Shown in pieces: positions 1-64,000 of a stretch of 64,000 nucleotides of DNA. Both the position numbers and the translations under genes were made by a program. The stretch is from a virus: positions 32,001 through 96,000 of IMG/VR virus record IMGVR_UViG_3300033182_000487; one strand, written 5' to 3'. The notes under the pieces are model-generated. The model saw only the letters and a list, made by a program, of their open reading frames with translations, ran no database searches and had not been told where the DNA came from. Within the stretch, counting starts at the first letter, position 1. Every line of letters starts with the position of its first letter.

Positions 1-142
1 CGCCGTCGCTCCCCGCGTCGATGACCTCATAGCCCTCGCGGTACGCGCCGAGGGTCAGGTGCTGCAACCAGCGCCGACGGAGGTAGTGCTCGTCTCCGGT
101 CACCGCCATCACGGCGGGTGGCTTGTCCCACGAGAGTTTCAC
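1..142 (-). CDS. holA: DNA polymerase III delta (HolA)-like subunit, N-terminal part (runs off the window)
   Basis: Hand translation from GTG at 142, which overlaps the upstream TGA: MKLSWDKPPAVMAVTGDEHYLRRRWL. This resembles the HolA N-terminal P-x-hydrophobic-G-D-E-x-Y-L pattern, and a delta-prime-like gene lies upstream. Confidence 0.5.
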   Translation of the reverse strand, partial: MKLSWDKPPAVMAVTGDEHYLRRRWLQHLTLGAYREGYEVIDAGSDG

Positions 143-335
143 GGCTTCCTTCCCACGACGACAGGCTCCCACGACGGCTTGAGCGCGGTGCCCCACCCGT
201 CCCACTTCTTCCCCATAAACTCAAGGCCAATCAGCCGTAGGGAGGGTCGCAAACGACGCTCCCTACGCTGTCCTCCTTCATGTCTGCGAGAACTGCTACG
301 CAGTCCCCGTGTCGCAGGATCAACCGCTGAGTCAT
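139..335 (-). pseudogene. Remnant of an N6A/N4C DNA methyltransferase (frameshifted, internally deleted)
   Basis: MTQRLILRHGDCVAVL..DSVGSVVCDPPYG then stop. A second frame continues GLEFMGKKWD-GWGTALKPSWEPVVVGRKP. The SAM-binding part is missing. Confidence 0.75.
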
Positions 336-949
336 GCCATCGCCTCCAGCAGAGCCGAGGCCGCACACAGGTGCGACCCCCTCCCGTCCCGGAGAGGGCG
401 CACGAGTTCCCACACAGCGACCGTCTCCGGGCTGCCCAGATCAGGGTGCTCCTCCGCGATGACCTCGCAGAAGCCCTGGAGCAGAGCAGGCCAGTCGCGC
501 TGGCTGTTGTAGATGATGTCGAGACAGCCCGGCGCATCCTTCTTCGACCAGGCCGTGTAGAGAGCACGGGCCGCGTCGTCCATGAACGGAGACACCCATC
601 GGGCATCAGGCGGACACCAGCGTTCCAGAGTCCGGGACCGGATGGTGCCGATGACCCCGCCGTAGAAATCTGCCCACAGGATGATCCTGACCGGACCGTC
701 CGCGAGGTCTTCCAGGGTCTTCAACAGGGCATCCCCGGCTTCGGGGGTCGCCCGGTCCAACGGACCCACGACCAGCACCGGGGGCTTGTCTCCCACGCCA
801 GCGTTCCCGGCGAGCCGGACGATCTCACGGGAGTCATCGACCTTGAGGCCGTCGTCGCCAATCGGATCGGCCATCAACCGACCCGAGGCACGAGCGTGCT
901 TGACTGCTTCGCCTCTCGCACGAGGACCATGGAACAACACAGGGGTCAT
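332..949 (-). CDS. holB: DNA polymerase III delta-prime (HolB)-like clamp loader subunit
   Basis: LKVDDSREIV, DRATPEAGDALLKTLED and TIRSRT match clamp-loader motifs (A-NALLK-LEE and TI-SRC). Confidence 0.7.
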   Translation of the reverse strand: MTPVLFHGPRARGEAVKHARASGRLMADPIGDDGLKVDDSREIVRLAGNAGVGDKPPVLVVGPLDRATPEAGDALLKTLEDLADGPVRIILWADFYGGVIGTIRSRTLERWCPPDARWVSPFMDDAARALYTAWSKKDAPGCLDIIYNSQRDWPALLQGFCEVIAEEHPDLGSPETVAVWELVRPLRDGRGSHLCAASALLEAMA

Positions 950-959
950 GCACCAGCCC

Positions 960-1154
960 TCAGAAGCGCGTGAAGAACCGCTTGTTGCACTTCTTGCAGC
1001 GGTAGTGGATGACGGTGCCTCCTCCCTGATCAGGTGACATAGGGGTCACCATGAGGATCTCGGCCTGGTTTCCATCGCAGAGTTCGCTGGCCCGGCAGTT
1101 GACCCACTGGACATCACCGACCTTCTGCTTCACGCGGTTCGTGAACTTGCTCAC
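960..1154 (-). CDS. Small zinc-binding protein
   Basis: CxxxxxC and CKKC; GGAGG RBS; GGGGGGT-N17-GGGTA promoter upstream. Confidence 0.65.
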   Translation of the reverse strand: MSKFTNRVKQKVGDVQWVNCRASELCDGNQAEILMVTPMSPDQGGGTVIHYRCKKCNKRFFTRF

Positions 1155-1183
1155 AGGGGCATCCCTCCTTCATGTAGAAGGAG

Positions 1184-1212
1184 TACCCACTGGCAGGCTT
1201 CCCCGACCCCCC
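1184..1212 (-). promoter_or_regulatory. Middle-class promoter GGGGGGT-N17-GGGTA
   Basis: Exact consensus on the minus strand, upstream of the 960..1154/holB/holA operon. Confidence 0.75.
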
Positions 1213-1215
1213 GTT

Positions 1216-1719
1216 TCAGTAGCCCTGGGAGACAGCCTGAGCCCGGATGATCCCGGACACCGCAGTCAGGTACTCCTCGGTCTGCCACTGGTACAGCCCT
1301 CCGTTCCCAGCCGTGCTGTGGGAGGAGGTGCCGACAACGGTGCCAGTAGCGTACTCGACCTGTCCTCCGCTCTGAGGAACCAGTACGTTCGCGGGCAGGG
1401 TCAGGACATCCCCGGTGGAAGGATCAACCCCAGCCCACCAGTTGGTCCGCAGGTCATCCACAACCGGGACGACCACGTTCTGCCACTGAGTCCAATGGAC
1501 CCAGACAGGTAGCCTGTCCTTCAAGGTGGGCATGGTGTCAGGCAACGTCTCGACTCCCATGATCCCCACCTTCGGAGAGGGGTTGGATCTGTCCGTGCCA
1601 GGGAACACCGCCTTCGCGTATCCCTTGATCAGCAGGAGGATCGGAATGGGGAGGAGATCAGCCAACTCCGTGGCTGTCCTGATCGGGGCAATCCCGTTTC
1701 GATAGTCAGCCCGTGCCAT
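1216..1719 (-). CDS. Hypothetical protein, probably virion structural
   Basis: Good RBS, typical codon usage, late motif upstream. Confidence 0.65.
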   Translation of the reverse strand: MARADYRNGIAPIRTATELADLLPIPILLLIKGYAKAVFPGTDRSNPSPKVGIMGVETLPDTMPTLKDRLPVWVHWTQWQNVVVPVVDDLRTNWWAGVDPSTGDVLTLPANVLVPQSGGQVEYATGTVVGTSSHSTAGNGGLYQWQTEEYLTAVSGIIRAQAVSQGY

Positions 1720-1744
1720 GGTTCCTCCTACAGCGAGGAGTCCG

Positions 1745-1759
1745 ATAGACGGACTACGG
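1745..1759 (-). promoter_or_regulatory. Late-class promoter motif (CCGTAG-N5-CTAT)
   Basis: One mismatch to the CGGTAG-N5-CTAT consensus, just upstream of 1216..1719. Confidence 0.6.
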
Positions 1760-2241
1760 AGAGGATCACAGGATCACTCGTCGTGGGTGTCGTTGTACTA
1801 CTGCTTGTATGCGTATGGGGTGTCTGGTTCTGGTTGGTGGTTGTCGTGTCATTCATCGTGAGTGTCTTATTCAATCGGTCAACCTACGGTTTCCCTACTC
1901 CTAAGAGAAGGTATAGAGAGCCTTCTCTCGTCCCTCCCCTTGCTTGTCAGTGAGGAGGTTGAGGATGCCGAGGAGGAAGAACCTGACCCTTGCCACGGCT
2001 CGCTTGTGGTCTCCCTGTCTCCCTTCCCAGTTGGGAGAGCAGGTTGGTGAGAAGCACAAGGCCGAGGAGGCTGGTTCCGAAGACCCGCTCCTGTGGGGGA
2101 GGTAGGGTCAACCCTTCGTTAGTTCCGTCGTGGGAAAGAGCATGTGGCTGGGGCTGTTCCTTGACCCTCGGATTTCTCCGATCTGGCACCTACGAACCTC
2201 AAGCGAGCACACGATCTGACGAACCGGCCCATCCTGTCTTC

Positions 2242-2258
2242 GTAAGTCTCAGACTTAC
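2242..2258. promoter_or_regulatory. Perfect 8-1-8 palindrome, candidate operator
   Basis: GTAAGTCT-C-AGACTTAC covers the -35 position of a GGGTA element at 2265-2269. Confidence 0.4.
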
Positions 2259-2285
2259 CGCCACGGGTAGTATCTACTCGACGAG

Positions 2286-2310
2286 GGGGGTTGGAGCAAC
2301 CCCCTTCTTT
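2286..2310 (+). terminator. Hairpin plus T-rich tract (terminator or attenuator-like)
   Basis: GGGGGTTG-GAG-CAACCCCC followed by TTCTTT, directly before the RBS of 2322. Confidence 0.4.
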
Positions 2311-2321
2311 GAGGAGCCGAT

Positions 2322-2636
2322 GTGTACCACGTTTGGATTGTGACCAGCCGCGATCTCCAGCCGATCCGATTGAGCGAATCCTTCACCGATGAACACGAGG
2401 CCCTTGCATCCTGCTCCCGCATCCTCACCGGCCTCGGCGCGCTGTTCCTGGCTGCCCGGAACGCCGAAAGAAATGGTGGCCTGAGCCTGTTGGTCTACGA
2501 CCCCACCGGGGCGCTTCCTGTGGCTGCTCTGGTGGACGGGGCTGTGCTTGCGGAGGAGGGTCGTCCCCTCTCGCCTCACGAGACGACGGAGACGGTGGTG
2601 CCCCTGCTGTCTGGACCTGGGGCCGAGGTCAACTGA
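2322..2636 (+). CDS. Hypothetical protein
   Basis: GAGGAG RBS; converges with 2638..3984. Confidence 0.55.
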   Translation: MYHVWIVTSRDLQPIRLSESFTDEHEALASCSRILTGLGALFLAARNAERNGGLSLLVYDPTGALPVAALVDGAVLAEEGRPLSPHETTETVVPLLSGPGAEVN

Positions 2637-2637
2637 C

Positions 2638-3984
2638 CTACTCCTCGTCGAGGGCGTAGGTGTCACCCCAGCCAGCCTTCACGAGGCTGTGGCTCTCCAG
2701 GTAGGCCAGCAGTCGGTTCCAGCGGGGCTCGTCCACCACGGTGCCGCTCTCGTCCCGGAGGTGGTCCTTGATCTCCCCCTTGGTGGACCAGGGCTCTGCC
2801 CGGAGCAGGGCGAGGGTGGCCTCGACGTCGTCACGGGTCGTTGCTCCCTCACGGAGGGCAGCGCGGATCTTGCTCTTGAGGGTGGTCGCCCGACCCTCGG
2901 AGCACTCGACCCCTTGGATGCGGGTGTCGAGGACGCGGATCTCCTCGGTCTCGGCACCCTCCATGAGGGCGTCGTACACCGCCGTGTACCGCTCGACGGC
3001 ACCCCGGTACGCCGCCTTGATGATCTCCCGACCCTCGGCGACCATGTGGTCCCACTCCTGAGCATCGCCCAGAGCGTCCTCGGGGGTGGGGGCGTCGTCC
3101 ACGATGACGTGGCTCCACTCCTGCTCGTCATCCCCACGCTGCCAGACGACGCGGGGGTCGCCTGCCACGAGGCTCTCGGGGGCGACGTAGTCGTCGGAGC
3201 CCAACTCCACCCGCTTGTTGATCTCGTGCTGGGTGCGGGCACCGCGCTGGCGGGCCAGTGCGTCCTGTGCGGTCTTGTAGGTCGTGGAGGTGCGCTTGCG
3301 CTCGACGGCGCGGACCAGCCACGAAAAGGGCACCGTGCCCTTTTCCTCAAGGATGGTATCGAACGTGCCCTTGTTGCCCCAGACGGCGAGCCACTCGCCC
3401 ACGTCGGAGCAGATGTCGTCGAAGTCTGTGGCCTTGTCGCGCTTCGCGAGCACGGCGGCGATGCGCTTGATCAGACCGCTCTCGTTGCACTGGCGGTCGA
3501 GCCAGATGCGGGACGCGGTGAGGGGTGCAGGAGCGGGAGCAGGGGCAGGAGCCTCCTCGACCTCCACGGTCTCCTCGACGGGAGCCTCGGGGGCCTCCTC
3601 GACCTCGACAGGGGCCTCCTCCACGACAGGCGCAGGAGCGGGAGCCGCCTCGACGGAGGCAGGGGGGACGTAGTCGGTGGGCAGGGCAGTGGCGACCACA
3701 TCCCGGTCACCCTCGCGGAGGGTGAGCATCAGGGCCTCGGGCTGACCCCGGAGGGCAGCGAGGAGGTCGGTGGCGAAGCGGGTCTGAGCACCCGCCCCCC
3801 TGTAGCCATTTTGGAGCACGAGGTCGCGGCGCACGATGCTGCGCTTGCGGCCCTGCTCCTCGGCAGTAGCGGTGATCCAGAGCGACACCTGGGACTCGAC
3901 CGAGGTGACATCCTCGGGAGTGTCGGTGAACGACGCGATCAGGTTGACGAGCAGGGAGAGACGACGAGGGGTCTTGGTAGGCAT
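2638..3984 (-). CDS. Divergent ECF-like sigma factor with N-terminal extension and C-terminal winged helix
   Basis: Region-2-like DFDDICSDV..FSWLVRAVERKR, TPEDAL linker, region-4-like RYTAVYDALMEG..EEI..CSEGRATTLKSKIRAALRE; sigma70-type promoter upstream. Confidence 0.6.
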   Translation of the reverse strand: MPTKTPRRLSLLVNLIASFTDTPEDVTSVESQVSLWITATAEEQGRKRSIVRRDLVLQNGYRGAGAQTRFATDLLAALRGQPEALMLTLREGDRDVVATALPTDYVPPASVEAAPAPAPVVEEAPVEVEEAPEAPVEETVEVEEAPAPAPAPAPLTASRIWLDRQCNESGLIKRIAAVLAKRDKATDFDDICSDVGEWLAVWGNKGTFDTILEEKGTVPFSWLVRAVERKRTSTTYKTAQDALARQRGARTQHEINKRVELGSDDYVAPESLVAGDPRVVWQRGDDEQEWSHVIVDDAPTPEDALGDAQEWDHMVAEGREIIKAAYRGAVERYTAVYDALMEGAETEEIRVLDTRIQGVECSEGRATTLKSKIRAALREGATTRDDVEATLALLRAEPWSTKGEIKDHLRDESGTVVDEPRWNRLLAYLESHSLVKAGWGDTYALDEE

Positions 3985-4089
3985 AGCGATCCTGGGTTTG
4001 CCAGCAGGGCTGGACAGCGATGGGTGAGGTTGTCAGTCAGGACAGGGCGACAGTGCAGCAAGGTGCGGGTCTTTGGTCGTGACCCCATG

Positions 4090-4118
4090 GTTGTACCATG
4101 GGAGGGCTACCGGGTCAA
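4090..4118 (-). promoter_or_regulatory. Host sigma70-type promoter TTGACC-N17-TACAAC with extended -10 TG
   Basis: Minus strand reads TTGACC cggtagccctcccatgg TACAAC. It is overlapped by the palindrome CCCATGGT-TGT-ACCATGGG (4084-4102). Confidence 0.65.
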
Positions 4119-4179
4119 CTCGATTTCTCCACAAAGTGTCCACATTCCCCCACCAACCCGGCTGTGGTACACGGTGCCT

Positions 4180-4229
4180 CGGTAGGCTCTCTATGCGCCG
4201 CTCAGGGTGAGGCTCGGTACTCTCTCTAT
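4180..4229 (+). promoter_or_regulatory. Two tandem late-class promoter motifs
   Basis: CGGTAG-gctct-CTAT (4180-4194) and CGGTAC-tctct-CTAT (4215-4229). Confidence 0.7.
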
Positions 4230-4261
4230 GGGCACCGTCCAGCAAGACCTTCGGAGACACC

Positions 4262-6898
4262 ATGATCCCCTCAGACATCCAGCCCCTGATCCGCCTGGCC
4301 GCGACCCTCCCCGTAGGATCACTCGACCGCCGCACCATCCTCGCCTCCTTGAAGAAGCAGGCCGCGTTCGCGGACGACCTCGTTGCACGGGTGGACGTGA
4401 TGTCGGGGTCCATGGGCGGCAAGGACGCGGACCGTGGCCCTCTGTTGAAGGCCGTCCAGGCCGGGCTCCCGGAGAGCGTGTTCAACCTGGAGGAGTTCAC
4501 GGCTGAGGCGTTCCCTCGCTACGGGGTGACCTCCCTCGACGAACTCAGGAAGGCCGAAGACCTCACCGACGAGGACCGCGCCGAACTCAAGTCTCTGGAA
4601 GACCGGATCAAGCCTTTCAGCGCCATGGTCGCGAAGGTGGAGAAGTGGAGCGGGACGAAACTGGGGCAAGACCTCGCCGAGGGTCTCAGCCTGGTCTCCG
4701 GCAAGACCGACCACAAGTTGCGCGAGGCCGTCTGGGCCGGGGTCGCGAAGGGGATGCACGGCGACGTCGAGAAGTTGGAGTCTGGACGGCGCGTCGTCAC
4801 TGACACTGGTCGGGGGTCACTGACCACTCCTGGAGCCCTGGGCACCGAGCCGGAAGACCTCGTGCAGGTGATGCTGGCGGGCGGCATCGAACTGCCGGGC
4901 ATGATCTTCGACAAGAACATGTCGGACAAGACCTACTACGAGGGCGTCCGTGTCCGAGGCACGTTCAAGCCCCGGAAGGAACTGTTCAAGCCGGGCACCA
5001 GCGTCTACACGCTGGCTGGCGCGAAGATCAAGCCGACGAAGATCTCGGAACTGAGGTCGGTCCGAGGCTACGCGAAGTCCGTGGCTTCGACCACGGCCAT
5101 CGACTGGAAGCGGTCGGTCCACATCGGCACCGAGTACATCCTGGCCGAGGGTGATGCCAGTGCTCCTGATCCTGAGCACGCCATGAACATGGGCGGCAAG
5201 GTGAGCCTGGAGTCCCTGCTGGGAGCGGACCTCATTGACGGGGTCACGGTCAGCAAGCAGATGACTCTGGCCCGGTACTACATCAAGAAGATCCGCCAGG
5301 TCATGAAGCGCGCCCTTCCCAAGGGTGTGCAGGCTGCGGTCTGGGAGGCTGTCGCCGAGATGATCACGAAGGGGATCAACCCCTGGAAGGGTCAGGGTCG
5401 CGGTGGCGAGTTCGCCGTTGACTACAACGCCATCGAGAAGTTCCTCGACACCCGTGACGGGCAGAAGATCCTCGACGAGAACGAGATCACCGCCGACTCG
5501 ATCAACAAGAACAACGTCCAGAAGAACTGGGTCCGGGTCCGCGAGAAGATGCTCAAGGCCCTCTCGCAGTTGAGCGACGATGATCTCCTGGCTTCCATCC
5601 ACCTGTCCCTCGCGGCAGGCGGGATGGTGGACGACGTGCCCGAGTACATCAAGAAGATCAAGCGCGACAAGGATCTCTACCAGACCTACATCAGCGACAT
5701 GCGGAAGTACGGCTCGACCCGCGTTGCGGAGCAGGTCGTCAAGCGTGCCGCCGAGCGCCGCGCCATGATCCGGCTCGCAGCGACCCTTCCCGTGGGATCA
5801 CCGGAGCGTCGGGCCATCCTCGCTGGCTGCGAGAAGATGAAGTCCCCGGCCATGCAGGAGTCCTGCGAGGCCATGAAGGCTGGCAAGAAGCCCGGCAAGG
5901 GCAAGGCGAAGTCCGACGACAAGAAGAAGGACGACGGCAAGATGCCCGCCGAGTTGCTGGAGAAGTTCAAGGCGAAGAAGGCCGCTTCCGGCCCTCACCC
6001 CAAGGGTCGCAACTGGAAGGACAAGGGTGGTCGCTGGGTGTGGGCAGGCTCCGATGGTGATCCTGCATTCACCGTGGTCGAGAAGTCCGCTCCGTTCGGC
6101 TCCTACTACAAACTCCAGATGCTTCTCCCCGATGGGGGCATGTACGCCGCTGCGAACCAGAAGACCGAGAAGGAAGACCTGTTCAAGCGTGCTGCGGAAC
6201 TCTACAAGGCGTGGGGCAGCGCAGCCGGGTTCAACCTGAGCCGCCAGCCCGAGCGGTGGAGCAAGATGGCTGGCAAGGGCGACGTGCCCGACGCTCTCAA
6301 GAAGCACCAGTTCACCTCCGAGGACAACCCCAACCCAAAGGGCAACGACAAGGACGGCGACGGCAAGTCCAACGAGCCGAAGCCCGCTGGCCTCAAGGGC
6401 AAGAAGGCTGGTCGCGCTTCCGGTCAGATCATGGCCGAGATCACCAGGTTCGCCGATGCGTTCCTCCCCTCCCTCACCAGGAGGGTTCCTGTGGAGTCTC
6501 TGGGTGATCCCAAGACCTTGAAGCAGATCCAGAACTCGTTGGTGTACGCGATGTCCGATCTGGCGAAGGACGTGGTGATGGAGGAGCGTTTCGGACCCAA
6601 GGGTGGTGGGCAGTACAAGCGGCAGTTCGGCAGCGTCCTGTCCAACCCTCCCCCCTTCTCGTCGCAGACCGCTCACTGGTTTGAGGAGAACCGTGACGCG
6701 CCCAAGTACACCGCTGCATGGAAGGCGATGTCCGGTTGGGCTGCACGGGAAGGCATCTCTCTCGATGCTGGTGCCCGCATCCGTGCCGCAAACAGCAAGA
6801 AGGCCGCGCTGATTCGCCTTGCCGCCGCTCTCCCGGTCGGCTCCTCCGAGCGCAAGACCATCCTCCGCATGGCCGCCTTGAAGGAGATCCGTCCGTGA
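4262..6898 (+). CDS. Modular putative head-cargo polyprotein with three LIRLAxxLPVGS tags and a sigma-like domain
   Basis: Three tag copies; EPEDLVQ..AKSVASTTAIDWKR and NNVQKNWVRVREKMLKAL resemble ECF sigma regions 2 and 4. Confidence 0.7.
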   Translation: MIPSDIQPLIRLAATLPVGSLDRRTILASLKKQAAFADDLVARVDVMSGSMGGKDADRGPLLKAVQAGLPESVFNLEEFTAEAFPRYGVTSLDELRKAEDLTDEDRAELKSLEDRIKPFSAMVAKVEKWSGTKLGQDLAEGLSLVSGKTDHKLREAVWAGVAKGMHGDVEKLESGRRVVTDTGRGSLTTPGALGTEPEDLVQVMLAGGIELPGMIFDKNMSDKTYYEGVRVRGTFKPRKELFKPGTSVYTLAGAKIKPTKISELRSVRGYAKSVASTTAIDWKRSVHIGTEYILAEGDASAPDPEHAMNMGGKVSLESLLGADLIDGVTVSKQMTLARYYIKKIRQVMKRALPKGVQAAVWEAVAEMITKGINPWKGQGRGGEFAVDYNAIEKFLDTRDGQKILDENEITADSINKNNVQKNWVRVREKMLKALSQLSDDDLLASIHLSLAAGGMVDDVPEYIKKIKRDKDLYQTYISDMRKYGSTRVAEQVVKRAAERRAMIRLAATLPVGSPERRAILAGCEKMKSPAMQESCEAMKAGKKPGKGKAKSDDKKKDDGKMPAELLEKFKAKKAASGPHPKGRNWKDKGGRWVWAGSDGDPAFTVVEKSAPFGSYYKLQMLLPDGGMYAAANQKTEKEDLFKRAAELYKAWGSAAGFNLSRQPERWSKMAGKGDVPDALKKHQFTSEDNPNPKGNDKDGDGKSNEPKPAGLKGKKAGRASGQIMAEITRFADAFLPSLTRRVPVESLGDPKTLKQIQNSLVYAMSDLAKDVVMEERFGPKGGGQYKRQFGSVLSNPPPFSSQTAHWFEENRDAPKYTAAWKAMSGWAAREGISLDAGARIRAANSKKAALIRLAAALPVGSSERKTILRMAALKEIRP

Positions 6899-7563
6899 AC
6901 AAGCAAGCACTCCGAGAGGCGTTGATCGCCGAGGGCATGGTGCGTGAAGGCTCCCGCTGGGATGCCTACCCACCCATCAGGGTTCCGCGAAACTGGCGTC
7001 CACCCCACAGCGAAGGCTGCGACGACGACCACAAGGAGTGGGTGCTCCGGGAGTTCCCCAAAGCCGTCGAGACCTTCGCGAAGCGGATGATCATCCCAGC
7101 CCTCAAGCAGCGTGGTTGGCGCGTAACAGATTCGTGGGTCGAGGACGTCGCTGAGGTAGACGAGGACGGCGTTGAACTGATAGTGGAGGTCGAGGGGAAG
7201 GCTGGGCAGACACGCGGCCTCGGTGGACGGAAGTACATCGTCCTTGACCGAAATGTCGAAGACCAACTCACCCTTTACGTCTACCCGGTCATGGAGAACG
7301 TCGAGTTCCACGGCCAGCAGCAGTTCGACGTAGACGAGTTCGCTGAGTGGACCTGGGATGCTGAGTGTCCCGTGGACGAGATCAGAGCCATCCAGGAGGA
7401 GAACGGCTCCCGCGAGCACCCTCCGACACCAAAGGGCGTCCAGACGATCCTGTCCGACTGGGACCGTCTGTGGATCCGCGACAGCAAGGTCCGCTCCAAA
7501 ATCCAGAAGAAGGCCGACCTCCGGGCCATCCTCGCCGAGGAAGGCTTGCTCAAGCAGGGCTGA
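6895..7563 (+). CDS. Hypothetical protein with LRxxLxxEG tags at both termini
   Basis: GTG start overlaps the upstream TGA; LREALIAEGM at the N-terminus and LRAILAEEGLL at the C-terminus. Confidence 0.65.
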   Translation: MNKQALREALIAEGMVREGSRWDAYPPIRVPRNWRPPHSEGCDDDHKEWVLREFPKAVETFAKRMIIPALKQRGWRVTDSWVEDVAEVDEDGVELIVEVEGKAGQTRGLGGRKYIVLDRNVEDQLTLYVYPVMENVEFHGQQQFDVDEFAEWTWDAECPVDEIRAIQEENGSREHPPTPKGVQTILSDWDRLWIRDSKVRSKIQKKADLRAILAEEGLLKQG

Positions 7564-7644
7564 CAGGAAGTACGACTTCCCTCGTGCTCCAGAGCCGGAG
7601 TAGGCTCACGCGGGTACAGTCCCCAGACGAACCTCGGGACTGCT

Positions 7645-8025
7645 ATGCCGACCTACGAATACAAGTGCGAGAAATGCGACCACCGCTTTGAGCGGCTGCT
7701 TCGCATCTCGCAGTACAAGGAACCCCAGGCTTGCCCTGAGTGCGGGCACAGCCCTGCCAAGAAGCAGGTCTCGATGGGGTCAGGCTTCATCCTGCGTGGC
7801 GACGGCTGGGCCGGGAAGAACAACCGGATCAAGGGCCAGATGCGCCGCAAGAACCAGCGACTCAAGGGCAAGGAGGACGAGTGGAAGCGAGACTCCGGCC
7901 CCACGCTGGCCCCCAACGTCGGCGGTGAGCGCACGGAGTCCTGGGCCGACGCCAGCAAACTGGCCGCCTCTCAGGGCAAGGACACGAGCGGCTACGACAA
8001 GTTGGCCCGCAAGGAGAAGAAGTGA
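7645..8025 (+). CDS. FmdB-family zinc-ribbon protein
   Basis: MPTYEYKCEKC..CPECG..F-L-G-GW pattern. Confidence 0.85.
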   Translation: MPTYEYKCEKCDHRFERLLRISQYKEPQACPECGHSPAKKQVSMGSGFILRGDGWAGKNNRIKGQMRRKNQRLKGKEDEWKRDSGPTLAPNVGGERTESWADASKLAASQGKDTSGYDKLARKEKK

Positions 8026-8255
8026 CGCGGGGTGAAGACCCCCCACACCAACCTCCCGCCCCGAGCGGGATCAAGGACTCGTTCAACAAGTCCTTCCAGG
8101 TGGCCTTCGTCACCACGACCTTCATCATCATCGCCTTCGCAGCCCTCGGGGTCAGGATCGCCCGGCGCTTGAAGCGGGACCGCGAGCGGAACAAGAACAT
8201 CATCGACGCTGAGTGGACCCCGGCGGACGACCCGGATGACCTGATGCTTCGGTAG
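8022..8255 (+). CDS. Small single-pass membrane protein
   Basis: Hydrophobic VAFVTTTFIIIAFAALGV followed by a basic stretch. Confidence 0.55.
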   Translation: MTRGEDPPHQPPAPSGIKDSFNKSFQVAFVTTTFIIIAFAALGVRIARRLKRDRERNKNIIDAEWTPADDPDDLMLR

Positions 8256-8264
8256 GCTGCCTAT
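8250..8264 (+). promoter_or_regulatory. Late-class promoter motif
   Basis: CGGTAG-gctgc-CTAT; a variant CGATAG-tcatt-CAAT lies at 8986-9000. Confidence 0.7.
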
Positions 8265-8289
8265 GGCCCCTGTCTGACAGGAGATCACC

Positions 8290-8991
8290 ATGGCGACCCC
8301 TTTCCTCGTTGACCGTTACCCCGGCGTCATCTCGATGGCCGTGAAGAACCGGCCCAGCGTGGCCGAGTACCGATTCGGTGCGGCCAACACCCTCGACAGT
8401 GCGTTCGCTGGGGTCACACCGCTGGAGGACGTCCGCAAGGGCACCTCGTTCCGGTCACCGACTCTGGTGGCCTCGTCGCTCAACCGCTGTGCTGACTCTC
8501 GCACGGGGCAGACCCGCTTCTCGGTGAACATGGACGACTACGCCTCGGCTGCTGTGCCGAGCGATGCCGCGATGGCCTTCTTCCGGGTCCAGGAGATCGA
8601 CCACGCCGGGAACATTCGCCCTGCTGGGCCGATCATGGTCGTCCCTCCCCCCTACCTCAACACGTCGCCGTACCGCACTCTGTCCTTGACGGGCACCGCC
8701 CCGGACCTGACTGCGACGGCGACGGGGCTGCCCCCGGCAGGAGCGATGGTGATCTCGCTCCCCGTGCATGTGGATGATCTCACCATCTACAACGACGATT
8801 CAGCCAACCAGAACAGCCTGTTCATCGGCCTGGGACCAGGACAGCAAGAAATCGAAGTCCCCTACAACACGAGCAACGTGAGCGGCCCGGACATGACCCT
8901 GCCGTTCGGCGGCTCCGTCATCTACATCCGAAGTGCCAGCGACGTAGTACCTTTTCGCCTGACCATGACCCTTGTGGCGGGTCTTCGATAG
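8290..8991 (+). CDS. Hypothetical virion structural protein
   Basis: Late motif, AGGAG RBS, beta-rich composition. Confidence 0.6.
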   Translation: MATPFLVDRYPGVISMAVKNRPSVAEYRFGAANTLDSAFAGVTPLEDVRKGTSFRSPTLVASSLNRCADSRTGQTRFSVNMDDYASAAVPSDAAMAFFRVQEIDHAGNIRPAGPIMVVPPPYLNTSPYRTLSLTGTAPDLTATATGLPPAGAMVISLPVHVDDLTIYNDDSANQNSLFIGLGPGQQEIEVPYNTSNVSGPDMTLPFGGSVIYIRSASDVVPFRLTMTLVAGLR

Positions 8992-9048
8992 TCATTCAAT
9001 ACTCGCCCCAAAGGGTGAGGACCACAACCTTTCCACTGGAGAATCCCC

Positions 9049-9777
9049 ATGGCCAACGAAGCATACATCTACCGCCTTCGCACCGACCTCGGTTCGGGCG
9101 CGATCCAGATCACCGATCTGCTCCCCAACACCTCCCGCCGAGCCTTCTCGTACCAGTCCTACGGACAGAGCGGTTACCTGCCCGCCACGGCTCCCGGTGT
9201 CAGCGCGACCAACCCCACCGATGATGGTGGTGGTGCTGGTGGCGTGACCACGAACGACAGCACGGGCCTCGCCGCCTACATGCTCGGCAACACCAACGAC
9301 GGCACCAGTGGCCGGCAGATCACTGCTGCACAGGCCATCGCCGCTGAGACCACTCTCCTCGGCGCGTTCGCTTCGGGCACTCAGGTCACTGAGGCCGAGA
9401 TCGAGGCTGCGCTGACAGGTGCTGGCTGCGGTGCGGACACCCTTCCCTTCCCGTCGCAGATCCCCGGCAGCGTGTCTGGAACCGCTTCCTCCGCTGGTGG
9501 TGTGGCTTCCGTGGGAAGCCGGAACGACTTCTACAAGGCGCTTTTCAGTTCCTACACGCTCCCCACGGGCTCCGTCTCGGACGCCACGACTGCGCTGGTT
9601 GCAGCGCAGGGTTCGTTCGACGATGACGACTACCGCCAGTTGTACATGTCTGGCGCGATGGCGATCTCCCTGGGACAGGGCGACCTCGCCACCTACTGCG
9701 ATGCCTCCTTCACCTACGGTGGTGTCGCTGGCGCTGCTGCTGTGGTCTACGGACCCGGCGGACTCGTCGTCTCCTGA
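9049..9777 (+). CDS. Gly/Ala/Thr-rich hypothetical structural protein
   Basis: Late-motif variant upstream, GGAG RBS, composition. Confidence 0.6.
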   Translation: MANEAYIYRLRTDLGSGAIQITDLLPNTSRRAFSYQSYGQSGYLPATAPGVSATNPTDDGGGAGGVTTNDSTGLAAYMLGNTNDGTSGRQITAAQAIAAETTLLGAFASGTQVTEAEIEAALTGAGCGADTLPFPSQIPGSVSGTASSAGGVASVGSRNDFYKALFSSYTLPTGSVSDATTALVAAQGSFDDDDYRQLYMSGAMAISLGQGDLATYCDASFTYGGVAGAAAVVYGPGGLVVS

Positions 9778-9862
9778 TCTTTAGAGGGGGTGGTCCTCAC
9801 CTCTCCTTTCCTGTGTCTGAGGCTCCGGGGGTATCTTGCCCTCGGAGCCTCGCTCGTTTGGG

Positions 9863-10114
9863 ATGGAGATGCCCGCAACCCCCTACCGCACCAAAGACCT
9901 CTACTTCTCCGCGTACCTGCGCGTGGCGGGGGTGCCGTTCCTGGGTGCGGAGCGCCAGGACGACGGCAAGGTGGTCTTCCTGTTTGAGGATCTGGGCCCT
10001 CCGGCCATGCGTGATCTCAAGCGGGGCTATTTCTCGGACCAGGCCAAAGTCCCGGCCATGTCCTTCGTGCAGATGATCCGGTCCATGAAGTCCCTCACCT
10101 ATTCGACCCGGTAA
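9863..10114 (+). CDS. Small conserved phage protein (DUF5659-like)
   Basis: YRTKDLYFSAYLRVAG..VVFLF pattern; start codon uncertain. Confidence 0.55.
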   Translation: MEMPATPYRTKDLYFSAYLRVAGVPFLGAERQDDGKVVFLFEDLGPPAMRDLKRGYFSDQAKVPAMSFVQMIRSMKSLTYSTR

Positions 10115-10115
10115 C

Positions 10116-10144
10116 GGGGGGTGCGCCGTCTCGGGCGATGGGTA
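10116..10144 (+). promoter_or_regulatory. Middle-class promoter GGGGGGT-N17-GGGTA
   Basis: Exact consensus before 10154 and the helicase gene. Confidence 0.75.
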
Positions 10145-10153
10145 TGACGGGGC

Positions 10154-10633
10154 ATGGCACTTCCCCTACAGGTCATCGAAGGCATCTTTTGTGAGCGTGA
10201 CGGCGCTTGCGTGGTGACCCGTCCGGGTGAAGCCGACATCAACGTCAACGACGTCCTGGCCGAGTTCGTCGGGAGGCTCGTGGAGATCAACCTCCACCAC
10301 TTCCCCCTCGACATCAACAAGGCGGCCCCCGGCGGGGGATCATGCCTTTGGCACGGGCACTGTCCCCATGGCCACCAGGAGCGTCCCGGCTGGCTGTTCC
10401 ACCAGAAACTGTCCGGCACTCTGACCCTCACCGACACGCACGAGTGGGACGTCGGGGGGACTCTCCTCGACCTGAGCAAGATGCCGGGACATCAGGGGAG
10501 ACTGGTCCTGCTGGACGAGGACGCCATCAAGCCGCCCGAGCCAGGAGATCAGAGGTCCACCGAAGACCTGCTCCGCGAGGCACAGGCGATGGTGGACCTT
10601 CTCACAGGTTTCCAGAAGGTAGTGAAGCCATGA
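10154..10633 (+). CDS. Hypothetical protein with Cys/His cluster
   Basis: CLWHGHCPHGH; ATGA-coupled to the helicase. Confidence 0.6.
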   Translation: MALPLQVIEGIFCERDGACVVTRPGEADINVNDVLAEFVGRLVEINLHHFPLDINKAAPGGGSCLWHGHCPHGHQERPGWLFHQKLSGTLTLTDTHEWDVGGTLLDLSKMPGHQGRLVLLDEDAIKPPEPGDQRSTEDLLREAQAMVDLLTGFQKVVKP

Positions 10634-12873
10634 GTCAGGTGTACAGCGGTCGGGTGACCTCGGTCATCTACCAGTCCGAGGACTTCCGAATCCTCAAGGC
10701 CCTCATTGACGGAGGGAAACCCCAACCCGTGACCGTGCGAGGTCACTTCCCGGCGCAGAACGTCGTGCTGGGGTCATGGGTGTCCTTTGAGGCGAAGTGG
10801 ATCAAGCACGCGCAGTACGGCAACCAGTTGACCGTGACCCGGAGCCCCGTGTTCGTGAAGTCGTGGTCGGACGACCGGGTGTTGTCTGCGCTGTCGGCCA
10901 ACCAGGTCGGACCTCAGTTGCGGCTCCAGTTGCAGATGTACGCGAAGGGCGCAGGCATGGACCTCGCCGATGCGCTGGACGCTGGCCTTGAGGGCATGGA
11001 CCTGGAGGCATTGACGAAGCAGTACGTCGTGGGGCGCTGGAAGGCCCTCCGCACCCACCTGGACGCGGCTCAGTTCCTCTCGGACGCTGGTGTCCCTCCG
11101 AAGGTCATCGGCAAGGTCTGGTCCGCCCTGGGCGAAGACCTGGAGGAGAAGATCACGGAAGACCCGTGGATCCTCGTCCGCGTCGGCGGCATCTCCTTCA
11201 AGGAGGCCGACGAGGTCGCCATGCGCCTCGGCGTGGACGTCAACAACCAGGGCCGCATGAACGGTGCGGTCCTCACCGCTGTGCAGGACGTCGCCACCGA
11301 GGGCCACGTCTACGCTGGCACAGGGCAGATCGTGAACGCGGTCGGGAAGATGCTGTCCGGCACCCCTGACCCAAAGGCCGTGGCCGCTGCCATCAAAGAC
11401 CTTCACGCCAGCAAGCAGTTGTCGGTGGTGCGGGACTTCGGTGGGGTCGCGGTCTACGAGCCGTGGGTCGAGGAGATGGAGCGGTCCTGTGCCGACATGC
11501 TCCTCCGACGCCACGAGGACGCGGCATCACCGCTGACCAGAGAGCACGTCAACGCCGAGTTGGACAAGTGGGCGCAGGGCCGCAAGGTCACCCTGACCGA
11601 CACCCAGCGGCTCGCGGCGCTCCGTGCCTTGACGGACCCCATCAGTGTGCTCACCGGGCTTCCGGGCACAGGTAAGACGACTACGCTCCACGCCATCGTG
11701 TCCGTGTTGAACGACGCCAGTGTGCCCTTCCTGCTCGTGGCTCCCACGGGCATCGCAGCGAAGCGGCTGGCGACCGTCACCTACTCGGCTGCTTCGACGG
11801 TCCACCGGGCTTTCAGCGCAAAGGGCTGGAGCGACGAGGAGCGGGAGGCCACCTACGTCGGGATCACGGGCGCGGCGGAAGCGAAGCGCGGCACGGACAC
11901 GAAGGGAGAACAGTGGGGCTACGGGCCCGGCAACCCCCACCCCGCACAGGTCGTGATCGTGGACGAGTCCTCGATGCTCGATCTCCACATGCTGTACCGA
12001 CTGCTCCAGGGCACGTCGGACGAGTGCAGGCTGGTGTTCGTGGGCGACCCCTACCAGTTGCCCAGCGTCGGAGCGGGTGACGTGCTCCGTGATCTCAGGG
12101 ACAGTGAGCGTTTTTCGCACACCCACCTCCACGAGATCTTCCGGCAGGACGGCACCTCCAGCATCGTCACCGCCGCACACGCCATCCACGCAGGCAAAGC
12201 CCCGGACATGACGGACCGGGACTTCATGCTGATCACCACGGACGGAGATGACGACGGGCTGGAGGCCCGCATGGTGATCCGCAAGATCGCGACCCGGCTG
12301 TTCGACAAGCGCGAGAACTTCCAGGTGCTCTCACCGCGCCACAAGGGAGAGGCTGGGGTCACGAACCTCAACGAGATCCTGCGGATGTCCATCAACCCGC
12401 CCAGCCCTGGCCGCGCCGAGAGAAATCTGGCCGGGGGCGTCGTCCGGGAAGGCGACAGGATCATGGTCATCAAGAACGACTACGAGCAGGGCGTCTACAA
12501 CGGCGACGTGGGCAAGGTCCACATGATCGACCACCGCAAGAAGCGGCTGTCGATCCGGGTGTTCGGCCCTCCGGGTCAGCCGGAACAGGAGGTCACCTAC
12601 GACCTCACGAAGGGCACACCCCCGATCCGGCTCGCTTATGCACAGACCATCCACAAGAGCCAGGGTCAGGAGTACGACATCATCGTGGTGCCCATGCTCA
12701 AGACCTTCGGCTGGCAGTTGCAGCGCAACCTGCTCTACACCGCCATCACCCGAGCGAAGAAGCGCGTGTTCATCGTCGGCCACGCCGACGCCGTGATGAA
12801 GGCGGTCCGAAACGACCGTGCAGACCAGCGCAACACCCACCTCGCAGCCCGCTTGAAGATCAAGGGGGGTTGA
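10630..12873 (+). CDS. recD: RecD2-like SF1B DNA helicase
   Basis: GLPGTGKTT, APTGIAA, IVDESSM, VGDPYQLPSV, IFRQ, YAQTIHKSQGQE, LLYTAITRAK; N-terminal OB/HhH region. Confidence 0.95.
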   Translation: MSQVYSGRVTSVIYQSEDFRILKALIDGGKPQPVTVRGHFPAQNVVLGSWVSFEAKWIKHAQYGNQLTVTRSPVFVKSWSDDRVLSALSANQVGPQLRLQLQMYAKGAGMDLADALDAGLEGMDLEALTKQYVVGRWKALRTHLDAAQFLSDAGVPPKVIGKVWSALGEDLEEKITEDPWILVRVGGISFKEADEVAMRLGVDVNNQGRMNGAVLTAVQDVATEGHVYAGTGQIVNAVGKMLSGTPDPKAVAAAIKDLHASKQLSVVRDFGGVAVYEPWVEEMERSCADMLLRRHEDAASPLTREHVNAELDKWAQGRKVTLTDTQRLAALRALTDPISVLTGLPGTGKTTTLHAIVSVLNDASVPFLLVAPTGIAAKRLATVTYSAASTVHRAFSAKGWSDEEREATYVGITGAAEAKRGTDTKGEQWGYGPGNPHPAQVVIVDESSMLDLHMLYRLLQGTSDECRLVFVGDPYQLPSVGAGDVLRDLRDSERFSHTHLHEIFRQDGTSSIVTAAHAIHAGKAPDMTDRDFMLITTDGDDDGLEARMVIRKIATRLFDKRENFQVLSPRHKGEAGVTNLNEILRMSINPPSPGRAERNLAGGVVREGDRIMVIKNDYEQGVYNGDVGKVHMIDHRKKRLSIRVFGPPGQPEQEVTYDLTKGTPPIRLAYAQTIHKSQGQEYDIIVVPMLKTFGWQLQRNLLYTAITRAKKRVFIVGHADAVMKAVRNDRADQRNTHLAARLKIKGG

Positions 12874-12892
12874 TCCCTTTCCTGGTTGGGTA
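12864..12892 (+). promoter_or_regulatory. Middle-class promoter GGGGGGT-N17-GGGTA
   Basis: Exact consensus. Confidence 0.75.
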
Positions 12893-12938
12893 AGAGCAGG
12901 AACCGCCTCGCCCGAGGCCGGACAACATGGAGGATCAG

Positions 12939-13376
12939 ATGGCTGATCAAGCACACCTCAAGCACATCAAGGACACCGTGGACCGCGTGAAGGGCAAGAT
13001 GCGGATCACGAAGGTCGTCGCCACCCGTGCCGTGAAGACGAAGCAGGGTGACTTTTTCGCTGGCATGAGCGCCGCATGGGACACCGTGCAGGACGACGCT
13101 GGCGGGATGGGCGCTGACACCGACGTGTCCGTGGACACCGCCGACACCGCGTCCTCTGGCATGACCATGCAGGAAGCGCAGGTCGCCCACATCCTCCTCT
13201 CGATGGAGGCCAGCATCGCCGCGTGGCGCGCTGCCCTCTCGGACGGAGCCATCAGCGAGAACCGCTTCGACGGCAAGGTCCGTGACGTGAAGCGCAACGC
13301 GCTCGCCCACCTCTCCCGCATCCTGCCGAAGCAGGAAGCGAAGGCGATGGTGGATTCCACCTCGCAGGTCGCGTAG
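12939..13376 (+). CDS. Hypothetical protein
   Basis: GGAGG RBS before ATG 12939; typical codon usage. Confidence 0.65.
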   Translation: MADQAHLKHIKDTVDRVKGKMRITKVVATRAVKTKQGDFFAGMSAAWDTVQDDAGGMGADTDVSVDTADTASSGMTMQEAQVAHILLSMEASIAAWRAALSDGAISENRFDGKVRDVKRNALAHLSRILPKQEAKAMVDSTSQVA

Positions 13377-13384
13377 GAGGGACC

Positions 13385-14206
13385 ATGACGGAAGAAGCCC
13401 CCGCTCTCCCCGAGATCAGCGTGAACGTGGTCGAGTCGGTGTTCCGCCGCCTCTCGACCATGGAGGTCGAACTCGACAACGACCCGCTCCAGTACGGACC
13501 CAAGCGGTTGAACGGCAAGGTGGCCGAGGCACGAGGGATGCTCACCGAGTGCGAGGGCGTCTACCTCAAGGTCTCCCTGTGGCTCCAGAAGTACCGGGCC
13601 GCGCACCGCACCCTCGCGATGGAGATGGACCTCGCGAAGAAGCACCTCTACGCCAACGACCCGGAGGTCCGGGCTGGTAGAAATGTGGCCGACCGTGAGG
13701 CCCTCGCGACGATGAAGTTGCGGGATCAGGCTCGCTCGCTGTCCGCCGTGGCTCAGTCTCAGGAAGACCTGGAGGCCATGCTCACCGTCGTGAAGGCGAA
13801 GCGAGCAGACCTCAAGGACGTGCAGGGACGGCTCCGGGATCAGATGAAGTTGTGCCACGAGGAGATCAGCCTCGGCGGACGCTGGGGCAGCAAGCCTGCG
13901 CCCGGCACGAAGGCACCGGATCTCGACGAGGCTCCCAACGTGGACAAGAAGACCCTCCGTGATCTGCATGAGATGTTCACGGGCGACCGCGCTGCGGAGC
14001 CTGACCTCGCTGCTGTGGTCCCTCCCGTGGAGGAGGCCGCACCCGAGGCCCCCGTCGAGGAGCAGGTGCAGGATGATCCCCCCGCACAGGAGACCAACGG
14101 GCTGATCGACGAGGAGGCCGACGAGTTCCTCGCAGCCATCGAAACCCCTGCCACTGGCAAGGATCTCAAGAACCTGGACGACCTTCTGGACGACCTCGAC
14201 CTCTAA
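13385..14206 (+). CDS. Coiled-coil protein with acidic tail, possibly a UvsY-like recombination mediator
   Basis: Long helical region, ends LDDLLDDLDL; lies next to the SSB-like gene and RecA. Confidence 0.5.
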   Translation: MTEEAPALPEISVNVVESVFRRLSTMEVELDNDPLQYGPKRLNGKVAEARGMLTECEGVYLKVSLWLQKYRAAHRTLAMEMDLAKKHLYANDPEVRAGRNVADREALATMKLRDQARSLSAVAQSQEDLEAMLTVVKAKRADLKDVQGRLRDQMKLCHEEISLGGRWGSKPAPGTKAPDLDEAPNVDKKTLRDLHEMFTGDRAAEPDLAAVVPPVEEAAPEAPVEEQVQDDPPAQETNGLIDEEADEFLAAIETPATGKDLKNLDDLLDDLDL

Positions 14207-14216
14207 TCCAGCGGCA

Positions 14217-14245
14217 GGGGGGTTGATCCCTCTGCGCGTTGGGTA
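14217..14245 (+). promoter_or_regulatory. Middle-class promoter GGGGGGT-N17-GGGTA
   Basis: Exact consensus. Confidence 0.75.
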
Positions 14246-14323
14246 CAACCCCTTTGGGCGCACCAAACATCAACGCTTCATCAAGCACATGACCTTTCAC
14301 CCGCGCCCTGGAGACACAACACC

Positions 14324-15052
14324 ATGACTGATGGATTCATCGACTTTTCGTTCGGCTCTGGCGACGACGCTCTCAAGAAGAAGTCCTCGCGCTACAAGCC
14401 CGAGACCGGGGTCACCGACCGCGCCTCGTTCGTGTGGTTCAACGACTACGACGGCGAGGGGATGCCCGCCGAGGGTGCCCAGCCGAAGTTCGCTGGCTGC
14501 GAGCGCACGAAGTACGACAGCCGCGTCGGCGTCGTCCTGCTCACCCCGTCCAACCGGGACGAGATCCTGCGGATCCTCCGCACCGACCCCCAGCACCGCG
14601 TGGCCTCCGTCATCTGCGTCTGGCCGACCGACAAGGACGGCGAGTTGGACGTGGCATCGTTCAAGGCTGGCAAGGGCTGGAAGGTCCAGCCGTGGGTCTT
14701 CGACCCCGGCAAGTACAACCAGATCAAGAACGTGAACAAGCGGTTCCCGCTCACGGCTCACGACCTGTCCATGACCTGCACGGACGGCACCTTCCACAAG
14801 ATGACCTTCACCCCCGAGGGTGAGTCGCTGCTGGACAAGTACCTCAACGCCAAGAGCGAGGACTTGCAGGCCGTCGGTCGCAAGATCATCGCCGAGGCCC
14901 GTCGGGTCGCGGACGACATCTACCGCGACCTCGCCCGGTCCATGACCCCCGACGAGGTCCGCGAGGCCATCGGCGAGGAGGTCGCTTCCTCCGGTGGCTC
15001 CGGTTCCCACACCGCCGCCGACGTGGACAACCTCCTCGACGACGTGCTGTAG
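14324..15052 (+). CDS. Probable single-stranded DNA-binding protein
   Basis: Aromatic beta-rich core, flexible linker and acidic tail DVDNLLDDVL; replication context. Confidence 0.6.
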   Translation: MTDGFIDFSFGSGDDALKKKSSRYKPETGVTDRASFVWFNDYDGEGMPAEGAQPKFAGCERTKYDSRVGVVLLTPSNRDEILRILRTDPQHRVASVICVWPTDKDGELDVASFKAGKGWKVQPWVFDPGKYNQIKNVNKRFPLTAHDLSMTCTDGTFHKMTFTPEGESLLDKYLNAKSEDLQAVGRKIIAEARRVADDIYRDLARSMTPDEVREAIGEEVASSGGSGSHTAADVDNLLDDVL

Positions 15053-15053
15053 G

Positions 15054-15746
15054 GTGAGGGTACTTGGTCTCGACCCGTCATTGACGAACTACGGTTGGGC
15101 CGTACACGAAACAAGCGCCCCCGTCGGCACGCCTGAGCGGCTTGCCGCACGGGGGCGTTTTCGCACCCCGTCGAAGATGGAGTTCATCGAGCGGTACAAG
15201 GCGCAGCGGGAGTCCCTGCGTGCCCTGATCCGCGAGTACCGCCCTGACCGGGTGGGCATCGAGTTCCCCGTCTTCGACAACCTGTGGTCCGAAGGCATGT
15301 ACGGTCTGTTCCTCTACTCCTGTGAAGCCCTCCGCGCCGAGTGTGTGGACGTGGTCTTCTGGAGCCCTCTGCAAGCGAAGGCACACGCCCGCGACACCCT
15401 CGACCGTCCGAAGGGATGGAAGATGGACAAGGCGGATATGTGCGAGGCCGCGAAGCAGGACGTGGGTGGCGGGCGCAACTGGAATCACAACGAGGCGGAC
15501 GCCTACCTGGTCGCGGTCCTGTCGGGTCGCTTCTGGGACTTCTACGACGGAAGGCTGGAGGAAGGGGGGTTGACCCCGACCGAGAACCGGTACTTCACAA
15601 AGGTCCACACCTTCGTCCGAGGGAAGCGGGCTGGCAAGACAATCAAGAAGGGAGTGATCTACCGGGAGTCGGATCGCTTCTTCATGTGGTCCCGACTCCG
15701 GGACGAGGAGAATCCCCATGGCACGAGCAACGAAGAAGAAGGGTGA
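15054..15746 (+). CDS. ruvC: RuvC-like Holliday junction resolvase
   Basis: RVLGLDPSLTNYGWAV, VGIE, DKADM, HNEADA. Confidence 0.85.
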   Translation: MRVLGLDPSLTNYGWAVHETSAPVGTPERLAARGRFRTPSKMEFIERYKAQRESLRALIREYRPDRVGIEFPVFDNLWSEGMYGLFLYSCEALRAECVDVVFWSPLQAKAHARDTLDRPKGWKMDKADMCEAAKQDVGGGRNWNHNEADAYLVAVLSGRFWDFYDGRLEEGGLTPTENRYFTKVHTFVRGKRAGKTIKKGVIYRESDRFFMWSRLRDEENPHGTSNEEEG

Positions 15747-16935
15747 GGGCAGCAACGCCCTCGCAAACGCAGCCAGCCCACTGGCAGCGGTCACCGCATA
15801 CCTGACCGAGAAGAAGGGCAAGGAGTTCACGGGCATCGTCGTCGCGATGGACGACAGCACGGTCCAGGAGTCCCTCCCCCACATCAGCACGGGCAGCATC
15901 GTCATCGACTACCTGATCGGCGGCTCGCAGAACTCGTTCGGGGTCTCCCCCTGTCCGGGGTTCCCTCGTGGCCGGGTCACCCAGATCTGGGGTCACGAGT
16001 CCGCTGGTAAGACGACGCTGTGCTTGGAGGCTGTGGCTCAGTGCTGCGCCGAGGGTGGCACCGCCGTCTACATCGACTGGGAGAACGACATCGTCCCCGA
16101 CTACGCGGCGGCGCTGGGTGTGCCCATCACCGACTCCAACAAGTTCATGCTCCTCCAGCCCGACACGCTGGAAGACGGGATCAAGTACGCGATGGCCTAC
16201 GCCACGGCTGGTGTGGACCTGATCATCTTCGACTCCGTTGGTGCCGCCGTGACCCGACGCATCGCCGAGCGTGATGCCCTCGACGTGGCCGAGCAGTCGA
16301 AGGTCGCAGAACTCCAGTCCGTGTGGTCTCAGGAACTCCCCAACATCAAGGGCACCATCGCTCGCAGCGGCACCGCCGTGGTTGGGATCAGCCAGGTCCG
16401 CGCCAACATGAACACGGGCCCCGGCGCGAAGACGAAGCCGCAGGGCGGCAACGCATGGAAGTTCTACGCTGCCGTGCGTCTGGAGTTGCGCCGTGTCCAG
16501 AACGAGAAGGCCCGCGAGTACAACGACCTGACCCACAAGACCGACGAGCGTGTGGTCGGTGGGATCATCAAGGCCAAGACGGTCAAGTGCAAGGTCTCCA
16601 GTTCGCAGGGCCGCGAGGAGATCTTCTACATCCGCTGGGGCGAGGGCATCGACAACGTGCGGACGGTCATCGAGATCGCGAAGTCCCACGGGATCATCAA
16701 GGGCTCCGGCTGGATGACCTGGGCCGACGCTCCCGGCGGACCGCTCAAGTTGCAGGGCTCCGAGAAGATGCGGAAGCACATGCTCGACAACCCCGACACC
16801 TTTGAGGCGTTGAAGGCGAAGGTCATGCCGTTCCTCGGAGCAGGTGGCGCTGACCAGTACCAGGACGAGGAGATCGGTGATCTCGCCATGTCCGCCCTGG
16901 ACGAGCAGATGGCCGCTGCGGGGATCGATCTGTAG
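15718..16935 (+). CDS. recA: RecA/UvsX recombinase
   Basis: ISTGS, GHESAGKTT, YIDWE, IIFDSVGA, SQVR, GGNAWKFYA. Confidence 0.95.
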   Translation: MARATKKKGEGSNALANAASPLAAVTAYLTEKKGKEFTGIVVAMDDSTVQESLPHISTGSIVIDYLIGGSQNSFGVSPCPGFPRGRVTQIWGHESAGKTTLCLEAVAQCCAEGGTAVYIDWENDIVPDYAAALGVPITDSNKFMLLQPDTLEDGIKYAMAYATAGVDLIIFDSVGAAVTRRIAERDALDVAEQSKVAELQSVWSQELPNIKGTIARSGTAVVGISQVRANMNTGPGAKTKPQGGNAWKFYAAVRLELRRVQNEKAREYNDLTHKTDERVVGGIIKAKTVKCKVSSSQGREEIFYIRWGEGIDNVRTVIEIAKSHGIIKGSGWMTWADAPGGPLKLQGSEKMRKHMLDNPDTFEALKAKVMPFLGAGGADQYQDEEIGDLAMSALDEQMAAAGIDL

Positions 16936-16966
16936 CGGATCGAGTATGACCCCGTAGGAGGCGAAG

Positions 16967-18052
16967 ATGCCCGTTCAAGTACGAGTCAGGGACTTCCAGT
17001 CCATCAAGGACGCGACCGTCACCATCGACGGTCTCACCGTGGTGACTGGAGCCAACAACAGCGGCAAGACCGCGTTCATGCGGGCCATCCGAGGGGTGTT
17101 CACCAACGCCCCTCCCGGCCCTCTCGTGCGCCACGGCTGCGCCCACCTGTCCGTCACCCTCACCTTCGACGACGGGACCACCATCCTGTGGGAGAAGGGG
17201 TGGGAGAAGCCGGGCCGCAAGGGCAAGACAGTCAACCGCTACACCATCAACGGGAAGCAGATCGCCACCGTGGGTCGAGGAGTCCCGCCCGAGGTCGAGG
17301 CGCTGGGGGTCAGGGAGATCCAAGCAGCGTCCGACCGGGTGTGGCCGCAGATTGCCCAGCAGTTCGACGGCACCTTGTTCCTGGTCAACAGGCCGGGGTC
17401 GGCTGTGGCCGAGGCCCTGTCGGACGTGGAGAGGGTCGGTGCGCTCTCCTCGGCGCTGAAAGCCTCCGAGAAGGACCGTCGAGCGGTGAACGCCGAGTTG
17501 AAGGTCCGGCGCAAGGACGTGGAGACGCACAAGGTCGCTGCCGAGAAATACGACGGTCTGGACGTGGTGGGGGATCAGATTCGCCGCCTCTCCGATGACC
17601 TCAAGAGCATCCAGCAGAAGGAGCAGGACATCCAGGACACCACCCGGTGCCGGGATCAGCGGGCTGCGGCAGCACAGGCCGTCAACGACCTGGCGGACTT
17701 CGACGTGGTGATCCCGACCACGAAGGCAACGAAGATCAAGCAGGGCATCGTGAAGGTGCAGGGCTACGCCGACCGCCTCCGCGAGGCACGGGACGAGCAC
17801 CAGATCTGGGGCTCTGTGTCCGTCACCCTCCCGTCCGCCGATGGGGTCAACGCCACCCGTGCGGGGATCGACGTCGTGAACACGCTCTGGGAACGGTTCA
17901 ACGCAGCCCACGATGCAGTCGATGCGGCAGATGCCGACGCCAAGCGTGTGGCAGCGGAACTGGTCGAGGCCGAAGCCGAGGTCCAACGGCTCCTGGGCGA
18001 GCGTGGGGTCTGCCCGACCTGCAACACCATCCATGAAGGAGCACACCCATGA
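16967..18052 (+). CDS. sbcC: SbcC/Rad50 N-terminal half (Walker A, coiled coil, zinc hook)
   Basis: VRDFQS, TGANNSGKT, Q-loop AQQFD, terminal CPTC. Confidence 0.85.
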   Translation: MPVQVRVRDFQSIKDATVTIDGLTVVTGANNSGKTAFMRAIRGVFTNAPPGPLVRHGCAHLSVTLTFDDGTTILWEKGWEKPGRKGKTVNRYTINGKQIATVGRGVPPEVEALGVREIQAASDRVWPQIAQQFDGTLFLVNRPGSAVAEALSDVERVGALSSALKASEKDRRAVNAELKVRRKDVETHKVAAEKYDGLDVVGDQIRRLSDDLKSIQQKEQDIQDTTRCRDQRAAAAQAVNDLADFDVVIPTTKATKIKQGIVKVQGYADRLREARDEHQIWGSVSVTLPSADGVNATRAGIDVVNTLWERFNAAHDAVDAADADAKRVAAELVEAEAEVQRLLGERGVCPTCNTIHEGAHP

Positions 18053-18486
18053 GTCAGAACAGCCTGTTTGCCTACCGTGAGTCCGAGCGGACCACGGGGG
18101 AGAAGCGTCGGATTGCCGTGTACCACTACATGCTCGTCCAAGGAGACGAGGGAGCCACCGACGACGAGATGATCCACACGCTGGGGATCAAGCACGCCAG
18201 CATGGCGGGCACCCGTCTCCAGTTGATGCGTCTGGGCGCGGTGGTCAAGACCACGAAGCGTCGGAAGACGGCAGCGGGCAACCCTGCCGATGTCTACGTC
18301 GCCATCCCCGGCATCAACGTCCGCAAGGCCCCTCCGAAGACCGAGCGGGATCACATGCTCACCGCAGCCCGGAAGAAGATCAAGGAGATGTCCGACGACG
18401 AGTTGCGGGCGTTCCTGGCCGAGGGGTCCGACGAACACGAGGCCCCCGACGACCTGCTCGATTTCTACGCGGAGTTCCGGGATTAG
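18049..18486 (+). CDS. Winged-helix DNA-binding protein (paralogue 1)
   Basis: GATDDEM..LG..S..R..L...G.V....RRKTAAG.A.VY pattern. Confidence 0.7.
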   Translation: MSQNSLFAYRESERTTGEKRRIAVYHYMLVQGDEGATDDEMIHTLGIKHASMAGTRLQLMRLGAVVKTTKRRKTAAGNPADVYVAIPGINVRKAPPKTERDHMLTAARKKIKEMSDDELRAFLAEGSDEHEAPDDLLDFYAEFRD

Positions 18487-18487
18487 A

Positions 18488-18516
18488 GGGGGGTCGAGAT
18501 CTCCTCCGGGTCGGTA
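18488..18516 (+). promoter_or_regulatory. Middle-class promoter variant GGGGGGT-N17-CGGTA
   Basis: One mismatch in the -10 element. Confidence 0.65.
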
Positions 18517-18547
18517 AATACAGAGGCACCTCTCAGCAGGAGACCAG

Positions 18548-18955
18548 ATGCCTTCCAACCGAGTCCGCCTCTACCACTACTTCCTCAAGCGGGGGAAGTC
18601 CGGGTCCACCGACGAGGAGGCTGAGGACGCTCTCGGTCTCCCCCACCAGACGGTGAGTGCTGTGCGCGGGGAACTGGTCAAGGCGGGGGCCGTGGTGGAC
18701 ACGGACCTGTGCCGATGGACCCGCAGCGGGAAGAAGGCGACCGTCCGGGTCGGAGTCCCCGACGTGGACGTGTCCCGCCGACTGCCCACCACCGCAGCCG
18801 AGGAGAAGCAGCGGTGGATCCGTGCCCAGATCCGCAACGTGAACGAGTCTGTCCTGGATGACATCATTCACACGCTCCAGGAAGCCCTGACCCCACCCAA
18901 CCACACCGAGCAGTTGACCATCCTGGACCTGTTCGGAGAGGAGACGTCCCCATGA
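18548..18955 (+). CDS. Winged-helix DNA-binding protein (paralogue 2)
   Basis: GSTDEEAEDALGLPHQTVSAVRGELVKAGAVVDT..RWTRSG. Confidence 0.7.
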   Translation: MPSNRVRLYHYFLKRGKSGSTDEEAEDALGLPHQTVSAVRGELVKAGAVVDTDLCRWTRSGKKATVRVGVPDVDVSRRLPTTAAEEKQRWIRAQIRNVNESVLDDIIHTLQEALTPPNHTEQLTILDLFGEETSP

Positions 18956-19197
18956 ACCAGCCCCTCCGAGTCGTCTGCAACAACCCCAACCTCTCCAGCC
19001 ACGGCCTGTTCGGCACCGTTGTCGGCTCCGAGCGTGGCGAGGACAACCCCGTCCGCCCCGGCGTCCTGTGCGATGTCATCTGGCTCGACTACCCCGACGA
19101 GGGGAGCGACGAGATCGACGGCAGCAACCTCAAGGTGGTCAGCGAGACCGCCTACCAGATCGAGGTCGTGGAACGCCGCCTTGACGGTGACTCGTGA
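18952..19197 (+). CDS. Small hypothetical protein
   Basis: Translationally coupled at both ends. Confidence 0.6.
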   Translation: MNQPLRVVCNNPNLSSHGLFGTVVGSERGEDNPVRPGVLCDVIWLDYPDEGSDEIDGSNLKVVSETAYQIEVVERRLDGDS

Positions 19198-20162
19198 GCA
19201 TCAACCTCGTCTGGCGCACCGACGTTCACTTGTCCGACCGCGCACCGTCCAGCCGTACCGACGACTGGGCCGACGCCGTGTTCGACAAGTTGGGGCAGGT
19301 CCGTGATCTCGCCCGTGAGGTCAACGCCGCTGCCATCATCGACGGCGGTGACTTCTTCCACATCAAGTCCCCCGGTCGGAACAGCCATGCGCTCGTCAAC
19401 CGGACGGCAGAGCACCACAGCACCTATCCGTGCCCGGTCTACTGCACTCCGGGGAACCACGACGCGGTGTACGGCGACTACTCCTTCCTGCCTCAGCAGC
19501 CGTTGGGCGTCCTGTTCAGCACGGGTGTCTTCAAGCGTTTGTACGACGAGCATGAGGCTGTGTTTGAGGAGTTCCACGGGGTCAAGGTCCGCGTGGTCGG
19601 CATCCCGTACCACGGCACGTCCTACGACATGGAGCGGTTCACCAGCATCGAGAAAGGTGACGAGGACGTCCTGATCTGCGTGGCCCATGTGCTCGCCTCC
19701 CACAAGGGCGGCACCATGTTTGAGGGCGAAGACATCATCAAGTACGCCGACCTCGTGGACACCGCCCCCGACGTGTACCTGTTCGGTCACTGGCACAAGA
19801 ATCAGGGGGTCGAGGAGATCGGCGGCAAGCAGTTCGTGAACATCGGCTCCCTGACCCGTGGGTCACTCTCGCAGGACAACATGGACCGGGTGCCCGCTGC
19901 GGCTGTGCTCCGATGCACCGAGCAGGGGGTCGAGATCGAGGTTGTACCGCTCAACGTGCGCCCCGCCGAGGAGGTCTTCGACGTGGAAGGCCGCGCTCGA
20001 CAGGTCAAGCGGCAGGTGGAGATGGACTCGTTCGTCGAGGCTATCCGTGAAGCCCTCCAGCCCGCCGAAGGCGAGCAGACGCTGGCCGAAGCCGTGACGG
20101 GTATGGGTGATGTGCCCCACGAGGTTCGGGAGCGGGCACTGGCGTATCTGGAGAACACATGA
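19194..20162 (+). CDS. sbcD: SbcD/Mre11-like metallophosphoesterase nuclease
   Basis: TDVH, GGDFF, PGNHD, GHWH, NIGSL. Confidence 0.9.
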   Translation: MSINLVWRTDVHLSDRAPSSRTDDWADAVFDKLGQVRDLAREVNAAAIIDGGDFFHIKSPGRNSHALVNRTAEHHSTYPCPVYCTPGNHDAVYGDYSFLPQQPLGVLFSTGVFKRLYDEHEAVFEEFHGVKVRVVGIPYHGTSYDMERFTSIEKGDEDVLICVAHVLASHKGGTMFEGEDIIKYADLVDTAPDVYLFGHWHKNQGVEEIGGKQFVNIGSLTRGSLSQDNMDRVPAAAVLRCTEQGVEIEVVPLNVRPAEEVFDVEGRARQVKRQVEMDSFVEAIREALQPAEGEQTLAEAVTGMGDVPHEVRERALAYLENT

Positions 20163-20266
20163 CCCCATTGATCCTGACCCCCGGCTTTGGGGACGACGCA
20201 CCCACGGCTGTCCTCTAGTTCGGAGGGTAGGGTGGCCCACGCTTCACCTTCCGTCTGGGAGCCGAC

Positions 20267-21187
20267 ATGAATCCTCAATCCACCCTCTACTGGTCCACCT
20301 TGAAGATGTACGAGGACTGCCCCCAGCAGTTCGTCTGGTCGAAGGGGTGGGAGGGGTATGACTGTGGGCACGGGCCGGGCAACCGCAAGCCGAAGCCTGA
20401 GCAGCGGTCCCGACACCATGCGGTGTTCGGCATCGTGATCCAGCACGCCATCGAGGCCATGTACAACGAGGAGTTGTACCGGGAGCCGAAGACCCTGACC
20501 GCCCGGATGCTGGAGATCGGCAAGGTCGAGTTCGACCGCCAGATCGACAAGCCGAAGAACAACATCTCGTACTCCGAGGCTCGCATGACCCGCGCAGAAA
20601 TGTGGGATCTGTGCGCCAGCGGGATCACGGGCTTCGTCCAGACCATGAAGGCTCACCGCTTCCTCGGCACCTACGCGAAGGCCGAGGTGGACCTGGTGGG
20701 GTGGATCGACAAGAAGAACCCCATCGGAGGCCGGGCCGACACCATCATCAAGCGCGGCGACACGGGGATCACGATCCTGGACGGCAAGAACACGAAGTAC
20801 AAGATGAAGTACACCGACCCGGACCAGTTGCGGTGGTACGCCCTGCTCTACAAGTTGGCCTACAAGGAACTCCCCGACCGTCTGGCCTACGTCTGGTACA
20901 GGTTCCCCTACGACCAGGACAACGACGAGGACGGGGTCGAGTGGGTCGAGTTCGACGAAGCAGACCTCCAGGGCCTCGCCCAGCGTGCGCTCGATGCGAA
21001 GGTCGCCATGCGCGCCGAGAAGTTTGATCCCACCCCCTCCCCGAAGACCTGTGACTTCTGCGACTTCGTGACCGTCTGCGATGCACGCCGGGAGCAGAAG
21101 GCCGCCAACTCCGCAAAGCGGAACAAGAAGTCCCGCATCCAGGAGATCACCGACTCCGAGACGGGGTTCGCGGACCTGACCCTGTAG
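20267..21187 (+). CDS. PD-(D/E)XK RecB/Cas4-like exonuclease
   Basis: CP, GIVIQH, GRAD, ILDGK, QLRWY, CDFCDF..C. Confidence 0.85.
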   Translation: MNPQSTLYWSTLKMYEDCPQQFVWSKGWEGYDCGHGPGNRKPKPEQRSRHHAVFGIVIQHAIEAMYNEELYREPKTLTARMLEIGKVEFDRQIDKPKNNISYSEARMTRAEMWDLCASGITGFVQTMKAHRFLGTYAKAEVDLVGWIDKKNPIGGRADTIIKRGDTGITILDGKNTKYKMKYTDPDQLRWYALLYKLAYKELPDRLAYVWYRFPYDQDNDEDGVEWVEFDEADLQGLAQRALDAKVAMRAEKFDPTPSPKTCDFCDFVTVCDARREQKAANSAKRNKKSRIQEITDSETGFADLTL

Positions 21188-21215
21188 GGGGGTCGCGGAG
21201 GCCACTGGTTGGGTA
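21187..21215 (+). promoter_or_regulatory. Middle-class promoter GGGGGGT-N17-GGGTA
   Basis: Exact consensus. Confidence 0.75.
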
Positions 21216-21239
21216 TGCCTCACACACAGGGAGATGCAC

Positions 21240-21509
21240 ATGTCCGATCTTGATTCACGCCTCGATGCCGCCCTCGCCTTGCGGGACTCGTTGAGCAGAG
21301 ATGCCCAACGGATCCAAGGCCGCAAGGAGGCCGCAGAGAAGGCTCTGCGCGACGTGGAGGAGGAGATCCGGTCGAAGAACCTGGACCCGGACAACCTCGA
21401 CGCGACCCTGGACACCCTCACTACCGCCTACGAGAAGGAGGTCACCTCGTTTGAGGCCGCCCTCGCGTCGGCCCAAACCGCACTGTCCCCCTATCTGGAG
21501 AACGCATGA
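21240..21509 (+). CDS. Small coiled-coil protein
   Basis: Heptad-like helix; coupled to the clamp gene. Confidence 0.65.
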   Translation: MSDLDSRLDAALALRDSLSRDAQRIQGRKEAAEKALRDVEEEIRSKNLDPDNLDATLDTLTTAYEKEVTSFEAALASAQTALSPYLENA

Positions 21510-22657
21510 ACATCGAAGTCGCAAAGTCGGACCTTGAGGTCGCCCTCAAGGTCGCATCCACCACCGTCGGGTCTGGTTCCGACCTGTCCTCCCACTACCT
21601 GTTCCGCTACCGCGACGGGCAGGCCGAGGTCTTGTCCTACGATATGCGCGTCTTTAGCCGTGCTCCCTTCACCGCGACCGTGGAGGGCGACGACGACGCA
21701 GCGTTCACCGTCGAGGCGTGGCGTCTCGACAAGTGGATCTCCTCCGTCGGTGACGGGGTGCTCACGCTGACCTGCGATGACCAGGGCCAGGTGACCGCGA
21801 AGGGTCCGCGTTCCAAGGTCAAGTTGCGTTCGCTCGACGCCAGCCGCTTCCCGTACTGGGATGGCCTGATGGCAGAGGCCGAGGACGTGGGTGACGTGGC
21901 TCCTGCAACGCTCCACCGTGCTCTCAGCCTGAGCAAGCACTTCGTGTCCTCCGATGACACCAGCCGCCCCGAGATCTGTCAGGCCGAGGCCACCGACGGT
22001 GTGTTGAAGGCGACCAACCGTCGTGCTGTGTCGAGCGTCACGGTCCGTGATCTCCCCGGTCTGGACCTCCGGGTTCCGGGCAAGGATCTGTCCGTGATCC
22101 TCAAGTTCCTGTCCGACAAGACTACCCAGGAGGACGACGTGTCCGTCAAGCGGGCCAGCCGCCCCGACGGCTCCGGCGGCGGTGCCGCTGCGATCTTCCT
22201 CCGTCCCGACGGCTCCTACGTTGGGGTCAGCCGCCCCACGACGGCGATGCCGAAACTCCCCATCGAGGTGGAGGAGTCCGACGTGACCCTCTCCATCAAC
22301 ATCGAGGAGTTCAACGGCGCTGTCGATGTACTCCTCTCGTCTGCTCCGAAGGGGCACGAGGCTGTGTCCTTCTCGACGGGTGAGGAAGGTACCCTCTACC
22401 TGGCGATGCCCTCCGAGGCTGGAGGCATCGACGAGTACCCCATGATCCAGTCCTCGGCGACGGGCTTTGGGGACACCACCTTCACCATGGACTACTCCTA
22501 CGTCGGAGCCATCGCGGACATGTTCGACCTCGACACCCTGACCTTCGGGGTTCACCAGCGGGGCCGAGGTGGGTATGTCTCTTTTGCCTACGAGGACGAG
22601 GGAGCCACCGAGGACTCGGGCAACCACTACTACACGGTGATCGTTTGGCGTTCGTGA
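21506..22657 (+). CDS. dnaN: DNA polymerase III beta sliding clamp-like protein
   Basis: 383 aa; M.I.V.KSDL..AL start, ..FP, VSSDDTSRPEI, ATN.R, three-domain spacing. Confidence 0.8.
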   Translation: MNIEVAKSDLEVALKVASTTVGSGSDLSSHYLFRYRDGQAEVLSYDMRVFSRAPFTATVEGDDDAAFTVEAWRLDKWISSVGDGVLTLTCDDQGQVTAKGPRSKVKLRSLDASRFPYWDGLMAEAEDVGDVAPATLHRALSLSKHFVSSDDTSRPEICQAEATDGVLKATNRRAVSSVTVRDLPGLDLRVPGKDLSVILKFLSDKTTQEDDVSVKRASRPDGSGGGAAAIFLRPDGSYVGVSRPTTAMPKLPIEVEESDVTLSINIEEFNGAVDVLLSSAPKGHEAVSFSTGEEGTLYLAMPSEAGGIDEYPMIQSSATGFGDTTFTMDYSYVGAIADMFDLDTLTFGVHQRGRGGYVSFAYEDEGATEDSGNHYYTVIVWRS

Positions 22658-23283
22658 ATGACCATGACGGACTCTGCCAGTCTCTGGCACGGGTGGAAGC
22701 ACTGAGGGATGCCTCTCTCGGTGCGCTCGCCAGTGCCGAGCAGCAGGTGGCGGCTCTGGAGGCTGAGGAAGAAGTCCTCGCCCGTGTGGCCGACCTGTTC
22801 CGCGTCTTGATTGACCGGGAGGTGGTGGACAACGCAAAGACCGTGGAAAGCCTCCTCACCGAGGGCCTGCAAGCGATCTTCGACGACCTGGACCTGTCGG
22901 TGCGAACCGAGATCGAGGTCCAGCGAGGCAAGGTCGCTGTGGACCTCGTGACGGTCCAGAAGGAACCCGACGGCACGACCACGGAAGGGTCCAGCACCGA
23001 CGCCTACGGCGGATCGGTCGCCACGGTCCAGTCCGTGCTGCTTCGCATCGTCGTCCTCAACCGACGGGGACTGCGCCCGCTCCTCCTGTTGGACGAGTCC
23101 CTCGGCGCGGTGGCCGAGCACTACGTCCCTCGCGTGGGCCAGTTCCTGTCCATCCTGTCCGAGCGGATGGGCCTTGATGTCCTCGCCGTGAGCCACAACC
23201 CGGCTCTGGTCGAGGCCGCGAACACGGCCTACCGCATCCAGAAGAAGGACGGCGAGGCGGCGTTCCGCAAGATCGGGCGGTGA
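22654..23283 (+). CDS. SbcC/Rad50 C-terminal half
   Basis: Short coiled coil, signature-like YGGS, Walker B LLLLDE, H-switch VSH. Confidence 0.8.
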   Translation: MNDHDGLCQSLARVEALRDASLGALASAEQQVAALEAEEEVLARVADLFRVLIDREVVDNAKTVESLLTEGLQAIFDDLDLSVRTEIEVQRGKVAVDLVTVQKEPDGTTTEGSSTDAYGGSVATVQSVLLRIVVLNRRGLRPLLLLDESLGAVAEHYVPRVGQFLSILSERMGLDVLAVSHNPALVEAANTAYRIQKKDGEAAFRKIGR

Positions 23284-23287
23284 CCTC

Positions 23288-23704
23288 ATGCGAACCCGAA
23301 GCGAGATCCAGCAGAAACTCAAGCAGGCCAAGTACCGGCATGTGAAGCGGATCTTGCGTGATCGGTTCCCCCGCGATCAGGACTGGCCGAAGCACGAGGT
23401 CGAGCAGATCAAGGACGAGTACCGGACCTTCTTCCAGGAGGCTCCGCTCCACGAGATCGCCCGCGAGTTCCCTGATGTCGCTGCCCTGATGTGGGTGCTG
23501 CAAGACCAGCCCGACCAGGCGCTGGCCGTCAACGGCACGATGGTGGGGGCCATGGGTGGGGTCATGCTGTGGGCAGACTCCCACGACGAGGCCGAGTACG
23601 CCCGTGACCTCATTGAGAAGGTCATGGCTCAGGCGCTCCAGCCGCCGACCGTGCGAGACCCCGACCCGGTGAAGAAATCTTGGTGGCAGAGGATCTTCGG
23701 ATGA
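23288..23704 (+). CDS. Hypothetical protein
   Basis: Typical codon usage; ends in amphipathic KKSWWQRIFG. Confidence 0.6.
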   Translation: MRTRSEIQQKLKQAKYRHVKRILRDRFPRDQDWPKHEVEQIKDEYRTFFQEAPLHEIAREFPDVAALMWVLQDQPDQALAVNGTMVGAMGGVMLWADSHDEAEYARDLIEKVMAQALQPPTVRDPDPVKKSWWQRIFG

Positions 23705-24222
23705 ACCCGCACCTGCTCGCCTCGGTTCAACACCCGTTCCAGAAGCGCCCCCTGATGCTCGATGGGGTTCCCGTACCCCGCGAGGCCGGGCCGTTCCTGA
23801 TCACCGCGACCCGCGAGTTGATGTGGGTGGAGCGAGCCTTCGGCAGCGGCTTCCTGCGACTGGCGGTGCGGAAGCAGACCACCGACCAGTTGTACAGCGA
23901 CCTGGTCGCCGAGATCGCCGAGGAAGGCGTCCGCCGTGACTGGGGGAACGTCCAACCGCCGACCATGGCAGGTGTGCTGGAGGGGATGAACTACCTCCAC
24001 TACTACGACCTCCCTGACCCCACGCTGCTGTACGGGTCTGAGTTCGACATCGGGGCCGCGCCTGACATGAACCGCGCCCCCGCTGACTGGCTTCCTCCCT
24101 CGTGGGCGGTGCTGGTCCCAGACCGAGCGTATGTGGGCACCGTCTACCTGTTTGGTGGCGGCTACCTCGGCGCGGTGGTTCACAACCCATCCCGAGGCGT
24201 GGTCGTCCTCCGAGGGGCATGA
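23701..24222 (+). CDS. Hypothetical protein
   Basis: ATGA coupling to the upstream gene. Confidence 0.6.
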   Translation: MNPHLLASVQHPFQKRPLMLDGVPVPREAGPFLITATRELMWVERAFGSGFLRLAVRKQTTDQLYSDLVAEIAEEGVRRDWGNVQPPTMAGVLEGMNYLHYYDLPDPTLLYGSEFDIGAAPDMNRAPADWLPPSWAVLVPDRAYVGTVYLFGGGYLGAVVHNPSRGVVVLRGA

Positions 24223-24273
24223 CTCGGTAGGTTTCTATGCGTAGGGTGTCGTATGACTCACGCGAGGATCCCC

Positions 24274-24369
24274 ATGACCCCCTCAGACCACAAAGCCCTG
24301 ATCCGGCTGGCGAGCACCCTTCCTGATGGGGACCGCCTTCGCCGTGCGATCCTGCGGAGCGTGAAGTAG
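24274..24369 (+). CDS. 31-aa peptide consisting only of the LIRLASTLP tag
   Basis: Hand translation MTPSDHKALIRLASTLPDGDRLRRAILRSVK; GAGG RBS; late-like motif CGGTAG-gttt-CTAT at 24225-24238. Confidence 0.75.
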   Translation: MTPSDHKALIRLASTLPDGDRLRRAILRSVK

Positions 24370-24397
24370 GGGGGTCTGATCTCCCCGCGAACGGGTA
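24369..24397 (+). promoter_or_regulatory. Middle-class promoter GGGGGGT-N17-GGGTA
   Basis: Exact consensus. Confidence 0.75.
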
Positions 24398-24406
24398 AGC
24401 CACTCC

Positions 24407-25129
24407 ATGCGAGAGTGGTTGACCAACGCCCTGCTGGACTCTGCTGAGTCCGTCCCCGAAGAAGCCGAAGGCTACGTCCTCGGACGAGGCTTGCCGTATC
24501 GACTGATGGAGGAGATGCGGGTGGGCATCTGGCGCTGGCCGGAAGCCCCGTGCCCCGACGACACCTTCCTCAAGCGGCATGGGGACAAGGGCTTCCAGGT
24601 GGATGGTTGGCTCTCGATCCCTCTGTGGTCACCGCGAGGTCGGATCGTCGGTGTCGAGTTCCGCCGCTGGGACGGCGAGAAATCCGTGTCGAAGTACTTC
24701 CTTCCCGACACGTCCTGGTCCCCGGTGTTCGCGGGCATGACCCCATCGACACTCAACCGCATCTGGAAGGGCGGGGACATCTGGCTCGTCGAGGGGGTCT
24801 TTGATCTCGCTCTGGCCCACGCTGTGCCACGCAAGGACGTGGTGCTCTCGTGCGGGGGTGCCAAGATCACGCCCAACCAGGTGGCCTTCATCCAGCGGTT
24901 CCTTGATCCTCGTGCGATGGTCCACGTCGCCTTCGACATGGACGAGACGGGACGCAAGATGGCCCTCGGCTACCAGCACCCGGACACCGGACGTCGGGTC
25001 TGGGGTGTGGTCGAGCGACTGGAGCGTGTAGGCGTCCGATGCCGCGACGTCCAGTACCGTGGCAAAGACCCCGGCGATGTTTGGGAGGTTGGGGGATCTG
25101 CTGGTTTGCGCCGTGCCTTCCGCCTGTAG
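24407..25129 (+). CDS. dnaG: DnaG-like primase catalytic/TOPRIM core
   Basis: Y..GRGL, IPL..PRGRIVG..R, KY, LVEGVFD, AFDMDETG, KDPGD; no zinc finger. Confidence 0.85.
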   Translation: MREWLTNALLDSAESVPEEAEGYVLGRGLPYRLMEEMRVGIWRWPEAPCPDDTFLKRHGDKGFQVDGWLSIPLWSPRGRIVGVEFRRWDGEKSVSKYFLPDTSWSPVFAGMTPSTLNRIWKGGDIWLVEGVFDLALAHAVPRKDVVLSCGGAKITPNQVAFIQRFLDPRAMVHVAFDMDETGRKMALGYQHPDTGRRVWGVVERLERVGVRCRDVQYRGKDPGDVWEVGGSAGLRRAFRL

Positions 25130-25157
25130 GGGGGTCATCGGAGCGCCCCGACGGGTA
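25129..25157 (+). promoter_or_regulatory. Middle-class promoter GGGGGGT-N17-GGGTA
   Basis: Exact consensus. Confidence 0.75.
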
Positions 25158-25196
25158 AGGATGAAGGACCGAGAACACCTACGACAGGAGGGCCCA

Positions 25197-25667
25197 ATGG
25201 CCGTAGACATCTGGAAAGCCAACGACGAAGTACACGCGAAGATCGCGGAACTGATCGGACAGAACCACCCCGACCTCGCACTGGTCTCCGACGAGATCGT
25301 CGTCGTGTTCCGCGAGAAGGCGGGCAAGAGCGGAGGACAGGTCGTCCTCGGCAACAGCAAGAAGGTCGCGGCCATCGCCAACGCCATCGGCAACACCGAC
25401 TACAAGTTCGTGCTGGAGGTCGCTGCCGACCAGTGGGAGCACGAGTTGACCTCCCGCCAGCAGGAGGCCCTGCTCGACCACCTGCTCACCGCCTGCCGCT
25501 GCGAGGAAGACCCGAAGTCGGGCAACCTCAAGTGCAGCGTGGCGAAGCCGGACATCATGGCCTTCCGCGAGAACGTGGAGCGGTACGGCATGTGGTTCCC
25601 GGTCGAGGAGAAGGAAGACGAGGGGCCGTCGCCCGTCGAGGAAATGTTCGGCGTCGATTCCGAGTAG
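25197..25667 (+). CDS. Putative phage metallopeptidase-like protein with degenerate HExxH
   Basis: W..LT..QQEALLDHLL.AC and PD..F...VERYG.W pattern. Confidence 0.6.
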   Translation: MAVDIWKANDEVHAKIAELIGQNHPDLALVSDEIVVVFREKAGKSGGQVVLGNSKKVAAIANAIGNTDYKFVLEVAADQWEHELTSRQQEALLDHLLTACRCEEDPKSGNLKCSVAKPDIMAFRENVERYGMWFPVEEKEDEGPSPVEEMFGVDSE

Positions 25668-25676
25668 GAGGGGACC

Positions 25677-27119
25677 ATGGCCCTCGACACGAAGTATCGG
25701 CCCCAGACCTACGGACAGGTGCTGGGTCAGGAGGCCGCTGTGGCCGTCCTGCGGCAGTTCGTTGTCGAGGGCCGTGGATTCCATCAGTCCTACGTCTTCT
25801 GCGGACAGCACGGTTCCGGCAAGACCACCCTGGGGAGGCTCCTCGCCAGGGCCTTGCTGTGCGAGGCTCCCGTTGATGGGGAGCCTTGTGACCAGTGCTC
25901 GTCCTGCACGACCTTCCTGAGCGGCGACGTCCACGAGTGCTTCGTGGAACTGGATGCGGCAACGAAGTCCGGGAAGGCTGATCTCGCTCGCATCCTGGAG
26001 GACATCCAGTACTCCACGGTGTCGGGCAAGCGCCGCATCTACCTGTTCGACGAGTCCCATCGGTTGTCGAAGCAGGCGCTCGACGCCCTGTTGAAGCCGA
26101 TGGAGGACAACGTGCTGGGGTCGGAGGACAAGCGGCTCGTTTGCATCTTCTGCACCACCGAGCCGGACAAGATGGTCAGCACCATCTTCTCTCGCTGCGC
26201 CCCGGCCTTCGTGATCCGCTCCGCACCCCACGCGGAGATCGTGAAGCGGTTGGGGTGGATCTGCGAGCAGGAAGGCATCGAGGCTGACCCCGAGGCACTG
26301 GAACTGATCGTCGAGCAGTCGGAGTCCCACATCCGGGATGCGCTCAAGATGGTCGAGGGCGTGTCGATGCTGGGTGGGGTGACGCGGGAGAACGCGGCCA
26401 CCTACCTCCAGGTGGGGTCCAACGACGGGGTGTTGGACCTTCTGGATGCTCTGGGGTCTGACCTCTCGGCAGCGGTCGAACGCGCCACCAGCCTCTCGCG
26501 AGAGGTGAGCCCAGCCTCCGCTTACGAGCGTCTGGCCGAGGCTGCTATGCTGGCTTACCGGGTCCACCTCGGTGTGGCCGGACGAGTCCCGGCGAAGTGG
26601 GACGCGGAGAAGGTGGAGGTTTTGTCCTCACAGGGGTCTGCATGGTTGAATGTGGCTACTCGTTTCGCCGCACCCCCACACCGACCGACGAGACAGACAC
26701 TGGTGCTGGACGTTGCGACCGCGCACCACTTTTTCGGGGGTCAACTGCATCCACAGGCGGGGGGGATCCCCCTGCCACACCCCCCGCCTTCGGTTCCTAC
26801 GGCTTCCCCGCCCCCGTCCACCAGAGAAACCCGAACACCGTCAACACCTTGTGATCCTCCCGTGGGTAATGTCGGACATGCTTCCACAGACTCCTCAGCA
26901 CACCTCACCTCCTCCAACGTCTGGGTTGACCCCAGAGCGGTTGGTGGTGGTCCGCAGGATCGTGCTGCTCCCACCTCCAACCCAACCGCCCCTACCGGGT
27001 TGCACGTCCTCAATCCGAACGTCTTCCGTGAGTTGGTGCAGCACCACCTGCGGAGGCTGAGGCGTGGACGCACGGGATCAGACAACATGGGTGGTGCTGG
27101 AACTCAGCCATCATGGTGA
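25677..27119 (+). CDS. dnaX: DNA polymerase III gamma/tau clamp-loader ATPase
   Basis: KYRPQT..V.GQE, GQHGSGKTT, C..PCDQCSSC, ELDAA, FDESH, TIFSRC, RDAL. Confidence 0.92.
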   Translation: MALDTKYRPQTYGQVLGQEAAVAVLRQFVVEGRGFHQSYVFCGQHGSGKTTLGRLLARALLCEAPVDGEPCDQCSSCTTFLSGDVHECFVELDAATKSGKADLARILEDIQYSTVSGKRRIYLFDESHRLSKQALDALLKPMEDNVLGSEDKRLVCIFCTTEPDKMVSTIFSRCAPAFVIRSAPHAEIVKRLGWICEQEGIEADPEALELIVEQSESHIRDALKMVEGVSMLGGVTRENAATYLQVGSNDGVLDLLDALGSDLSAAVERATSLSREVSPASAYERLAEAAMLAYRVHLGVAGRVPAKWDAEKVEVLSSQGSAWLNVATRFAAPPHRPTRQTLVLDVATAHHFFGGQLHPQAGGIPLPHPPPSVPTASPPPSTRETRTPSTPCDPPVGNVGHASTDSSAHLTSSNVWVDPRAVGGGPQDRAAPTSNPTAPTGLHVLNPNVFRELVQHHLRRLRRGRTGSDNMGGAGTQPSW

Positions 27120-27603
27120 GCGAGCCGCCGAGGAGGGGATCCTTGAAGAAATCCTCCGTGATCACGCGGACCTGGACTACGACCACCCGATCTTCATCCC
27201 GTACCTGACCTACACCTACCAGGGGAAGCGGACCCTGCTCTCCGTCATGGAGGGCTACGTCTTCGTGGCGTCTGGCTTCGACGACGCCAGCCGCGACCAC
27301 TTTGCCCGATCCCCCTACATCAAGAAGATCCTCACCCGAGGGGCCAACCACTACTCCCCCTACGAGACCGTATCTCAGGCTTCGGTGGACTCTTTGCGCC
27401 ACCGACTACGCGAACTGATGGCGGTCGAGATCCGGGAGGGGATGGAGGTCCGTATTGTGGATGGGCCACTCAGTGGTATAAGTGGGAGCGTGGTGGGGGT
27501 GTTTGATACACATGCGACCCTCCTCGTAGAGATGCGGTCCATACGCGCCATCCAATATCTTCCGTGCTTCCTCCTACGACCCGTGAGTGACGAGCATGAG
27601 TAA
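27064..27603 (+). CDS. nusG: NusG/RfaH-like transcription factor
   Basis: WVVL, FIP, MEGYVFV (NGN domain) and KOW motif IREGMEVRIVDGPLSGISG. Confidence 0.8.
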   Translation: MDARDQTTWVVLELSHHGERAAEEGILEEILRDHADLDYDHPIFIPYLTYTYQGKRTLLSVMEGYVFVASGFDDASRDHFARSPYIKKILTRGANHYSPYETVSQASVDSLRHRLRELMAVEIREGMEVRIVDGPLSGISGSVVGVFDTHATLLVEMRSIRAIQYLPCFLLRPVSDEHE

Positions 27604-28237
27604 CTATTGGTGCAGCCACATTGTCTTAGACCCCTCCGACATCGAGCGCATGTTCTCCAACGAGGACGGCCTCTCCACCTTCCCCGGCTCCACGGAGGAA
27701 CTCTCGGACGAGAGCAAGGCCGAGTTGGAGCAGGTCAAGGGGGTGCTGGACCAGATCCCTCCCCGCGAAGCGGACTTCGTCGAACTCTACTTCTTCCAGC
27801 GCATCCGGCAGACCACCATCGCCTCGCTGTTCAACATCAGCCAGCCAACCGTCTGCTACCGCCTGCAACGAGCCGCAGCCCGGATCCGCTACCTCCTCGA
27901 CATGCCCAAGTACGACCCGTGGTTGATGGAGCAAGACCTCCGGGGCGTCCTCACTGACCCGAAGGACATCCAGATCATGATGGGCATGGTCGCCACGACC
28001 TGCCAGAGCGAGGTCGCGAAGGAACTCGGGGTCACGCAGGGCTTCGTCCGCCATCGGTACTTCCGCACCATCGGACGGCTCCAGAAGATGCGGGGGATGG
28101 AGCAGTACGTCCGGGTCTTTGAGCACGTCGCGGCGAACCTCAACATCCTCAAGGAGACCCACAGGTCGAAGTGGTCGGAGCCTGTGATCTACGTCGTCTC
28201 CGAGCACCCGACAGCGGTCGAAGCACAGCCCGCGTAG
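27596..28237 (+). CDS. Protein with tandem sigma-region-4-like HTH domains
   Basis: IPPREADFVELYFF..QTTIA.LFNISQPTV..RL.RA and Q.EVAKELGVTQ..VR.R. Confidence 0.75.
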   Translation: MSNYWCSHIVLDPSDIERMFSNEDGLSTFPGSTEELSDESKAELEQVKGVLDQIPPREADFVELYFFQRIRQTTIASLFNISQPTVCYRLQRAAARIRYLLDMPKYDPWLMEQDLRGVLTDPKDIQIMMGMVATTCQSEVAKELGVTQGFVRHRYFRTIGRLQKMRGMEQYVRVFEHVAANLNILKETHRSKWSEPVIYVVSEHPTAVEAQPA

Positions 28238-28245
28238 GGGTAGGT

Positions 28246-28260
28246 CGGTAGTCGCTCTAT
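28246..28260 (+). promoter_or_regulatory. Late-class promoter motif
   Basis: CGGTAG-tcgct-CTAT, at the switch from replication to late genes. Confidence 0.7.
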
Positions 28261-28293
28261 TCCATTTCTCCTGTGAGACTTTGGAGCGAGAGC

Positions 28294-28614
28294 ATGGAAG
28301 ACACGAAGACCGTATCTGTCCGCCGGGTCGCGATGGCGAAGCGGCTTGCGGCGAAGTGGATCCGATCTCACGCAGAGCCCGAGTACCGTCTCACGGTCTA
28401 CCGGGGGTCAGGTCGTGAGTCCCGGAATCTGCCCGGACTGCTGCGGTCGTTCCGTGACGGCAAGATCAAGATCGCCGCGACCGAGCCAGTCCGCGACATG
28501 GGCATCAAGGCGGCCTTCGACCACATCACTGTCTGGTCGAAGGACAGGGAGGGGCTCCAGCGCCTCTCTGATGCCCTCCAGAAGATGGGCTGCGAAACCA
28601 CAGGGGTCTTCTGA
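28294..28614 (+). CDS. Hypothetical late protein with RRVA/KRLAAKW tag
   Basis: Late motif upstream; N-terminal SVRRVAMAKRLAAKW. Confidence 0.6.
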   Translation: MEDTKTVSVRRVAMAKRLAAKWIRSHAEPEYRLTVYRGSGRESRNLPGLLRSFRDGKIKIAATEPVRDMGIKAAFDHITVWSKDREGLQRLSDALQKMGCETTGVF

Positions 28615-29042
28615 TGGCAGCGTCCCTCGCCCAGTCTGAGTTCGTCTACAGGTCGGGCACGAGCCCGGACATCTACACGTTCACCATCGTTTCCGATTCC
28701 CAGGGGAACCTGTCGGTGCGGGACATCGAAGACCCCTATGGGTTCGTGATCTCGCCGTACACCCAGATCCCGCAGAGCGTGACCGCCGACATCTCCTCTG
28801 CCATGTCAGCCGTGGAGACTATTTTGGCACTCACATCAGCCGTCAACGGCACCCTGACCTTCACCGCTGAGACATCGAAGTCCGTGACCTTCGCCGAGGC
28901 GTTCGCCGACACCTCGTACCGAGTCCAGACGACCTCCGATGTCTTCGCCCCCTTCCGCATCACAAACAAGACCGTCCTGGGCTTCACCATCCAGGCCGGA
29001 GCCACCATCACCGGGACCGTCGGGTACGACGTCTTCGTGTGA
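28614..29042 (+). CDS. Structural protein with a C-terminal fibre-type module
   Basis: VTF..AF.DT.Y.V..NKT..F.I..TVGY shared with the C-terminus of 55502..57061. Confidence 0.6.
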   Translation: MAASLAQSEFVYRSGTSPDIYTFTIVSDSQGNLSVRDIEDPYGFVISPYTQIPQSVTADISSAMSAVETILALTSAVNGTLTFTAETSKSVTFAEAFADTSYRVQTTSDVFAPFRITNKTVLGFTIQAGATITGTVGYDVFV

Positions 29043-29045
29043 TCA

Positions 29046-29060
29046 CGGTAGCGAGCCTAT
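29046..29060 (+). promoter_or_regulatory. Late-class promoter motif
   Basis: CGGTAG-cgagc-CTAT. Confidence 0.7.
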
Positions 29061-29089
29061 GCCCCCGTGGGGGTGACTGGAGATTCACA

Positions 29090-31018
29090 ATGACCACACT
29101 CCCCATCGAGCGTACTGCTTCGACCTTGCGCAAGGTCAAGTCCATCCTTCGTCGGTCGGGCCTTCTGGACAAGGTTGAACTTGGCGGACGAGGCAGCGAT
29201 TGGAACGTCGAGGCTCCCGATGGGACGATCCAAGAGCAGGTTTCCGACGCGCTCCGCAAAGCCGGGATCAACGTCGGCGGCTACCGCACCGGATACGGCG
29301 CATGGGTCTTGAGCGAGTCGTACCAGACCGACGACTACGACTTCAACAACCCGGCGAGCCGCAGCCACTACGCCTCGGATCACCTGCCTGTCGAAACCCG
29401 CACCGCCGCGTCGTTCTTCGACATGTTCTTCAAGGAGAAGAACGTCCCGTACAAGGTCTTCGACGTGACGGACTCGCAGGGGATCACGCACAGCATCCCC
29501 AACGAGGTCGTGATCAACATGATCAAGCAGACCCGTGGCCGCGAGAAGGCGAAGATCGAGGAGACGCTTCGCATGATCGACTTCAAGAACGGGGATGTGA
29601 ACCACTACCTCCAGCACCTCGCTCGCGGTCTGGCCGAGCAGTACAGCGGAACTCTCCGCTTCGCTTCCGAGCAGCAGGCCGAGAAGTTTGAAGCCGAGGC
29701 CGAAGCCGCCGAGGCACAGGCCGAAGCCGACCGCCAGAAGGCCGATGCCTCCCGCTTGAAGGCGGCGGGTCTTGGACCTGTCGCCCAGACCATCCTTGAC
29801 CAGATGGGTGGCAATCGAGTTCTGGCGATGCTTGGGGTCAACCGCCTTGTTGATCTCCGCAACGGCATCGGGATCGGCTGGCCCAACCGCCAGCGGTCGA
29901 AGGGCAACTACGTCGAGATCATGCTCAACGGGAAAGACCTGTACGACATGACCTTCTACAACCTCTCCATGCGGGGGAAGAAGAAGGTCAAGGAGTTCAA
30001 GGATCTCTACAACGACTCGCTGGCCGATACCTTTGAGGGTCAGACGGGGTGGTATCTCCGCATGGCGTCCGACAAGGCCGCTGCTGGTGGCCTCTACGGC
30101 TACACGAAGGGCACCCAGCGGGACGTGGAAGCGTCCATCCGCAAGGCCCAGCGCCGTGCCGCCAGCATCGCCAAGACCCTCTACGCGAAGGACGAGCGGA
30201 GCGTGGACTTCTTGAAGGCCCACGCGAAGCGGGCCAACAGCAAGACCGCTCGCCTGATCCTGGCTGCCATGAAGACCATCGGACCCCGCGTGGCGTCCGA
30301 GACGCTTCCGAGCGAGCGTCATGCCTCGATCTACCACGCCTCTGAGCAGGAGCAGTTGGAGTACGTCGTCGATGCTCTCCGTCTGGCGGGTGAGCAGGGA
30401 CTCCGTGTGGACGGCCTCCCCCGCAAGGGTGCCCTGGCCGCTCAGAGCAAGGGCCTTGCCGACGCCGAGCGCGGCTACCTCTACATCACCCGGAAGGGTC
30501 GGAACGTCCGCATGGCTGCCGAGGAGAAGGTCGCTGGTGGCCTCTACGGCTACCCCACGAAGACCGCCCGTCTCGCACTGGTCGCTTGCTCCGACCTCCG
30601 CGCCTACGTCGGCGAGGTTGCCTACGGGCTGCACAGCCGCCGCACGGCCCGGTACGACCGGATCACCGGCTTCCTCAAGGAGCACGGCAAGACCGCGAAG
30701 TGCGCCTACTCCCGCATGATCCTCGACTGCTACCCCGACGCTCCGGTGTCGAAGCAGGCGAAGGAGGAGTACCCCTGGCCCGAGTGCATCGCTGACCAGG
30801 AGAAGCAGTACGGCAGCAAGGAGACCGCCGAGAAGGTCTGCGGCAAGATCAAGGCTCAGTCGCAGGGCAAGAGCGCAGGGGCCAAGGACTATGGGATCAT
30901 GGGGGGCAAGTTGGCCTCCAGCGAGATGCTCAAGAAGGCGTTCGTTCCTGACTCGGTGGACGGCTGGCTGGAGTGGGAGGACGGCTCCCGTACCGCTGCC
31001 ACCCGACGCCGTGGTTGA
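29090..31018 (+). CDS. Modular putative head-cargo polyprotein
   Basis: Many RxAS/KxAG linkers; duplicated GGLYGY module (identical 21-nt DNA at 30083 and 30533). Confidence 0.7.
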   Translation: MTTLPIERTASTLRKVKSILRRSGLLDKVELGGRGSDWNVEAPDGTIQEQVSDALRKAGINVGGYRTGYGAWVLSESYQTDDYDFNNPASRSHYASDHLPVETRTAASFFDMFFKEKNVPYKVFDVTDSQGITHSIPNEVVINMIKQTRGREKAKIEETLRMIDFKNGDVNHYLQHLARGLAEQYSGTLRFASEQQAEKFEAEAEAAEAQAEADRQKADASRLKAAGLGPVAQTILDQMGGNRVLAMLGVNRLVDLRNGIGIGWPNRQRSKGNYVEIMLNGKDLYDMTFYNLSMRGKKKVKEFKDLYNDSLADTFEGQTGWYLRMASDKAAAGGLYGYTKGTQRDVEASIRKAQRRAASIAKTLYAKDERSVDFLKAHAKRANSKTARLILAAMKTIGPRVASETLPSERHASIYHASEQEQLEYVVDALRLAGEQGLRVDGLPRKGALAAQSKGLADAERGYLYITRKGRNVRMAAEEKVAGGLYGYPTKTARLALVACSDLRAYVGEVAYGLHSRRTARYDRITGFLKEHGKTAKCAYSRMILDCYPDAPVSKQAKEEYPWPECIADQEKQYGSKETAEKVCGKIKAQSQGKSAGAKDYGIMGGKLASSEMLKKAFVPDSVDGWLEWEDGSRTAATRRRG

Positions 31019-31107
31019 CAGGAGGGTGAGAAGCGGTCGCTTCCACACTCCCATCCCCACCCCGAAGACATTGACGAATGGAACCCCGTGATCGAGGACG
31101 ACGAGAC

Positions 31108-31938
31108 ATGAGCCAGCACCAGCGCGACAAGCAGGCGTACTTGAACGCCACACCCATGCAGCGGGAAGTGGTGCGTCGGCTCCTGTGCGACGTGCTGGCG
31201 TGTTTGAGAGCGCAGTATCTCTCGTACCAGACCTCGCACTGGCAGGTCGTCGGACAGTCCTTCTACGGCAACCACCTGCTGTTTGAGCGGCTGTACTCGT
31301 CCGTCCTGCTCCAGATCGACTCCCTCGCCGAGAAGTTGGTCGGCTACCTCGGGCGTGACGTCGTTGACCTCTCCGGCCAGTTGGAGAAGATCTGGGAGTA
31401 CACCTCGGTGTGGACGCAGATCGACTGCCACCACAAGCGAGGCATCCGGTCAGAGCAGGACATCCAGGCCGCGCTCCAGCGTGCCTACGACGGGATCAAG
31501 CAGGCCAAGGCGATGACCCTGGGCCTCGACGACTGGATCATGGCCACGGCCAACATCCACGAGGAGAACGAGTACCTCCTCCAGCAGGCGCTGACCCCAG
31601 TGCCCGGACAGAAGCGGGCATCGACCGACGAGGGCTACTTCTACGACGCCCCCGACCACCACGTCGTCCTGGACTTCGCAAAGAGCCGCGCCATCACCAA
31701 CGATGTGGATGTCGCCAAAGACGCTGCCGCCGAAGATCACCTCGACATTCCCGAATCACAGGCTGTCACCGAAGCCGAGGAAGCCCCGCCTCTCCCGACG
31801 GAGATCGCGCAGGAGCCTGGTGGCGCATCCGTTTCCACGCTGAATCAGTACGTCATCACGTCGGAAGACCCCGTGGCTGAGAAGGCTGTCGCCATGAACA
31901 AGGCCCACATGGCCGCATGGCTCAAGGAGTTGACCTGA
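31108..31938 (+). CDS. dps: Dps/ferritin-like protein with acidic C-terminal extension
   Basis: HWQVVG.SF..NH.LFE.LY..IDSLAEK ferroxidase-type motif. Confidence 0.8.
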   Translation: MSQHQRDKQAYLNATPMQREVVRRLLCDVLACLRAQYLSYQTSHWQVVGQSFYGNHLLFERLYSSVLLQIDSLAEKLVGYLGRDVVDLSGQLEKIWEYTSVWTQIDCHHKRGIRSEQDIQAALQRAYDGIKQAKAMTLGLDDWIMATANIHEENEYLLQQALTPVPGQKRASTDEGYFYDAPDHHVVLDFAKSRAITNDVDVAKDAAAEDHLDIPESQAVTEAEEAPPLPTEIAQEPGGASVSTLNQYVITSEDPVAEKAVAMNKAHMAAWLKELT

Positions 31939-34900
31939 TGCCACCCCGCCCTTCCATGGCCTCCATGGCCGTCTCAGACCGCGCCTTCATGCAGTACCTG
32001 CGGACGTTTGGGCGCAACCCGAAGATCGTGGACCTGGTCCAGATCTACAAGGATCTCAAGGACAACTTCGATGGCGAGATCATCGAGGGTGAGGTCGAGG
32101 ACGGGGACGAGACCGTCGCTCGTGATGACTGGTTCCGTCGGTTCCAGCGAGCCCTGCTCCAGATGGAGTTGGAGGTCGATGCCGAGCCGTCGATCAACGC
32201 CATCGACGACAAGGGCAGCGAGATCAAGACCCTTCTGCGCCGACTGGGCAGCCAGGGGAAACTCAGTGCGAACCTCTGGCGTCGGCTGATCCCAGCGTAC
32301 TCGGAACTGCTGCGGACCCTGGTTGCTGACAAAGACCTCTACTGGGCACCCCGCGCCATCCCCGGACGGGACGGTGTGCGGTGGATCCAGTTGCGGAACG
32401 CCAGCCCGAAGCAGCGGGTCGTGGAGCAGGTCCGTCGGGATGATCCCGCTCTCTACGAGCGGATCCAGATGTCGAAGGACCAGCGCAGCAGCATGGACGA
32501 CAAGATCAACAAGCGCATCGGGAAGATGGGCCTGGAGACTGGTCGCCAGCGCATCCGTGGTCGCTTCATCCAGGTCGGTGTTGACCCCGCTCTGATCCCC
32601 AACACGGTCACCGTGCGTGAGACCTACCGCGAGGCGGACCCGGACAACCCCCGGAAGAAGATCCGCAAGACCCGGACGTACACGCTCTCCCGAGAGGAGG
32701 CCATGGAGCGCCTCGATGACCCCAGCGTCGTCGCGTCTCTCCCGTCGGAGTCCGTCCTGGTCTTCGACGACGACGGGTCCGTTGCTTCCCGCGAGGACTT
32801 CACCGCCAAGGTGGATGCGGTGAACGACGCCTACAAGGGCCTGTCGAAGATCAACCAGTTGGTCCACAAGAAGCGCGGAGGCAAGGGCTACGCCTACATC
32901 GACCCCGAAGAACTCCGCAGCGTCGGACGTGAGGAGTTTGAGGAAGCCTTCGGAGCCAACCCGAAGCCCGACGAGTACGTCGCCCTCACCGACGACCCCT
33001 ACAAGAGCACCGCGCTCACGAAGATCTACCCGGTCAAGGAGTACCGGGGGAAGCAGATCATCACCGCCGGACGCTTCAAGGGCTACTACGTCTCCGACCT
33101 GGTGAACCGGGCTGGCCGCCTCATTGAGGGCTCCAGCACCTACTACAACCCGGACACCGGAGAGATCGACCGCCGCGAGGTCACGAACGAGGACGGCTCC
33201 GTGAACGTCCGCAAGATCACCGAGCCCTACGTCACCGTGGACCGAGGCAAACTCCTCCTGACCCTGGAGGGCGGCACAGGCAAGAGCGCCCTGCTGCGCC
33301 AGTCGGTCCGGCAACTGACCCGCGTGGTCCCGAGCATCGTCTACGAGGAGGGCACGAAGAACCGCGTCTTCCGCTTTGACCCCAAGGACTTCGCTGCCAT
33401 CCGCGAGGCCATCGGTGCCATGGCCCTGTCCAACACCGCGTCCCGGATGCTCCAGAAGTACTTCGACAAGTTGGCGAAGGCCGAGCGGGCGACCTCCGAG
33501 CAGAGCATCAAGCGGTACAGCAAGGAGAAGTTGGGCCTGACCGTGAACCTGCGCGAGCAGCAAGCACAGGCTGTCGCGTGGCTCGACGCCAACGACAACA
33601 CCGGCATCTGCGCCCTGGACACGGGCGTCGGCAAGACCGGTGTGGCCGTCGCCACCATGCAGAACCTCCGGCGCAAGCCCGACGTGATGAAGGAAGGCAA
33701 CGGACGCTTCCTGTTCGTCTGCAAGCGAGCCCTCGCCGGGAACCTCCCGAAGGAGATCTTCAAGTTCGTCGAGGGGGCACAGGCCGACGAGTTGGTCGAG
33801 ATGACCGACATCGTGACCTACTTCACTTTCAGCAAGAACCGGGACAAGGACGAGAACTGGGGCGATGACTACGTCGCCATCTTCTTCGACGAGGCCCACG
33901 AGCGGTTGAAGAAGATGGAGAGCGCCTTCTACAAGAAGATCAGCGCCTGCAAGGCGAGGCGCAAGATCCTTCTGACTGCCTCCCCGATGGTGCGGTCCCC
34001 GAAGGAGGTCTTCACCCTCGCCTCCGTCGCCAACGGCGTGGACCTCAACACGAAGGAAGGCCGCGCTGCCCTGCGGAAGTTCACCAACCGCTTCGCCGAG
34101 ACAGTCGGTGGTCGCGTGGTTGGGATCAAGCGGGTGGACGACAGCACGTTCGCCTACAAGAACTACGTCCGGGCCGAGGAAGAAGCCGGGCGCGTTCCCC
34201 TCTCCCGAGAGGAGTGGCCTGGTCAGGTGGACCCCATCGTGACCCGCGACTTCAACTCCTGGGTCAAGTCCAACCTCTTTTACGCGGACAAGCGGGACGT
34301 GATGGACGAGGAAGGCAAGAAGTTGGAGGAGTTGAACGTCCGTGAGCCTGAGACGGTCAACATGACCCCCGAGGTCGAGAAGATCTACCGCAAGACCATG
34401 AAGGACGTGGTCAAGGCCCTCCGCGAGGTCACGCAGAAGAAGTACAAGGGCAACCGAGCCCTCGCCATCGAGGCCGCGAAGGTCAAGTTGCGGCGGGAAC
34501 TGGCGCTCCTGACCCGACTGAGCGACGTGCCCAACCTGGTGATCCCAGGCCAGCCCAACCCGAAGATCGACAGGGCCCAGAGCATCGTCGAGCAGGCGTC
34601 GGGCCGCTCCATCCTGTTCACCGACTCCCCGGACATGGCGAAGGCCGCGTTCGACCAGTTGAGCACCATGCCCGGCAAGGGCACGGCCATGGCGCTGTCG
34701 GACGGCATCTACATGCAGCCCGTCCGGGGCGAGATGATCCGCTTCACCGCAAAGAAGTACCCCGACTTCGACAAGAAGGCGGGCAAGGGTCGAGGCTTCC
34801 TGCTCAAGTACGAGAACGGGATGGCAAAGGTCGTCCGCAACGAGAACCCCCGAGTGCGCGGGTTCCACCGAGCCAAGAAGGACGCCTGGAAGGTCATCGT

Positions 34901-35351
34901 CCTCCAGAAGATCATCCAGCGTGACCCCACCATCAACACGCTGACCCTGACTGGCACCTACGCCGTGGGTCAGAACCTCCAGTCCTTCACCAACGTCATC
35001 CATCTCGACCGTGACGACTGGTCCAACGAGACCATGAAGCAGCGGTCCGCCCGTGCATGGCGCGCTGGGCAGAGCGAGATCGTCAACGAGTACACCATCG
35101 ACACCGTGTACCAGGACGCCGTGTCCAACGACGACGCGGACAAGACGCTCGACGAGATCCGCAGGATCATCCAGGGCATGGATGCCGATCTGTTCAACGA
35201 GGTCGTCCTGGAGTCCCAGGTCGCTCGACTGGGCGAGGAGTGGGCCGAGGTCAAGAAGCAGCGGTCCATGCTCCACCAGGTTGACCGCCAGATGATGGAA
35301 CGCGCCCTCTCACCCTACGCCAGCCAGATGGGCCGACAGGAGAAGCCATGA
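31938..35351 (+). CDS. SNF2-like SF2 helicase with a long N-terminal region
   Basis: LREQQ..AV.WL, LDTGVGKT, FFDEAH, LLTASP, GQNLQ, QRSARAWRAGQ. Confidence 0.85.
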   Translation: MPPRPSMASMAVSDRAFMQYLRTFGRNPKIVDLVQIYKDLKDNFDGEIIEGEVEDGDETVARDDWFRRFQRALLQMELEVDAEPSINAIDDKGSEIKTLLRRLGSQGKLSANLWRRLIPAYSELLRTLVADKDLYWAPRAIPGRDGVRWIQLRNASPKQRVVEQVRRDDPALYERIQMSKDQRSSMDDKINKRIGKMGLETGRQRIRGRFIQVGVDPALIPNTVTVRETYREADPDNPRKKIRKTRTYTLSREEAMERLDDPSVVASLPSESVLVFDDDGSVASREDFTAKVDAVNDAYKGLSKINQLVHKKRGGKGYAYIDPEELRSVGREEFEEAFGANPKPDEYVALTDDPYKSTALTKIYPVKEYRGKQIITAGRFKGYYVSDLVNRAGRLIEGSSTYYNPDTGEIDRREVTNEDGSVNVRKITEPYVTVDRGKLLLTLEGGTGKSALLRQSVRQLTRVVPSIVYEEGTKNRVFRFDPKDFAAIREAIGAMALSNTASRMLQKYFDKLAKAERATSEQSIKRYSKEKLGLTVNLREQQAQAVAWLDANDNTGICALDTGVGKTGVAVATMQNLRRKPDVMKEGNGRFLFVCKRALAGNLPKEIFKFVEGAQADELVEMTDIVTYFTFSKNRDKDENWGDDYVAIFFDEAHERLKKMESAFYKKISACKARRKILLTASPMVRSPKEVFTLASVANGVDLNTKEGRAALRKFTNRFAETVGGRVVGIKRVDDSTFAYKNYVRAEEEAGRVPLSREEWPGQVDPIVTRDFNSWVKSNLFYADKRDVMDEEGKKLEELNVREPETVNMTPEVEKIYRKTMKDVVKALREVTQKKYKGNRALAIEAAKVKLRRELALLTRLSDVPNLVIPGQPNPKIDRAQSIVEQASGRSILFTDSPDMAKAAFDQLSTMPGKGTAMALSDGIYMQPVRGEMIRFTAKKYPDFDKKAGKGRGFLLKYENGMAKVVRNENPRVRGFHRAKKDAWKVIVLQKIIQRDPTINTLTLTGTYAVGQNLQSFTNVIHLDRDDWSNETMKQRSARAWRAGQSEIVNEYTIDTVYQDAVSNDDADKTLDEIRRIIQGMDADLFNEVVLESQVARLGEEWAEVKKQRSMLHQVDRQMMERALSPYASQMGRQEKP

Positions 35352-35632
35352 ACATCACCGATCCGGTCACCGTCGAGGAGTGGGGCCAGTACATCAGCAA
35401 ACTGAGCGGGGCGAAGTTGTTTTCGCAGGCCATCGCCGCCAACACCCTCGACTTCGTGTTGGGGTTGCAAGAGGAAGGCTTTGGCAGCGACGAGATCACT
35501 GACATCCTGCTCATGTTCGCCCGCCAGTTCGACAAAGTCGATCTGGACCTTCCCAACGGCATCCCTGGCGAGTACCTGTCCTACCCGGACCTGCTCGACT
35601 CGGTAGACCGTCTATCAGCCTCCCAGACGTAA
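35348..35632 (+). CDS. Hypothetical protein
   Basis: ATGA coupling to the helicase gene. Confidence 0.6.
   Translation: MNITDPVTVEEWGQYISKLSGAKLFSQAIAANTLDFVLGLQEEGFGSDEITDILLMFARQFDKVDLDLPNGIPGEYLSYPDLLDSVDRLSASQT
35601..35615 (+). promoter_or_regulatory. Late-class promoter motif
   Basis: CGGTAG-accgt-CTAT; another (CGGTAT-ctcgc-CTAT) lies at 35994-36008. Confidence 0.7.
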
Positions 35633-35646
35633 AGGAGAACCCCACC

Positions 35647-35970
35647 ATGAAGTCCCTGACTGCTTCCGACCGCAAGACCCTCATTCGCCTCGCCTCGACA
35701 CTCCCTGTGGGTGACGAGACTCGCAAGGCCATCCTCACCGGACTCGCCCAGACCCGCGAGGCTGGACGCCCCTGGGGCGGCCCCGGCTACGCGGCGAAGG
35801 CCGAGGACTACGACATCCCTCCCGCCCAGGGCGGCAGCGGCTCCCCGCCGTGCCAGCCGCTGGGTGACGGTCCCTGCTACCGGAAGCACGAGAACTCGCC
35901 TCCCGGCGGCACGAACGGCTCCGCGCAGCGCGCGAAGTACAACCAGTGGTATCGCGAAAACGCGATGTAA
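35647..35970 (+). CDS. LIRLASTLP-tagged small protein
   Basis: ASDRKTLIRLASTLPVGDETRKAILTGL followed by a Gly/Pro/Cys peptide. Confidence 0.75.
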   Translation: MKSLTASDRKTLIRLASTLPVGDETRKAILTGLAQTREAGRPWGGPGYAAKAEDYDIPPAQGGSGSPPCQPLGDGPCYRKHENSPPGGTNGSAQRAKYNQWYRENAM

Positions 35971-36061
35971 TCGCGTAGCGGCCCTGCCGTTGGCGGTATC
36001 TCGCCTATGGAGCCTCCCACGGTAGAGTGCATCTGCACCCTTCCATTGGGAGGCTTTCGCC

Positions 36062-37291
36062 TTGTTCGCTACCCTCACCGAAGCCCTCAAGCGGCGCATG
36101 ATCGAGGAGATCCGGTACTACTGGGGCCAAGACCCGAAGTACAGGGACTCGCTCGTGCCCAACATCCAGGGCAAGTTTTCCTTTCGGGAGCGACCACAGC
36201 AGGCCATCATCCTCAAGAGCCAGTCGGCCAGCCCCTTCCAGATGGCGGCGGACCACTACCAGGGGGCCATCGTCTCCTACTGCTACCTCACGAGGGTGTA
36301 CGGGCAGCGAGGCACGAGCATCGAGTGGGTGCGGGAGAACGCGGTCGCCATCCAGGCCAACAGCGGTCTGTTCCCCTCGGCTCCGGGCGTCTACTACATC
36401 GAGGTCCGCTCCGAGGTCATCGACGTGCGCGGGGTGCCGAAGGAGAAGTTGGTCTTCTATGTGGACCCGCTCCTGGAGGTCATTGACCAGCGGCCCACGA
36501 TGCTTGACCCCAGGCTCTACGAGGTCGCGGCGCAGTCGTTCCACCCCGGCTCGCTTCGGGTGTACGAGATGCCGGGGAACATCCCCTACTACGAGGACGT
36601 CAACTACACGGCTGACCCCACCACGGGCAGGATCACTCTTGCCAGCCCGTTGAAGCCCAACACCTACTTGTCGGTGGACTACCGCTACGCGGGAACCAGC
36701 ACAGGGCCGTTCCCGCTCCCGGAGAACGGCTCCAACGTCCACGCCATCCCTGGCGTCGTGCTGGCCTTCGGTCGCCGAGCCTACGAGGGCGACATCATGG
36801 CGGTTGTCGTCGCCAATCGACGCGAGACCGTGGCGAAGGAGTTTGGTGGTCGGTGGGAGATGAACATCGACTTCGACATCATGGCGCGGGACGTCTACGC
36901 CCAGGGCGAGATCACGGACCGCACGATGATGTACCTGTACACCGACGCGAGGGACCGACTCTCGACCGAGGGCATCGAGATCACGATGGTCACGATGGGC
37001 GGCGAGGCCGAAGAAGTCTACGACGACGTGGGCGACGACTACTTCTACACGGCCAACATCTCGATGACGATCATGACCGACTGGGCCATCCATGTGCCTA
37101 TCGGACGGACCCTGCTCAGGGCCGAGCCCAACACCGTGTCTGAGACCGAGATGGTCGCAGGTCTCACGGATGATCAGTTGGTCGAGATGGGGTCACCTAC
37201 CGGGCTGCACTACGCGGAGTCGTTGAACCTCGTCCAGATCCGTGATCCCTACTTCCGGGGGCGCACGAAGACCTACGACCTGATCCGGTAG
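36062..37291 (+). CDS. Probable virion structural protein (neck/tail-completion-like)
   Basis: Late motif upstream; contains a Y..D..TGRITL..YRY beta module. The functional label is inferred. Confidence 0.5.
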   Translation: MFATLTEALKRRMIEEIRYYWGQDPKYRDSLVPNIQGKFSFRERPQQAIILKSQSASPFQMAADHYQGAIVSYCYLTRVYGQRGTSIEWVRENAVAIQANSGLFPSAPGVYYIEVRSEVIDVRGVPKEKLVFYVDPLLEVIDQRPTMLDPRLYEVAAQSFHPGSLRVYEMPGNIPYYEDVNYTADPTTGRITLASPLKPNTYLSVDYRYAGTSTGPFPLPENGSNVHAIPGVVLAFGRRAYEGDIMAVVVANRRETVAKEFGGRWEMNIDFDIMARDVYAQGEITDRTMMYLYTDARDRLSTEGIEITMVTMGGEAEEVYDDVGDDYFYTANISMTIMTDWAIHVPIGRTLLRAEPNTVSETEMVAGLTDDQLVEMGSPTGLHYAESLNLVQIRDPYFRGRTKTYDLIR

Positions 37292-37300
37292 CCATCCTAT
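37286..37300 (+). promoter_or_regulatory. Late-class promoter motif
   Basis: CGGTAG-ccatc-CTAT; another (CGATAG-cctct-CTAT) lies at 37778-37792. Confidence 0.7.
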
Positions 37301-37328
37301 GGCCCGCTACCAGGCAAAGGAGCCCCCC

Positions 37329-37766
37329 ATGAGCAAACTACGCACCATCCTCGCCTCCGAGGGCCTGTACCTCGTGAAGAACAAGAAGGTGAAGTCCGAG
37401 TTGTGGCGTCGGCTCGCCGGGCGCGGTGACACATGGGGCCGCCGCCTCAATGAACTGAAGGCGGAATACATGCGTGAGGTCGTTGACGAAGCGGTCATCA
37501 CCCTTCGGGTTGAAGGCGGGGCGAGAAGCGGCGAAGACACGAAGGTCAAGGGCAGTGTTCACGGTGTTGTCGGAGAGGTTCAGGGCACCTTCAAGGGTGA
37601 ACCAGTCAAGTTGAGGTATCGGTGGGTGGATGGCGTCAAGACCATTGAGTCGGACCTCTCCATTGGCCGTGCATCGAAGAAGCACAAGATGGTCGTGTTG
37701 TCCTCGTCTCCGGCGAGTGTCGCCTCCGACAGCCTGTACGCGCACATCGGCGGGTTGATCTCCTGA
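37329..37766 (+). CDS. LRxILASEGL-tagged hypothetical protein
   Basis: MSKLRTILASEGL N-terminus; AGGAG RBS. Confidence 0.65.
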   Translation: MSKLRTILASEGLYLVKNKKVKSELWRRLAGRGDTWGRRLNELKAEYMREVVDEAVITLRVEGGARSGEDTKVKGSVHGVVGEVQGTFKGEPVKLRYRWVDGVKTIESDLSIGRASKKHKMVVLSSSPASVASDSLYAHIGGLIS

Positions 37767-37830
37767 CTCTGGGAATCCGATAGCCTCTCTATGCCTCGTC
37801 TCTGGGTGACTGACACCAACCGGAGGCATC

Positions 37831-38655
37831 ATGCCGTCAACCATCCGAAAGGGATCACGCGGAAGCGACGTGATCCTCTGCCAAGACAGCCTCACGAAGA
37901 AGGGCTACCCCTGCGAGGCCGACGGCATCTTCGGGTCCGGCACCGAGTCGAAGGTCAAGCGGTTCCAGGCCGACAACGGTCTGATCGCCGATGGCATCGT
38001 CGGGCAGGCGACGTGGGGCAAACTGCTCGCGGACAACCCCGCTGATGTAGGCATCGCTGCTCCGTCCCCCCTCCCTCCGGTCATCGCTCACGCACAGAGC
38101 CTCGGCTACGAGACGTGGGGCGACCCGTGGCGTCTGTTCCTGTTTGGCATCCGTTCCACGGTGCGGAAGGCCGATGCCTTCGACGACATGCTGGGATGCG
38201 CCTACGTCAACGACGAGGGCCTGTGGGAAGCCTTCTACTGGCCTGGAACCACGGACCCCGGCGCGTACTACCTTGAGCACCCGATGAACAGTGCGGGCTG
38301 CGCCATCCTCGTGGCCGACCAGTACCTCGACACCTGGACCATCGACCTCCACGCCGGGAAGTACGAGGCCCTGTGCCAGAGGGCTGGAGAAGTCAGCGTC
38401 TACCGTGACCCCAGCATGGACGACAAGTTGGACCTCGACCCCGGCACCATCGCTACGGGCTACTTCGGGATCAACCTCCATGCCGCGACGAGGACCGAGG
38501 GCCAGACTTCTACGGTCGTCGGCAAGTGGAGCGCGGGCTGCCAGGTCCACGCCTCGGCAGACGGGTTCGCGAAGATGATGGAGTTGGCTCACCAGCAGCA
38601 GGACAAGACGGGTCGGGAGACCTTCTCGTACACCCTCATGGACAAGTGGTTTTGA
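37831..38655 (+). CDS. Endolysin-like protein: PG-binding domain plus YkuD-like catalytic domain
   Basis: DGIFG..T...VK.FQ..NGL.ADGIVG..TW; GINLH..WSAGCQV. Confidence 0.85.
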   Translation: MPSTIRKGSRGSDVILCQDSLTKKGYPCEADGIFGSGTESKVKRFQADNGLIADGIVGQATWGKLLADNPADVGIAAPSPLPPVIAHAQSLGYETWGDPWRLFLFGIRSTVRKADAFDDMLGCAYVNDEGLWEAFYWPGTTDPGAYYLEHPMNSAGCAILVADQYLDTWTIDLHAGKYEALCQRAGEVSVYRDPSMDDKLDLDPGTIATGYFGINLHAATRTEGQTSTVVGKWSAGCQVHASADGFAKMMELAHQQQDKTGRETFSYTLMDKWF

Positions 38656-38678
38656 TCGGGGGTTGAGGTAGGTGATCC

Positions 38679-38855
38679 GTGCTGGATGCCTTCATCATCG
38701 AGCACATCCGCCGCAAGGAGGAGCGTGAACGCCGAGAGCGTGAGCGCCCCCGACTTCGCATCCCCCCGCCAGAACCGCCGCAACCACCGAAGCCCGAGAC
38801 CCCGAAGGACGAGGACTCAGGTCGTGGGGTCACCATCATTGACTTCGGGCTTTGA
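38679..38855 (+). CDS. 58-aa small protein MLDAFIIEHIRR..RGVTIIDF
   Basis: Hand-translated from GTG 38679; GAGGT/AGGT RBS upstream. Confidence 0.6.
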   Translation: MLDAFIIEHIRRKEERERRERERPRLRIPPPEPPQPPKPETPKDEDSGRGVTIIDFGL

Positions 38856-39050
38856 GCACAGCCCCTCGTCGATCAGGTGCATCGCCTCCCGTCCGAACCA
38901 GCCCTGGAGGCTCCAGGCCAACCCGGTGTCGATCAACTCCTGCCAAGCCGCGTAGTACGCCTTCTCCTGCTCCTCGGGCGTCTCTCCCGGAGGTTGTTCC
39001 ACCCCTTCGCAGATCAGGACGGTTTTCAACGCTGGCAACGGCTTGCTCAT
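38817..39050 (-). CDS. Small conserved phage protein
   Basis: WQ.LIDTG.AWSLQGWFGR.A..LI..G motif, familiar from phage proteins. Confidence 0.65.
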   Translation of the reverse strand: MSKPLPALKTVLICEGVEQPPGETPEEQEKAYYAAWQELIDTGLAWSLQGWFGREAMHLIDEGLCSKPEVNDGDPTT

Positions 39051-39098
39051 GGGTCCACCGTACCCCGTGGGTAAGGTAGGCGCACAGAGAGGTCACGA

Positions 39099-39560
39099 AT
39101 GCCCATCTACGAGTTCACCTGCCAGTCCTGCGGCCTCCGCTTTGAGAAACTGTTCCGCCGCGTGTCCGAGGACGCCACGTCGCCGTGCCCCAACTGTGAA
39201 GGCACCGGGACGAAGCAGGTGTCGGCGGTCTCCTTCGCGTTCAAGCACCCGGCCAGCCAGCGCAACGGACCGCTGCCGCCCAACACCGGAACGAGCGACG
39301 ACTGGAACTTCGACAAGGCCATCGGCCACGATGCCGCCGAGAAGTGGGGCAAGATCCACGAGAACAACGCCCGCAAGGACAAGATGATTGCCGACGCCGC
39401 GAAGGAGGGTCGTGGGATCACCCGAGACCACCTCGTCCGAAAGCGAGAGGGTGGCTACCGCGAGGTCACCGAAGGCGAGCGCAAGTACATCAACCAGAAC
39501 CGCGAGGCCGCTCATGCTGTCTCTCAAGCGGCCACGAAGCAGGCCAAAGAGAAGAAGTAG
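39099..39560 (+). CDS. FmdB-family zinc-ribbon protein (second copy)
   Basis: MPIYEFTCQSCG..CPNC. Confidence 0.85.
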   Translation: MPIYEFTCQSCGLRFEKLFRRVSEDATSPCPNCEGTGTKQVSAVSFAFKHPASQRNGPLPPNTGTSDDWNFDKAIGHDAAEKWGKIHENNARKDKMIADAAKEGRGITRDHLVRKREGGYREVTEGERKYINQNREAAHAVSQAATKQAKEKK

Positions 39561-39569
39561 AGCGCCGTT

Positions 39570-39584
39570 CGATACCCCGTCTAT
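39570..39584 (+). promoter_or_regulatory. Late-class promoter motif
   Basis: CGATAC-cccgt-CTAT upstream of the sheath gene. Confidence 0.65.
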
Positions 39585-39678
39585 ATCCGGCAGCAGGTAG
39601 GTAACACTGGCCCTCGTTGGTCGGGATCCCGCGCTTGCACCCTCTCAGCACCGCTGAGTCAAGATCACGAGGTTCACC

Positions 39679-42600
39679 ATGGCATTCCCAGGCTCCGTCT
39701 ACGCCCCTCCGGGCGTCTACACCCAGACTCTCTTTGAAGACCCGCTCCAGAGCATCGCGGGCAACGTCCGCATCCCCCTGCTCATTGGCACCGGGTCCGA
39801 GATCCTGACCCAGAGTGGTCTGGAGTTGGTGCGCGGCTCCTCCTCCTCGGTTGACCAGCGTGTCGTCCAGGAAGACGAGACGGCTCGCGCCGTGGTGTCC
39901 ATCACGGAAGCCGGACTCGTGACCCTCGGAGCCTTCGACAGCGTCCTGGACCGCATCCAGACGAAGCACTACCCCATCGTGAACGGCAACGGCACGGGCA
40001 CCACGGCGACTGACTCCGCGTCGGTCAACGTCACCATCAACGGTGAGCCTGTTGTGGTCCTCGCCATCGACGGTGCGAAGGGCATCCTCACCCTGTCGAG
40101 CAGCCCTGATCCGGGCGACGAGGTGAAGGTCACCTACTACTTCAACCGCACCGACACCCTGATCACCGACACCCTCAGTGACCAGATTTCTCCCGACGCT
40201 CCCGAGATCATCGGCGCGGTCGGCGAGTCCTACGTCGTCATCGAGGGCGTCAACGACACGCTCTCCTTCACGGTGGACAGCGCCACCGTCGTGGACGTGA
40301 CCATCACTCCTTCCGCCCCTGCTGGTTGGTCGGCTGCACAGGTCGCCTCGTTCATCAACGCCGCCGCTGCTGGGACGAGCCTCTCGGCTTCGACCACGGT
40401 GAACAACCTCGGCCAGACGGTGCTCTACCTGACCGCTGACCGCGACATCGTCGTCGGCAACGGCCTGGCAAACACCACCCTCGGTCTGGACCTCGGTGCC
40501 GACACCGCCCGGAACAAGACCTTCTACACCTTCCAGCGTCCCATCGTGGACGGGTCGAACGGTGGTGTCACCACCACGGACCCGGCGGACGTGACAGTCA
40601 AGGTGGACGGCACCCAGGTGATCCCGACCTCTGTGGACGGGGCTTCCGGTGCTGTGGTCCTCCCCTTCGCGCCAGAAATCGGCGCTGTGGTCACCTGCCA
40701 GTACTACTTCAACTCGTGGCAGGACACGTTCGACTACCTCCAGCACCGAGGCGTCGTCGAGATCACCCAGTGCGGGATCACGCCTGACCGCAACGACTAC
40801 ATCGACGGTGCGGACTTCGTTTTGAAGGACGACAAGATCCTCTGGGGCACCGCAGTCACCACCGAGGCTGGCGTCCACACCACGGGCAGCGCCTACTTCG
40901 ACGACGTGCAGATCTCCACGACCCTGGTGGACACCCGCCAGTACCTGGCCGCCTGCTCCCCTGTGGTCAACACGAGCGTCAACCCGCCCGTCGAGAACCG
41001 CAAGGACTTCACCCTCCCGCTCCAGCCCACCACCGGAAACGGTCGCTCCACCCCGCTGGGTGCCGAGACCTACTCCAAGGTGGCCAACGGACGGGTTGAC
41101 CTCCCGACTGACCGCCCTGATCTCGTGTGGGCCTACTGGGGCTTCTCCCTGGAGGACGCTCTGGACCGTGGCCGCGTCGAGGTCACGAAGGTCGAGTCCT
41201 CGACCAGCACCATCACCCTGCGTGAGCCGGTGCCCGTCGGCGCGACCGTCTACGCCACCTTCTACTACAACACCCTCGTGGACCAGGCGTACAGCGTTGC
41301 CTGTGACACCGCTGGTGCAAGCGGTGTGGGCACCTACTCGGTGACCAACGAGGCCGGAACCTCGCTCCTGACCCCGCAGTTCGGCTCCAAGAGCGCCGCG
41401 CTCGCCACGGTCACCGTCGAGTTCCCGAGCGGCTCCGAGCGCACGCCGGACTGCCGCTTTGAGAGCCCGTTCGACACGTCGTCGTTCGTCGGCCCTGTCG
41501 AGGAGGACGTGACCGTCACGTTCGCTTCCCAGGACGCGACCCTGGCGAAGTACACGCTCCCCGGCTCCGGTCCCTACTACATGGTCCAGAACGCCAGCGA
41601 CCAGTTGTCCATCAACATGGACAACTCGGGTGCTCCCGGCGACATCGACCTGTCCTCGGTCAGCCGTGCATGGGTTGTCGGTGACGAGGTCGTCTACAGC
41701 CCCGACGGCTCCAACGAGTACGAGGACGGCGTGGCGACGACCAACAACGAGGTCGATCTGATGATCGACGGCGTGTTGATCCAGTCACGGGCCGATACGG
41801 GTGACCGCACGGCCATCGTCGCGACTGACTTCCAGGACATCGGACGTTACGCACAGTCCATCAACCGCGCAGCCTTCGGTGACTACGCCGATGCTGCGGG
41901 TGGTGTGCTCGTGCTCGCAGCGTCAACGGATGCGAACAACTTCCAACTGGACGCCGAGGCTTCCAACATTGACGACTACTACGTCGGCTGGACCGTCCGC
42001 ATCACCAGTGGTGCTGAAGCAGGTAGCGAGGCCACCGTCACGTCCTACAACGGCACCACCAACGCGGTGGTCGTCGGTGCGGGGCTCGGTGGTGATCCTG
42101 GTTTGGCCAACTACGTCCTCTACAACCCGGACGCGCTTCCGGTGTTGAAGGCTTCCACGCGCTTCCTGTCCTCGCTCACCATCGCAGCGGGCGAGTTCGA
42201 CATCATCAACTGGCGCATCGTCGGTTCGTCCGCGACCATCACGGGCACGACCCTCGGGATCGAGACTGCTGCTTCCGGTGGTGTGTTCACGTCGGCTACC
42301 GCTCTGGCAACCGACGTGCAGACCGTGTTGCAGAACTCCATCAACGCTGTTGCTGCTGTCCCTGCCATCGCTCCGCAGGTGCTTGTCTCGGCAGACTCCG
42401 ACGGACGGCTCAACTTCAAGTTGGTCCCCGATGGGGCTGACCTTGAGGGTGCCTACCTGGAGTTCATCACCGACGGAACCCCCGCGCAGGACTTCTGTGT
42501 CCTCGCCGGTCTGGACACCGACACGGCTGGTGGCAGCCAGACTCACCTCTACAACAGGGCCATCGCCAGCACCTTTGAGTTCGCGGGTGCTACCACCACC

Positions 42601-44847
42601 CTGCGCCTCAACGACCGTCTGTTCCTCCAGAACCGCATCCGTCCCGGTGCTGGAACGGCCAACATGGACACCCAGTTCGTGCTCGACCAGTGCCAGTTGA
42701 AGGTGATGGGAGGCACGGGCCTCGCCCAGGCCGCCCTGACCGCCAACGAGCAGGGCTACGCCGCCATCCGGGCCACCATCATGCCTCCTACCACCTACGG
42801 TGAGGTCGGCTTTTCCGGTGGACAGGACGCTGCCGGACAGCCTGTCGTGACCTTCTTCGCGGCTGGTGGCACCACCGACCAGAACAACGTCTTCCAGATG
42901 ACCTACGAAGGCACTCCGATCACCGTCGAGTTCACCGACTCGGCAGGTGCTCCGATTGCTGCCGGTGGTTCGGCAGACGTTCCGCTGGGGCCACTGACCG
43001 ATGGGAACAGCATCCTGGGTCAGATCAGCGCAGCCATGACCGCCGCTGGGGTCACGGGGATTTCTCAGGAGGGTGCGGGCATTCGCTTCCGTGGTTCCTC
43101 CTCGGCGTCCTCGGCCACCATCGTCATCGGTAGCGGCAACGCCAACACCGACCTGGGCTTCGACGACGGCGACATCGTGTACCGCACGGACGTCTCCGTG
43201 GAGTCCCTGGTCAGTGTCCTCAACTCCAGTACCCTCTGGAACGACGGCTCTGGACGCGGCTTCGCCAAGACCGTTCGGGACGACACCAACGCTTCCTTCC
43301 TGTACCTCCAGAGCACGGGTACGTCGGGCGCTGGTACGACCTCCTCCATCGCCATCGAGGATGCAGCAGCCGACAACGCTCTGCGCCCCGGCAGCGGTCT
43401 GGGGGCCACGGACGGCGACGGCAACGTGGGTGAGGCGGCCATCGACGGCTTCTTCGTCACCTCGTCTGATCCCGTGTCCGGTTCGGGTACGGCCAACACC
43501 TCCATCCTCAACTCGGGAACGGGTCAGGACGGCGATGTCGGCGCGACCTACCGTGACCTGGTGACCGGCCTGACCTTCACCATCCTGCCCCGTGCAGGTG
43601 GCGCGGCCTACCCGGTCGGTGCGACCCTGACCTTCACGGTCCGGGCGGGCGTCACGACGGATGCCAACCTCCCGGTCAACACCATCCCCGGTGTAGAACT
43701 CTACGTCTCCAACACCTCCGGGATCACCGTTGGTGACACCGCTGTGGTGCAGACCTACGAGAAGGGCGGCAACCAGCCTGCCGTGGGCGACCTCTACTAC
43801 GTCTCCTACGACTACCGGAAGCAGGACTACAGCACCCAACTGTTCACGAAGCAGTCGGCTGTGGAGGCCACCTACGGTGCAGCGGGCCCGGTCAACCCGG
43901 TTTCGCTGGCTGGCTACCTGGCCATCCTCAACGGGGCGGTCCTGATCGCCATCAAGCAGGTGGAGAAGGACACCGACTCCGACTCCGACGGCACGAACGA
44001 CAGCGCCAGCACGGACGCTTTCCTCGCCGCCATCGACGAGGTGGAGGGGACGCTCCCTGGTGGGGCCTACCCGGACTACCTCGTTCCGCTCAAGGGTGAC
44101 TCCCTGGAGTTGTTCCAGTACCTCGCACGGTCCTGCGACATCCAGTCGAGCATCCGCTACCGCGCCGAGCGCACCGCGATCTGTGGCCTGTCCGCAGGTA
44201 CGCAGCCGCGTGAAGCCGGTGAGACGGCGGAAGCCATCGCCCGGACCCGGATGCGCCTCGTGTACCCGGACATCTGCACCCTGAGCCTGTCGCGGGCCGA
44301 CGGGACCACGGACTCCTACCTGCTCGACGGCACCTACCTCGCCGCCGCGTGGTCCGGGAACCGTGCCTCGCCGACCATCGACGTTGCGACCCCGTGGACC
44401 CGTGGCCGGATCTTCGGCTTCGACGAACTGGCTCGCAAGATGGATGCAGTCCAGCAGAACCAGGTCGCTACTCGCGGTGTCACGGTGTTCAACCAGCGCC
44501 AGAGCATCGTCGAGTGCCGCCAGGGTCTGTCCACCGACATGACCAACGTGCTGACCAAGACCCCGACCGTGATCACCATCGCGGACGAGGTCCAGCGCCA
44601 GGCTCGTGCCACCCTGGACAAGTTCATCGGGATCAAGTTCCTGTCGAACGTGACCACGACCATCGAGGGCCAGTTGTCCAAGACCCTCAAGCAGTTGGTC
44701 GCGGCTCAGATCATCAACACCTTCACGGGCGTCACCGCCAACGTGTCACCTGATGATCCGACCGCTGCCGAGGTGGAGGCGTACTACCAGCCGGTGTTCC
44801 CACTTTTGTACATTATCGTGACCTTCAACCTGCGCTCAAGTCTTTGA
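39679..44847 (+). CDS. Contractile tail sheath protein with large insertions
   Basis: N-terminal PPGVY; C-terminal sheath domain ending YQPVFPLLYIIVTFNL. Confidence 0.85.
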   Translation: MAFPGSVYAPPGVYTQTLFEDPLQSIAGNVRIPLLIGTGSEILTQSGLELVRGSSSSVDQRVVQEDETARAVVSITEAGLVTLGAFDSVLDRIQTKHYPIVNGNGTGTTATDSASVNVTINGEPVVVLAIDGAKGILTLSSSPDPGDEVKVTYYFNRTDTLITDTLSDQISPDAPEIIGAVGESYVVIEGVNDTLSFTVDSATVVDVTITPSAPAGWSAAQVASFINAAAAGTSLSASTTVNNLGQTVLYLTADRDIVVGNGLANTTLGLDLGADTARNKTFYTFQRPIVDGSNGGVTTTDPADVTVKVDGTQVIPTSVDGASGAVVLPFAPEIGAVVTCQYYFNSWQDTFDYLQHRGVVEITQCGITPDRNDYIDGADFVLKDDKILWGTAVTTEAGVHTTGSAYFDDVQISTTLVDTRQYLAACSPVVNTSVNPPVENRKDFTLPLQPTTGNGRSTPLGAETYSKVANGRVDLPTDRPDLVWAYWGFSLEDALDRGRVEVTKVESSTSTITLREPVPVGATVYATFYYNTLVDQAYSVACDTAGASGVGTYSVTNEAGTSLLTPQFGSKSAALATVTVEFPSGSERTPDCRFESPFDTSSFVGPVEEDVTVTFASQDATLAKYTLPGSGPYYMVQNASDQLSINMDNSGAPGDIDLSSVSRAWVVGDEVVYSPDGSNEYEDGVATTNNEVDLMIDGVLIQSRADTGDRTAIVATDFQDIGRYAQSINRAAFGDYADAAGGVLVLAASTDANNFQLDAEASNIDDYYVGWTVRITSGAEAGSEATVTSYNGTTNAVVVGAGLGGDPGLANYVLYNPDALPVLKASTRFLSSLTIAAGEFDIINWRIVGSSATITGTTLGIETAASGGVFTSATALATDVQTVLQNSINAVAAVPAIAPQVLVSADSDGRLNFKLVPDGADLEGAYLEFITDGTPAQDFCVLAGLDTDTAGGSQTHLYNRAIASTFEFAGATTTLRLNDRLFLQNRIRPGAGTANMDTQFVLDQCQLKVMGGTGLAQAALTANEQGYAAIRATIMPPTTYGEVGFSGGQDAAGQPVVTFFAAGGTTDQNNVFQMTYEGTPITVEFTDSAGAPIAAGGSADVPLGPLTDGNSILGQISAAMTAAGVTGISQEGAGIRFRGSSSASSATIVIGSGNANTDLGFDDGDIVYRTDVSVESLVSVLNSSTLWNDGSGRGFAKTVRDDTNASFLYLQSTGTSGAGTTSSIAIEDAAADNALRPGSGLGATDGDGNVGEAAIDGFFVTSSDPVSGSGTANTSILNSGTGQDGDVGATYRDLVTGLTFTILPRAGGAAYPVGATLTFTVRAGVTTDANLPVNTIPGVELYVSNTSGITVGDTAVVQTYEKGGNQPAVGDLYYVSYDYRKQDYSTQLFTKQSAVEATYGAAGPVNPVSLAGYLAILNGAVLIAIKQVEKDTDSDSDGTNDSASTDAFLAAIDEVEGTLPGGAYPDYLVPLKGDSLELFQYLARSCDIQSSIRYRAERTAICGLSAGTQPREAGETAEAIARTRMRLVYPDICTLSLSRADGTTDSYLLDGTYLAAAWSGNRASPTIDVATPWTRGRIFGFDELARKMDAVQQNQVATRGVTVFNQRQSIVECRQGLSTDMTNVLTKTPTVITIADEVQRQARATLDKFIGIKFLSNVTTTIEGQLSKTLKQLVAAQIINTFTGVTANVSPDDPTAAEVEAYYQPVFPLLYIIVTFNLRSSL

Positions 44848-44884
44848 GCCCCAATACAAACGAGCAGCGTTTAGGTTGCTAATG

Positions 44885-44925
44885 ACCCTCCGGTCGGGTA
44901 GATTCCCGACCGGAGGGTTTCGTTT
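44885..44925 (+). terminator. 14-bp hairpin terminator that also masks the downstream RBS
   Basis: ACCCTCCGGTCGGG-TAGATT-CCCGACCGGAGGGT then TTCGTTT. Confidence 0.8.
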
Positions 44926-46437
44926 ATGGACTGCTCAATCTGTGGTTTCACCGTCTCCAACGCACGGGGACTCGTCGCTCACTTCCGCCACCAGTCGGAC
45001 ACGCATCCCGACTACAAGGAGTGGTCTGAGGAGCAGAAGTGGAAGGACAAGACCGAGGGGGTGGACTTCGTTCGGTGTCGGGAGTGTGGGTTCCGCTCCA
45101 AGAGCCTCGCCCGACACTTGAAGTCGGCACATGGGTTCACCGCCGACGAGTACCGGGAGAAGCACGGGGCAGACGCTCCGACCCGATGCAACAGCACGGA
45201 GGCGAAGCGTCGTGCTGGGATCAAGGCGGCTCACGCCCGTACCGACCGTAAGGGACAGACCAAGACGGTTGCCTGTACGGGCTGCGGGGTGGACACCGAG
45301 ATCGCTCTGTTCGCTGCTGCACCCACAGCGGTTTGCGGTGCCTGTCGGGATTCAGTGTGGGAGGGCAAGTCAGAGCCAGAGGACTTCGTGACTTGTCTCG
45401 ACTGCGGACACCGTGCGGAGAACCTGACCAGCCATGTCACCAACGCCCACCCAGACTACCGAGATCGCCACCCGGATGCGGTGATGGTGGCGTTGCGCTC
45501 CGCTGTTCGGGACAAGGAAGCCTTGCGGGGTCGTACCTTGTCTTCCGAGGTGCGGGCGAAGATGTCTGCCAACGCGGGTCGGTGGAACAAGGGCTTGACG
45601 AAGGAGACGCATCCCAGCCTCCGTTCGGCTTCGGAGAAGATGCGGACCAAGGTGCCGTGGTCGAAGGGTCTGACTGCGATGACGGACGAACGGCTCCAGC
45701 AGACGGTGGCGAAGTTGAGGCTCTATGTGGGGGAGAGCCGTCCGTGGTCGAACGGGTTGAAGGCCGACCTCACTCTGGAGGACTTTCAGCCGTTCCTTGA
45801 TGATGAAGGCTGCGTGGATCGTCGTGCCATCGTGGAGGCCACGGGTCTGTCATGGCGGACGATCTTCACCTACATGCAGTCGCTTGATCTGGAGACTTCG
45901 GACAAGTACATCCGAGAGCGGTCAGAAGACCAGATCATCAGGCTCGACCGAGAGGTGTTGGAACAGTCGTTGATGGAGAACGGGAAGGCTTGCATCGCCC
46001 GGATCATGCGTGACACCGGGCACTCGTTCTCGGTGGTCAAGAGGGAGTGCGCCCGACACGGGTTGGAGATGTTCACCCGAATGGGTGAGCAGATCCTTGT
46101 GCTGGACGCGATCTCGGAGGCGTTGGGGGGCAAGCCGTACAAGATGGAGTGGAAGGATTGGAGGTTCGTCAACCCCGCTACAGGTTGGCGTTTCAAGTTC
46201 GACGGCTACTTCCCCGATGTGGGGTTGGTGGTCGAGTATCACGGGCATCAGCACTACATCTTCCCGAATGCTTGGCACTACAAGCCCGAGCACAAGGAAG
46301 CATGGCACGCGATGTTGGAGCGCGACCGGATCAAGAAGGAGATGGTCGAGGCGTCAAGTGATCTCACCTACTTGGAAGTCCGCTTCGATGACTCGTTGAC
46401 CTCGGTAGATTTCTACCGGGGCTTGCTTCGTCGGTAG
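44926..46437 (+). mobile_element. Free-standing homing endonuclease-like gene (zinc fingers, NUMOD repeats, Vsr/EDxHD-like nuclease)
   Basis: C2H2/MucR-like fingers; RGRTLSSEVRAKMS; WNKGLTKET repeats; FDGYF..LVVEYHGHQHY..RDRIK; atypical codon usage. Confidence 0.75.
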
Positions 46438-46456
46438 TCGTCTGTTACTGTCGCTT

Positions 46457-46798
46457 TGCCCGCAAGGGTACCTTCTTGGTTCTCGTAGCCGAGAAGGTGG
46501 TAGGGGTTCAATGCCTTCCACCGGGCGAGCCTACTATCAACTTGAGGGGTGGGTTCCTCTCTTTCCTCCAAGCCTTTGGTTTAGGGGGAGCCTGTCGAGC
46601 AAGGTTCTGGCTCGACACGGAGGCTTCAACGCTTCCGTAAAAGGCATGGGTCGGTCGGGCGTTTCGTGCTCCCAAGATCGACCCGAGACCCTTCGGGGAC
46701 TCCAAAATAGCCGCCATCGCCATCGCGATCACGGAGTGCGCCTTCCTTTCGGCACACTCCCCAAACCCCCAGTAAGGTATCGTCCACTGGGGGTTTGG
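46457..46798. ncRNA. Candidate structured non-coding RNA
   Basis: About 8-9 consecutive stem-loops, including GCAA and C(UUCG)G tetraloops, with no credible ORF. Confidence 0.5.
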
Positions 46799-46820
46799 TC
46801 TATCTGGGGGCTTCGTTCGT

Positions 46821-46835
46821 CGGTAGGGAGCCTAT
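46821..46835 (+). promoter_or_regulatory. Late-class promoter motif
   Basis: CGGTAG-ggagc-CTAT; another (CGGTAG-cctct-CTAT) lies at 47329-47343. Confidence 0.7.
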
Positions 46836-46880
46836 GGGCTCACCACAGGCATCAAGACTTCTCGTAGGAGTGGCCCCATC

Positions 46881-47327
46881 ATGCCCCGCATCATCACCGC
46901 CGCTGACCGATCTGCTCTCATTCGTCTGGCGAGCACCCTCCCTGCGGGCTCTGAGGAGCGGAAGGTGATCCTCGCCGGGTTGAAGCAGGCCCGCGCCCCC
47001 CGTGAGAACCAGACGGCTGGTCGCCTATCGGCTGATATGCGGAAACGAGAGGACGAGATCGAGTTCCTGTCCAGCGCGGGCGGCAAGGTGTTGAAGACCT
47101 ACAGGAGCGTCTGGATGGAAGCCGCGAGGCTGGCGGAAACCTATGAGGGGTCGCCAAGTTACTCCCCTGATAGTGATTGGGGTGTTGAACAGGATCAGCG
47201 GGAGATCACGAACCAACTTGGTATGCAGGCGGCATCACTGAGGCAGACGGCACAAAGGCTTCGGCAGTTGGTTGATGAACTGGAATCCTTCGCCGCTCAG
47301 GCGAAGAAGGTCGCTGATTCGTTCTAA
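46881..47327 (+). CDS. LIRLASTLP-tagged helical protein
   Basis: AADRSALIRLASTLPAGSEERKVILAGLKQA followed by a domain with atypical codon usage. Confidence 0.75.
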   Translation: MPRIITAADRSALIRLASTLPAGSEERKVILAGLKQARAPRENQTAGRLSADMRKREDEIEFLSSAGGKVLKTYRSVWMEAARLAETYEGSPSYSPDSDWGVEQDQREITNQLGMQAASLRQTAQRLRQLVDELESFAAQAKKVADSF

Positions 47328-47368
47328 TCGGTAGCCTCTCTATGGACTCCCTGTGGGCAGGAGAGTCC

Positions 47369-48253
47369 ATGTCCCGCAAGACCGCAAAGGCTGACCTGAC
47401 TCCTGTTCGGCAGCGCACCCAGTATTCATGTATGGCAACCTCAATGAGCATGTGCCTCCGTGCTCTGGGCCACGAGTGCGACGAGGACGAGGTCAACAAG
47501 GTCATGGGCGCACGTCCCATGAAGGGCGCAGCGTGGGAGCAGGCGTTGGCCTGTGCCCAGCACTACGGATGCCGTGCGACCCTCACGTCACCCTCGACTG
47601 TGAAGCAGTTGAAGGAGTGGACCGACGCAGGCAAGCCCGTGATGATCGCGTGGAACCCCGAGGGCCGCGAGTGGTCCCACGCCAGCGTGGTGTTCGACGT
47701 GGACGACGACTTGAACGTCTACGTCGCTGACCCCAACATCCCTGATCCCGACGAGACTGTCCGGGTTGTGCCCAAGGGCGAGTTCTACAAAAAGTGGTAC
47801 GAGAAGTGGCCCAACTACCTCGTCCGCCGACCTGCGATGATGATCGACCGTGAGATCACCGCTGATGGGAGACAGGTCATGGCGTCTGCCGAGCGCGTGG
47901 CCTCGGCCTTCGCCCGCAGGGCTGCACAGGCGCGGATCGACAACAAGTTGAAGCGCGAGATCAACGCACGGATGCGTCGTCTCGGCCTCGACGGCAACGG
48001 ACGCTTCCGCAAGCCCGACCGTGGCTTCGCAGCCGCCGTGGACGCCATGCAGGAGCACGGAGTCACGCTGGACGGTGTGGTCAGCGCCCGTGAGTTCTCT
48101 GCACGACCCAGTGGCACCGTCCGCGCCGACATCGCCTTCATCGACGGCTCCCAGCCTTATGCGCCGGGCATCACCATCTCCAACTCCATCCTCTATCTCC
48201 AGTACACGGAAGTCAGCGACGACCGGTTTGAGGTAGTGGCCTACCTGTCGTAG
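47369..48253 (+). CDS. C39-like cysteine peptidase fused to a second module
   Basis: VRQ...SC..TS..M, H..VV, YVADP; linker VMAS-AERVAS-AFARRAA. Confidence 0.75.
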   Translation: MSRKTAKADLTPVRQRTQYSCMATSMSMCLRALGHECDEDEVNKVMGARPMKGAAWEQALACAQHYGCRATLTSPSTVKQLKEWTDAGKPVMIAWNPEGREWSHASVVFDVDDDLNVYVADPNIPDPDETVRVVPKGEFYKKWYEKWPNYLVRRPAMMIDREITADGRQVMASAERVASAFARRAAQARIDNKLKREINARMRRLGLDGNGRFRKPDRGFAAAVDAMQEHGVTLDGVVSAREFSARPSGTVRADIAFIDGSQPYAPGITISNSILYLQYTEVSDDRFEVVAYLS

Positions 48254-48261
48254 AGGACGCC

Positions 48262-48702
48262 ATGACCACGAAGCACGCGAAGAAAAGCAAGCGCAAGGAC
48301 CGCACTACCGAGGTCCGCACGGACAAGAAGGATCCCAACAAGGTCCGTGGCAAGGCCCCCTCTCGTCGGAACCCCCACGCTCTTGATGCCCTGTTGAACC
48401 GACCCGCCGGGCCTTCGGACAAGCGCAAGCAACGCACGAAGCGCAAGCGCAGCGTTCCCCGTGGGAATACCAAGCACAAGAAGGACTTGCGGCGGGAGCG
48501 GTACGCTTCGGCTGCTCGCGTGGCGACCATGTACCTGCTGTCGCGGAAGTCGAACGAACTGATCCGCCTCAAGTACAACAACCTCGGGGATTTCGGGGGC
48601 ACTGACCCCATCCAGGACTCGTGGATTCTGGAGGTCGCTGGCCCCTACGAGGCCATGCAGAGTTGGCAGGCTGGCGGTCTTCCGACCTTGAGGAGGGGCT
48701 AA
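48262..48702 (+). CDS. Highly basic protein
   Basis: Lys/Arg-rich N-terminal half; ASAARVATMYL tag. Confidence 0.55.
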   Translation: MTTKHAKKSKRKDRTTEVRTDKKDPNKVRGKAPSRRNPHALDALLNRPAGPSDKRKQRTKRKRSVPRGNTKHKKDLRRERYASAARVATMYLLSRKSNELIRLKYNNLGDFGGTDPIQDSWILEVAGPYEAMQSWQAGGLPTLRRG

Positions 48703-49286
48703 TGTCCAAGGTGATCTCAGCGCAGCGCGCCTTCACGATGCTTGTGGGCACTCTCCGTCAAGGGAGTGATCCCAGCCTCGGACCCGCAGGCAACCCCGAC
48801 GTGACCCGCTCGACTGCCACCATGCAGTACATGCCCGAGGTGGCTGTGCGTGGTGGACCCCGCACGGTGTCGCTCAACAACGATGCCCGTGGTCTGACCA
48901 CCTACCGAGGGAACCTCCTGGAGCCCTCCGGTCTGGGTCCACAGAACTCGACGGGCACTGTCCAGTTGACCTCGGTTGCCTTCGACGGCCCCACGAGCCT
49001 GATCCTGGGTCAGTACACGCTGACCACGGACGAGGACTTCGTGGTCACGGCTGCCGTCGCCAGCACCACGGCGAACCTCACGACCGCCATCAACTCCTTG
49101 CCCGACTACTCGGCTGTGGATGATGGGGTGGACACCATCACCATCACCGGCCCCGTGGGTCTCACGGGTAACGTGATCGAGTTCCGGGCCGCTGGTGTGT
49201 CTCCCTACCACTTCACGCTGGCACCCGCAGACGGGTCGCTTGACGGGGCCGAGCCCACGATTGGACCCTGGACCTTCACGTCATAG
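48702..49286 (+). CDS. Hypothetical structural protein
   Basis: Thr/Gly/Ala-rich, TANL..AIN pattern. Confidence 0.6.
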   Translation: MSKVISAQRAFTMLVGTLRQGSDPSLGPAGNPDVTRSTATMQYMPEVAVRGGPRTVSLNNDARGLTTYRGNLLEPSGLGPQNSTGTVQLTSVAFDGPTSLILGQYTLTTDEDFVVTAAVASTTANLTTAINSLPDYSAVDDGVDTITITGPVGLTGNVIEFRAAGVSPYHFTLAPADGSLDGAEPTIGPWTFTS

Positions 49287-49294
49287 GAGATCAC

Positions 49295-49984
49295 ATGTCC
49301 GCACCGAAGCGCCAGACGAAGGAAGACCGCGAGTACATCCTCGCCAACCTTCCCGGCGGGGTACGGCGCGTGCAGGTCATCGAGCCCAACGGCAAGCAGG
49401 TGTACAAGCGCCCGGACGACGTGGATGTGGTCCGGGACCAGATCATGCTCGCCAGCGACGGGACGCCCATCTGCATGAGGGGCAAGCCTGGCCGCAAGCC
49501 GAAGGCTCAGTTGAACCCCGTGACCCCACAGATCGCAGAGGTCGAGCAGGCCCGGCAGGAGCACATTTCTCAAGACCCTCTCCGCCACGCGGCGAAGAAG
49601 GACGCCGAGAGCGACGAGGTGCTCAACGCCATCATCGCTGCCATGGCCGACGAGGCTGCCGCCATCGAGTTTGAGCGTGGCGAGGCTGCCCGGCACGGAC
49701 AGGACACCGCCAACCACTCAGCCAAACGTGCGCGAGTGCTCAAGGGCATGGCGGACACCTGGTTGAAGCGGAAGCAGCAGATTGAGGGTGGGATCATCGA
49801 CCTCGACTCCCCCGCCTTTGCGGCCCTGTTCGGCATGATCCTGGAGACCTTCAAGGGAGCCATGGCCGACGCCGGAACCCGCCCCGAGCACATCGAGACC
49901 ATCTTCGCCAAACTGGTGAAGGAACTGGACGAGGACTCGTGGCGTGAGGAAGCGAAAGCGCGCATGAAGGAGAAGGTGCGCTGA
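49295..49984 (+). CDS. Possible terminase small subunit
   Basis: Helical protein with KPGRKPK, just upstream of terL. Positional inference only. Confidence 0.4.
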   Translation: MSAPKRQTKEDREYILANLPGGVRRVQVIEPNGKQVYKRPDDVDVVRDQIMLASDGTPICMRGKPGRKPKAQLNPVTPQIAEVEQARQEHISQDPLRHAAKKDAESDEVLNAIIAAMADEAAAIEFERGEAARHGQDTANHSAKRARVLKGMADTWLKRKQQIEGGIIDLDSPAFAALFGMILETFKGAMADAGTRPEHIETIFAKLVKELDEDSWREEAKARMKEKVR

Positions 49985-50172
49985 TGCCGACGAACGTGGT
50001 CAAGACCCCCGAGGATGAACGCCTGTGGCAGAAGGCTAAGACCCGTGCGAAGGAGCAGGGCAAGGCCGACAACTGCGGCTACATCATGGGCATCTACAAG
50101 CAGATGAACTCCGACCGCTTCAAGAAATCCGCACGTCGGGTCGCGCAGCGGTACGCCGCAAAGGCCCGGTGA
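49984..50172 (+). CDS. Small basic protein with C-terminal SARRVAQRYA tag
   Basis: Coupled ORF; DERLW.KAK..YIMGIYK.M. Confidence 0.65.
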   Translation: MPTNVVKTPEDERLWQKAKTRAKEQGKADNCGYIMGIYKQMNSDRFKKSARRVAQRYAAKAR

Positions 50173-50175
50173 CCG

Positions 50176-52137
50176 ATGGGTCTGGCTGACATCGCCGCCG
50201 CAGTCGGTCGGCGGTCCTCTACGTCTGACTCCGATGCCGTAGACATCATCACGTTCATCGAGGCTCCGTGGGGTCTCGGGCTCAAACTGTTCCCGGTGCA
50301 GAGGATCATCCTCAAGGCGCACTATGGAATGGCACTGGACGACAACCAACTGGGCATCCCCCTGGACATCCCGGTTGACCAGACGCACCCCCAGTGGAAC
50401 GACTCGTGGGCCGAGCACCTGGACGACGAGGGCTACTACAAGTGGCGCATCGTGGTCACCGACTTCCGCCGCGAGAACACCGAGTGCATGACAGAGGCGG
50501 GCTACCTCCGCTTCCTCTACGACGAGGGCCGGTGCAACATCCGGGAGGTCGTGCCCGGCCACCAGCGCCGGGAGATGGTCCTGTCCGTGGGCCGACGGTC
50601 CGGCAAGACCCTGATCACATCGTGCGTGGTCGCCTACGAGACGTACAGGCTGCTGCTCAAGGGCAACCCCCAGAAGGTCTACGGCTCGTCCCAGAGCAAC
50701 GTGATCCAGTTGATCTCGGTCGCGACCGACCGGGATCAGGCCGGGCTGCTGTACCGCGAAGCCAGCGGCCACTTCACGAAGTGCGACTTCTTCAAGCCCT
50801 ACGCAGCCAACGCCACTCAGTCCTTCGCGACGTTCCAGACCCCGTTCGACATCGAGCGGTACGGCTCCTACGCGGACAACCAGAAGGCCAGATACTCCAT
50901 CAACGTCACCTTCCGCTCCTGCGTGGCGAAGGGGCTCCGTGGTGGTGCCAACCTCCTGGTCGCGCTCGACGAGGTTGCTCACTTCGGGGAGAAGGGGCAG
51001 GCCAGTGCCGACGAGGTCTACCAGGCGGTCGAGCCGAGCACTCGTACATTTAGTCCCAAAGATCCAAAAAACCCAACCCGCCCGATTGGTGAGAACGAGG
51101 GTCGGATCATCCTGATCTCGTCACCGCTGGGCAAGCAGGGCCTTTTCTACAAGCAGTACCGGTTGGGCTTCGGCAACAACAAGGCCGCCGACAACCTGAT
51201 CTGCATCCAGGCCCCGACCTGGGAGGTCAACCCGACGGTGCCTGCCGAGACGTTCGTGGCGTCCTACCTCAAAGACCCCAACGTCTTCTTCACCGAGTTC
51301 GGGGCCGAGTTTAGCGACCGCACGAAGGGGTGGATCACGGACAAGGCTGATCTCGTCGCCTGCATCGACCCAGACCTGCGCCCGAAGCACAGTGCCCCTG
51401 CCCGGATGCCCCACTTCATGGGCCTCGACGTCGCGTTGGTGGGCGACTACACGTCCGTCGCCATCGGACACAACGACGCCAACGGCAACGTGGTCCTCGA
51501 CTACATCGACAGGATCAAGGCGGGCGAGGGGGACTACGAGCACCTCGACCGACTGGAGTTCGACGACGTGGCCGACTGGGTCTATGACCTCAGCCGCAAG
51601 TTCTACATCAGCGAGGGCATGTTCGACCAATGGTCCGGCATCCCCATGGAGCAGGCGTTGAAGAAGCGCGGCCTCTCCACGCTCAAGTCGGTCCACCACA
51701 CCCGGAACCTGTCGAGCCAGATGTTCCAGAACTTCAAGAACCTCATGCTCGACAAGAAGATGACCCTGTACGACTGGCCCATCCCGGACGGGGATGACCA
51801 CTCGGCTCACATCGCCGAGTTGCTGGAACTCCAGGCCGAGTTCATCAGCAAGTACATCATCAAGGTCGAGGCCCCCAAGGTCGAAGGCAAGCACGACGAC
51901 CTCTCGGACGCCCTGGTCCGCATGGTGTGGGTCGCCACGAACAACTCGGCGAAGCGGGTAGTCCTCGCCGGGCACCGCCGAGGGAACATGGGCCCCTCGG
52001 CTTCCTCTGGGGCGGGATCACGGTTCGGTCGTGTCCCTACCTCGCTCAAGGGTCGCTCTGGCTCTCACCCGGACCGCCAGATCCCGAAGACGCGGCGCGG
52101 GGGTGGACGAGGTTGCGGCGGTTCCGGTAGGCGGTAG
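50176..52137 (+). CDS. terL: Terminase large subunit
   Basis: LFPVQ, GRRSGKT, ALDEVAH, ISSP, MGLDVA, HDDLSDA. Confidence 0.92.
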   Translation: MGLADIAAAVGRRSSTSDSDAVDIITFIEAPWGLGLKLFPVQRIILKAHYGMALDDNQLGIPLDIPVDQTHPQWNDSWAEHLDDEGYYKWRIVVTDFRRENTECMTEAGYLRFLYDEGRCNIREVVPGHQRREMVLSVGRRSGKTLITSCVVAYETYRLLLKGNPQKVYGSSQSNVIQLISVATDRDQAGLLYREASGHFTKCDFFKPYAANATQSFATFQTPFDIERYGSYADNQKARYSINVTFRSCVAKGLRGGANLLVALDEVAHFGEKGQASADEVYQAVEPSTRTFSPKDPKNPTRPIGENEGRIILISSPLGKQGLFYKQYRLGFGNNKAADNLICIQAPTWEVNPTVPAETFVASYLKDPNVFFTEFGAEFSDRTKGWITDKADLVACIDPDLRPKHSAPARMPHFMGLDVALVGDYTSVAIGHNDANGNVVLDYIDRIKAGEGDYEHLDRLEFDDVADWVYDLSRKFYISEGMFDQWSGIPMEQALKKRGLSTLKSVHHTRNLSSQMFQNFKNLMLDKKMTLYDWPIPDGDDHSAHIAELLELQAEFISKYIIKVEAPKVEGKHDDLSDALVRMVWVATNNSAKRVVLAGHRRGNMGPSASSGAGSRFGRVPTSLKGRSGSHPDRQIPKTRRGGGRGCGGSGRR

Positions 52138-52146
52138 GGTGCCTAT
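52132..52146 (+). promoter_or_regulatory. Late-class promoter motif
   Basis: CGGTAG-ggtgc-CTAT. Confidence 0.7.
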
Positions 52147-52171
52147 CCCTCCCTGCGGTTAGGAGACACGC

Positions 52172-52747
52172 ATGGGCACCTTCATTCAGAACTCAAACCT
52201 GGACGATGCTGGCGACGTCGAGTTGATGTTCCCCGGCGACCGGATGCCTGTGATCGCAGGCCCGACCCTCCGCGCCAACGGCTGGAGGGGTGGCATCTTC
52301 GTCATGTACGTCACGGGCACGGACGACTTCACCGTCGAGGCCAGCGACGGCAACATGGCGACAGGGTTCATCCTGTTCCAGAGCGAGGACTACCAACTGA
52401 CCCCGCCGGACGGGACGGGTCCGGGATCACCGCAGAACTTCACGTCGCAGCAGTTCCTCAACCCCACGGGCGGGAACAACGTCGTCACCGTCATCAACGG
52501 AGGCACCCGCGCCTACTTCCGGGTGTTTGAGACCGTCGCCTTGAACGGCGCTGGGGCGAGGGCAGGCGGACCCATCACCTACACCCTCAACGAGGACTTG
52601 AAGGTGAGTGAGAGCGGCCTCCTGTGCAACGACTCGGACGTGAACCTCGCTGCTGCTGGAGTCACGACACCTCAAGTCGTCGGTATTGTGTCTGCGGTGC
52701 CCTCGGCTGCCAACGGCAACCGGCTGTGCCTTGACATGAAGTACTGA
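52172..52747 (+). CDS. Probable head decoration/structural protein
   Basis: Late motif; lies between terminase and portal; Y...L.VS..GLL..VG.V..P pattern. Confidence 0.5.
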   Translation: MGTFIQNSNLDDAGDVELMFPGDRMPVIAGPTLRANGWRGGIFVMYVTGTDDFTVEASDGNMATGFILFQSEDYQLTPPDGTGPGSPQNFTSQQFLNPTGGNNVVTVINGGTRAYFRVFETVALNGAGARAGGPITYTLNEDLKVSESGLLCNDSDVNLAAAGVTTPQVVGIVSAVPSAANGNRLCLDMKY

Positions 52748-52755
52748 GGTTTTCC

Positions 52756-53073
52756 TTGTCCCGTCTGCGTGCCACATTGTCTCCGACCGAGACAGACCGA
52801 GAGATTCAACTGGCCCTCGACCGAGCGGCCCGTGAGATCGAGTCTGCTCTCCGCGTGGCGTCGTCCGCTCCCATGGAGAGACATCGCAAGCGCGGCACGT
52901 TGAGTGACCTCCAGGGGGCACTGGACCAGATCACTCGGGTTCGGTATCTCAGCCCGGCGCGTCCCGAGCGCGAGTCCTACGAGGACTGGAAGGCGCGGCA
53001 TGACAAGCGGGATCAAGAGCGGCGTGCGCGGCGCGAGCAGCGCGCTCTGAGGGAGCAGACCGATGTCGGATAA
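52756..53073 (+). CDS. Hypothetical basic protein
   Basis: TTG start; fills the gap before the portal gene. Confidence 0.45.
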   Translation: MSRLRATLSPTETDREIQLALDRAAREIESALRVASSAPMERHRKRGTLSDLQGALDQITRVRYLSPARPERESYEDWKARHDKRDQERRARREQRALREQTDVG

Positions 53074-54766
53074 GAACGAGGGCCAGCCCGTCGGGAAGGT
53101 CCGCAACGGCGACGGGAAGAAGAAGGCGAAGACAGGCAAGCCTCGCAAGATCACGTCGTCCATGATGCGGGCGAAGACCGCGTCCTTCGGAGCCCTCGGC
53201 AACGGTGGGTCCATGGAGGGCATCGGCGGCAACTTCTACTCGCCTGAGTTGTCCACCGACTTCCTGGAGTTGCCTCAGAGCCTCCACGAGCAGTGGAACT
53301 ACTACCGCTTCTTCTACCGCACGGAGCCCTTCGTGGGTCAGGCGGTGGACCTCCACACGGAACTGCCGATCAGCAAGGTCCGCATCGGCATGGCGAAGGC
53401 GAAGAACCGTGATCTCGCCGTGGCTGCGACCCGCTTCTGCGAGCGTTGGGCGCAGCGCATCAACCTGCTCGACCGCCTCCTGACCATCACCCACGAGCGG
53501 AACCTGATCGGGGTGGTGAACATCTGGTGCGAGGACGCCAACGAGGAGATGCCTCGTGAGGTCCGCGAGGAGGAGGTCCGCATCCTCAAGGAAGACGGCG
53601 AGGCCGTCGAGGAATGGCAACTCCGAGGAGATGCCGACGAGCGCGCCGTGGCGTGGCTCAAGAAGAACTACAAGGGCTGGACCAGTGTGCGGGTGTTGCC
53701 ACCCGAGCAGATCAAGATGCAGTCGTTCAACTTCACGGACGAGCGCATCTTTGAGTTGATCCCGGACAGCAAGACCAAGGCCATCATCGAGAAGTACCAG
53801 CAGGGCGACAAGGACGCGAAGCGCATCGTGGAGTCGATGCCTCCTGCTGTGGTCAAGGCGGTCGTCGAGGGGTCCAACATCCCGCTCAACACTGACCCCA
53901 TGGCGGGGTCATACATCTACTGTCTGGTGAACCGGAAGTCCGACTACGACCCGGAGGGCCGCTCCATCCTGGGTCGGTGCATGAGGATCCTCGTGTACCG
54001 GGACAAACTCCGGCAGGCCCAGACCAGCATCGCCTCCCGGCACATGACTCCGATTCGGATCGTCTACGGGGAAGACCTCGACGCGGCTGATGTCGAGGCG
54101 TTGCGCGAGCAAGTGGACATGGCCCTGCAAGACCCTGACTACTCCATCATCGCGAACTTCCAGATCAACTGGGAGGAGATGGGTGCGGACCAGCGGTTGC
54201 TCGACCTCAATGGCGAGTACGACCTGACCGACCGCCAGTTGTACGCGGGCCTCGGGGTCACCGAGGGGTTGCTCTCGGGTGAGTCCTCCTACAGCGGGGA
54301 CAGGATCAACCTGGAGGTCATCAACACCCGGTACATGCTCCTGCGCGAGCAGTTGCAGGACTTCGTCGAGAAGCACCTGTTTGAGCCGATGTGCCGTCGC
54401 ATGGGTTTCATCGAGGAGGACGAGGACGGAGAGGAGCGCGTCGTCGTGCCCACGCTGTCGTTCACCCGACTGGCTCTGCGGGACAACCGAGACACCTTCG
54501 ACGCCCTGTACAACCTGTACCAGAAGGGCTCTCTTGACGTGGACACCATCCTGGAGTTGCTCAACCTCGACCCCGTGGCGGTGCGCGAACGCATCGAGCG
54601 CGACCTGTTCACGGTCAACGACCCCACGTTCAACGAGGTGCTGCGCGGCGTCTACGGCGACACGGGCCGGGCGATTGCCGAGAACTCCGACGCTGCCGAG
54701 AAGATCGCGAAGGTGCTGGGGCTCAAGTACGAGCCACCGAAGGAGGAAGGCGGGGGCCGCTTCTGA
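53063..54766 (+). CDS. Portal protein
   Basis: FY..EPFV..AVDLH.ELP, GRSIL.R, P..IV, GLGV...LL.GE.SYS; located after terL. Confidence 0.8.
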   Translation: MSDKNEGQPVGKVRNGDGKKKAKTGKPRKITSSMMRAKTASFGALGNGGSMEGIGGNFYSPELSTDFLELPQSLHEQWNYYRFFYRTEPFVGQAVDLHTELPISKVRIGMAKAKNRDLAVAATRFCERWAQRINLLDRLLTITHERNLIGVVNIWCEDANEEMPREVREEEVRILKEDGEAVEEWQLRGDADERAVAWLKKNYKGWTSVRVLPPEQIKMQSFNFTDERIFELIPDSKTKAIIEKYQQGDKDAKRIVESMPPAVVKAVVEGSNIPLNTDPMAGSYIYCLVNRKSDYDPEGRSILGRCMRILVYRDKLRQAQTSIASRHMTPIRIVYGEDLDAADVEALREQVDMALQDPDYSIIANFQINWEEMGADQRLLDLNGEYDLTDRQLYAGLGVTEGLLSGESSYSGDRINLEVINTRYMLLREQLQDFVEKHLFEPMCRRMGFIEEDEDGEERVVVPTLSFTRLALRDNRDTFDALYNLYQKGSLDVDTILELLNLDPVAVRERIERDLFTVNDPTFNEVLRGVYGDTGRAIAENSDAAEKIAKVLGLKYEPPKEEGGGRF

Positions 54767-54768
54767 TT

Positions 54769-54783
54769 CGGTAGTCCGCCTAT
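54769..54783 (+). promoter_or_regulatory. Late-class promoter motif
   Basis: CGGTAG-tccgc-CTAT; another (CGGTAG-tgacg-CTAT) lies at 55446-55460. Confidence 0.7.
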
Positions 54784-54810
54784 CTCCCCTGACTCCACAA
54801 GGAGAGCACC

Positions 54811-55245
54811 ATGTTCAAGGCAAGCACACTTCGCCGCATCCTCGCTTCCGAGGGCATCCTCAAGACGGCGTATGCCAACACCCTGTCCTACATGGTGCAG
54901 TTGGGCAGTGATGCCGCGAACTACAATGCGACGGTGCGGGGGGAGGACAACATCCCCAACTACCGCGACACCGCCAAGCAGGTCGAGCGCCTGCTGGAGA
55001 ACAGCGTCCGCAACATCGACAGCATCACCTTCGATCCCCGTAGAGGGACCATGAAGGTGTACTTGACGTTCGACTCTGGGGCCGACGAGGAGAAGTCCTT
55101 GTACAAGGCCGAGGCTGATCTGGAGAAAGCCTTCAAGGAGATCGGCGAGGGGTACGACCACCACCGCTACTTCCTCTACGGAAGCATCGACGGCGACTTC
55201 TCCGACTTCAAGATCGAGGACGGGGCCATCGAGGCGTGGGGCTGA
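54811..55245 (+). CDS. LRxILASEGI-tagged hypothetical protein
   Basis: MFKASTLRRILASEGILKTA N-terminus. Confidence 0.7.
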   Translation: MFKASTLRRILASEGILKTAYANTLSYMVQLGSDAANYNATVRGEDNIPNYRDTAKQVERLLENSVRNIDSITFDPRRGTMKVYLTFDSGADEEKSLYKAEADLEKAFKEIGEGYDHHRYFLYGSIDGDFSDFKIEDGAIEAWG

Positions 55246-55246
55246 T

Positions 55247-55399
55247 TCAGAGGTTCTGGGTGTGCGCCCGTGCCTTTGAGTGGGTGAGGTACACCCCAAC
55301 CCACTCACCAGCACGGTTCCAGACGTGGAACCCGTCGAGCATCAGCCCGGTCGGTGTGGGCCACGTTCCGATCCAGATCAAGGGTGATGGGTACTGCAT
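55247..55399 (-). CDS. 50-aa hypothetical protein
   Basis: Hand translation MQYPSPLIWIGTWPTPTGLMLDGFHVWNRAGEWVG..; AGGAG RBS 6 nt upstream; fills the intergenic gap. Confidence 0.5.
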   Translation of the reverse strand: MQYPSPLIWIGTWPTPTGLMLDGFHVWNRAGEWVGVYLTHSKARAHTQNL

Positions 55400-55501
55400 G
55401 GTCAACTCCTCTCTGTGACTCTCCGCATAGACACAGTAGGGAGGTCGGTAGTGACGCTATACCCGTGGGGGCTGTAGACACTCACCGGGAGAAATCAGCA
55501 C

Positions 55502-57061
55502 ATGGCCCAGCCTCCCTTCCTCGTAGACGAACTCCAGATCGAACCTGGTAGCGGTGACACCCTCACCCTGTCGCGGGATTCGACCGACGGGGCGATGAAG
55601 TTCGTTGACGCTGTGCTCACCTCTGGTGCGCTGCTCCCGAATCTCGTCGGCCTGCGGAACGTCACCGGGGTCTACATCGTGGGCCGCGCTGGCGACGGTG
55701 CTCCCTACACGAGCATCCAGGACGCCCTCGACGCCGTGCCGGACTCGTCCAGCGCGGCGGCTCCCTCACTGATCATGATCCTGCCGGGGCTCTACACGGA
55801 GAACGTGACCATCCAGAAGGACGGCGCGTATCTCGTAGGACTCGGTGGGGTCACACTCACCAACAGCGGCGCGAGCGACACCGTCGAGATCAGCGCCGCC
55901 GTCACCACGACCCCGCAGGACGTCCTGCTCCGAGGACTCAAGATCCAGAACACCTCGGCGGCCCAGTCCTGCGTGAGGATCATCGGAGCCGACTCGTTCG
56001 CTTCGGGAACCGTCACAGTGAACGCTGCGCCACTGGCTACCGGGGACACCATCACCATCAACGGCATCGCGCTCACCGGAACTGCTGGGGTCAGGACGTC
56101 CGGGAGCAACGATTTCTCGGTCAGCAGCGGCACCACGGACGGCATCGCCGCTGAGATCGTCGCAGCCATCAACGACACGGCCAACTCGTTTGCCACGCTC
56201 GTCGAGGCATCCGCTCTGCTCAACGTGGTCACCTTCACGGCTGTCACCGCAGGGTCCGGCGGCAACGCCATCACCCTCGCTGTGAGCACCACGCCTCCGG
56301 GCAACATGACCCCATCAGGAGCCAACCTCGCTGGAGGCGGCTCTGCGGGCTCCCTCGTGGGCAACGGGGTCATCACCATCGAGGACTGTGAACTGCTGGC
56401 AGCGGGCGCTGCGGGCTACCAGGTCCGAGCCGACACCTCGGGCCACATCCGGGTCCGTGGCGGCACCTGGCGCGGCAGCGACAACGCCAGCCTCTCGACC
56501 GCTTCCAACTGCGCCCTCTTTTCGGTGGCCGACGTCGAGTGGGCCAACGACTTTGAGGTCGCCTACGACACCACGGCAGACCGCCCCGCCGACACCACCT
56601 GCGAGTACGAACTCCTGAGCGTGGGTCGGATCAACGGCGTCCTGTCCAACCTCTCGGGTGCAGGATCACTCGCCCTCAAGAACTGCCCTGAGACGGCAAG
56701 CGTGAGCCAGGACGGGGACCAGACCCTCAATGCCTACCTCTCCACGTTGGGCGCATTGACCCTCAACGGCACGACTGTGGCCACCCTCTACGGCAGCACA
56801 CGGACCACCGCGACTCAGGCTGGTGGCAGTCCCACGCTGGCCGAGCCTCACGTTCGGGGTGAGAGGGCCTTTGCGGCGTCCGCGTCCGAGACCATCACCT
56901 TCGACATCCCCGCCCCGGACACCAACTACACGGTGCTGGTGGAGAACCCGTCACCGACAAGCACTCTGGCGATTCGGAACAAGACAGCCACGGAGTTCCG
57001 CATCGAGGCCACCCCGGCCCTCACGGACACCGTTGGCTACTCTATCGTCCGCAGCCTGTAG
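55502..57061 (+). CDS. Fibre/spike-like structural protein with a beta-helix-type entry motif
   Basis: YTSIQDALDA..I.PGLY.ENV; C-terminal module shared with 28614. Confidence 0.65.
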   Translation: MAQPPFLVDELQIEPGSGDTLTLSRDSTDGAMKFVDAVLTSGALLPNLVGLRNVTGVYIVGRAGDGAPYTSIQDALDAVPDSSSAAAPSLIMILPGLYTENVTIQKDGAYLVGLGGVTLTNSGASDTVEISAAVTTTPQDVLLRGLKIQNTSAAQSCVRIIGADSFASGTVTVNAAPLATGDTITINGIALTGTAGVRTSGSNDFSVSSGTTDGIAAEIVAAINDTANSFATLVEASALLNVVTFTAVTAGSGGNAITLAVSTTPPGNMTPSGANLAGGGSAGSLVGNGVITIEDCELLAAGAAGYQVRADTSGHIRVRGGTWRGSDNASLSTASNCALFSVADVEWANDFEVAYDTTADRPADTTCEYELLSVGRINGVLSNLSGAGSLALKNCPETASVSQDGDQTLNAYLSTLGALTLNGTTVATLYGSTRTTATQAGGSPTLAEPHVRGERAFAASASETITFDIPAPDTNYTVLVENPSPTSTLAIRNKTATEFRIEATPALTDTVGYSIVRSL

Positions 57062-57069
57062 GAGATCAC

Positions 57070-58308
57070 ATGAGCAACCACGACGACTTCTGGACCAGCC
57101 TGGCTGCGGGCCACACCAACACGGTGCTGGCTGGCGCGATGGACTCCCACCTGTCGGGCAAGAGCATCGACGAGTCGTTCGGCTCCGTTCGCACCCTGAC
57201 CGACGTTCACCGACAGGCCAACGCGCTCTCCCTCCCCGTCGAGGCGGGCACGAAGGTCGTGTTCGCTGGCGGCCTGGGCGCGCACATGTCCTACGACGAC
57301 GTGCCTGCTGATGGGATCACGGGCGAGGTCGTCACGGTCAAGTCCGCCACGGGGAGCATCACCCACCACGACGGCAAGGTCTTCGTGAAGTGGGCCGACG
57401 GCAAGTTCCGTCCCATCCACGCCGAGCACCTGCGACTGGCTGGGCACGGCAAGCAGGCTTCCGGCAACACCCTCAAGGTTCTCCGTGACGGTCGCGAATA
57501 CTGGATTGAGAGAGGTGGTCACCACCGTACATGGGATGATCGGTTCAAGGGCCCCTTTACCGCTGCTGATGTCGTCGGAGAAGTGGAGAAGCGCCTCAAG
57601 AAGGATCCTGATGTGGTCGTCATGGGGCGCAATCACTCTCTTGGTCGGAGCGGTGCGGCAGACGCATACAGTACGGCACCCTTCGTCATCCTTGACCGCA
57701 GGGGTGATGTGGTCGATGAAGGCTACACCCTTGAAGGTCTTTGGAATAAGTGGTTCGACCGCTTCCTCGGTTGGAGGATGGCTTCCTCGATTCAGGCATC
57801 CGACGTCAAGGCGACGTTTGAGAAGATCAAGGCCCTGGCCGAGAAGAAGCCGAAGAACAAGTTCCTCAAGGACTTGCTCAAGCAGATGGCCGACGAGGGC
57901 TTCACTCCCACCGAGAAGCAGATGAAGGTGGTGAAGGAGATCGAGGGCGAGATCGAGCAGCAGTCCGAGATGAAGAAGGAGTTGAAGGGCCTCGACAAGG
58001 ACGCCGCGTTCGACCCGAGCATCATCGGCGAGAAGAAGGGTGGCCCGGTCGAGCATGACCCCGAAGACAAGAACATCATGAGGCACTTCGGTCAGGGCGA
58101 CCTCCACGGCATGGCCGAGATGGTCAAGGGCAAGACGGCAACCTTCCGGGTCGCCAGCCTCGGCGACCTCACCCAGTTCCTCAAGGTCGCGGACGGCACA
58201 CTGGTCCACAAGAGCACCAAGGATCTCTGGTCCTTCAACAAGGACGCCGACGGCAACTTCCTCGTCTCTCGGCTGTTCGACGACGAGGGCGAGCCCTTGA
58301 AGGTGTGA
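57070..58308 (+). CDS. Modular late protein
   Basis: SH3-like module G.V...VFVKW.DG; KQAS/RMAS/RVAS linkers; C-terminal LVHKSTKDLW module. Confidence 0.65.
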   Translation: MSNHDDFWTSLAAGHTNTVLAGAMDSHLSGKSIDESFGSVRTLTDVHRQANALSLPVEAGTKVVFAGGLGAHMSYDDVPADGITGEVVTVKSATGSITHHDGKVFVKWADGKFRPIHAEHLRLAGHGKQASGNTLKVLRDGREYWIERGGHHRTWDDRFKGPFTAADVVGEVEKRLKKDPDVVVMGRNHSLGRSGAADAYSTAPFVILDRRGDVVDEGYTLEGLWNKWFDRFLGWRMASSIQASDVKATFEKIKALAEKKPKNKFLKDLLKQMADEGFTPTEKQMKVVKEIEGEIEQQSEMKKELKGLDKDAAFDPSIIGEKKGGPVEHDPEDKNIMRHFGQGDLHGMAEMVKGKTATFRVASLGDLTQFLKVADGTLVHKSTKDLWSFNKDADGNFLVSRLFDDEGEPLKV

Positions 58309-59762
58309 CCTTGTCTGCTGTGTCCCTATCGAGGACCGCTTCACGCTTCTCCGACCAGTACGAGTCTGCGGGGACGCTGGGTGGCGTGGACCCATCCCTT
58401 GCGAAGGAGATGGCTCAGTCCGGGTTGCTGGACGGCGACTCGGAGGACGACAAGATCCCCACGTCGTCGAAGCCCATCAAGTCCGTCCAGTTGAACCCAT
58501 CGCAGACGACCCTCGTGCTGAAAGACGTGGTGGGCATCGCTCTGGAGATGCTGCTCAAGCGGCAGGGCCTCGGGGAAGACCTGGGAGCCCTGGTGTCCTC
58601 CGACCGCTACATCATGGACGGGCACCACCGCTGGGCCGGGAGCATCCTCGCTCATGGCCCACGAGCCTCAGTGAAGGTGTGGCTGTCCTCCCTGCCGGGG
58701 AAGGAACTCGTCCGGGTGTTGAACATCGTGAGCAAGGGGGCCTATGGGGTCACCTCCGGGAACACAGGCACCGGGTCCATCAACGACTTGACCCCAGCCA
58801 ACGTCCGCCGCCAGTTGGAGACGTTCCTCCGCGAGGGGCGGCAGCACAAGCATTTCTCACCCTCAGCCGAGCAGGTGGCGAAGATCCTGGAGACCAACTT
58901 CGGGTCGGTGGAGAACGGGGTCAACGTGCTCGCCGAGCGGGCGAAGTTGATCCCGAAGGCGGTCCCCTCCTGGGCCCCTGTCCGGGACCAGATGCCGGTC
59001 ATCCGCCGGAAGAAGGTCCAGGACGCAGCGAAGTTGCTCACTCAGGGGGTGGTGGACTGGGCCCCGCCCTACTCCGACTCCGAGCGCAGGGCTTCATTCG
59101 GTAGTGCGTCTATGGCCCCCCTCCCCGTAGGAGAGACATCCATGCGTCCTGATCCCACCCGCGTTGCAGCCCGATACGCTTCGCAGTCGAAGACTGCTGG
59201 CATGGTCCGTACTGCGGGCGAGGTCCGCTTCATCAAGGACCGCAGCGGTGACGCTGGCGAGTGGGCTTTCGGCCCTCCCGGTCCCAGCGAGCGTGACATC
59301 CAGCAGGACTTCGTGTTCAACGCGAAGCACCTCAAGCCACTGGCCCAGACCCTCCGGTCTGCGCTGATGGCCCTCGGTCACGTCACCAGCGCCTACAACA
59401 AGTTCGTCAAGATCAAGAGCCGCAACGTGTCCCCCGACGGGTCGCTGGGCGGCAAGGGGTACATTCAGAAGATCCCCGACATGCGACGGCAACTGATGAA
59501 CTGCGTGGAAGCACTCTCCGCTCTGACCGACACCATCTACGACGAGATGACTGCACCTCACTGGAACCCCACCGAGGACACCCTCGACCCCCGCGACCGT
59601 GAGGAGGTCAAGGAGATCATCGAGGACGCCGAGGAGATCAAGGACGATCCCGAGGCGTGGGCGTCCGGTCAGGAAGAAGAACTCGACGCGGAAAACGAGG
59701 AGGCGATGGGCAAGACCGCTCGCCGTGTGATGCTTCGGTACGCGAACAGGAGGCTCGCATGA
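58305..59762 (+). CDS. ParB/Srx-like nuclease domain fused in frame to a second late protein
   Basis: LVSSDRYIMDGHHRWA; internal late motif (59099-59113), RBS and ATG at 59142. Confidence 0.65.
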   Translation: MTLSAVSLSRTASRFSDQYESAGTLGGVDPSLAKEMAQSGLLDGDSEDDKIPTSSKPIKSVQLNPSQTTLVLKDVVGIALEMLLKRQGLGEDLGALVSSDRYIMDGHHRWAGSILAHGPRASVKVWLSSLPGKELVRVLNIVSKGAYGVTSGNTGTGSINDLTPANVRRQLETFLREGRQHKHFSPSAEQVAKILETNFGSVENGVNVLAERAKLIPKAVPSWAPVRDQMPVIRRKKVQDAAKLLTQGVVDWAPPYSDSERRASFGSASMAPLPVGETSMRPDPTRVAARYASQSKTAGMVRTAGEVRFIKDRSGDAGEWAFGPPGPSERDIQQDFVFNAKHLKPLAQTLRSALMALGHVTSAYNKFVKIKSRNVSPDGSLGGKGYIQKIPDMRRQLMNCVEALSALTDTIYDEMTAPHWNPTEDTLDPRDREEVKEIIEDAEEIKDDPEAWASGQEEELDAENEEAMGKTARRVMLRYANRRLA

Positions 59763-61933
59763 GCAACGACAAGACCGCAGAACTCGACATCCTCGCGGAA
59801 GCCTTCCTGCCCTCCGACCTTCTGACCCCATCCCTGGGGTCCAACTACGGTCTCGATGGCTACCCCGACATGGAGTACAACATGGGTGTGCTCGATGCGG
59901 TGGTGAACCCCGACTACCACGAGTCTCCCGCTCTCCCGACAGGCGTCCGTATGACGGCTGCTGCGGAGATGGATGTGCAGGACATCCTGGACGGGCAGCC
60001 CCTCGCCGATCTGGACTGGCTTGATCCCAGCCAGATGCAGGACGAGGAGCGCCTCCCCGAAAACCCTGTAGACCTCGGAATCCCAGAACTCATTGAGGCA
60101 TGGGGTGTGAACCGCCGCACCGACGGCACGCATCTCACCGCGCACCAGCGCGATCTCACCCGCGCTCGCTACGAGCAGTCCCTGGAGGACACGGGTGGTC
60201 GCAAGCGCGTCAACGCTCGCACCATGGAAAAGGTGATCACACACGCCATGCGCCGGTCCATCGAAGGGCAGCACATCGACCGTGTAGTGCGCGAAGCCGC
60301 CGAGAGCCTGGGAACCGAGTTCAAGCGCATCGTCCCGCACCTCCGTGCCGTCAAGGCGGATCACGGACTCGCGGGCAACGTGTTCATCCGTGCCGCCGCC
60401 TACCCCGGATGGGGTGCTGGCAAGGGCAAGGATCACGCGAAGAAGTACGCGAAGCAGGCCCGCTACATCATCGTCTCCGAGCGAGACATGGAGCAGGCCA
60501 CCTGGATTCAGAACGGTCGCTGTGCCTACACGGGCAAGGTGGCTGTGACCCAGGTGCCGTGGGAGCGGGCCCTCGCCTACTATGCGCCTCGGCTGGAAGC
60601 CACAGGCCGGAAGGTTGCATCGGGTGATCCGAAAGCAGCACTCCGGGCAGCCTTCCTGACCAACCAGACCCAGCGTGTTGCCCACGGTGAGAACCTCCCC
60701 GTCTACAAGGCGGCGGGGGACGACATCACCGCTGCGGAAGCACGCCTCGCCGTGGATCAGGCCGACACCACCCGTAAGGTGGTCGAGGTCACGGAAGCCC
60801 ACCTCCGGCAGCGTCTCGCTGCGTGGCGGAAGGCTCACATGCTCGACGATATGCAGGTGCGATCCATCATCGACAGTACGGCCTCACCCAATGACAAGTT
60901 GGCCGCAGCAGTCGAGATGGTCACCGCCACCCGACGTGGCTCCTTCACAGGGGCTGCGAACCGTGGGGAGGATGCGGCGCAGGAGCGCCACGAACGCACC
61001 CTCGCCGCGAAGCGGGAACGTCGCCAGGCCCACAGCGAGCGGTTGGCTGCTCTCTCCGAGCAGCGCCGACAGGAAGACATCAAGGCCCGCGTGGCTACCG
61101 TGCTCAAGCACATCGAGCGTGGGGCCCGTGGCTCCTACCTGCGGAAGATCATCGCGAAGACGATCCCGCAGGAGTACGCCAGTGCAGCCACCCCGATGCT
61201 GCTGCCGACCCTCAAGAAAACGGGGGCTCTGCGAGACTCCGTGGCGAAGGTCGCGTCCTACGACGGCCCTGTCTTTGAGGTCGCCCAGCCGGAACGGACC
61301 TCGGTGACGCTCACCGCGCACGAGACGGCTCTGGCGAAGGCTGCATCGGCTGGGGGCACCAGCGTTCCGGTCATCCGTGGCACCCTCCAGAAGATCCGGC
61401 AGGCTATGTCCGAGGGCATGGCGGGCAAGGATCTCAGCGGGTTCATCGGGCTCCGCTTCACCGAGCGGGTGCTGACCGCCTCCACCGACCTGATCGCAGA
61501 AATCCGAGGCCGCCACGAAGGCGCGTCCGGTCACCTGTACGTCGATGCCGAAGCCTACGCTTCGCCTACGGGATCAGCGGGCTGCGAGAAGGCCGCGTCG
61601 AAGCACCGCGCCAACCAGATTCCCTCCGTGGCTGCCATGGACCGCTGCGCGTCCTGCACACTGGTCCGCACCCTGGAGGACGGCACCCGCAAGTGCGGTG
61701 CCTACAACAAGACCCTCCTGGATGACATCACCGGGGATGACATCGACAGGATCAAGGCGGCCAACATCAAGGGCGCTGACATGAACGACGCCGAGGTCAC
61801 CGCCTCACTGTTCGCTCCTACCTATGATCCCTCCGAGTTCAACCTGCACAACGCGAACCTGGAAGGCATCGAGACCGCCCTCCCCGAGACCGAGAAGTTG
61901 TCGGAGATCTTCTTTGGTGGCTGGGATCTGTAG
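59759..61933 (+). CDS. Large hypothetical head-associated protein with a C-terminal Cys cluster
   Basis: ATGA-coupled; KTA/KVAS linkers; GC..RCASC..KC. Confidence 0.6.
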   Translation: MSNDKTAELDILAEAFLPSDLLTPSLGSNYGLDGYPDMEYNMGVLDAVVNPDYHESPALPTGVRMTAAAEMDVQDILDGQPLADLDWLDPSQMQDEERLPENPVDLGIPELIEAWGVNRRTDGTHLTAHQRDLTRARYEQSLEDTGGRKRVNARTMEKVITHAMRRSIEGQHIDRVVREAAESLGTEFKRIVPHLRAVKADHGLAGNVFIRAAAYPGWGAGKGKDHAKKYAKQARYIIVSERDMEQATWIQNGRCAYTGKVAVTQVPWERALAYYAPRLEATGRKVASGDPKAALRAAFLTNQTQRVAHGENLPVYKAAGDDITAAEARLAVDQADTTRKVVEVTEAHLRQRLAAWRKAHMLDDMQVRSIIDSTASPNDKLAAAVEMVTATRRGSFTGAANRGEDAAQERHERTLAAKRERRQAHSERLAALSEQRRQEDIKARVATVLKHIERGARGSYLRKIIAKTIPQEYASAATPMLLPTLKKTGALRDSVAKVASYDGPVFEVAQPERTSVTLTAHETALAKAASAGGTSVPVIRGTLQKIRQAMSEGMAGKDLSGFIGLRFTERVLTASTDLIAEIRGRHEGASGHLYVDAEAYASPTGSAGCEKAASKHRANQIPSVAAMDRCASCTLVRTLEDGTRKCGAYNKTLLDDITGDDIDRIKAANIKGADMNDAEVTASLFAPTYDPSEFNLHNANLEGIETALPETEKLSEIFFGGWDL

Positions 61934-61942
61934 GAGGATGCG

Positions 61943-64000
61943 ATGTCGTTTGGGCCCTCAGCACGAAGGGTAGCCCGCCGTAAGCAGGCGGACGCGGACC
62001 ACGCCACCTCCATCGCTCTGATGAAGTGGCTGTCGAAGCAGACAAAGAGTCTGGGGATCGCGCAGCACGTCTACATCGTGGGCGGTGCGGTGCGGAACTT
62101 CGTGCTGGACCAGCCCATCAAAGACATCGACATGGTGGTGGACTCGCTCGCCCTGCGGGGCAACCGCGACTCCGAGTGGGTGGCACAGCGCCTCGCCCAG
62201 CGGATTCCCGGCTCCGCGATGCCGAAGATCCACACCTCCAACCTGGGGGTGTCCACCATCAAGATCACAGGCGACTGGCTGCTCGACGGCAACCAGATGA
62301 AAGGCAAGGACATCGACATCGCGAACGCCCGTGAGGAGGAGTACGCGGTGGACCCCGCGACGGGCGAGTACACCGGACACAAGCCCATCAAGGTGAGCCC
62401 GACCACGATGGAGATCGACGTCTCCCGCCGTGAGTTCACGTTCAACACGCTCATGTGGTCGCTGATGTCGGTCGCCGACGGCCCCGACAAGGCTGAAATC
62501 ATCGACATCACTGGCTGCGGTCTGCGCGACTTGAAGAACCGCGAGATGCGCTGCCCCAGCGATCCCGACGAGACGTTCGCGCAAGACCCCACCCGGATCA
62601 TCCGCACCATCAAGTTCGCCTTCAAGTACGGCATGAAGTTGCCACCCGACGTGAAGGCCGCAGCGAAGCGGCAGGCGAAAGGGCTCAAGCGCATCCCGTC
62701 GAAGGCGTGGACCGTGCTCCAGACCATCGTGTTCGACAACCCTCAGTACAAGAAGGCCCTCGACGTCATGGCTGACCTCGGGGTCACGGACGTGCTGGCC
62801 GAGATGATGCAGTCGGACAAGCAGTTCCGCTCCACCCTGGGCAAGTACTCCCAGGGCCGGGGGTTGGCCTACATGTTCGACCTGATGGACGTGGGCATTC
62901 CCGTTGACGAGCCCTTGAAGTTCCTCGACGCGGACCAGCGGAAGCGTCTCCGAGAGGTCACGACGGGCATGGACCGCGATGACGCGATGGCCTACCTGGA
63001 GGCGTTGAAGAACCCCGGCAAGGTCTACGACCGCAAGTTCATCCCCACCCTTGCCAACAGCCTCGGCTACGGCGGCAAGCAGATGCGGAACTTCATGCAG
63101 ACGGTCACCCCGCTTGGCCGGGAAGCCCTGCTGCGTGACCCCAGCCTCAAGGACAACCCGTCGGCACTGATGCGCGAGGTCGAGCAGGCTGCGAAGCGAG
63201 CCCTCCCTACTCGGGTGGCGATGCGGTGGGCCTCCGAGAACGAGCCTACTGACCCTGGCCTGTGGGCGAAGGTGCAGGCCCTCGCCAAGGGTGAGCAGAA
63301 GTCCATGACCCACGACGGCAAGACCATCGAGGCTCCCAACGACGGTGCGGGCTTCAAGGTGTTCCCGAGCGCCTACGCCAACGGCTGGGCGAGCAAGACC
63401 TACGGTGATCTCGGCGGCGGCTGGAAGAAAAAGGCTTCCGCATCTCGCATCGCTGATGCGTGGGGTCCGATGCTCCGTGAGGCACGCAGCCAGAACCCCT
63501 ATGCCACTGATTTCGGGGGTAGTTGGACCATCAAGTTCGACGTTGGACGGATGGAGCCTCTGCTCTGGACACCTTCTGGGTTCAAGGATTCCCGCAAACT
63601 GGACTACACGCGCTCGTCACGCAGTCCGAAGGACTTCCGTACACAGGCGGAAGCCAACCGTGAGATCCAGACAGAGGTGTTGGACTTCATCCGAGACTAC
63701 AGGTCAGATCAAGCAGACCTGATTCGTGGGTGGGGTTCTCGTACCGCTCGCGGCAAGGCGAAGAAGGACGTGGGCCACGGCGGGCTGGACGAGTGGTTTA
63801 GCGGCCACGGCGGGGCCAAGGGGAAGGGCGAAGGTGCTACCTGGGGTGACTGGGTGGCCATCTCCCCCGTGACGAAGACCCTCGACTCTGGGAAGAAGGT
63901 CGAGAAGGGCGACATCGTGGGCGACTGCGGCATCTCCGATGACCCCGACTGGAAGGAGATCACGAAGGGCGGCAAGGATCCGCTCAAGTGTATGCCTCGC
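61943..64000 (+). CDS. Class II tRNA nucleotidyltransferase/poly(A) polymerase-like polyprotein (runs off the window)
   Basis: Hand-translated: YIVGGAVRN..KDID, RREFTFN, FAQDPTRIIR, followed by FPSAYANGW and GLDEWF modules. No stop seen in the stretches translated. Confidence 0.85.
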   Translation, partial: MSFGPSARRVARRKQADADHATSIALMKWLSKQTKSLGIAQHVYIVGGAVRNFVLDQPIKDIDMVVDSLALRGNRDSEWVAQRLAQRIPGSAMPKIHTSNLGVSTIKITGDWLLDGNQMKGKDIDIANAREEEYAVDPATGEYTGHKPIKVSPTTMEIDVSRREFTFNTLMWSLMSVADGPDKAEIIDITGCGLRDLKNREMRCPSDPDETFAQDPTRIIRTIKFAFKYGMKLPPDVKAAAKRQAKGLKRIPSKAWTVLQTIVFDNPQYKKALDVMADLGVTDVLAEMMQSDKQFRSTLGKYSQGRGLAYMFDLMDVGIPVDEPLKFLDADQRKRLREVTTGMDRDDAMAYLEALKNPGKVYDRKFIPTLANSLGYGGKQMRNFMQTVTPLGREALLRDPSLKDNPSALMREVEQAAKRALPTRVAMRWASENEPTDPGLWAKVQALAKGEQKSMTHDGKTIEAPNDGAGFKVFPSAYANGWASKTYGDLGGGWKKKASASRIADAWGPMLREARSQNPYATDFGGSWTIKFDVGRMEPLLWTPSGFKDSRKLDYTRSSRSPKDFRTQAEANREIQTEVLDFIRDYRSDQADLIRGWGSRTARGKAKKDVGHGGLDEWFSGHGGAKGKGEGATWGDWVAISPVTKTLDSGKKVEKGDIVGDCGISDDPDWKEITKGGKDPLKCMPR

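Follow-up and report, generated by a model that had tools for sequence, protein, structure and literature searches.

A helical-hairpin tag shared by unrelated proteins of uncultured jumbo phages: a candidate address for loading cargo into the phage head

A conserved unit of 29-33 residues recurs on otherwise unrelated proteins in a clade of uncultured jumbo phages whose hosts are probably Acidobacteriota. Most likely, this tag docks the proteins that carry it onto one shared phage partner, which is plausibly the assembling head. The best reading of the sequence comparisons and predicted structures, to which we assign slightly less than an even chance, is that the tagged proteins are loaded into the head and subsequently injected into the host. 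A literature search yielded no published description of the tag.

The window, that is, the entire stretch of 64,000 nucleotides analyzed here, belongs to a 113-kb contig. The six tag copies reported in an earlier note on this DNA were all recovered by a six-frame regular-expression scan, with the motif located at 4286, 5765, 6809, 24298, 35680 and 46917, on the plus strand throughout. The profile search of the whole contig that the note had recommended, performed with a 32-tag profile against the six-frame translation, detected 9 copies in 7 genes, with scores of 39-66 bits, compared to 7.6 bits for the best sequence that is not a copy. Three of these copies lie beyond the window limits, two at the N-termini of open reading frames (ORFs) of 171 and 57 aa and one, on the minus strand, at the C-terminus of a 280-aa ORF. 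Among the 617 pairs of codons for the same residue in different copies, 359 (58%) consist of different codons, and nucleotide identity between copies is 58% on average; because the synonymous codons have diverged, the tag is conserved at the protein level and recent duplication is excluded. Once the tags are masked, the 7 tagged proteins of this genome are mutually unrelated (best E 0.16), as had been claimed for the sequences that follow the tag, with the exception that the copy at 24298 carries no cargo at all, being a 38-aa ORF that consists of the tag only.

The consensus of the tag, xLTASDRSALIRLASTLPVGSxERRAILAGLxKxA, spans ~33 residues, and nearly every position is conserved, on both helix faces as well as in the loop. 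The AlphaFold2 model (27 tags; mean pLDDT 84.5) consists of a helix at positions 4-15, a loop and a second helix at positions 22-35, so that the tag is predicted to be a self-contained helix-loop-helix, or helical hairpin, that folds on its own. The possibility, raised earlier, that the tag is part of a known folded domain is not borne out: it has no Pfam family and no specific structural match. A structure search aligned the model with a fragment of the Pa193 scaffold (9b40_G; 39 of 41 residues, Z 4.9, rmsd 2.8), a non-specific match given that many unrelated hairpins score equally. The KQA/REA-type linker described after N-terminal copies holds as a tendency and is not universal: [KR]-x-A occurs at +3 to +9 past 'IL' in 70% of 71 distinct N-terminal tags. 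This site maps to the end of helix 2 in the AlphaFold2 model, and the element could be merely that helix end; [KR]-x-A-[SAG] is enriched among the late proteins.

The first tagged gene in the window (4262..6898, plus strand) encodes a basic protein of 878 aa (pI 9.5) whose three tags are joined by lysine-rich linkers. Copy 1 is N-terminal (residues 1-32; 4262..4357, plus strand, 52.7 bits), copy 2 is internal (residues 493-525; 5738..5836, plus strand, 58.2 bits) and is followed by a conserved AGCEK...NCE motif, and copy 3 is C-terminal (residues 841-873; 6782..6880, plus strand, 51.1 bits) and represents the subtype KKAALIRLAA...ERKTILRMA. Related phages encode homologs of 590-880 aa, which are tagged at both termini and near residue 495. 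The predicted structure of this protein is of low overall confidence (AlphaFold2, mean pLDDT 57.8), with every tag modeled as a helical hairpin; no fold match and no Pfam or PHROG family was found for it.

The tag-only ORF (24253..24369, plus strand, 48.4 bits) encodes 38 aa, or 31 aa from an inner ATG at 24274. Its residues 8-33 are identical at 25 of 26 positions to the N-terminal tag of P0092, a 308-aa two-tag protein, and its end, RRAILRSVK*, is identical to the C-terminus of the same protein. In the related phage G002, the corresponding slot, just upstream of the primase gene, is occupied by a 412-aa two-tag gene. Judging from these sequence matches, the 38-aa ORF is probably what a deletion left of a gene with two tags.

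The two remaining tagged genes of the window encode a 107-aa basic protein (35647..35970, plus strand; pI 9.3, tag at residues 3-35, 66.0 bits), with an 83% identical ortholog in G001, and a 148-aa protein (46881..47327, plus strand; tag at residues 4-36, 66.2 bits) in which a linker and a helical tail come after the N-terminal tag. Next to the latter, a promoter-like motif and a gene for a C39-like cysteine peptidase (47329..48253, plus strand; PF13529, E 6e-11) open a gene run that ends with the large terminase (50176-52137, plus strand; PHROG family). In G002, the slot before the peptidase gene holds not the 148-aa gene but another tagged gene, of 476 aa and with two tags. Two small genes separate the large terminase from the portal gene (53063-54766, plus strand; PHROG family), and all four of these genes lack the tag.

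The promoter-like motif, CGGTA-N5-6-CTAT, is found 20 times in the contig compared to ~1 occurrence expected from shuffles, nearly always 13-70 nt 5' of a start codon. It precedes 6 of the 7 tagged genes in the contig, including all four in the window: two tandem CGGTA-N6-CTAT copies at 4180-4194 and 4215-4229 (plus strand), at distances of 68 and 33 nt from the ATG at 4262, and single plus-strand motifs at 24225..24238 (with N5 spacing), 35601..35615 and 46821..46835. The same motif is present before the operon ending in the terminase, both genes flanking the portal (one plus-strand site is at 52132), a gene encoding a beta-helix protein and the gene that opens the protease-scaffold-capsid block, whereas none of the replication genes of the contig is preceded by it (rough Fisher test, p ~1e-4). 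G002, with 37 sites, 9 of them immediately before tagged genes, displays the same pattern of gene classes. The motif behind the 'late-class promoter' of the earlier note is real, and the late timing is suggested by the genes that share it; the tag resides in genes whose motif is common to packaging, head and tail-spike genes.

Far beyond this contig, the tag was detected at E<=0.001 in ~1,670 clusters (50% identity) among 1.84 billion metagenome representatives and, among 185,579 genomes of cellular species, in only 1; it is essentially phage-specific. This breadth, along with the unrelatedness of the masked proteins in this genome, upholds the notion of a portable tag. Among the single-tag representatives, with a median length of 137 aa, 63 of 65 have the tag at residues ~4-36. 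In the top 120 proteins, 110 copies are internal (~40%) and 47 are C-terminal (18%), and some tagged proteins hold up to three or four copies. The non-tag parts have a median pI of 9.0, compared to 6.0 for the proteins of the phage overall. A Pfam scan of 200 tagged proteins produced matches in a handful only, among them ADPrib_exo_Tox (E 7e-22), Pentapeptide (E 2e-16) and Fusello_VP2; ADP-ribosyltransferase, pentapeptide-repeat and Fusello_VP2-like domains are all compatible with injected effectors.

The phage encodes a protease-like protein, an acidic 491-aa scaffold-like protein and, downstream of the latter, an HK97-type capsid protein. The tag profile matches none of the terminase, portal, protease-like, scaffold-like, 195-aa and capsid proteins; the scaffold-like protein shows a weak 7-column likeness to the tag (CIRLATAML; hhalign P 0.01). 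Between relatives, the capsid protein is the most conserved one (99% and 93% identity, compared to 30-97% for others), and in G002, a tagged gene bearing the promoter-like motif is located directly 3' of the portal gene. In the sister phage LR745208.1, the capsid protein is 85.5% identical but the tag of this clade is absent, and therefore the partner is not simply 'this capsid fold'. The three-tag protein and CGGTA-N5-6-CTAT are likewise absent from this sister phage. Instead, LR745208.1 possesses its own N-terminal version of the tag, MTTLRSKLIRLAHxNPxLRPxLLPLLKEA, in 9 copies, with helix 1 aligning with the tag of this clade (hhalign P 4e-5); one of the genes with this version is flanked by the scaffold-like gene on one side and by the decoration and capsid genes on the other. 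In the cultured relative Tunturi 5, neither such a tag family nor the three-tag family was found. Both this lineage-specific version and the tag-only ORF as a probable deletion remnant are newly seen here.

Under the head-loading scenario, the clade would add the tag, mainly at the N-terminus, to a large, fast-changing set of small, basic, late-made proteins. All tags would bind one conserved phage-encoded partner, possibly the scaffold core or the procapsid's inner face, while the head assembles; because the tags would bind at this stage, the tagged proteins would end up inside the head and reach the host along with the DNA. Two to four tags could confer higher avidity or bridge several sites; internal and C-terminal tags are unlike the T4 signal and fit any multivalent binding module. 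The K-x-A that is semi-conserved where helix 2 ends might be the site at which the prohead protease cuts off the tag. Tag repeats could double as recombination sites, and the 38-aa ORF would then exist because recombination deleted the cargo between two of them. In its most general form, a proposition to which we give a probability perceptibly short of even, the tag would be a natural modular cargo-loading address of the heads of jumbo phages; its versions would be specific to lineages and co-evolve with the receptor, the injected small effectors would number well over a thousand, including an ADP-ribosyltransferase and a pentapeptide-repeat protein, and the tag repeats would drive cassette exchange and cargo loss.

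With its one conserved hydrophobic face, a hairpin of 33 aa requires a partner, and that partner could be another tag. If the tag hairpins self- or cross-associate, they would pair in four-helix bundles of a late assembly, with multi-tag proteins, such as the 878-aa one, serving as scaffolds and single-tag proteins as clients, and the capsid shell would not be recognized directly; candidates for this assembly are an inner body, a cytoplasmic factory and a condensate. The top fold matches of the tag include hairpins from structures that are, by entry title, homodimers or complexes (the Sam68 Qua1 homodimerization domain, 2xa6; UvrB, 2nmv; a C-terminal fragment of TssA, 6h8f), many proteins combine two to four tags with lysine-rich, low-confidence linkers between them, and the tag and the three-tag family are missing together from LR745208.1 and Tunturi 5. 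We nevertheless consider this explanation unlikely: G002, with its 24 tag matches, has no clear homolog of the three-tag protein in 297 kb, and conservation on both helix faces and in the loop exceeds the needs of a simple bundle. Self-association is also compatible with head targeting, because the network itself could be packaged.

A role of the tag as a small motif of the SAP/HeH/Rho-N type, which would bind nucleic acids and endow late proteins with affinity for DNA, is less probable still. Such motifs resemble the tag in consisting of a helix, a glycine-containing loop and another helix, with conserved arginines; one of the six copies gave a weak HeH match in Pfam at E<=10 (E 0.18, 11 residues); furthermore, the tagged proteins are basic, with lysine-rich linkers in the 878-aa protein, and some contain a Fusello_VP2-like domain, which we take to be DNA-binding. 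However, the other five copies matched none of the SAP, HeH and Rho_N profiles at E<=10. The loop of the tag is two to three residues shorter than in these motifs, the tag itself is just mildly basic (pI 8.4), and no SAP, LEM or Rho chain is among its 50 best structural matches, which do not form an exclusive list.

We likewise doubt, slightly more strongly, that the tag anchors proteins to the outside of the virion, in the manner of decoration proteins or fiber adaptors that display variable domains. Most tagged proteins are very small and basic, without recognizable binding domains, and ADP-ribosyltransferase and pentapeptide cargo is likelier to be useful inside the cell than on the capsid surface, even if expression appears to be late, with a motif common to tail-spike-like genes, a few tagged proteins contain beta-solenoid or hexapeptide repeats reminiscent of fibers and spikes, and a tagged gene of LR745208.1 adjoins a decoration-like gene. 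That the tag is a double-glycine-like leader for processing or export by the neighboring C39-like peptidase is highly improbable: although a tagged gene, a different one in each case, lies directly 5' of the peptidase gene in G000 and G002, no GG/GA/GS cleavage motif ends the conserved part, the second helix is still conserved after the loop 'G-S', internal and C-terminal copies are incompatible with a leader, no transporter domain was found fused to the peptidase, and the peptidase neighbors just 1 of the 7 tagged genes.

To our knowledge, T4 and a few others are the only large phages in which the choice of proteins for enclosure and injection is understood in detail. If head loading by the tag is true, the ~1,670 clusters would amount to a candidate catalog of injected effectors of uncultured soil jumbo phages, compiled with one profile, and the two mutually exclusive tag versions in sister lineages would be a natural experiment pointing toward the receptor. 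Should the tag instead be a general assembly or DNA-binding module, it would still represent an undescribed, very widespread, phage-specific mini-domain.

The earlier note modeled the tag on phage T4, where the capsid-targeting sequence (CTS) is a peptide of ~10 residues, N-terminal only, that is cleaved by the prohead protease. The T4 internal proteins are diverse defense proteins in which the CTS is the sole conserved part (PMC3012670). The tag is similarly a short N-terminal address on diverse, fast-evolving, mostly basic proteins, with packaging here being the presumed part, and one type of tagged cargo is an ADP-ribosyltransferase, as is T4 Alt, which is annotated as residing in the capsid and entering with the DNA. 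Unlike the T4 CTS, the tag is predicted to be a helical hairpin of 33 aa, can also sit internally or at the C-terminus, and reaches three or four copies per protein; sequence similarity to the T4 CTS was not seen, phmmer found no match between Alt and the tagged proteins, and the head of this phage is of the HK97 type, with a separate scaffold, rather than T4-like.

In size (~30-40 residues) and predicted shape, the tag resembles the coat-binding helix-turn-helix of scaffold proteins (P22 gp8; Pa193, 9b40 chain G). In P22 gp8, this domain is C-terminal and, on its own, can load foreign cargo. Unlike such domains, the tag is missing from the scaffold-like protein of this phage and present on hundreds of non-scaffold proteins. 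Encapsulin cargo-loading peptides, which are short, extended and mostly C-terminal, load unrelated cargo into an HK97-fold shell and are sometimes multi-copy; the tag shares with them the character of a short portable address, occasionally with several copies per protein, and the 'GS' residues, but it is predicted to form a helical hairpin and usually stands at the N-terminus, and the phage that encodes it is tailed, with genes for terminase, portal and capsid.

The Dar system of phage P1 reportedly packages anti-restriction proteins, and we know of no recognizable 30-aa tag shared within this system or those of phiKZ and SPN3US, whose ejection proteins bear propeptides. According to two published accounts, large phages package many proteins, which the prohead protease processes (PMC5694885, PMC7411985). 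Unlike all these systems, the one described here is such that a single profile suffices to find ~1,670 clusters.

The tag, a 33-residue helix-loop-helix module with the consensus xLTASDRSALIRLASTLPVGSxERRAILAGL that is usually followed by x-K-x-A, is a portable, autonomous, phage-specific mini-domain under strong constraint at the protein level. All six copies reported in the earlier note were recovered, three within the 878-aa three-tag protein (4262-6898, plus strand; copies at 4286, 5765 and 6809) and the others at 24298, 35680 and 46917. A scan of the whole contig with a profile of 32 tags, as that note had proposed, brings the number to nine copies in seven genes, with scores of 39-66 bits against 7.6 for the best non-copy. 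The tagged proteins are the 878-aa protein, a 38-aa product that consists of the tag only, proteins of 107, 148, 171 and 57 aa, and a 280-aa protein with a C-terminal tag. Outside the tag these proteins are indeed unrelated, as had been claimed for those of the window: the seven tag-masked sequences share nothing (best E 0.16). Judged by sequence divergence, the copies are old, with a mean nucleotide identity of 58%; residues that are the same in two copies are encoded by different codons in 359 of 617 pairs, and selection therefore acts on the peptide.

An AlphaFold2 prediction from an alignment of 27 tags (mean pLDDT 84.5) consists of two helices, at 4-15 and 22-35, with the TLPxGS loop between them, and in the model of the 878-aa protein (30 homologues; mean pLDDT 57.8) each tag forms its own hairpin between low-confidence linkers. 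Foldseek and VIA-align searches for a specific fold match to the tag returned generic helical hairpins only. Second among the matches (Z 4.9), but level with many unrelated chains, is a C-terminal piece of the Pa193 scaffolding protein in its capsid-bound state; its likeness to the modeled tag is a lead, not evidence. An ECF-sigma-like domain in the 878-aa protein is unsupported, with neither a meaningful match nor a sigma factor in Foldseek searches of the PDB and viral libraries. In single-tag representatives (median length 137 aa), the tag occupies approximately residues 4-36 in 63 of 65 cases, and of the copies in the best-scoring multi-tag proteins, 102 are N-terminal, 110 are internal and 47 are C-terminal. 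The C-terminal copies represent a distinct subtype, KKAALIRLAA..ERKTILRMAxGx, ending at the stop codon, and in the three-tag family AGCEK..NCE follows the internal copies.

The tag is widespread among viruses. It is present in 15 IMG/VR loci on contigs of 10-297 kb, and five large related contigs have 4-24 matches each. Searches identify at least 565 tagged proteins in a set of 5.8 billion (tag counts that come from word-indexed searches are lower bounds), and 1,670 clusters (50% identity) that match the tag at E<=0.001, 643 of these at E<=1e-10, among 1.84 billion representatives. In cellular genomes, two degenerate DNA patterns yield a single true copy among 185,579 bacterial and archaeal species, one genome each, which makes the tag an essentially phage-borne element. 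This sole copy (L034:2130-2260, minus strand) resides on RGPS01000140.1, a 15.5-kb contig of a Terriglobia MAG that is probably a binned phage fragment. From this copy, together with the kinship to Tunturi 5, a cultured jumbo phage of Acidobacteriota (PMC11924767), we infer Acidobacteriota hosts. Comparison of the six copies with Pfam at E<=10 produced nothing usable, the tag profile had chance matches only among PDB sequences, the ESM Atlas gave no usable match, a literature search for the tag motif strings found nothing relevant, and the 148-aa tagged protein had no tblastn match in GenBank phages.

Most of the tagged proteins have no annotation. Among 200 of them, Pfam recognizes only DUF2958, YdcK beta-solenoid, hexapeptide repeats, Fusello_VP2, L5 gp82, one ADP-ribosyltransferase exoenzyme domain (E 7e-22), one pentapeptide-repeat protein (E 2e-16) and, weakly, DnaJ-CXXCXGXG and Anti-TRAP; no replication or metabolic enzymes were found in these 200. 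The representative with the ADP-ribosyltransferase domain was not located by motif patterns, PDB searches or a T4 Alt query, and ten tagged proteins of the related contig G002 (IMGVR_UViG_3300025141_000016) match no functional family in PHROGs. The non-tag parts are basic, with a median pI of 9.0 and 65-68% above 8, compared to a median of 6.0 and 31% above 8 for all proteins of the phage, and hydrophobic segments are rare. Single-linkage clustering of the masked cargo was discarded because it collapsed to one large component, probably via low-complexity linkers. A 448-aa metagenomic protein, P0164, carries a tag at each end and a VIDGHHRY stretch reminiscent of the nuclease motif of the ParB/sulfiredoxin type, with no Pfam report at E<=0.001. 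In another virus (IMGVR_UViG_3300008117_000488, L008:74-3100), five tandem tagged genes lie within 5.3 kb, several of which share the extended start MESSPMSRRLTA.., which marks them as a locally expanding tagged gene family.

A promoter-like motif links the tagged genes to the structural genes. The earlier note ascribed to them a late-class promoter motif; the promoter-like motif CGGTA-N5-6-CTAT, in its fuller form (T/C)CGGTA-N5-6-CTAT(G), does exist, with 20 occurrences in the contig against about 1 expected, and its assignment to the late class is what the gene content would suggest. Nearly every site falls between genes, in the coding orientation, with a start codon 13-70 nt downstream; the sites in the window are at 4180, 4215, 8250, 24225, 28246, 29046, 35601, 35994, 37286, 46821, 47329, 52132, 54769, 55446 and 59099, and six lie elsewhere in the contig. 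As stated in that note, all four tagged genes of the window are preceded by the motif (the 878-aa gene twice, and the 38-, 107- and 148-aa genes). Outside the window, it is found before the 171-aa gene, which the 57-aa tagged gene directly follows, and at the 5' end of the annotated 280-aa ORF. It is found also before the run from the C39 peptidase to the terminase, the genes flanking the portal, the gene of a 519-aa beta-helix protein and the gene that opens the protease-scaffold-capsid block, and precedes none of the recognised replication genes of the contig; therefore, the tagged genes inside the replication block bring their own motif, of the structural-gene class. The motif is present before 6 of 7 tagged genes and 13 of about 100 others, for which a rough Fisher test gives p ~1e-4. 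G002 has 37 sites, nine directly before tagged genes, and across all loci the strict motif is present within 120 nt upstream of 15 of 31 N-terminally tagged genes. CAAGACYTYB, a candidate shared 5'-UTR word, was dropped, being mostly inside genes.

In general, tagged genes behave like morons, occupying positions of variable content among genes that are conserved. Ahead of the C39 peptidase, the counterpart of the 148-aa gene in G002 is one for 476 aa; behind the portal, G002 has a tagged gene where the present contig has an untagged one for 144 aa; and immediately upstream of the primase gene, where the 38-aa ORF lies in the present contig, G002 has a motif-bearing two-tag gene for 412 aa, whereas in G001, another related contig, this slot is empty. 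The 38-aa ORF, read from an inner methionine, is MTPSDHKALIRLASTLPDGDRLRRAIL followed by RSVK and the stop codon, and the 308-aa metagenomic protein P0092 starts with MTPSDHKALIRLASTLPDGDHLRRAIL and ends with ...RRAILRSVK. Given these matching ends, the ORF amounts to the N-terminal tag of P0092 fused to the final residues of the C-terminal one, and the simplest reading of the sequences is that the cargo of a resident gene would have been deleted by recombination between its two tags. The alternative, an 'empty cassette' awaiting cargo, was rejected in favor of a remnant of a two-tag gene.

The window covers bases 32001-96000 of a single 113,148-bp virus contig with a GC content of 64%, a fragment (completeness about 25% by CheckV) with nearly all genes on the plus strand; the gene calls are heuristic, based on a simple rule for GC at third codon positions, and the start codons given are therefore approximate. 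The window encompasses a replication and recombination block (RecD-like helicase, RecA, SbcCD-like pair, PD-(D/E)XK nuclease, Toprim primase, clamp loader and SNF2 helicase), a peptidoglycan-binding protein, a 1,722-aa protein, the C39-like peptidase, two beta-helix proteins, the large terminase (50176-52137) and the portal (53063-54766). The terminase operon also encodes a 146-aa untagged protein (48262-48702) with a very Lys/Arg-rich first half (MTTKHAKKSKRKDRTTEVRTDKKDPNKVRGK...), which may be a DNA-associated head protein. Two proteins encoded next to each other, of 519 and 412 aa (55502-58308), the former preceded by the motif, have weak pectinesterase and polygalacturonase matches and are probably beta-helix tail spikes or depolymerases. 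Synteny between the present contig and G002 (297 kb) leaves the G002 end at about 291 kb and picks up at base 122 with the terminase gene, so that G002, although rated 67% complete by CheckV, may represent almost the entire genome in circularly permuted form.

The head block, with 931-aa, 491-aa and 195-aa proteins and a 290-aa HK97-type major head protein, lies just past the window. The 931-aa protease-like protein (contig 101640-104435; L003:5640-8435) has a weak head-maturation-protease match and intein-like matches. This protein, a 625-aa methyltransferase-like protein (L001:25-1902, minus strand) and a 1,004-aa RNR large subunit (L002:12035-15049, minus strand) match PHROG families 36001, 26446 and 36964, which gather unrelated enzymes, suggesting intein insertions. 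The 491-aa scaffold-like protein (contig 104432-105907; L003:8432-9907) is extremely acidic; the repeat ...DRIxRLERVLxxLA occurs in it twice, and a further stretch, KAAxCIR[LI]A[ST]AMLG, is conserved. The similarity of CIR[LI]A[ST]AML to tag helix 1 is weak (hhalign P 0.01, 7 columns) and is a lead only. Against composition-matched shuffles, the seven highest z-scores for [KR]-x-A-[SAG] belong to a 659-aa protein (29039-31018; 17 versus 3.2 expected, z 8.2), the scaffold-like (6.1) and protease-like (5.5) proteins, three structural-block proteins (57070-61933; 3.7-4.6) and the 878-aa protein (3.9). This enrichment may fit prohead-protease sites and could equally come from Lys/Ala-rich linkers.

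The records nearest to the capsid protein come from LR745208.1, an uncultured 485-kb sister phage (85.5% identity), Tunturi 5 (50%) and Bacillus phage G (40%). The complete LR745208.1 genome lacks both the present tag and any homologue of the three-tag protein, and the promoter-like motif occurs there only at chance level (2 sites). An unbiased search for short stretches common to its proteins reveals its own N-terminal tag, MTTLRSKLIRLAHxNPxLRPxLLPLLKEA, in nine copies, each directly after the start codon of otherwise unrelated proteins and none in the present contig, G001 or G002. The first helices of the two tags align (RSKLIRLAHENP versus RSALIRLASTLP; hhalign P 4e-5, 12 columns), and each sister lineage thus uses its own version of one kind of address, the pattern that tag-receptor co-evolution would produce; no comparable tag family was found in the more distant Tunturi 5. 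With different tags alongside capsid proteins this similar, the receptor would not simply be any capsid of this family.

The tag is found on a great many small basic proteins, the genes of which carry the structural-class motif, and the common partner of the tag would be a part of the assembling head. Loading of tagged proteins into the head is the reading that we tentatively prefer. It is favored by the motif class shared with structural genes; by the slot after the portal in G002 and by the one in LR745208.1 that has the scaffold-like gene on one side and those of the decoration-like and capsid proteins on the other, where a 134-aa tagged gene lies (398171-398575; L067:18171-18575, minus strand); by the presence of a prohead-protease-like gene; and by the conservation of the capsid protein, the highest of any protein in the clade (99% and 93%). 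Against it count the large number of copies at internal and C-terminal positions and the lack of a tag in any recognised head protein. The tags might instead bind one another in an assembly network, which we consider distinctly less probable; DNA binding by the tag itself is unlikely, external display of the tagged proteins slightly more so, and a peptidase leader very unlikely. For head loading, finally, speaks the similarity of the cargo to that of phage T4: small, basic and fast-evolving, with an ADP-ribosyltransferase among the proteins.

Follow-up and report, generated by a model that had tools for sequence, protein, structure and literature searches.

A clade-restricted tag–core–tag protein of an uncultured huge phage, with a possibly sigma-like core

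The gene that we designate P0001, carried by an uncultured phage, encodes a protein in which a core of about 450 residues is enclosed between copies of a short basic tag, and the same layout is seen in every member of a small protein family found in related phages. The explanation that we tentatively favour is that the core works on DNA or on the transcription machinery, whilst the tags would dock the protein to a receptor common to the other tagged proteins of the phage. Action on DNA or on the transcription machinery is, in itself, the most likely role for the core. How closely the core approaches a sigma factor and where the tags might take it are considered below, after the gene, its family and the tag have been described.

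The P0001 gene, its source and its family

The window, as we call the whole stretch of 64,000 nucleotides that was analysed, comprises bases 32001–96000 of a 113-kb IMG/VR record with a CheckV completeness of 25%. Its GC content is ~64% and, from 4.2 kb on, nearly all genes lie on the + strand. Identity of the portal protein is 66% with its counterpart in LR745208.1 (a 485-kb uncultured phage), 36% with the one in Tunturiibacter phage Tunturi_5 and 26% with the one in Bacillus phage G, and related fragments of 159–297 kb are rated 36–67% complete. Taken together, the portal identities and the sizes and completeness of the relatives indicate that the source is an uncultured huge phage of the phage-G lineage, with a genome estimated at ~440 kb.

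P0001 itself is a genuine gene, with a GC3 of 0.85 and a GGAG sequence 8 nt upstream of its ATG (Table 1). A word-indexed search identified 18 homologues, and an exhaustive phmmer search with the core, covering 1.84 billion representatives, yielded seven matches, all of which belong to the family; four more distant members were added. No Pfam family is found on any of the homologues (18 plus the four distant ones), and blastn and tblastn searches of 50,697 phage records gave no match. Tag and core are both missing from LR745208.1 and Tunturi_5, in a search whose positive control worked. By these searches the family is small, unannotated and confined to one clade of ~440-kb phage-G-like phages.

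One family member (P0024, 415 aa, 24% identical to P0001) consists of tag, core and tag alone. In P0001 and most other members, the chain runs on beyond the second tag with a linker rich in Cys and Lys, inserts that vary between homologues, a motif of the DKDGDG type (HQFTSEDNPNPKGNDKDGDGK) and a third tag. In other contigs, the HQFTSEDNPNPKGNDKDGDGK motif flanked by two tags forms a separate protein of 201 aa, and the P0001 motif is 75% identical over 40 aa to L028. Since the motif between tags exists in stand-alone form, P0001 gives the impression of two tagged units joined into one protein, and such a fusion would explain its polyprotein-like appearance with no need for cleavage. The first-pass annotation had described a domain bracketed by tag copies and linkers, and this description is borne out, with all three tags of P0001 recognised by a profile HMM (i-E 2e-14 to 2e-16).

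Table 1 Features of the P0001 locus, in window coordinates
Feature	Position	Strand	Basis or remark
P0002, 448 aa, divergently transcribed partner	2638..3984	-	Synteny in L008, L010, L009, L021/L024; 15-member family without Pfam match
Promoter-like motif copy 1 (GGTAGGCTCTCTATG)	4181..4195	+	Motif enrichment and conservation before orthologues
Promoter-like motif copy 2 (GGTACTCTCTCTATG)	4216..4230	+	32 nt before ATG; tandem pair also in L008, L010
ORF P0001, 878 aa, founder of the tag-core-tag family	4262..6898	+	18 homologues, no Pfam match; alignment
Tag copy 1, aa 3-31	4268..4354	+	i-E 2.3e-14; in all homologues
N-terminal helical domain, aa 35-147	4364..4702	+	pLDDT ~90; fold matches uninformative
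Middle alpha/beta domain, aa 148-288, proposed sigma-2	4703..5125	+	EDLVQ and A..DWKRS on helices; ~55-aa beta-sheet insert between them
Acidic linker, aa 289-331, pI 4.1	5126..5254	+	pLDDT <50; majority fraction 0.83
Sigma-4/LuxR-type HTH-like domain, aa 332-435	5255..5566	+	Model; beta-hairpin insert aa 375-386; suboptimal hhalign E 0.15 in same register
C-terminal helices of core, aa 436-495	5567..5746	+	Model
Tag copy 2, aa 496-524	5747..5833	+	i-E 3.6e-16; majority fraction 0.94, the highest conservation in the family
Cys- and Lys-rich linker, aa 525-590	5834..6031	+	Alignment
Variable insert 1, aa 591-665	6032..6256	+	Different or missing among homologues (alignment)
Second portable motif (HQFTSEDNPNPKGNDKDGDGK), aa 666-712	6257..6397	+	Also between two tags in separate 201-aa proteins
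Variable insert 2, aa 713-843	6398..6790	+	Alignment
Tag copy 3, aa 844-872	6791..6877	+	i-E 1.8e-16

A portable 29-residue tag

The tag is a basic peptide of 29 residues with the core LIRLAxTLPxGSxxRxxIL. When all six frames of the 113-kb record were searched with a tag HMM, nine copies were found (i-E 4e-10 to 2e-16, with the next frame at E 0.7), distributed over seven genes. One related fragment of 297 kb (G001) has 23 copies and three others have 4–7 each, and a pattern scan of IMG/VR retrieved 24 loci, the longest contig among them measuring 297 kb. The tag nearly always occupies residues 7–35, behind a start of the form M-S/P-R-x-L-T-A-x-D-R, and some proteins have a C-terminal copy too. 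Tagged genes are commonly arranged in tandem (five in succession in contig L011), and they are spread along the genome and not clustered in the head module. ORFs of 34–57 aa that consist of the tag only also exist. The domains to which tags are attached are mutually unrelated and mostly without assignment, those that can be assigned being YdcK/bactofilin-like beta-solenoids, Phage_L5_gp82 and a fusellovirus-family domain for which the Pfam name is ‘capsid protein VP2’.

No similarity was found between the tag and any solved structure; judged by eye, it is predicted to form a helix-loop-helix. Peptides that target proteins to capsids or load cargo into them include the CTS of T4 internal proteins, the cargo-loading peptides of encapsulins and the helix-loop-helix of P22 scaffolding protein, which is basic and binds the coat protein. 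As expected of capsid targeting, a single peptide is here common to several otherwise unrelated proteins of the phage. The likeness extends to its shortness, its presence in many unrelated proteins, its mostly N-terminal position, its basic character and its probable helix-loop-helix form. The tag is unlike these peptides, however, in being found at C-terminal and internal positions as well, in being repeated two or three times within one protein and in occurring as tag-only ORFs. By analogy, a basic helix-loop-helix docking peptide would be compatible with capsid loading.

The most likely explanation of the tag is that it is a portable docking peptide, present in ~20–30 otherwise unrelated proteins per genome and recognised by a single receptor that they share. 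Our leading guess is that docking would take place inside the procapsid, although we consider a cytoplasmic hub and capsid loading to be equally open as destinations. Irrespective of the sigma question, the tag represents a natural addressing peptide of small size on which dozens of proteins in each genome draw, and its receptor, once found, would explain protein sorting in these phages and might be put to use in protein encapsulation.

Two other identifications were considered and rejected. A RiPP-like leader, cut by the neighbouring C39-like peptidase, was rejected as the main explanation because it does not agree with a cargo of folded proteins of 100–850 aa, with the presence of C-terminal tags or with the occurrence of the peptidase in a tagless relative. 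For P0001 as a terminase small subunit, a sub-threshold Pfam match is the sole support and the position in the genome is wrong.

Comparison of the core with sigma factors

The first-pass annotation had compared three peptides of the core with regions 2 and 4 of ECF sigma factors. All three are present, at aa 196–205 (4847–4876), 269–285 (5066–5116) and 414–434 (5501–5563), but at the level of sequence the resemblance does not rise above chance. No sigma family is matched by P0001 in Pfam (E<=1 for the whole protein, E<=10 for sub-regions including aa 148–292), nor in NCBIfam or PHROGs at permissive thresholds, the sole matches in family searches being DUF6964 and DNA_Packaging_2, both under the cut-off. 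The region 2 models PF04542 and TIGR02937 miss P0001, as does a six-frame Sigma70_r2 search of the record, which does give matches in control genomes. The region 4 models PF04545 and PF08281 and a six-frame Sigma70_r4_2 search miss it too, and the same search finds another gene of the window, 27587–28237.

Profile–profile comparison gave the same outcome. With hhalign, the probability is 0.1% for the P0001 family against the sigma-4 family of 27587–28237 and 0.5% against 14 ECF-size bacterial sigma genes taken from two metagenome-assembled genomes, and it lies between 0.1 and 1.2% in all runs. One suboptimal, non-significant alignment (E 0.15) puts the HTH of ECF region 4.2 on aa 394–434, in the very register proposed by the first-pass annotation. 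The only hhalign match of the middle domain, likewise non-significant, aligns EDLVQ with the beginning of region 2.2 over 8 columns (E 0.043). A PDB profile search with P0001 returned HSP82 noise alone (E 0.035), and the ESM Atlas held no usable match for the core.

The modelling is no more than suggestive. An AlphaFold2 model of aa 35–490, made from an alignment of 21 sequences, has a pLDDT of 71.8 and a pTM of 0.51. Foldseek searches of PDB and BFVD with the core model gave nothing at E<=0.001. For the HTH domain, the best PDB rows are those of sigma region 4, most of the best 50 rows fall in one fold class and, in a second structure comparison, sigma A chains again rank first and second. 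On the strength of the model, the HTH fold is moderately supported and the core probably contains an HTH domain of the sigma-4 type, although its putative turn is ~9 residues long where the canonical turn has 3–4.

The case for region 2 is less clear-cut. The structure score of the candidate stays within the noise band, and in the core model a four-stranded sheet of ~55 residues separates the EDLVQ and A..DWKRS helices; we know of no sigma factor with a beta-sheet insert of this size between the sigma-2 motif helices. The two most conserved motifs of the family nonetheless stand at the sigma-2 motif positions, even at 24% identity. The acidic linker that follows (43 residues) is modelled with a pLDDT below 50 and has a conservation of 0.83, as against 0.69–0.89 for the folded parts; this would be compatible with a sigma finger or linker that folds only on the polymerase, although a modelling failure would look identical. 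The condition named in the first-pass annotation as refuting its proposal, a predicted fold unrelated to sigma2 and sigma4, did not arise, and the proposal survives it, though weakly. An RNA polymerase subunit fragment was also considered as an identity for the core and rejected: the many Rpb1 rows have a TM of ~0.1 and an rmsd above 20 Å, and beta and beta-prime families were not found in the record or its four incomplete relatives.

As modelled, then, the core would comprise a helical domain with a beta insert, an acidic segment of ~40 residues and a terminal HTH of the sigma-4/LuxR type. With motifs at the positions of sigma 2.2 and 2.4, a linker and an HTH, this would be the domain order seen in AR9 gp226 or in a minimal sigma factor of the ECF kind. 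That the core is a full sigma-like factor is possible but in our view doubtful. ECF (group 4) sigma factors resemble the family in domain order, with a helical domain that bears the EDLxQ and A-x-N-x-A-x-D-x-x-R-like motifs (family consensus), a flexible but conserved linker and, as modelled, a probable four-helix HTH. They differ in that P0001 has no Pfam or NCBIfam match, has a 55-aa beta insert in its sigma-2 candidate and a beta-hairpin and long turn in its HTH, and is extended by 110 aa of helical sequence at the N-terminus, by tags on either side of the core and by a further 380 aa, also tagged, at the C-terminus.

AR9 gp226 and phiKZ gp68, the sigma-like specificity subunits of the non-virion RNA polymerases of jumbo phages, offer a second comparison. 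These proteins have a layout that the P0001 core may share, in which an N-terminal part of their own precedes a sigma-2-like domain, a linker resembling a finger and a sigma-4.1-like helix; gp226 is also close in size (464 aa, against 456 aa for the P0001 core), and both are likewise without sequence similarity to sigma factors. They are untagged, however, and gp226 lacks an HTH whereas P0001 apparently has one. Moreover, gp226 and gp68 serve multisubunit polymerases encoded by the phage, none of which was found here in five incomplete related fragments. Should the core prove sigma-like, it would represent another lineage of sigma relatives invisible to sequence methods, after gp226 and gp68, and a candidate for the protein that reads the promoter motif across an entire clade of ~440-kb phages not yet in culture.

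Promoter-like motif, neighbourhood and rival explanations

Two copies of the sequence GGTAnnCTCTCTATG precede the P0001 ATG. A looser form of it occurs at 15 sites in the 113-kb record, where shuffled sequences give 1.6 (~9-fold enrichment), and most of these sites lie 30–45 nt ahead of a start codon. The motif is retained before P0001 orthologues with only 25–50% protein identity, and the tandem pair is seen again in two of the relatives. Taken together, this enrichment, placement and conservation identify the motif, as far as sequence can tell, as a real promoter-like element, in agreement with the two promoters that the first-pass annotation had placed ahead of the gene. Further copies before an endolysin-like gene (37831) and a terminase-adjacent gene (47342) would be compatible with a late class.

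Which polymerase might read the motif is a separate matter. RNA polymerase beta and beta-prime subunits (PF00562, PF00623) were found neither in the record nor in four relatives, the largest of 297 kb, a weak negative given that the fragments are 25–67% complete and that such subunits are divergent. The motif, GGTAG...CTATG, is unlike the sigma-70 consensus and recurs genome-wide. From these two observations, phage-encoded specificity factors for the host polymerase would be expected, and it is plausible that the host enzyme is used in this way. By its sequence, one clear candidate for a specificity factor in the window is ORF 27587–28237 (Pfam Sigma70_r4 4e-12, TIGR02937 5e-15), which is untagged and has 934 relatives on large phage contigs. 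This protein and P0001 share a genome and probably, for aa 329–445 of P0001, a fold class, but it is recognised by Pfam, and hhalign, as noted above, sees next to no relationship between the two.

The most far-reaching version of the sigma proposal takes the core for a genuine sigma factor, or a mimic of one, which is loaded into the head by its tags, freed by the prohead protease, injected and able to redirect host RNA polymerase. P0001 would then be an extremely divergent sigma-like factor and one of ~20–30 cargo proteins addressed by a single portable tag, and the core would enter the cell with the DNA and steer the host enzyme to GGTAG...CTATG promoters before any phage gene is expressed. 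Several phages (N4, phiKZ and crAss-like phages) inject whole RNA polymerases, and T4 Alt is an injected enzyme that modifies the host polymerase; to our knowledge, no phage has been shown to inject a sigma factor. The fold evidence is common to this explanation and to the one that we favour. The portable, mostly N-terminal tags recall capsid-targeting sequences, every homologue has a K-x-A-[AG] motif behind tag 1, and a phage RNA polymerase was not detected in the record and its four (incomplete) relatives. Against this, sigma function, packaging and cleavage, each of them unproven, are needed together, no prohead protease was identified within the window, the sigma signal is absent at the sequence level, and the window already has a recognisable, untagged sigma region 4 protein. 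Delivery of P0001 in the virion is by itself rather unlikely, and that a sigma-4-type HTH, a full sigma-like factor and virion delivery should all hold jointly strikes us as quite improbable.

Two less demanding explanations each give up part of this scheme, and we think both of them unlikely, though less so than the packaged sigma factor. P0001 might stay unpackaged, with the tags docking on a hub in the cytoplasm, for instance the sliding clamp, a factory for replication or transcription, or one another, so that P0001 would be a multivalent scaffold and the single-tag proteins its clients. P0001 is indeed the only protein of the record with three tags, its gene sits among replication genes (clamp-loader-like, RecD2 helicase) some 45 kb from terminase and portal, the scatter of tagged genes is not that of a head module, and the tag-only mini-ORFs fit a role as competitors and do not fit one as cargo. 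No partner emerged here, however, one of the tagged proteins has the domain that Pfam names after a capsid protein, and a basic helix-loop-helix is how P22 scaffolding protein engages its coat. Alternatively, the sigma resemblance could be due to chance, the core being an internal or structural protein that plays no part in transcription and the region 4 matches reflecting a common small helical arrangement. This sits uneasily with the concentration of the best 50 structure rows in one fold class, on which the second comparison agrees, with an independent (suboptimal) sequence alignment in the same register, and with the position of the family's two most conserved motifs at both sigma-2 sites. 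A tag–core–tag protein with a core directed at DNA or transcription, docked by its tags to a shared receptor, is the account that we prefer, if tentatively.

The first-pass annotation had also described P0001 as divergent from another sigma-like gene. The divergence stands, and the synteny of the partner gene, P0002, is conserved in relatives; its sigma-like character depends on a weak language-model lead in the ESM Atlas, to Sigma70_r2 clusters (0.88–0.90). For P0002, nothing was obtained from Pfam, from the PDB profile search or from hhalign (probability 0.5%), which leaves the Atlas lead as the one hint that it might be a sigma factor. A Zn-ribbon gene downstream of P0001 is, like P0002, syntenic in the relatives.

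Candidate sigma-like proteins

The phage promoter-specificity factor is better sought in the 216-aa product of the gene at 27587-28237 than in P0001, the 878-aa protein with three tag copies and a proposed sigma-like core. Evidence for this candidate comes from matches to Pfam Sigma70_r4 (4e-12, in two stretches), to TIGR02937 (5e-15) and to a PHROG described as 'RNA polymerase sigma factor'. Region 4 is clear in this protein; region 2 is absent. It carries no tag and has 934 relatives, many of them from contigs of 100-350 kb.

P0002, the neighbour of P0001, contains an acidic linker rich in Ala, Pro and Glu, and its gene is always divergent from that of the P0001 orthologue. No family could be assigned to P0002. 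Its language-model features lie nearest to Sigma70_r2 clusters (0.88-0.90), and the sigma-like reading that they offer is only a lead.

Portable tag and associated genes

The 29-residue basic tag is found in nine copies in the 113-kb record and 23 in its 297-kb relative, occupying residues 7-35 almost without exception, but not in the related phages LR745208.1 and Tunturi_5. Tagged genes are frequently small and arranged as tandem arrays. One ORF is essentially nothing but tag, with the promoter motif described below 10-30 nt upstream; comparable ORFs on related contigs have 34 aa at L019, 45 aa at L043 and 57 aa at L045.

A second portable module, HQFTSEDNPNPKGNDKDGDGK, reappears elsewhere among the tagged proteins, one of which is a stand-alone protein of 201 aa with the order tag-motif-tag. 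The DxDxDG-like stretch of the module suggests calcium binding.

The Peptidase_C39-like gene, which has the same promoter motif, immediately follows a tagged gene (46881-47327), and the terminase comes ~2 kb further downstream; in the 297-kb relative, a tagged gene is again immediately upstream of the homologue. Tagless LR745208.1 also encodes a Peptidase_C39-like protein, however, so peptidase and tag do not strictly co-occur.

Promoter-like block

The block tcGGTAG-N5/6-CTATG lies 30-45 nt upstream of start codons. Fifteen sites were observed where shuffles give 1.6, and the block is kept 5' of P0001 orthologues on four other contigs.

Features of the window and related sequences (window coordinates unless marked)
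Feature	Position	Strand	Match
P0002, 448 aa	2638-3984	-	
Sigma region 4 protein, 216 aa	27587-28237	+	Pfam, TIGR02937, PHROG
Peptidase_C39-like protein	47342-48253	+	6e-11
Tag-only ORF, 38 aa	24253-24369	+	
Tag copies	4268, 5747, 6791, 24280, 35662, 46899		
Further tag copies (113-kb record coordinates)	4515, 19081, 19606		
Tag-bearing loci in relatives	L008-L031, L037-L045		
Second portable module	6257-6397		
Same module, other occurrences	L016:313-432, L022:2354-2518, L028:3088-3201		
Promoter-like block (more sites in 113-kb record)	4181, 4216, 8251, 24226, 28247, 37779, 47330, 59100		
Gene with Ros/MucR-type zinc-finger regulator domain	44926-46437		5e-14
Gene with tRNA nucleotidyltransferase / poly(A) polymerase head domain	61943-64000		3e-14
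1722-aa ORF	39679-44847		DUF2460, tail-sheath C-terminal domain (weak, sub-threshold only)
519-aa protein	55502-57061		pectinesterase (sub-threshold)

Follow-up and report, generated by a model that had tools for sequence, protein, structure and literature searches.

In phage T4, the capsid-targeting sequence (CTS) of IPI-III and Alt is removed by the prohead protease gp21. The scaffolding protein of phage P22 has a C-terminal, coat-binding helix-turn-helix (PDB 2GP8; 8I1V chain H), and the cargo-loading peptides of encapsulins are short, mostly unstructured and C-terminal. At the DNA level, solo LTRs and other solo repeats are left by recombination between flanking direct repeats, and deletions between short direct repeats occur in phage genomes. 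Between direct repeats, deletion is generally much more frequent than re-insertion.

The locus described here holds a mini-gene of 31 codons that encodes a single copy of a widespread peptide tag. With a probability of roughly three in four, this mini-gene is a solo tag that arose by in-frame deletion between the N- and C-terminal tags of a longer accessory gene and persists as a neutral remnant. It lies in a 113,148-bp IMG/VR virus record with 63.6% G+C, of which bases 32001-96000 (64,000 nucleotides) are called the window. CheckV places the completeness of the record at about 25%, which makes it a fragment of a phage of several hundred kilobases, and its single match in the phage collection is a 485-kb uncultured phage.

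A portable tag on diverse phage proteins

The tag is a module of about 30 residues with the core (S/A)D-R-x-A-L-I-R-L-A-S-T-L-P-x-G-S-x-E-R-K-A-I-L. Nine copies occur in the 113-kb record, scoring 51-67 bits, with the next best match at only 8 bits. Three of them belong to an 878-aa protein (N-terminus, middle and C-terminus), four are N-terminal and one is C-terminal in other proteins, and the last is the mini-gene itself. Identity among the nine copies is 0.68, 0.76 and 0.39 at codon positions 1, 2 and 3, indicating conservation of the tag at the peptide level and not recent copying of its DNA. Using a profile built from six copies, a search of 1.84 billion proteins returned 1,430 representative clusters at E <= 0.001, which come from marine and aquatic metagenomes. 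The 237 tag-bearing proteins that were fetched hold 325 tags (214 N-terminal, 75 internal and 36 C-terminal), and one third of these proteins carry two or three. Related huge-phage records contain up to 23 copies each, and the tagged cargo is diverse and mostly without a Pfam family.

AlphaFold2 modeling of the mini-gene peptide, with a 95-row alignment, predicts a helix at residues 3-14, a loop at LPxGS and a second helix at residues 21-30, with a mean pLDDT of 94. A complex prediction for two copies of the peptide (91-row alignment) scored 0.02, which is evidence neither way. The tag matched no Pfam family at E <= 0.1, PDB sequences matched it no better than E = 0.066, Foldseek returned nothing at E <= 0.001, and the ESM Atlas gave no usable match; the literature, searched for descriptions of such a tag in huge phages, yielded nothing relevant. 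Within the libraries and literature searched, the tag family appears to be undescribed. A SAP/HeH/Rho_N-type DNA-binding motif was also considered; family and structure searches gave it no support, and the idea was dropped.

Sequences next to the tag show recurrent patterns. Directly after it, K is found in 150 of 287 cases, and two residues further on A is found in 124 and S in 44 of the 287 (K-K-x-A/S). Within the 237 tag-bearing proteins, internal and C-terminal tags come after K/R-rich stretches whose last residues are A-S-D. To judge from these patterns, both the K-K-x-A/S residues and the A-S-D stretches are possible processing sites.

The mini-gene and its setting

The mini-gene occupies 24274-24369 on the plus strand, from an ATG at 24274 to a TAG at 24367-24369, and consists of one complete helix-loop-helix tag (66.6 bits against the tag profile). 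A Shine-Dalgarno sequence, GAGGA, can be read 5 nt before the ATG (24264-24268, plus strand). An in-frame ATG at 24253 provides an alternative start that would add seven residues (38 aa); homologous long genes are called from the MTPSD start, not from this extra upstream ATG. The mini-gene keeps a good RBS and every invariant tag residue, and its GC3 is about 0.77 by hand count, with accepted genes of the window mostly at 0.75-0.93. Between 23600 and 25200, searches found neither an Rfam match nor a sigma-70-type promoter, nor any convincing terminator. None of the 20 sequencing runs with close strains is an RNA run.

Upstream lies g180, a conserved 180-aa gene without a Pfam family (23680-24222, plus strand), whose synteny was followed by tblastn in 12 related IMG/VR loci. 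Downstream, a primase-like Toprim gene (24407-25129, plus strand; Pfam Toprim_2, E = 5.7e-6) serves as the synteny anchor and is found in 19 related loci. The neighborhood is one of replication and recombination genes, including the Toprim gene, a clamp-loader subunit, a PD-(D/E)XK nuclease and an Mre11/SbcC-like pair. The initial annotation had described a 31-aa ORF with an RBS and no cargo, set inside a replication operon and starting almost like the 878-aa protein. All of this agrees with the present analysis, and the resemblance to the 878-aa protein comes down to the same module of about 30 aa in both.

Directly after the g180 stop, the mini-gene is preceded by a promoter-like motif, CGGTAG-N4-CTAT (CGGTAGGTTTCTAT; 24225-24238, plus strand). 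With a 5-nt spacer, CGGTAG-N5-CTAT, the motif occurs 12 times in the window, against 0.01 copies expected by chance, and 17 times in the whole record. The window sites, on the plus strand, are at 4180, 8250, 28246, 29046, 35601, 37286, 46821, 47329, 52132, 54769, 55446 and 59099. Every site precedes a start on the coding strand by 25-45 nt, the starts in the window have a good RBS, and the genes served include those beside the large terminase (50176-52137) and beside the portal (53063-54766). CGGTAG-N5-CTAT looks like a phage-specific, late-type candidate promoter. A 4-nt spacer is found at the mini-gene only, which bears out the earlier description of a late-like motif of its own with an N4 spacer. 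The 17 other sites of the record and all four population variants have N5, the variants reading CGGTAGGGATTCTAT at the mini-gene's own motif site. Judged against these four variants, the window's motif alone has lost one spacer base.

Two further genes follow the clamp-loader gene. Directly after it, 27064-27603 encodes a NusG-like protein, a weak match at E = 0.0017. At the same place, 27587-28237 encodes a protein with sigma-70 region 4 (E = 4e-12), which is a candidate reader of CGGTAG-N5-CTAT.

A site that receives tagged genes

Twelve related IMG/VR loci share the gene order g383-g212-g138-g180-Toprim-metallopeptidase-clamp loader. In nine of the 12, g180 ends about 30 nt or less before the Toprim gene. 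These nine include L002, the closest relative (95% aa identity in Toprim), which is without an insert. Relative to L002, the window carries 157 additional nt precisely at the junction of the g180 stop and the Toprim gene, an insert that starts with the promoter motif and ends with the mini-gene stop. In the alignment of the two, an imperfect duplication of about 12 nt of the g180 3' end flanks this insert. The left copy, CGAGGGGCATGA (24211-24222, plus strand), is the duplicated g180 3' end at the left edge, and the copy at the right edge, GGGGGGTCTGA (24369-24379, plus strand), is that of the original g180 3' end; L002 has a single CGGGGGGTCTGA in place of the duplicated end.

The insert is absent in L002, L005, L007-L011 and L013, and the mini-gene is absent from the g180/Toprim locus in all 12 relatives. 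In L003 (1736-4000) and, identically placed, L004, an insert of about 2 kb carries the promoter motif and, behind it, the gene for a 412-aa protein that has two tags, and in L006 (1937-4000) an insert of about 2 kb at the junction holds three tagged ORFs. The presence of different tagged genes at one junction marks the g180/Toprim site as a hotspot for tagged accessory genes. In L012 (3730-4000), g180 is longer by about 70 residues at its C-terminus and takes up the space before the Toprim gene. Five related records gave 48 tag matches, none of them a tag-bearing open frame shorter than 112 aa; the exact 31-aa peptide has no match among about 15 billion collected proteins; and four related records, searched for a DNA donor of the cassette, gave short tag matches only.

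Long alleles in near-identical strains

Close strains are present in 20 DNA runs from nine studies (marine, estuary, aquatic and vent). Four runs, each from a different study, supplied Logan contigs with 95-99% identity to the window. The contigs were compared with positions 23700-24900, and no contig of these runs bridges the mini ORF in the window's form. The 4102-nt X1 contig matches 23700-24354, continues with 814 additional nt and then matches 24338-24900, while the X4 contig matches 24295-24354 and, after 815 additional nt, the same 24338-24900. The overlap of the two aligned pieces in X1 and X4 (24338-24354, plus strand) represents a 17-nt identity of tag 2 and tag 3 in the cargo-B alleles. 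The X7 contig matches up to 24314, adds 562 nt and then matches 24295-24342, and the X3 contig covers 24276-24315 without a mismatch before running on as tag 1 of the long allele. Loose contig ends show a tag leading into cargo (AGLSRTADEH after ...AIL) and a third tag ending in ...RRAILRSVK.

Three longer proteins, P0241, P0011 and P0238, share their start and end with the mini-gene peptide. P0241 (306 aa) has the arrangement tag 1-cargo A-tag and would belong to the g180/Toprim locus by its identical ends. P0011 (308 aa) has a tag 1/2 hybrid, cargo B and tag 3, and is encoded on a 4102-nt Logan contig equal in length to X1. P0238 (506 aa) combines both modules as tag 1-cargo A-tag 2-cargo B-tag 3, and its common part with P0011 is 97% identical by BLASTP.

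Comparison with P0241 divides the mini-gene into two parts. Codons 1-14 (MTPSDHKALIRLAS; 24274-24315, plus strand) are identical in product to residues 1-14 of P0241, the N-terminal tag of the long alleles. Codons 15-31 and the stop (24316-24369, plus strand) agree fully with the C-terminal P0241 tag; the corresponding part of P0238 is a tag 2/tag 3 mosaic. Mini-gene residues 8-31 equal the last 24 residues of P0241, so that the two matches overlap at ALIRLAS (residues 8-14). This crossover zone (24295-24315, plus strand), common to the N- and C-terminal tags of P0241, is at most 21 nt long, an upper bound taken from the protein sequence. The mini-gene peptide is thus residues 1-14 of P0241 joined to its last 24, as expected for the product of an in-frame tag-to-tag deletion.

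The long units also have relatives of their own. P0037, known solely from other contigs, shares 58% (P0238) to 82% (P0241) identity with the unit of tag 1 and cargo A, the odd second half of tag 1 included, and P0240 shares 79% identity with cargo B. These relatives indicate that the long units predate this population and that the mini-gene is the derived form. The cargo is absent elsewhere in the 113-kb record and in four related records, no relatives of P0238 or P0241 were found in the viral or genome contig collections, and exact patterns from the loose contig ends have no match in viral contigs. The single metagenome contig that matched a loose-end pattern (L021) was discarded as an unrelated chance match. 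In cargo B, a long Gly/Ala-rich hydrophobic stretch lies at about residues 345-400 of P0238 and is also found in P0011 and P0240. By its composition, this stretch may form membrane helices, which would fit an ejected or membrane-acting virion protein.

Origin of the mini-gene

The proposed pathway begins with an accessory, late-type gene of the form tag-cargo-tag, inserted between g180 and the Toprim gene. Recombination between its N- and C-terminal tags would then have removed the cargo in frame, and, as the tags share one frame, this deletion would have rebuilt a single intact tag behind the original promoter and RBS. One tag-to-tag event in a P0241-type allele would give the exact ORF of the window, and two events would be needed from a P0238-type allele. 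Transcription of the resulting mini-gene may continue, at least through read-through, and its 31-aa helix-loop-helix may be translated and could even retain some activity, but the mini-gene is most likely a neutral remnant. We infer both the direction of the change, as a deletion, and the neutrality of its product.

Several features correspond to those of a solo repeat. Close relatives have a long form whose outer flanks are the same and whose tags are separated by 562-815 extra nt. The remnant is chimeric, its left part coming from the left tag, its right part from the right tag and its junction lying in sequence common to both. The comparisons with P0037 and P0240 point to the long form as ancestral. 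Relatives do not conserve the ORF as a stand-alone gene, as they would a selected small ORF. P0011 has tag-2-type bases at 24306 and 24312, leaving a shared run of about 11 nt at its junction. The junction of this X1 hybrid is located 5' of 24306 and that of the window 3' of 24312, and this difference suggests independent events.

Cargo loss is also seen at another tagged gene, outside the window. At 19588-19761 of G000 (L023:1589-1762), a second cargo-less tag ORF encodes 57 aa, a tag with a 23-residue tail, where the closest relative, G001, has a 105-aa tagged gene. This replacement indicates that loss of cargo at tags recurs. Just upstream of the 57-aa ORF, G000 has an extra tagged gene of 168 aa. 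Elsewhere, tag-only or near tag-only ORFs such as P0061 (34 aa, 4 contigs) and P0207 (42 aa) make up about 1-2% of the listed clusters, a rate that fits sporadic cargo loss; such ORFs could reflect recurrent decay or a small functional class. The P0207 cluster also contains P0239, an unrelated protein of 720 aa, probably through a clustering oddity, and this pairing was set aside as evidence of truncation.

The source strain might itself have a long tag-cargo-tag gene that was collapsed across the repeated tag during assembly. The mini form appears in no independent contig, its exact peptide occurs in no other record and its junction lies inside the repeat, all of which would fit such an artefact. 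However, the repeats involved are short, at most 21 nt (ALIRLAS) and 17 nt (24338-24354), and no other tag in the genome has more than 14 nt in common with the mini-gene. Lengths of 17-21 nt are at or below the smallest common assembler k-mers and far below final k values; the Logan assemblies use k=31. P0011, an analogous collapsed form with a shared run of only about 11 nt, was still assembled, in two Logan contigs, so deletions of this kind occur in nature. An artefact is accordingly improbable. A purposely made free tag peptide, which would occupy or compete for the tag receptor (the head interior, a scaffold or another hub) and so tune cargo loading, is very improbable, even though the intact ORF has a good RBS and every invariant tag residue, the fold of the peptide is confidently predicted and other tag-only ORFs exist. 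Frame, RBS and invariant residues carry no weight as signs of selection, because a tag-to-tag deletion recreates them as automatic by-products. The mini-gene is missing from the closest relative and from all other relatives at the locus, the longer allele from which it derives persists in the same population, and the spacer of its promoter departs from the consensus (N4 against N5). The competing peptide proposed in the initial annotation thus gained no supporting evidence; at most, a free solo tag could serve as a packaged blank or as a weak receptor competitor, and nothing suggests that it is maintained for such a purpose.

It is very improbable, too, that the solo tag and its promoter form an empty slot where tag-flanked cargo re-enters by homologous recombination. 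Alleles with cargo A, cargo B, both or none have identical ends, P0238 looks like a fusion of an A unit and a B unit at their common middle tag (the units alone being represented by P0241/P0037 and P0240), and in L003/L004 and L006 this intergenic site is occupied by other tagged genes. Yet the direction of change is not readable from these allele data, no capture event was observed, the homology tracts are only about 20 nt long, and deletion between direct repeats greatly outweighs re-insertion. A related proposal of the initial annotation, an empty mobile cassette able to capture cargo, is only partly sustained. There is indeed a promoter and tag without cargo, and cargo does vary at the tags (A, B, A+B or none), but signs of mobility are lacking: neither the closest relative nor any other has the cassette at the site, the cassette's spacer is off-consensus, and it probably arose by cargo loss. 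The comparison suggested there, a search in related phages for the same cassette fused to cargo, did reveal tag-cargo genes in near-identical strains, yet these point to cargo loss. The finding that it would have counted as a refutation, a decayed stub of one fixed gene, comes close to the origin favored here, in which the mini-gene is the remnant of a longer gene kept whole in near-identical strains.

Significance and comparison with known systems

As a deletion remnant, the mini-gene is a scar of a known kind and matters little by itself. Its wider value lies in the widespread, apparently undescribed helix-loop-helix tag found on many accessory proteins of uncultured marine huge phages. At one locus in one population, all four combinations of two cargo modules occur between identical tag ends, providing a case of in-frame modular reshuffling. 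The locus also carries a warning that "clean" tag-only ORFs can arise without selection.

On the simplest reading, the tag is probably an address or docking label that would bring cargo to a common structure, probably the assembling head, possibly followed by proteolytic removal. This reading draws on several properties: the tag is portable, folded and basic, sits at protein ends, is often present in several copies and on unrelated proteins, shares its upstream motif with genes beside the terminase and portal, and is followed by K-K-x-A. If the tag is a head-loading signal, the natural solo tag offers a ready-made minimal version of it. A broader idea, possible but doubtful, is that tags in marine huge phages work at two levels, as peptide labels to a common destination and as in-frame DNA joints for cargo loss, fusion and possible regain, with the solo tag as the empty state of a natural cargo-cassette slot that could contain cargo A, cargo B, both or neither among strains that otherwise hardly differ.

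The T4 CTS resembles the tag as a short, portable peptide on unrelated proteins, and the K-K-x-A that follows the tag would be a candidate counterpart of its processing site. The two have no sequence relation, and the tag is a folded helix-loop-helix of 30 aa that can be N-terminal, C-terminal or internal, with up to three copies per protein. Encapsulin cargo-loading peptides are also terminal peptides that mark diverse cargo for an HK97-fold shell; they differ from the tag in sequence, and they are short, mostly unstructured and C-terminal. The coat-binding element of the P22 scaffolding protein is, like the tag, a basic helix-loop-helix of about 30 residues. VIA-align of the tag model gave Z 4.1 (rmsd 1.5, 28 residues) to 8i1v_H and Z 3.5 to 2gp8_A, values that tie with many unrelated hairpins (1,608 chains at Z >= 2, none at 5), so the fold match of the model is only compatible with such a role. 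The P22 element shows no sequence similarity to the tag and is part of a scaffold, not a natural tag on many proteins.

For the mini-gene itself, solo LTRs provide the parallel. In both, a unit between two direct repeats is lost and one chimeric repeat is left, the 5' part of the mini-gene coming from the left tag and its 3' part from the right. Unlike solo LTRs, the repeats here are short coding modules (about 90 nt, with about 20 nt identical) within one ORF, and the scar is an intact ORF with a promoter and an RBS.
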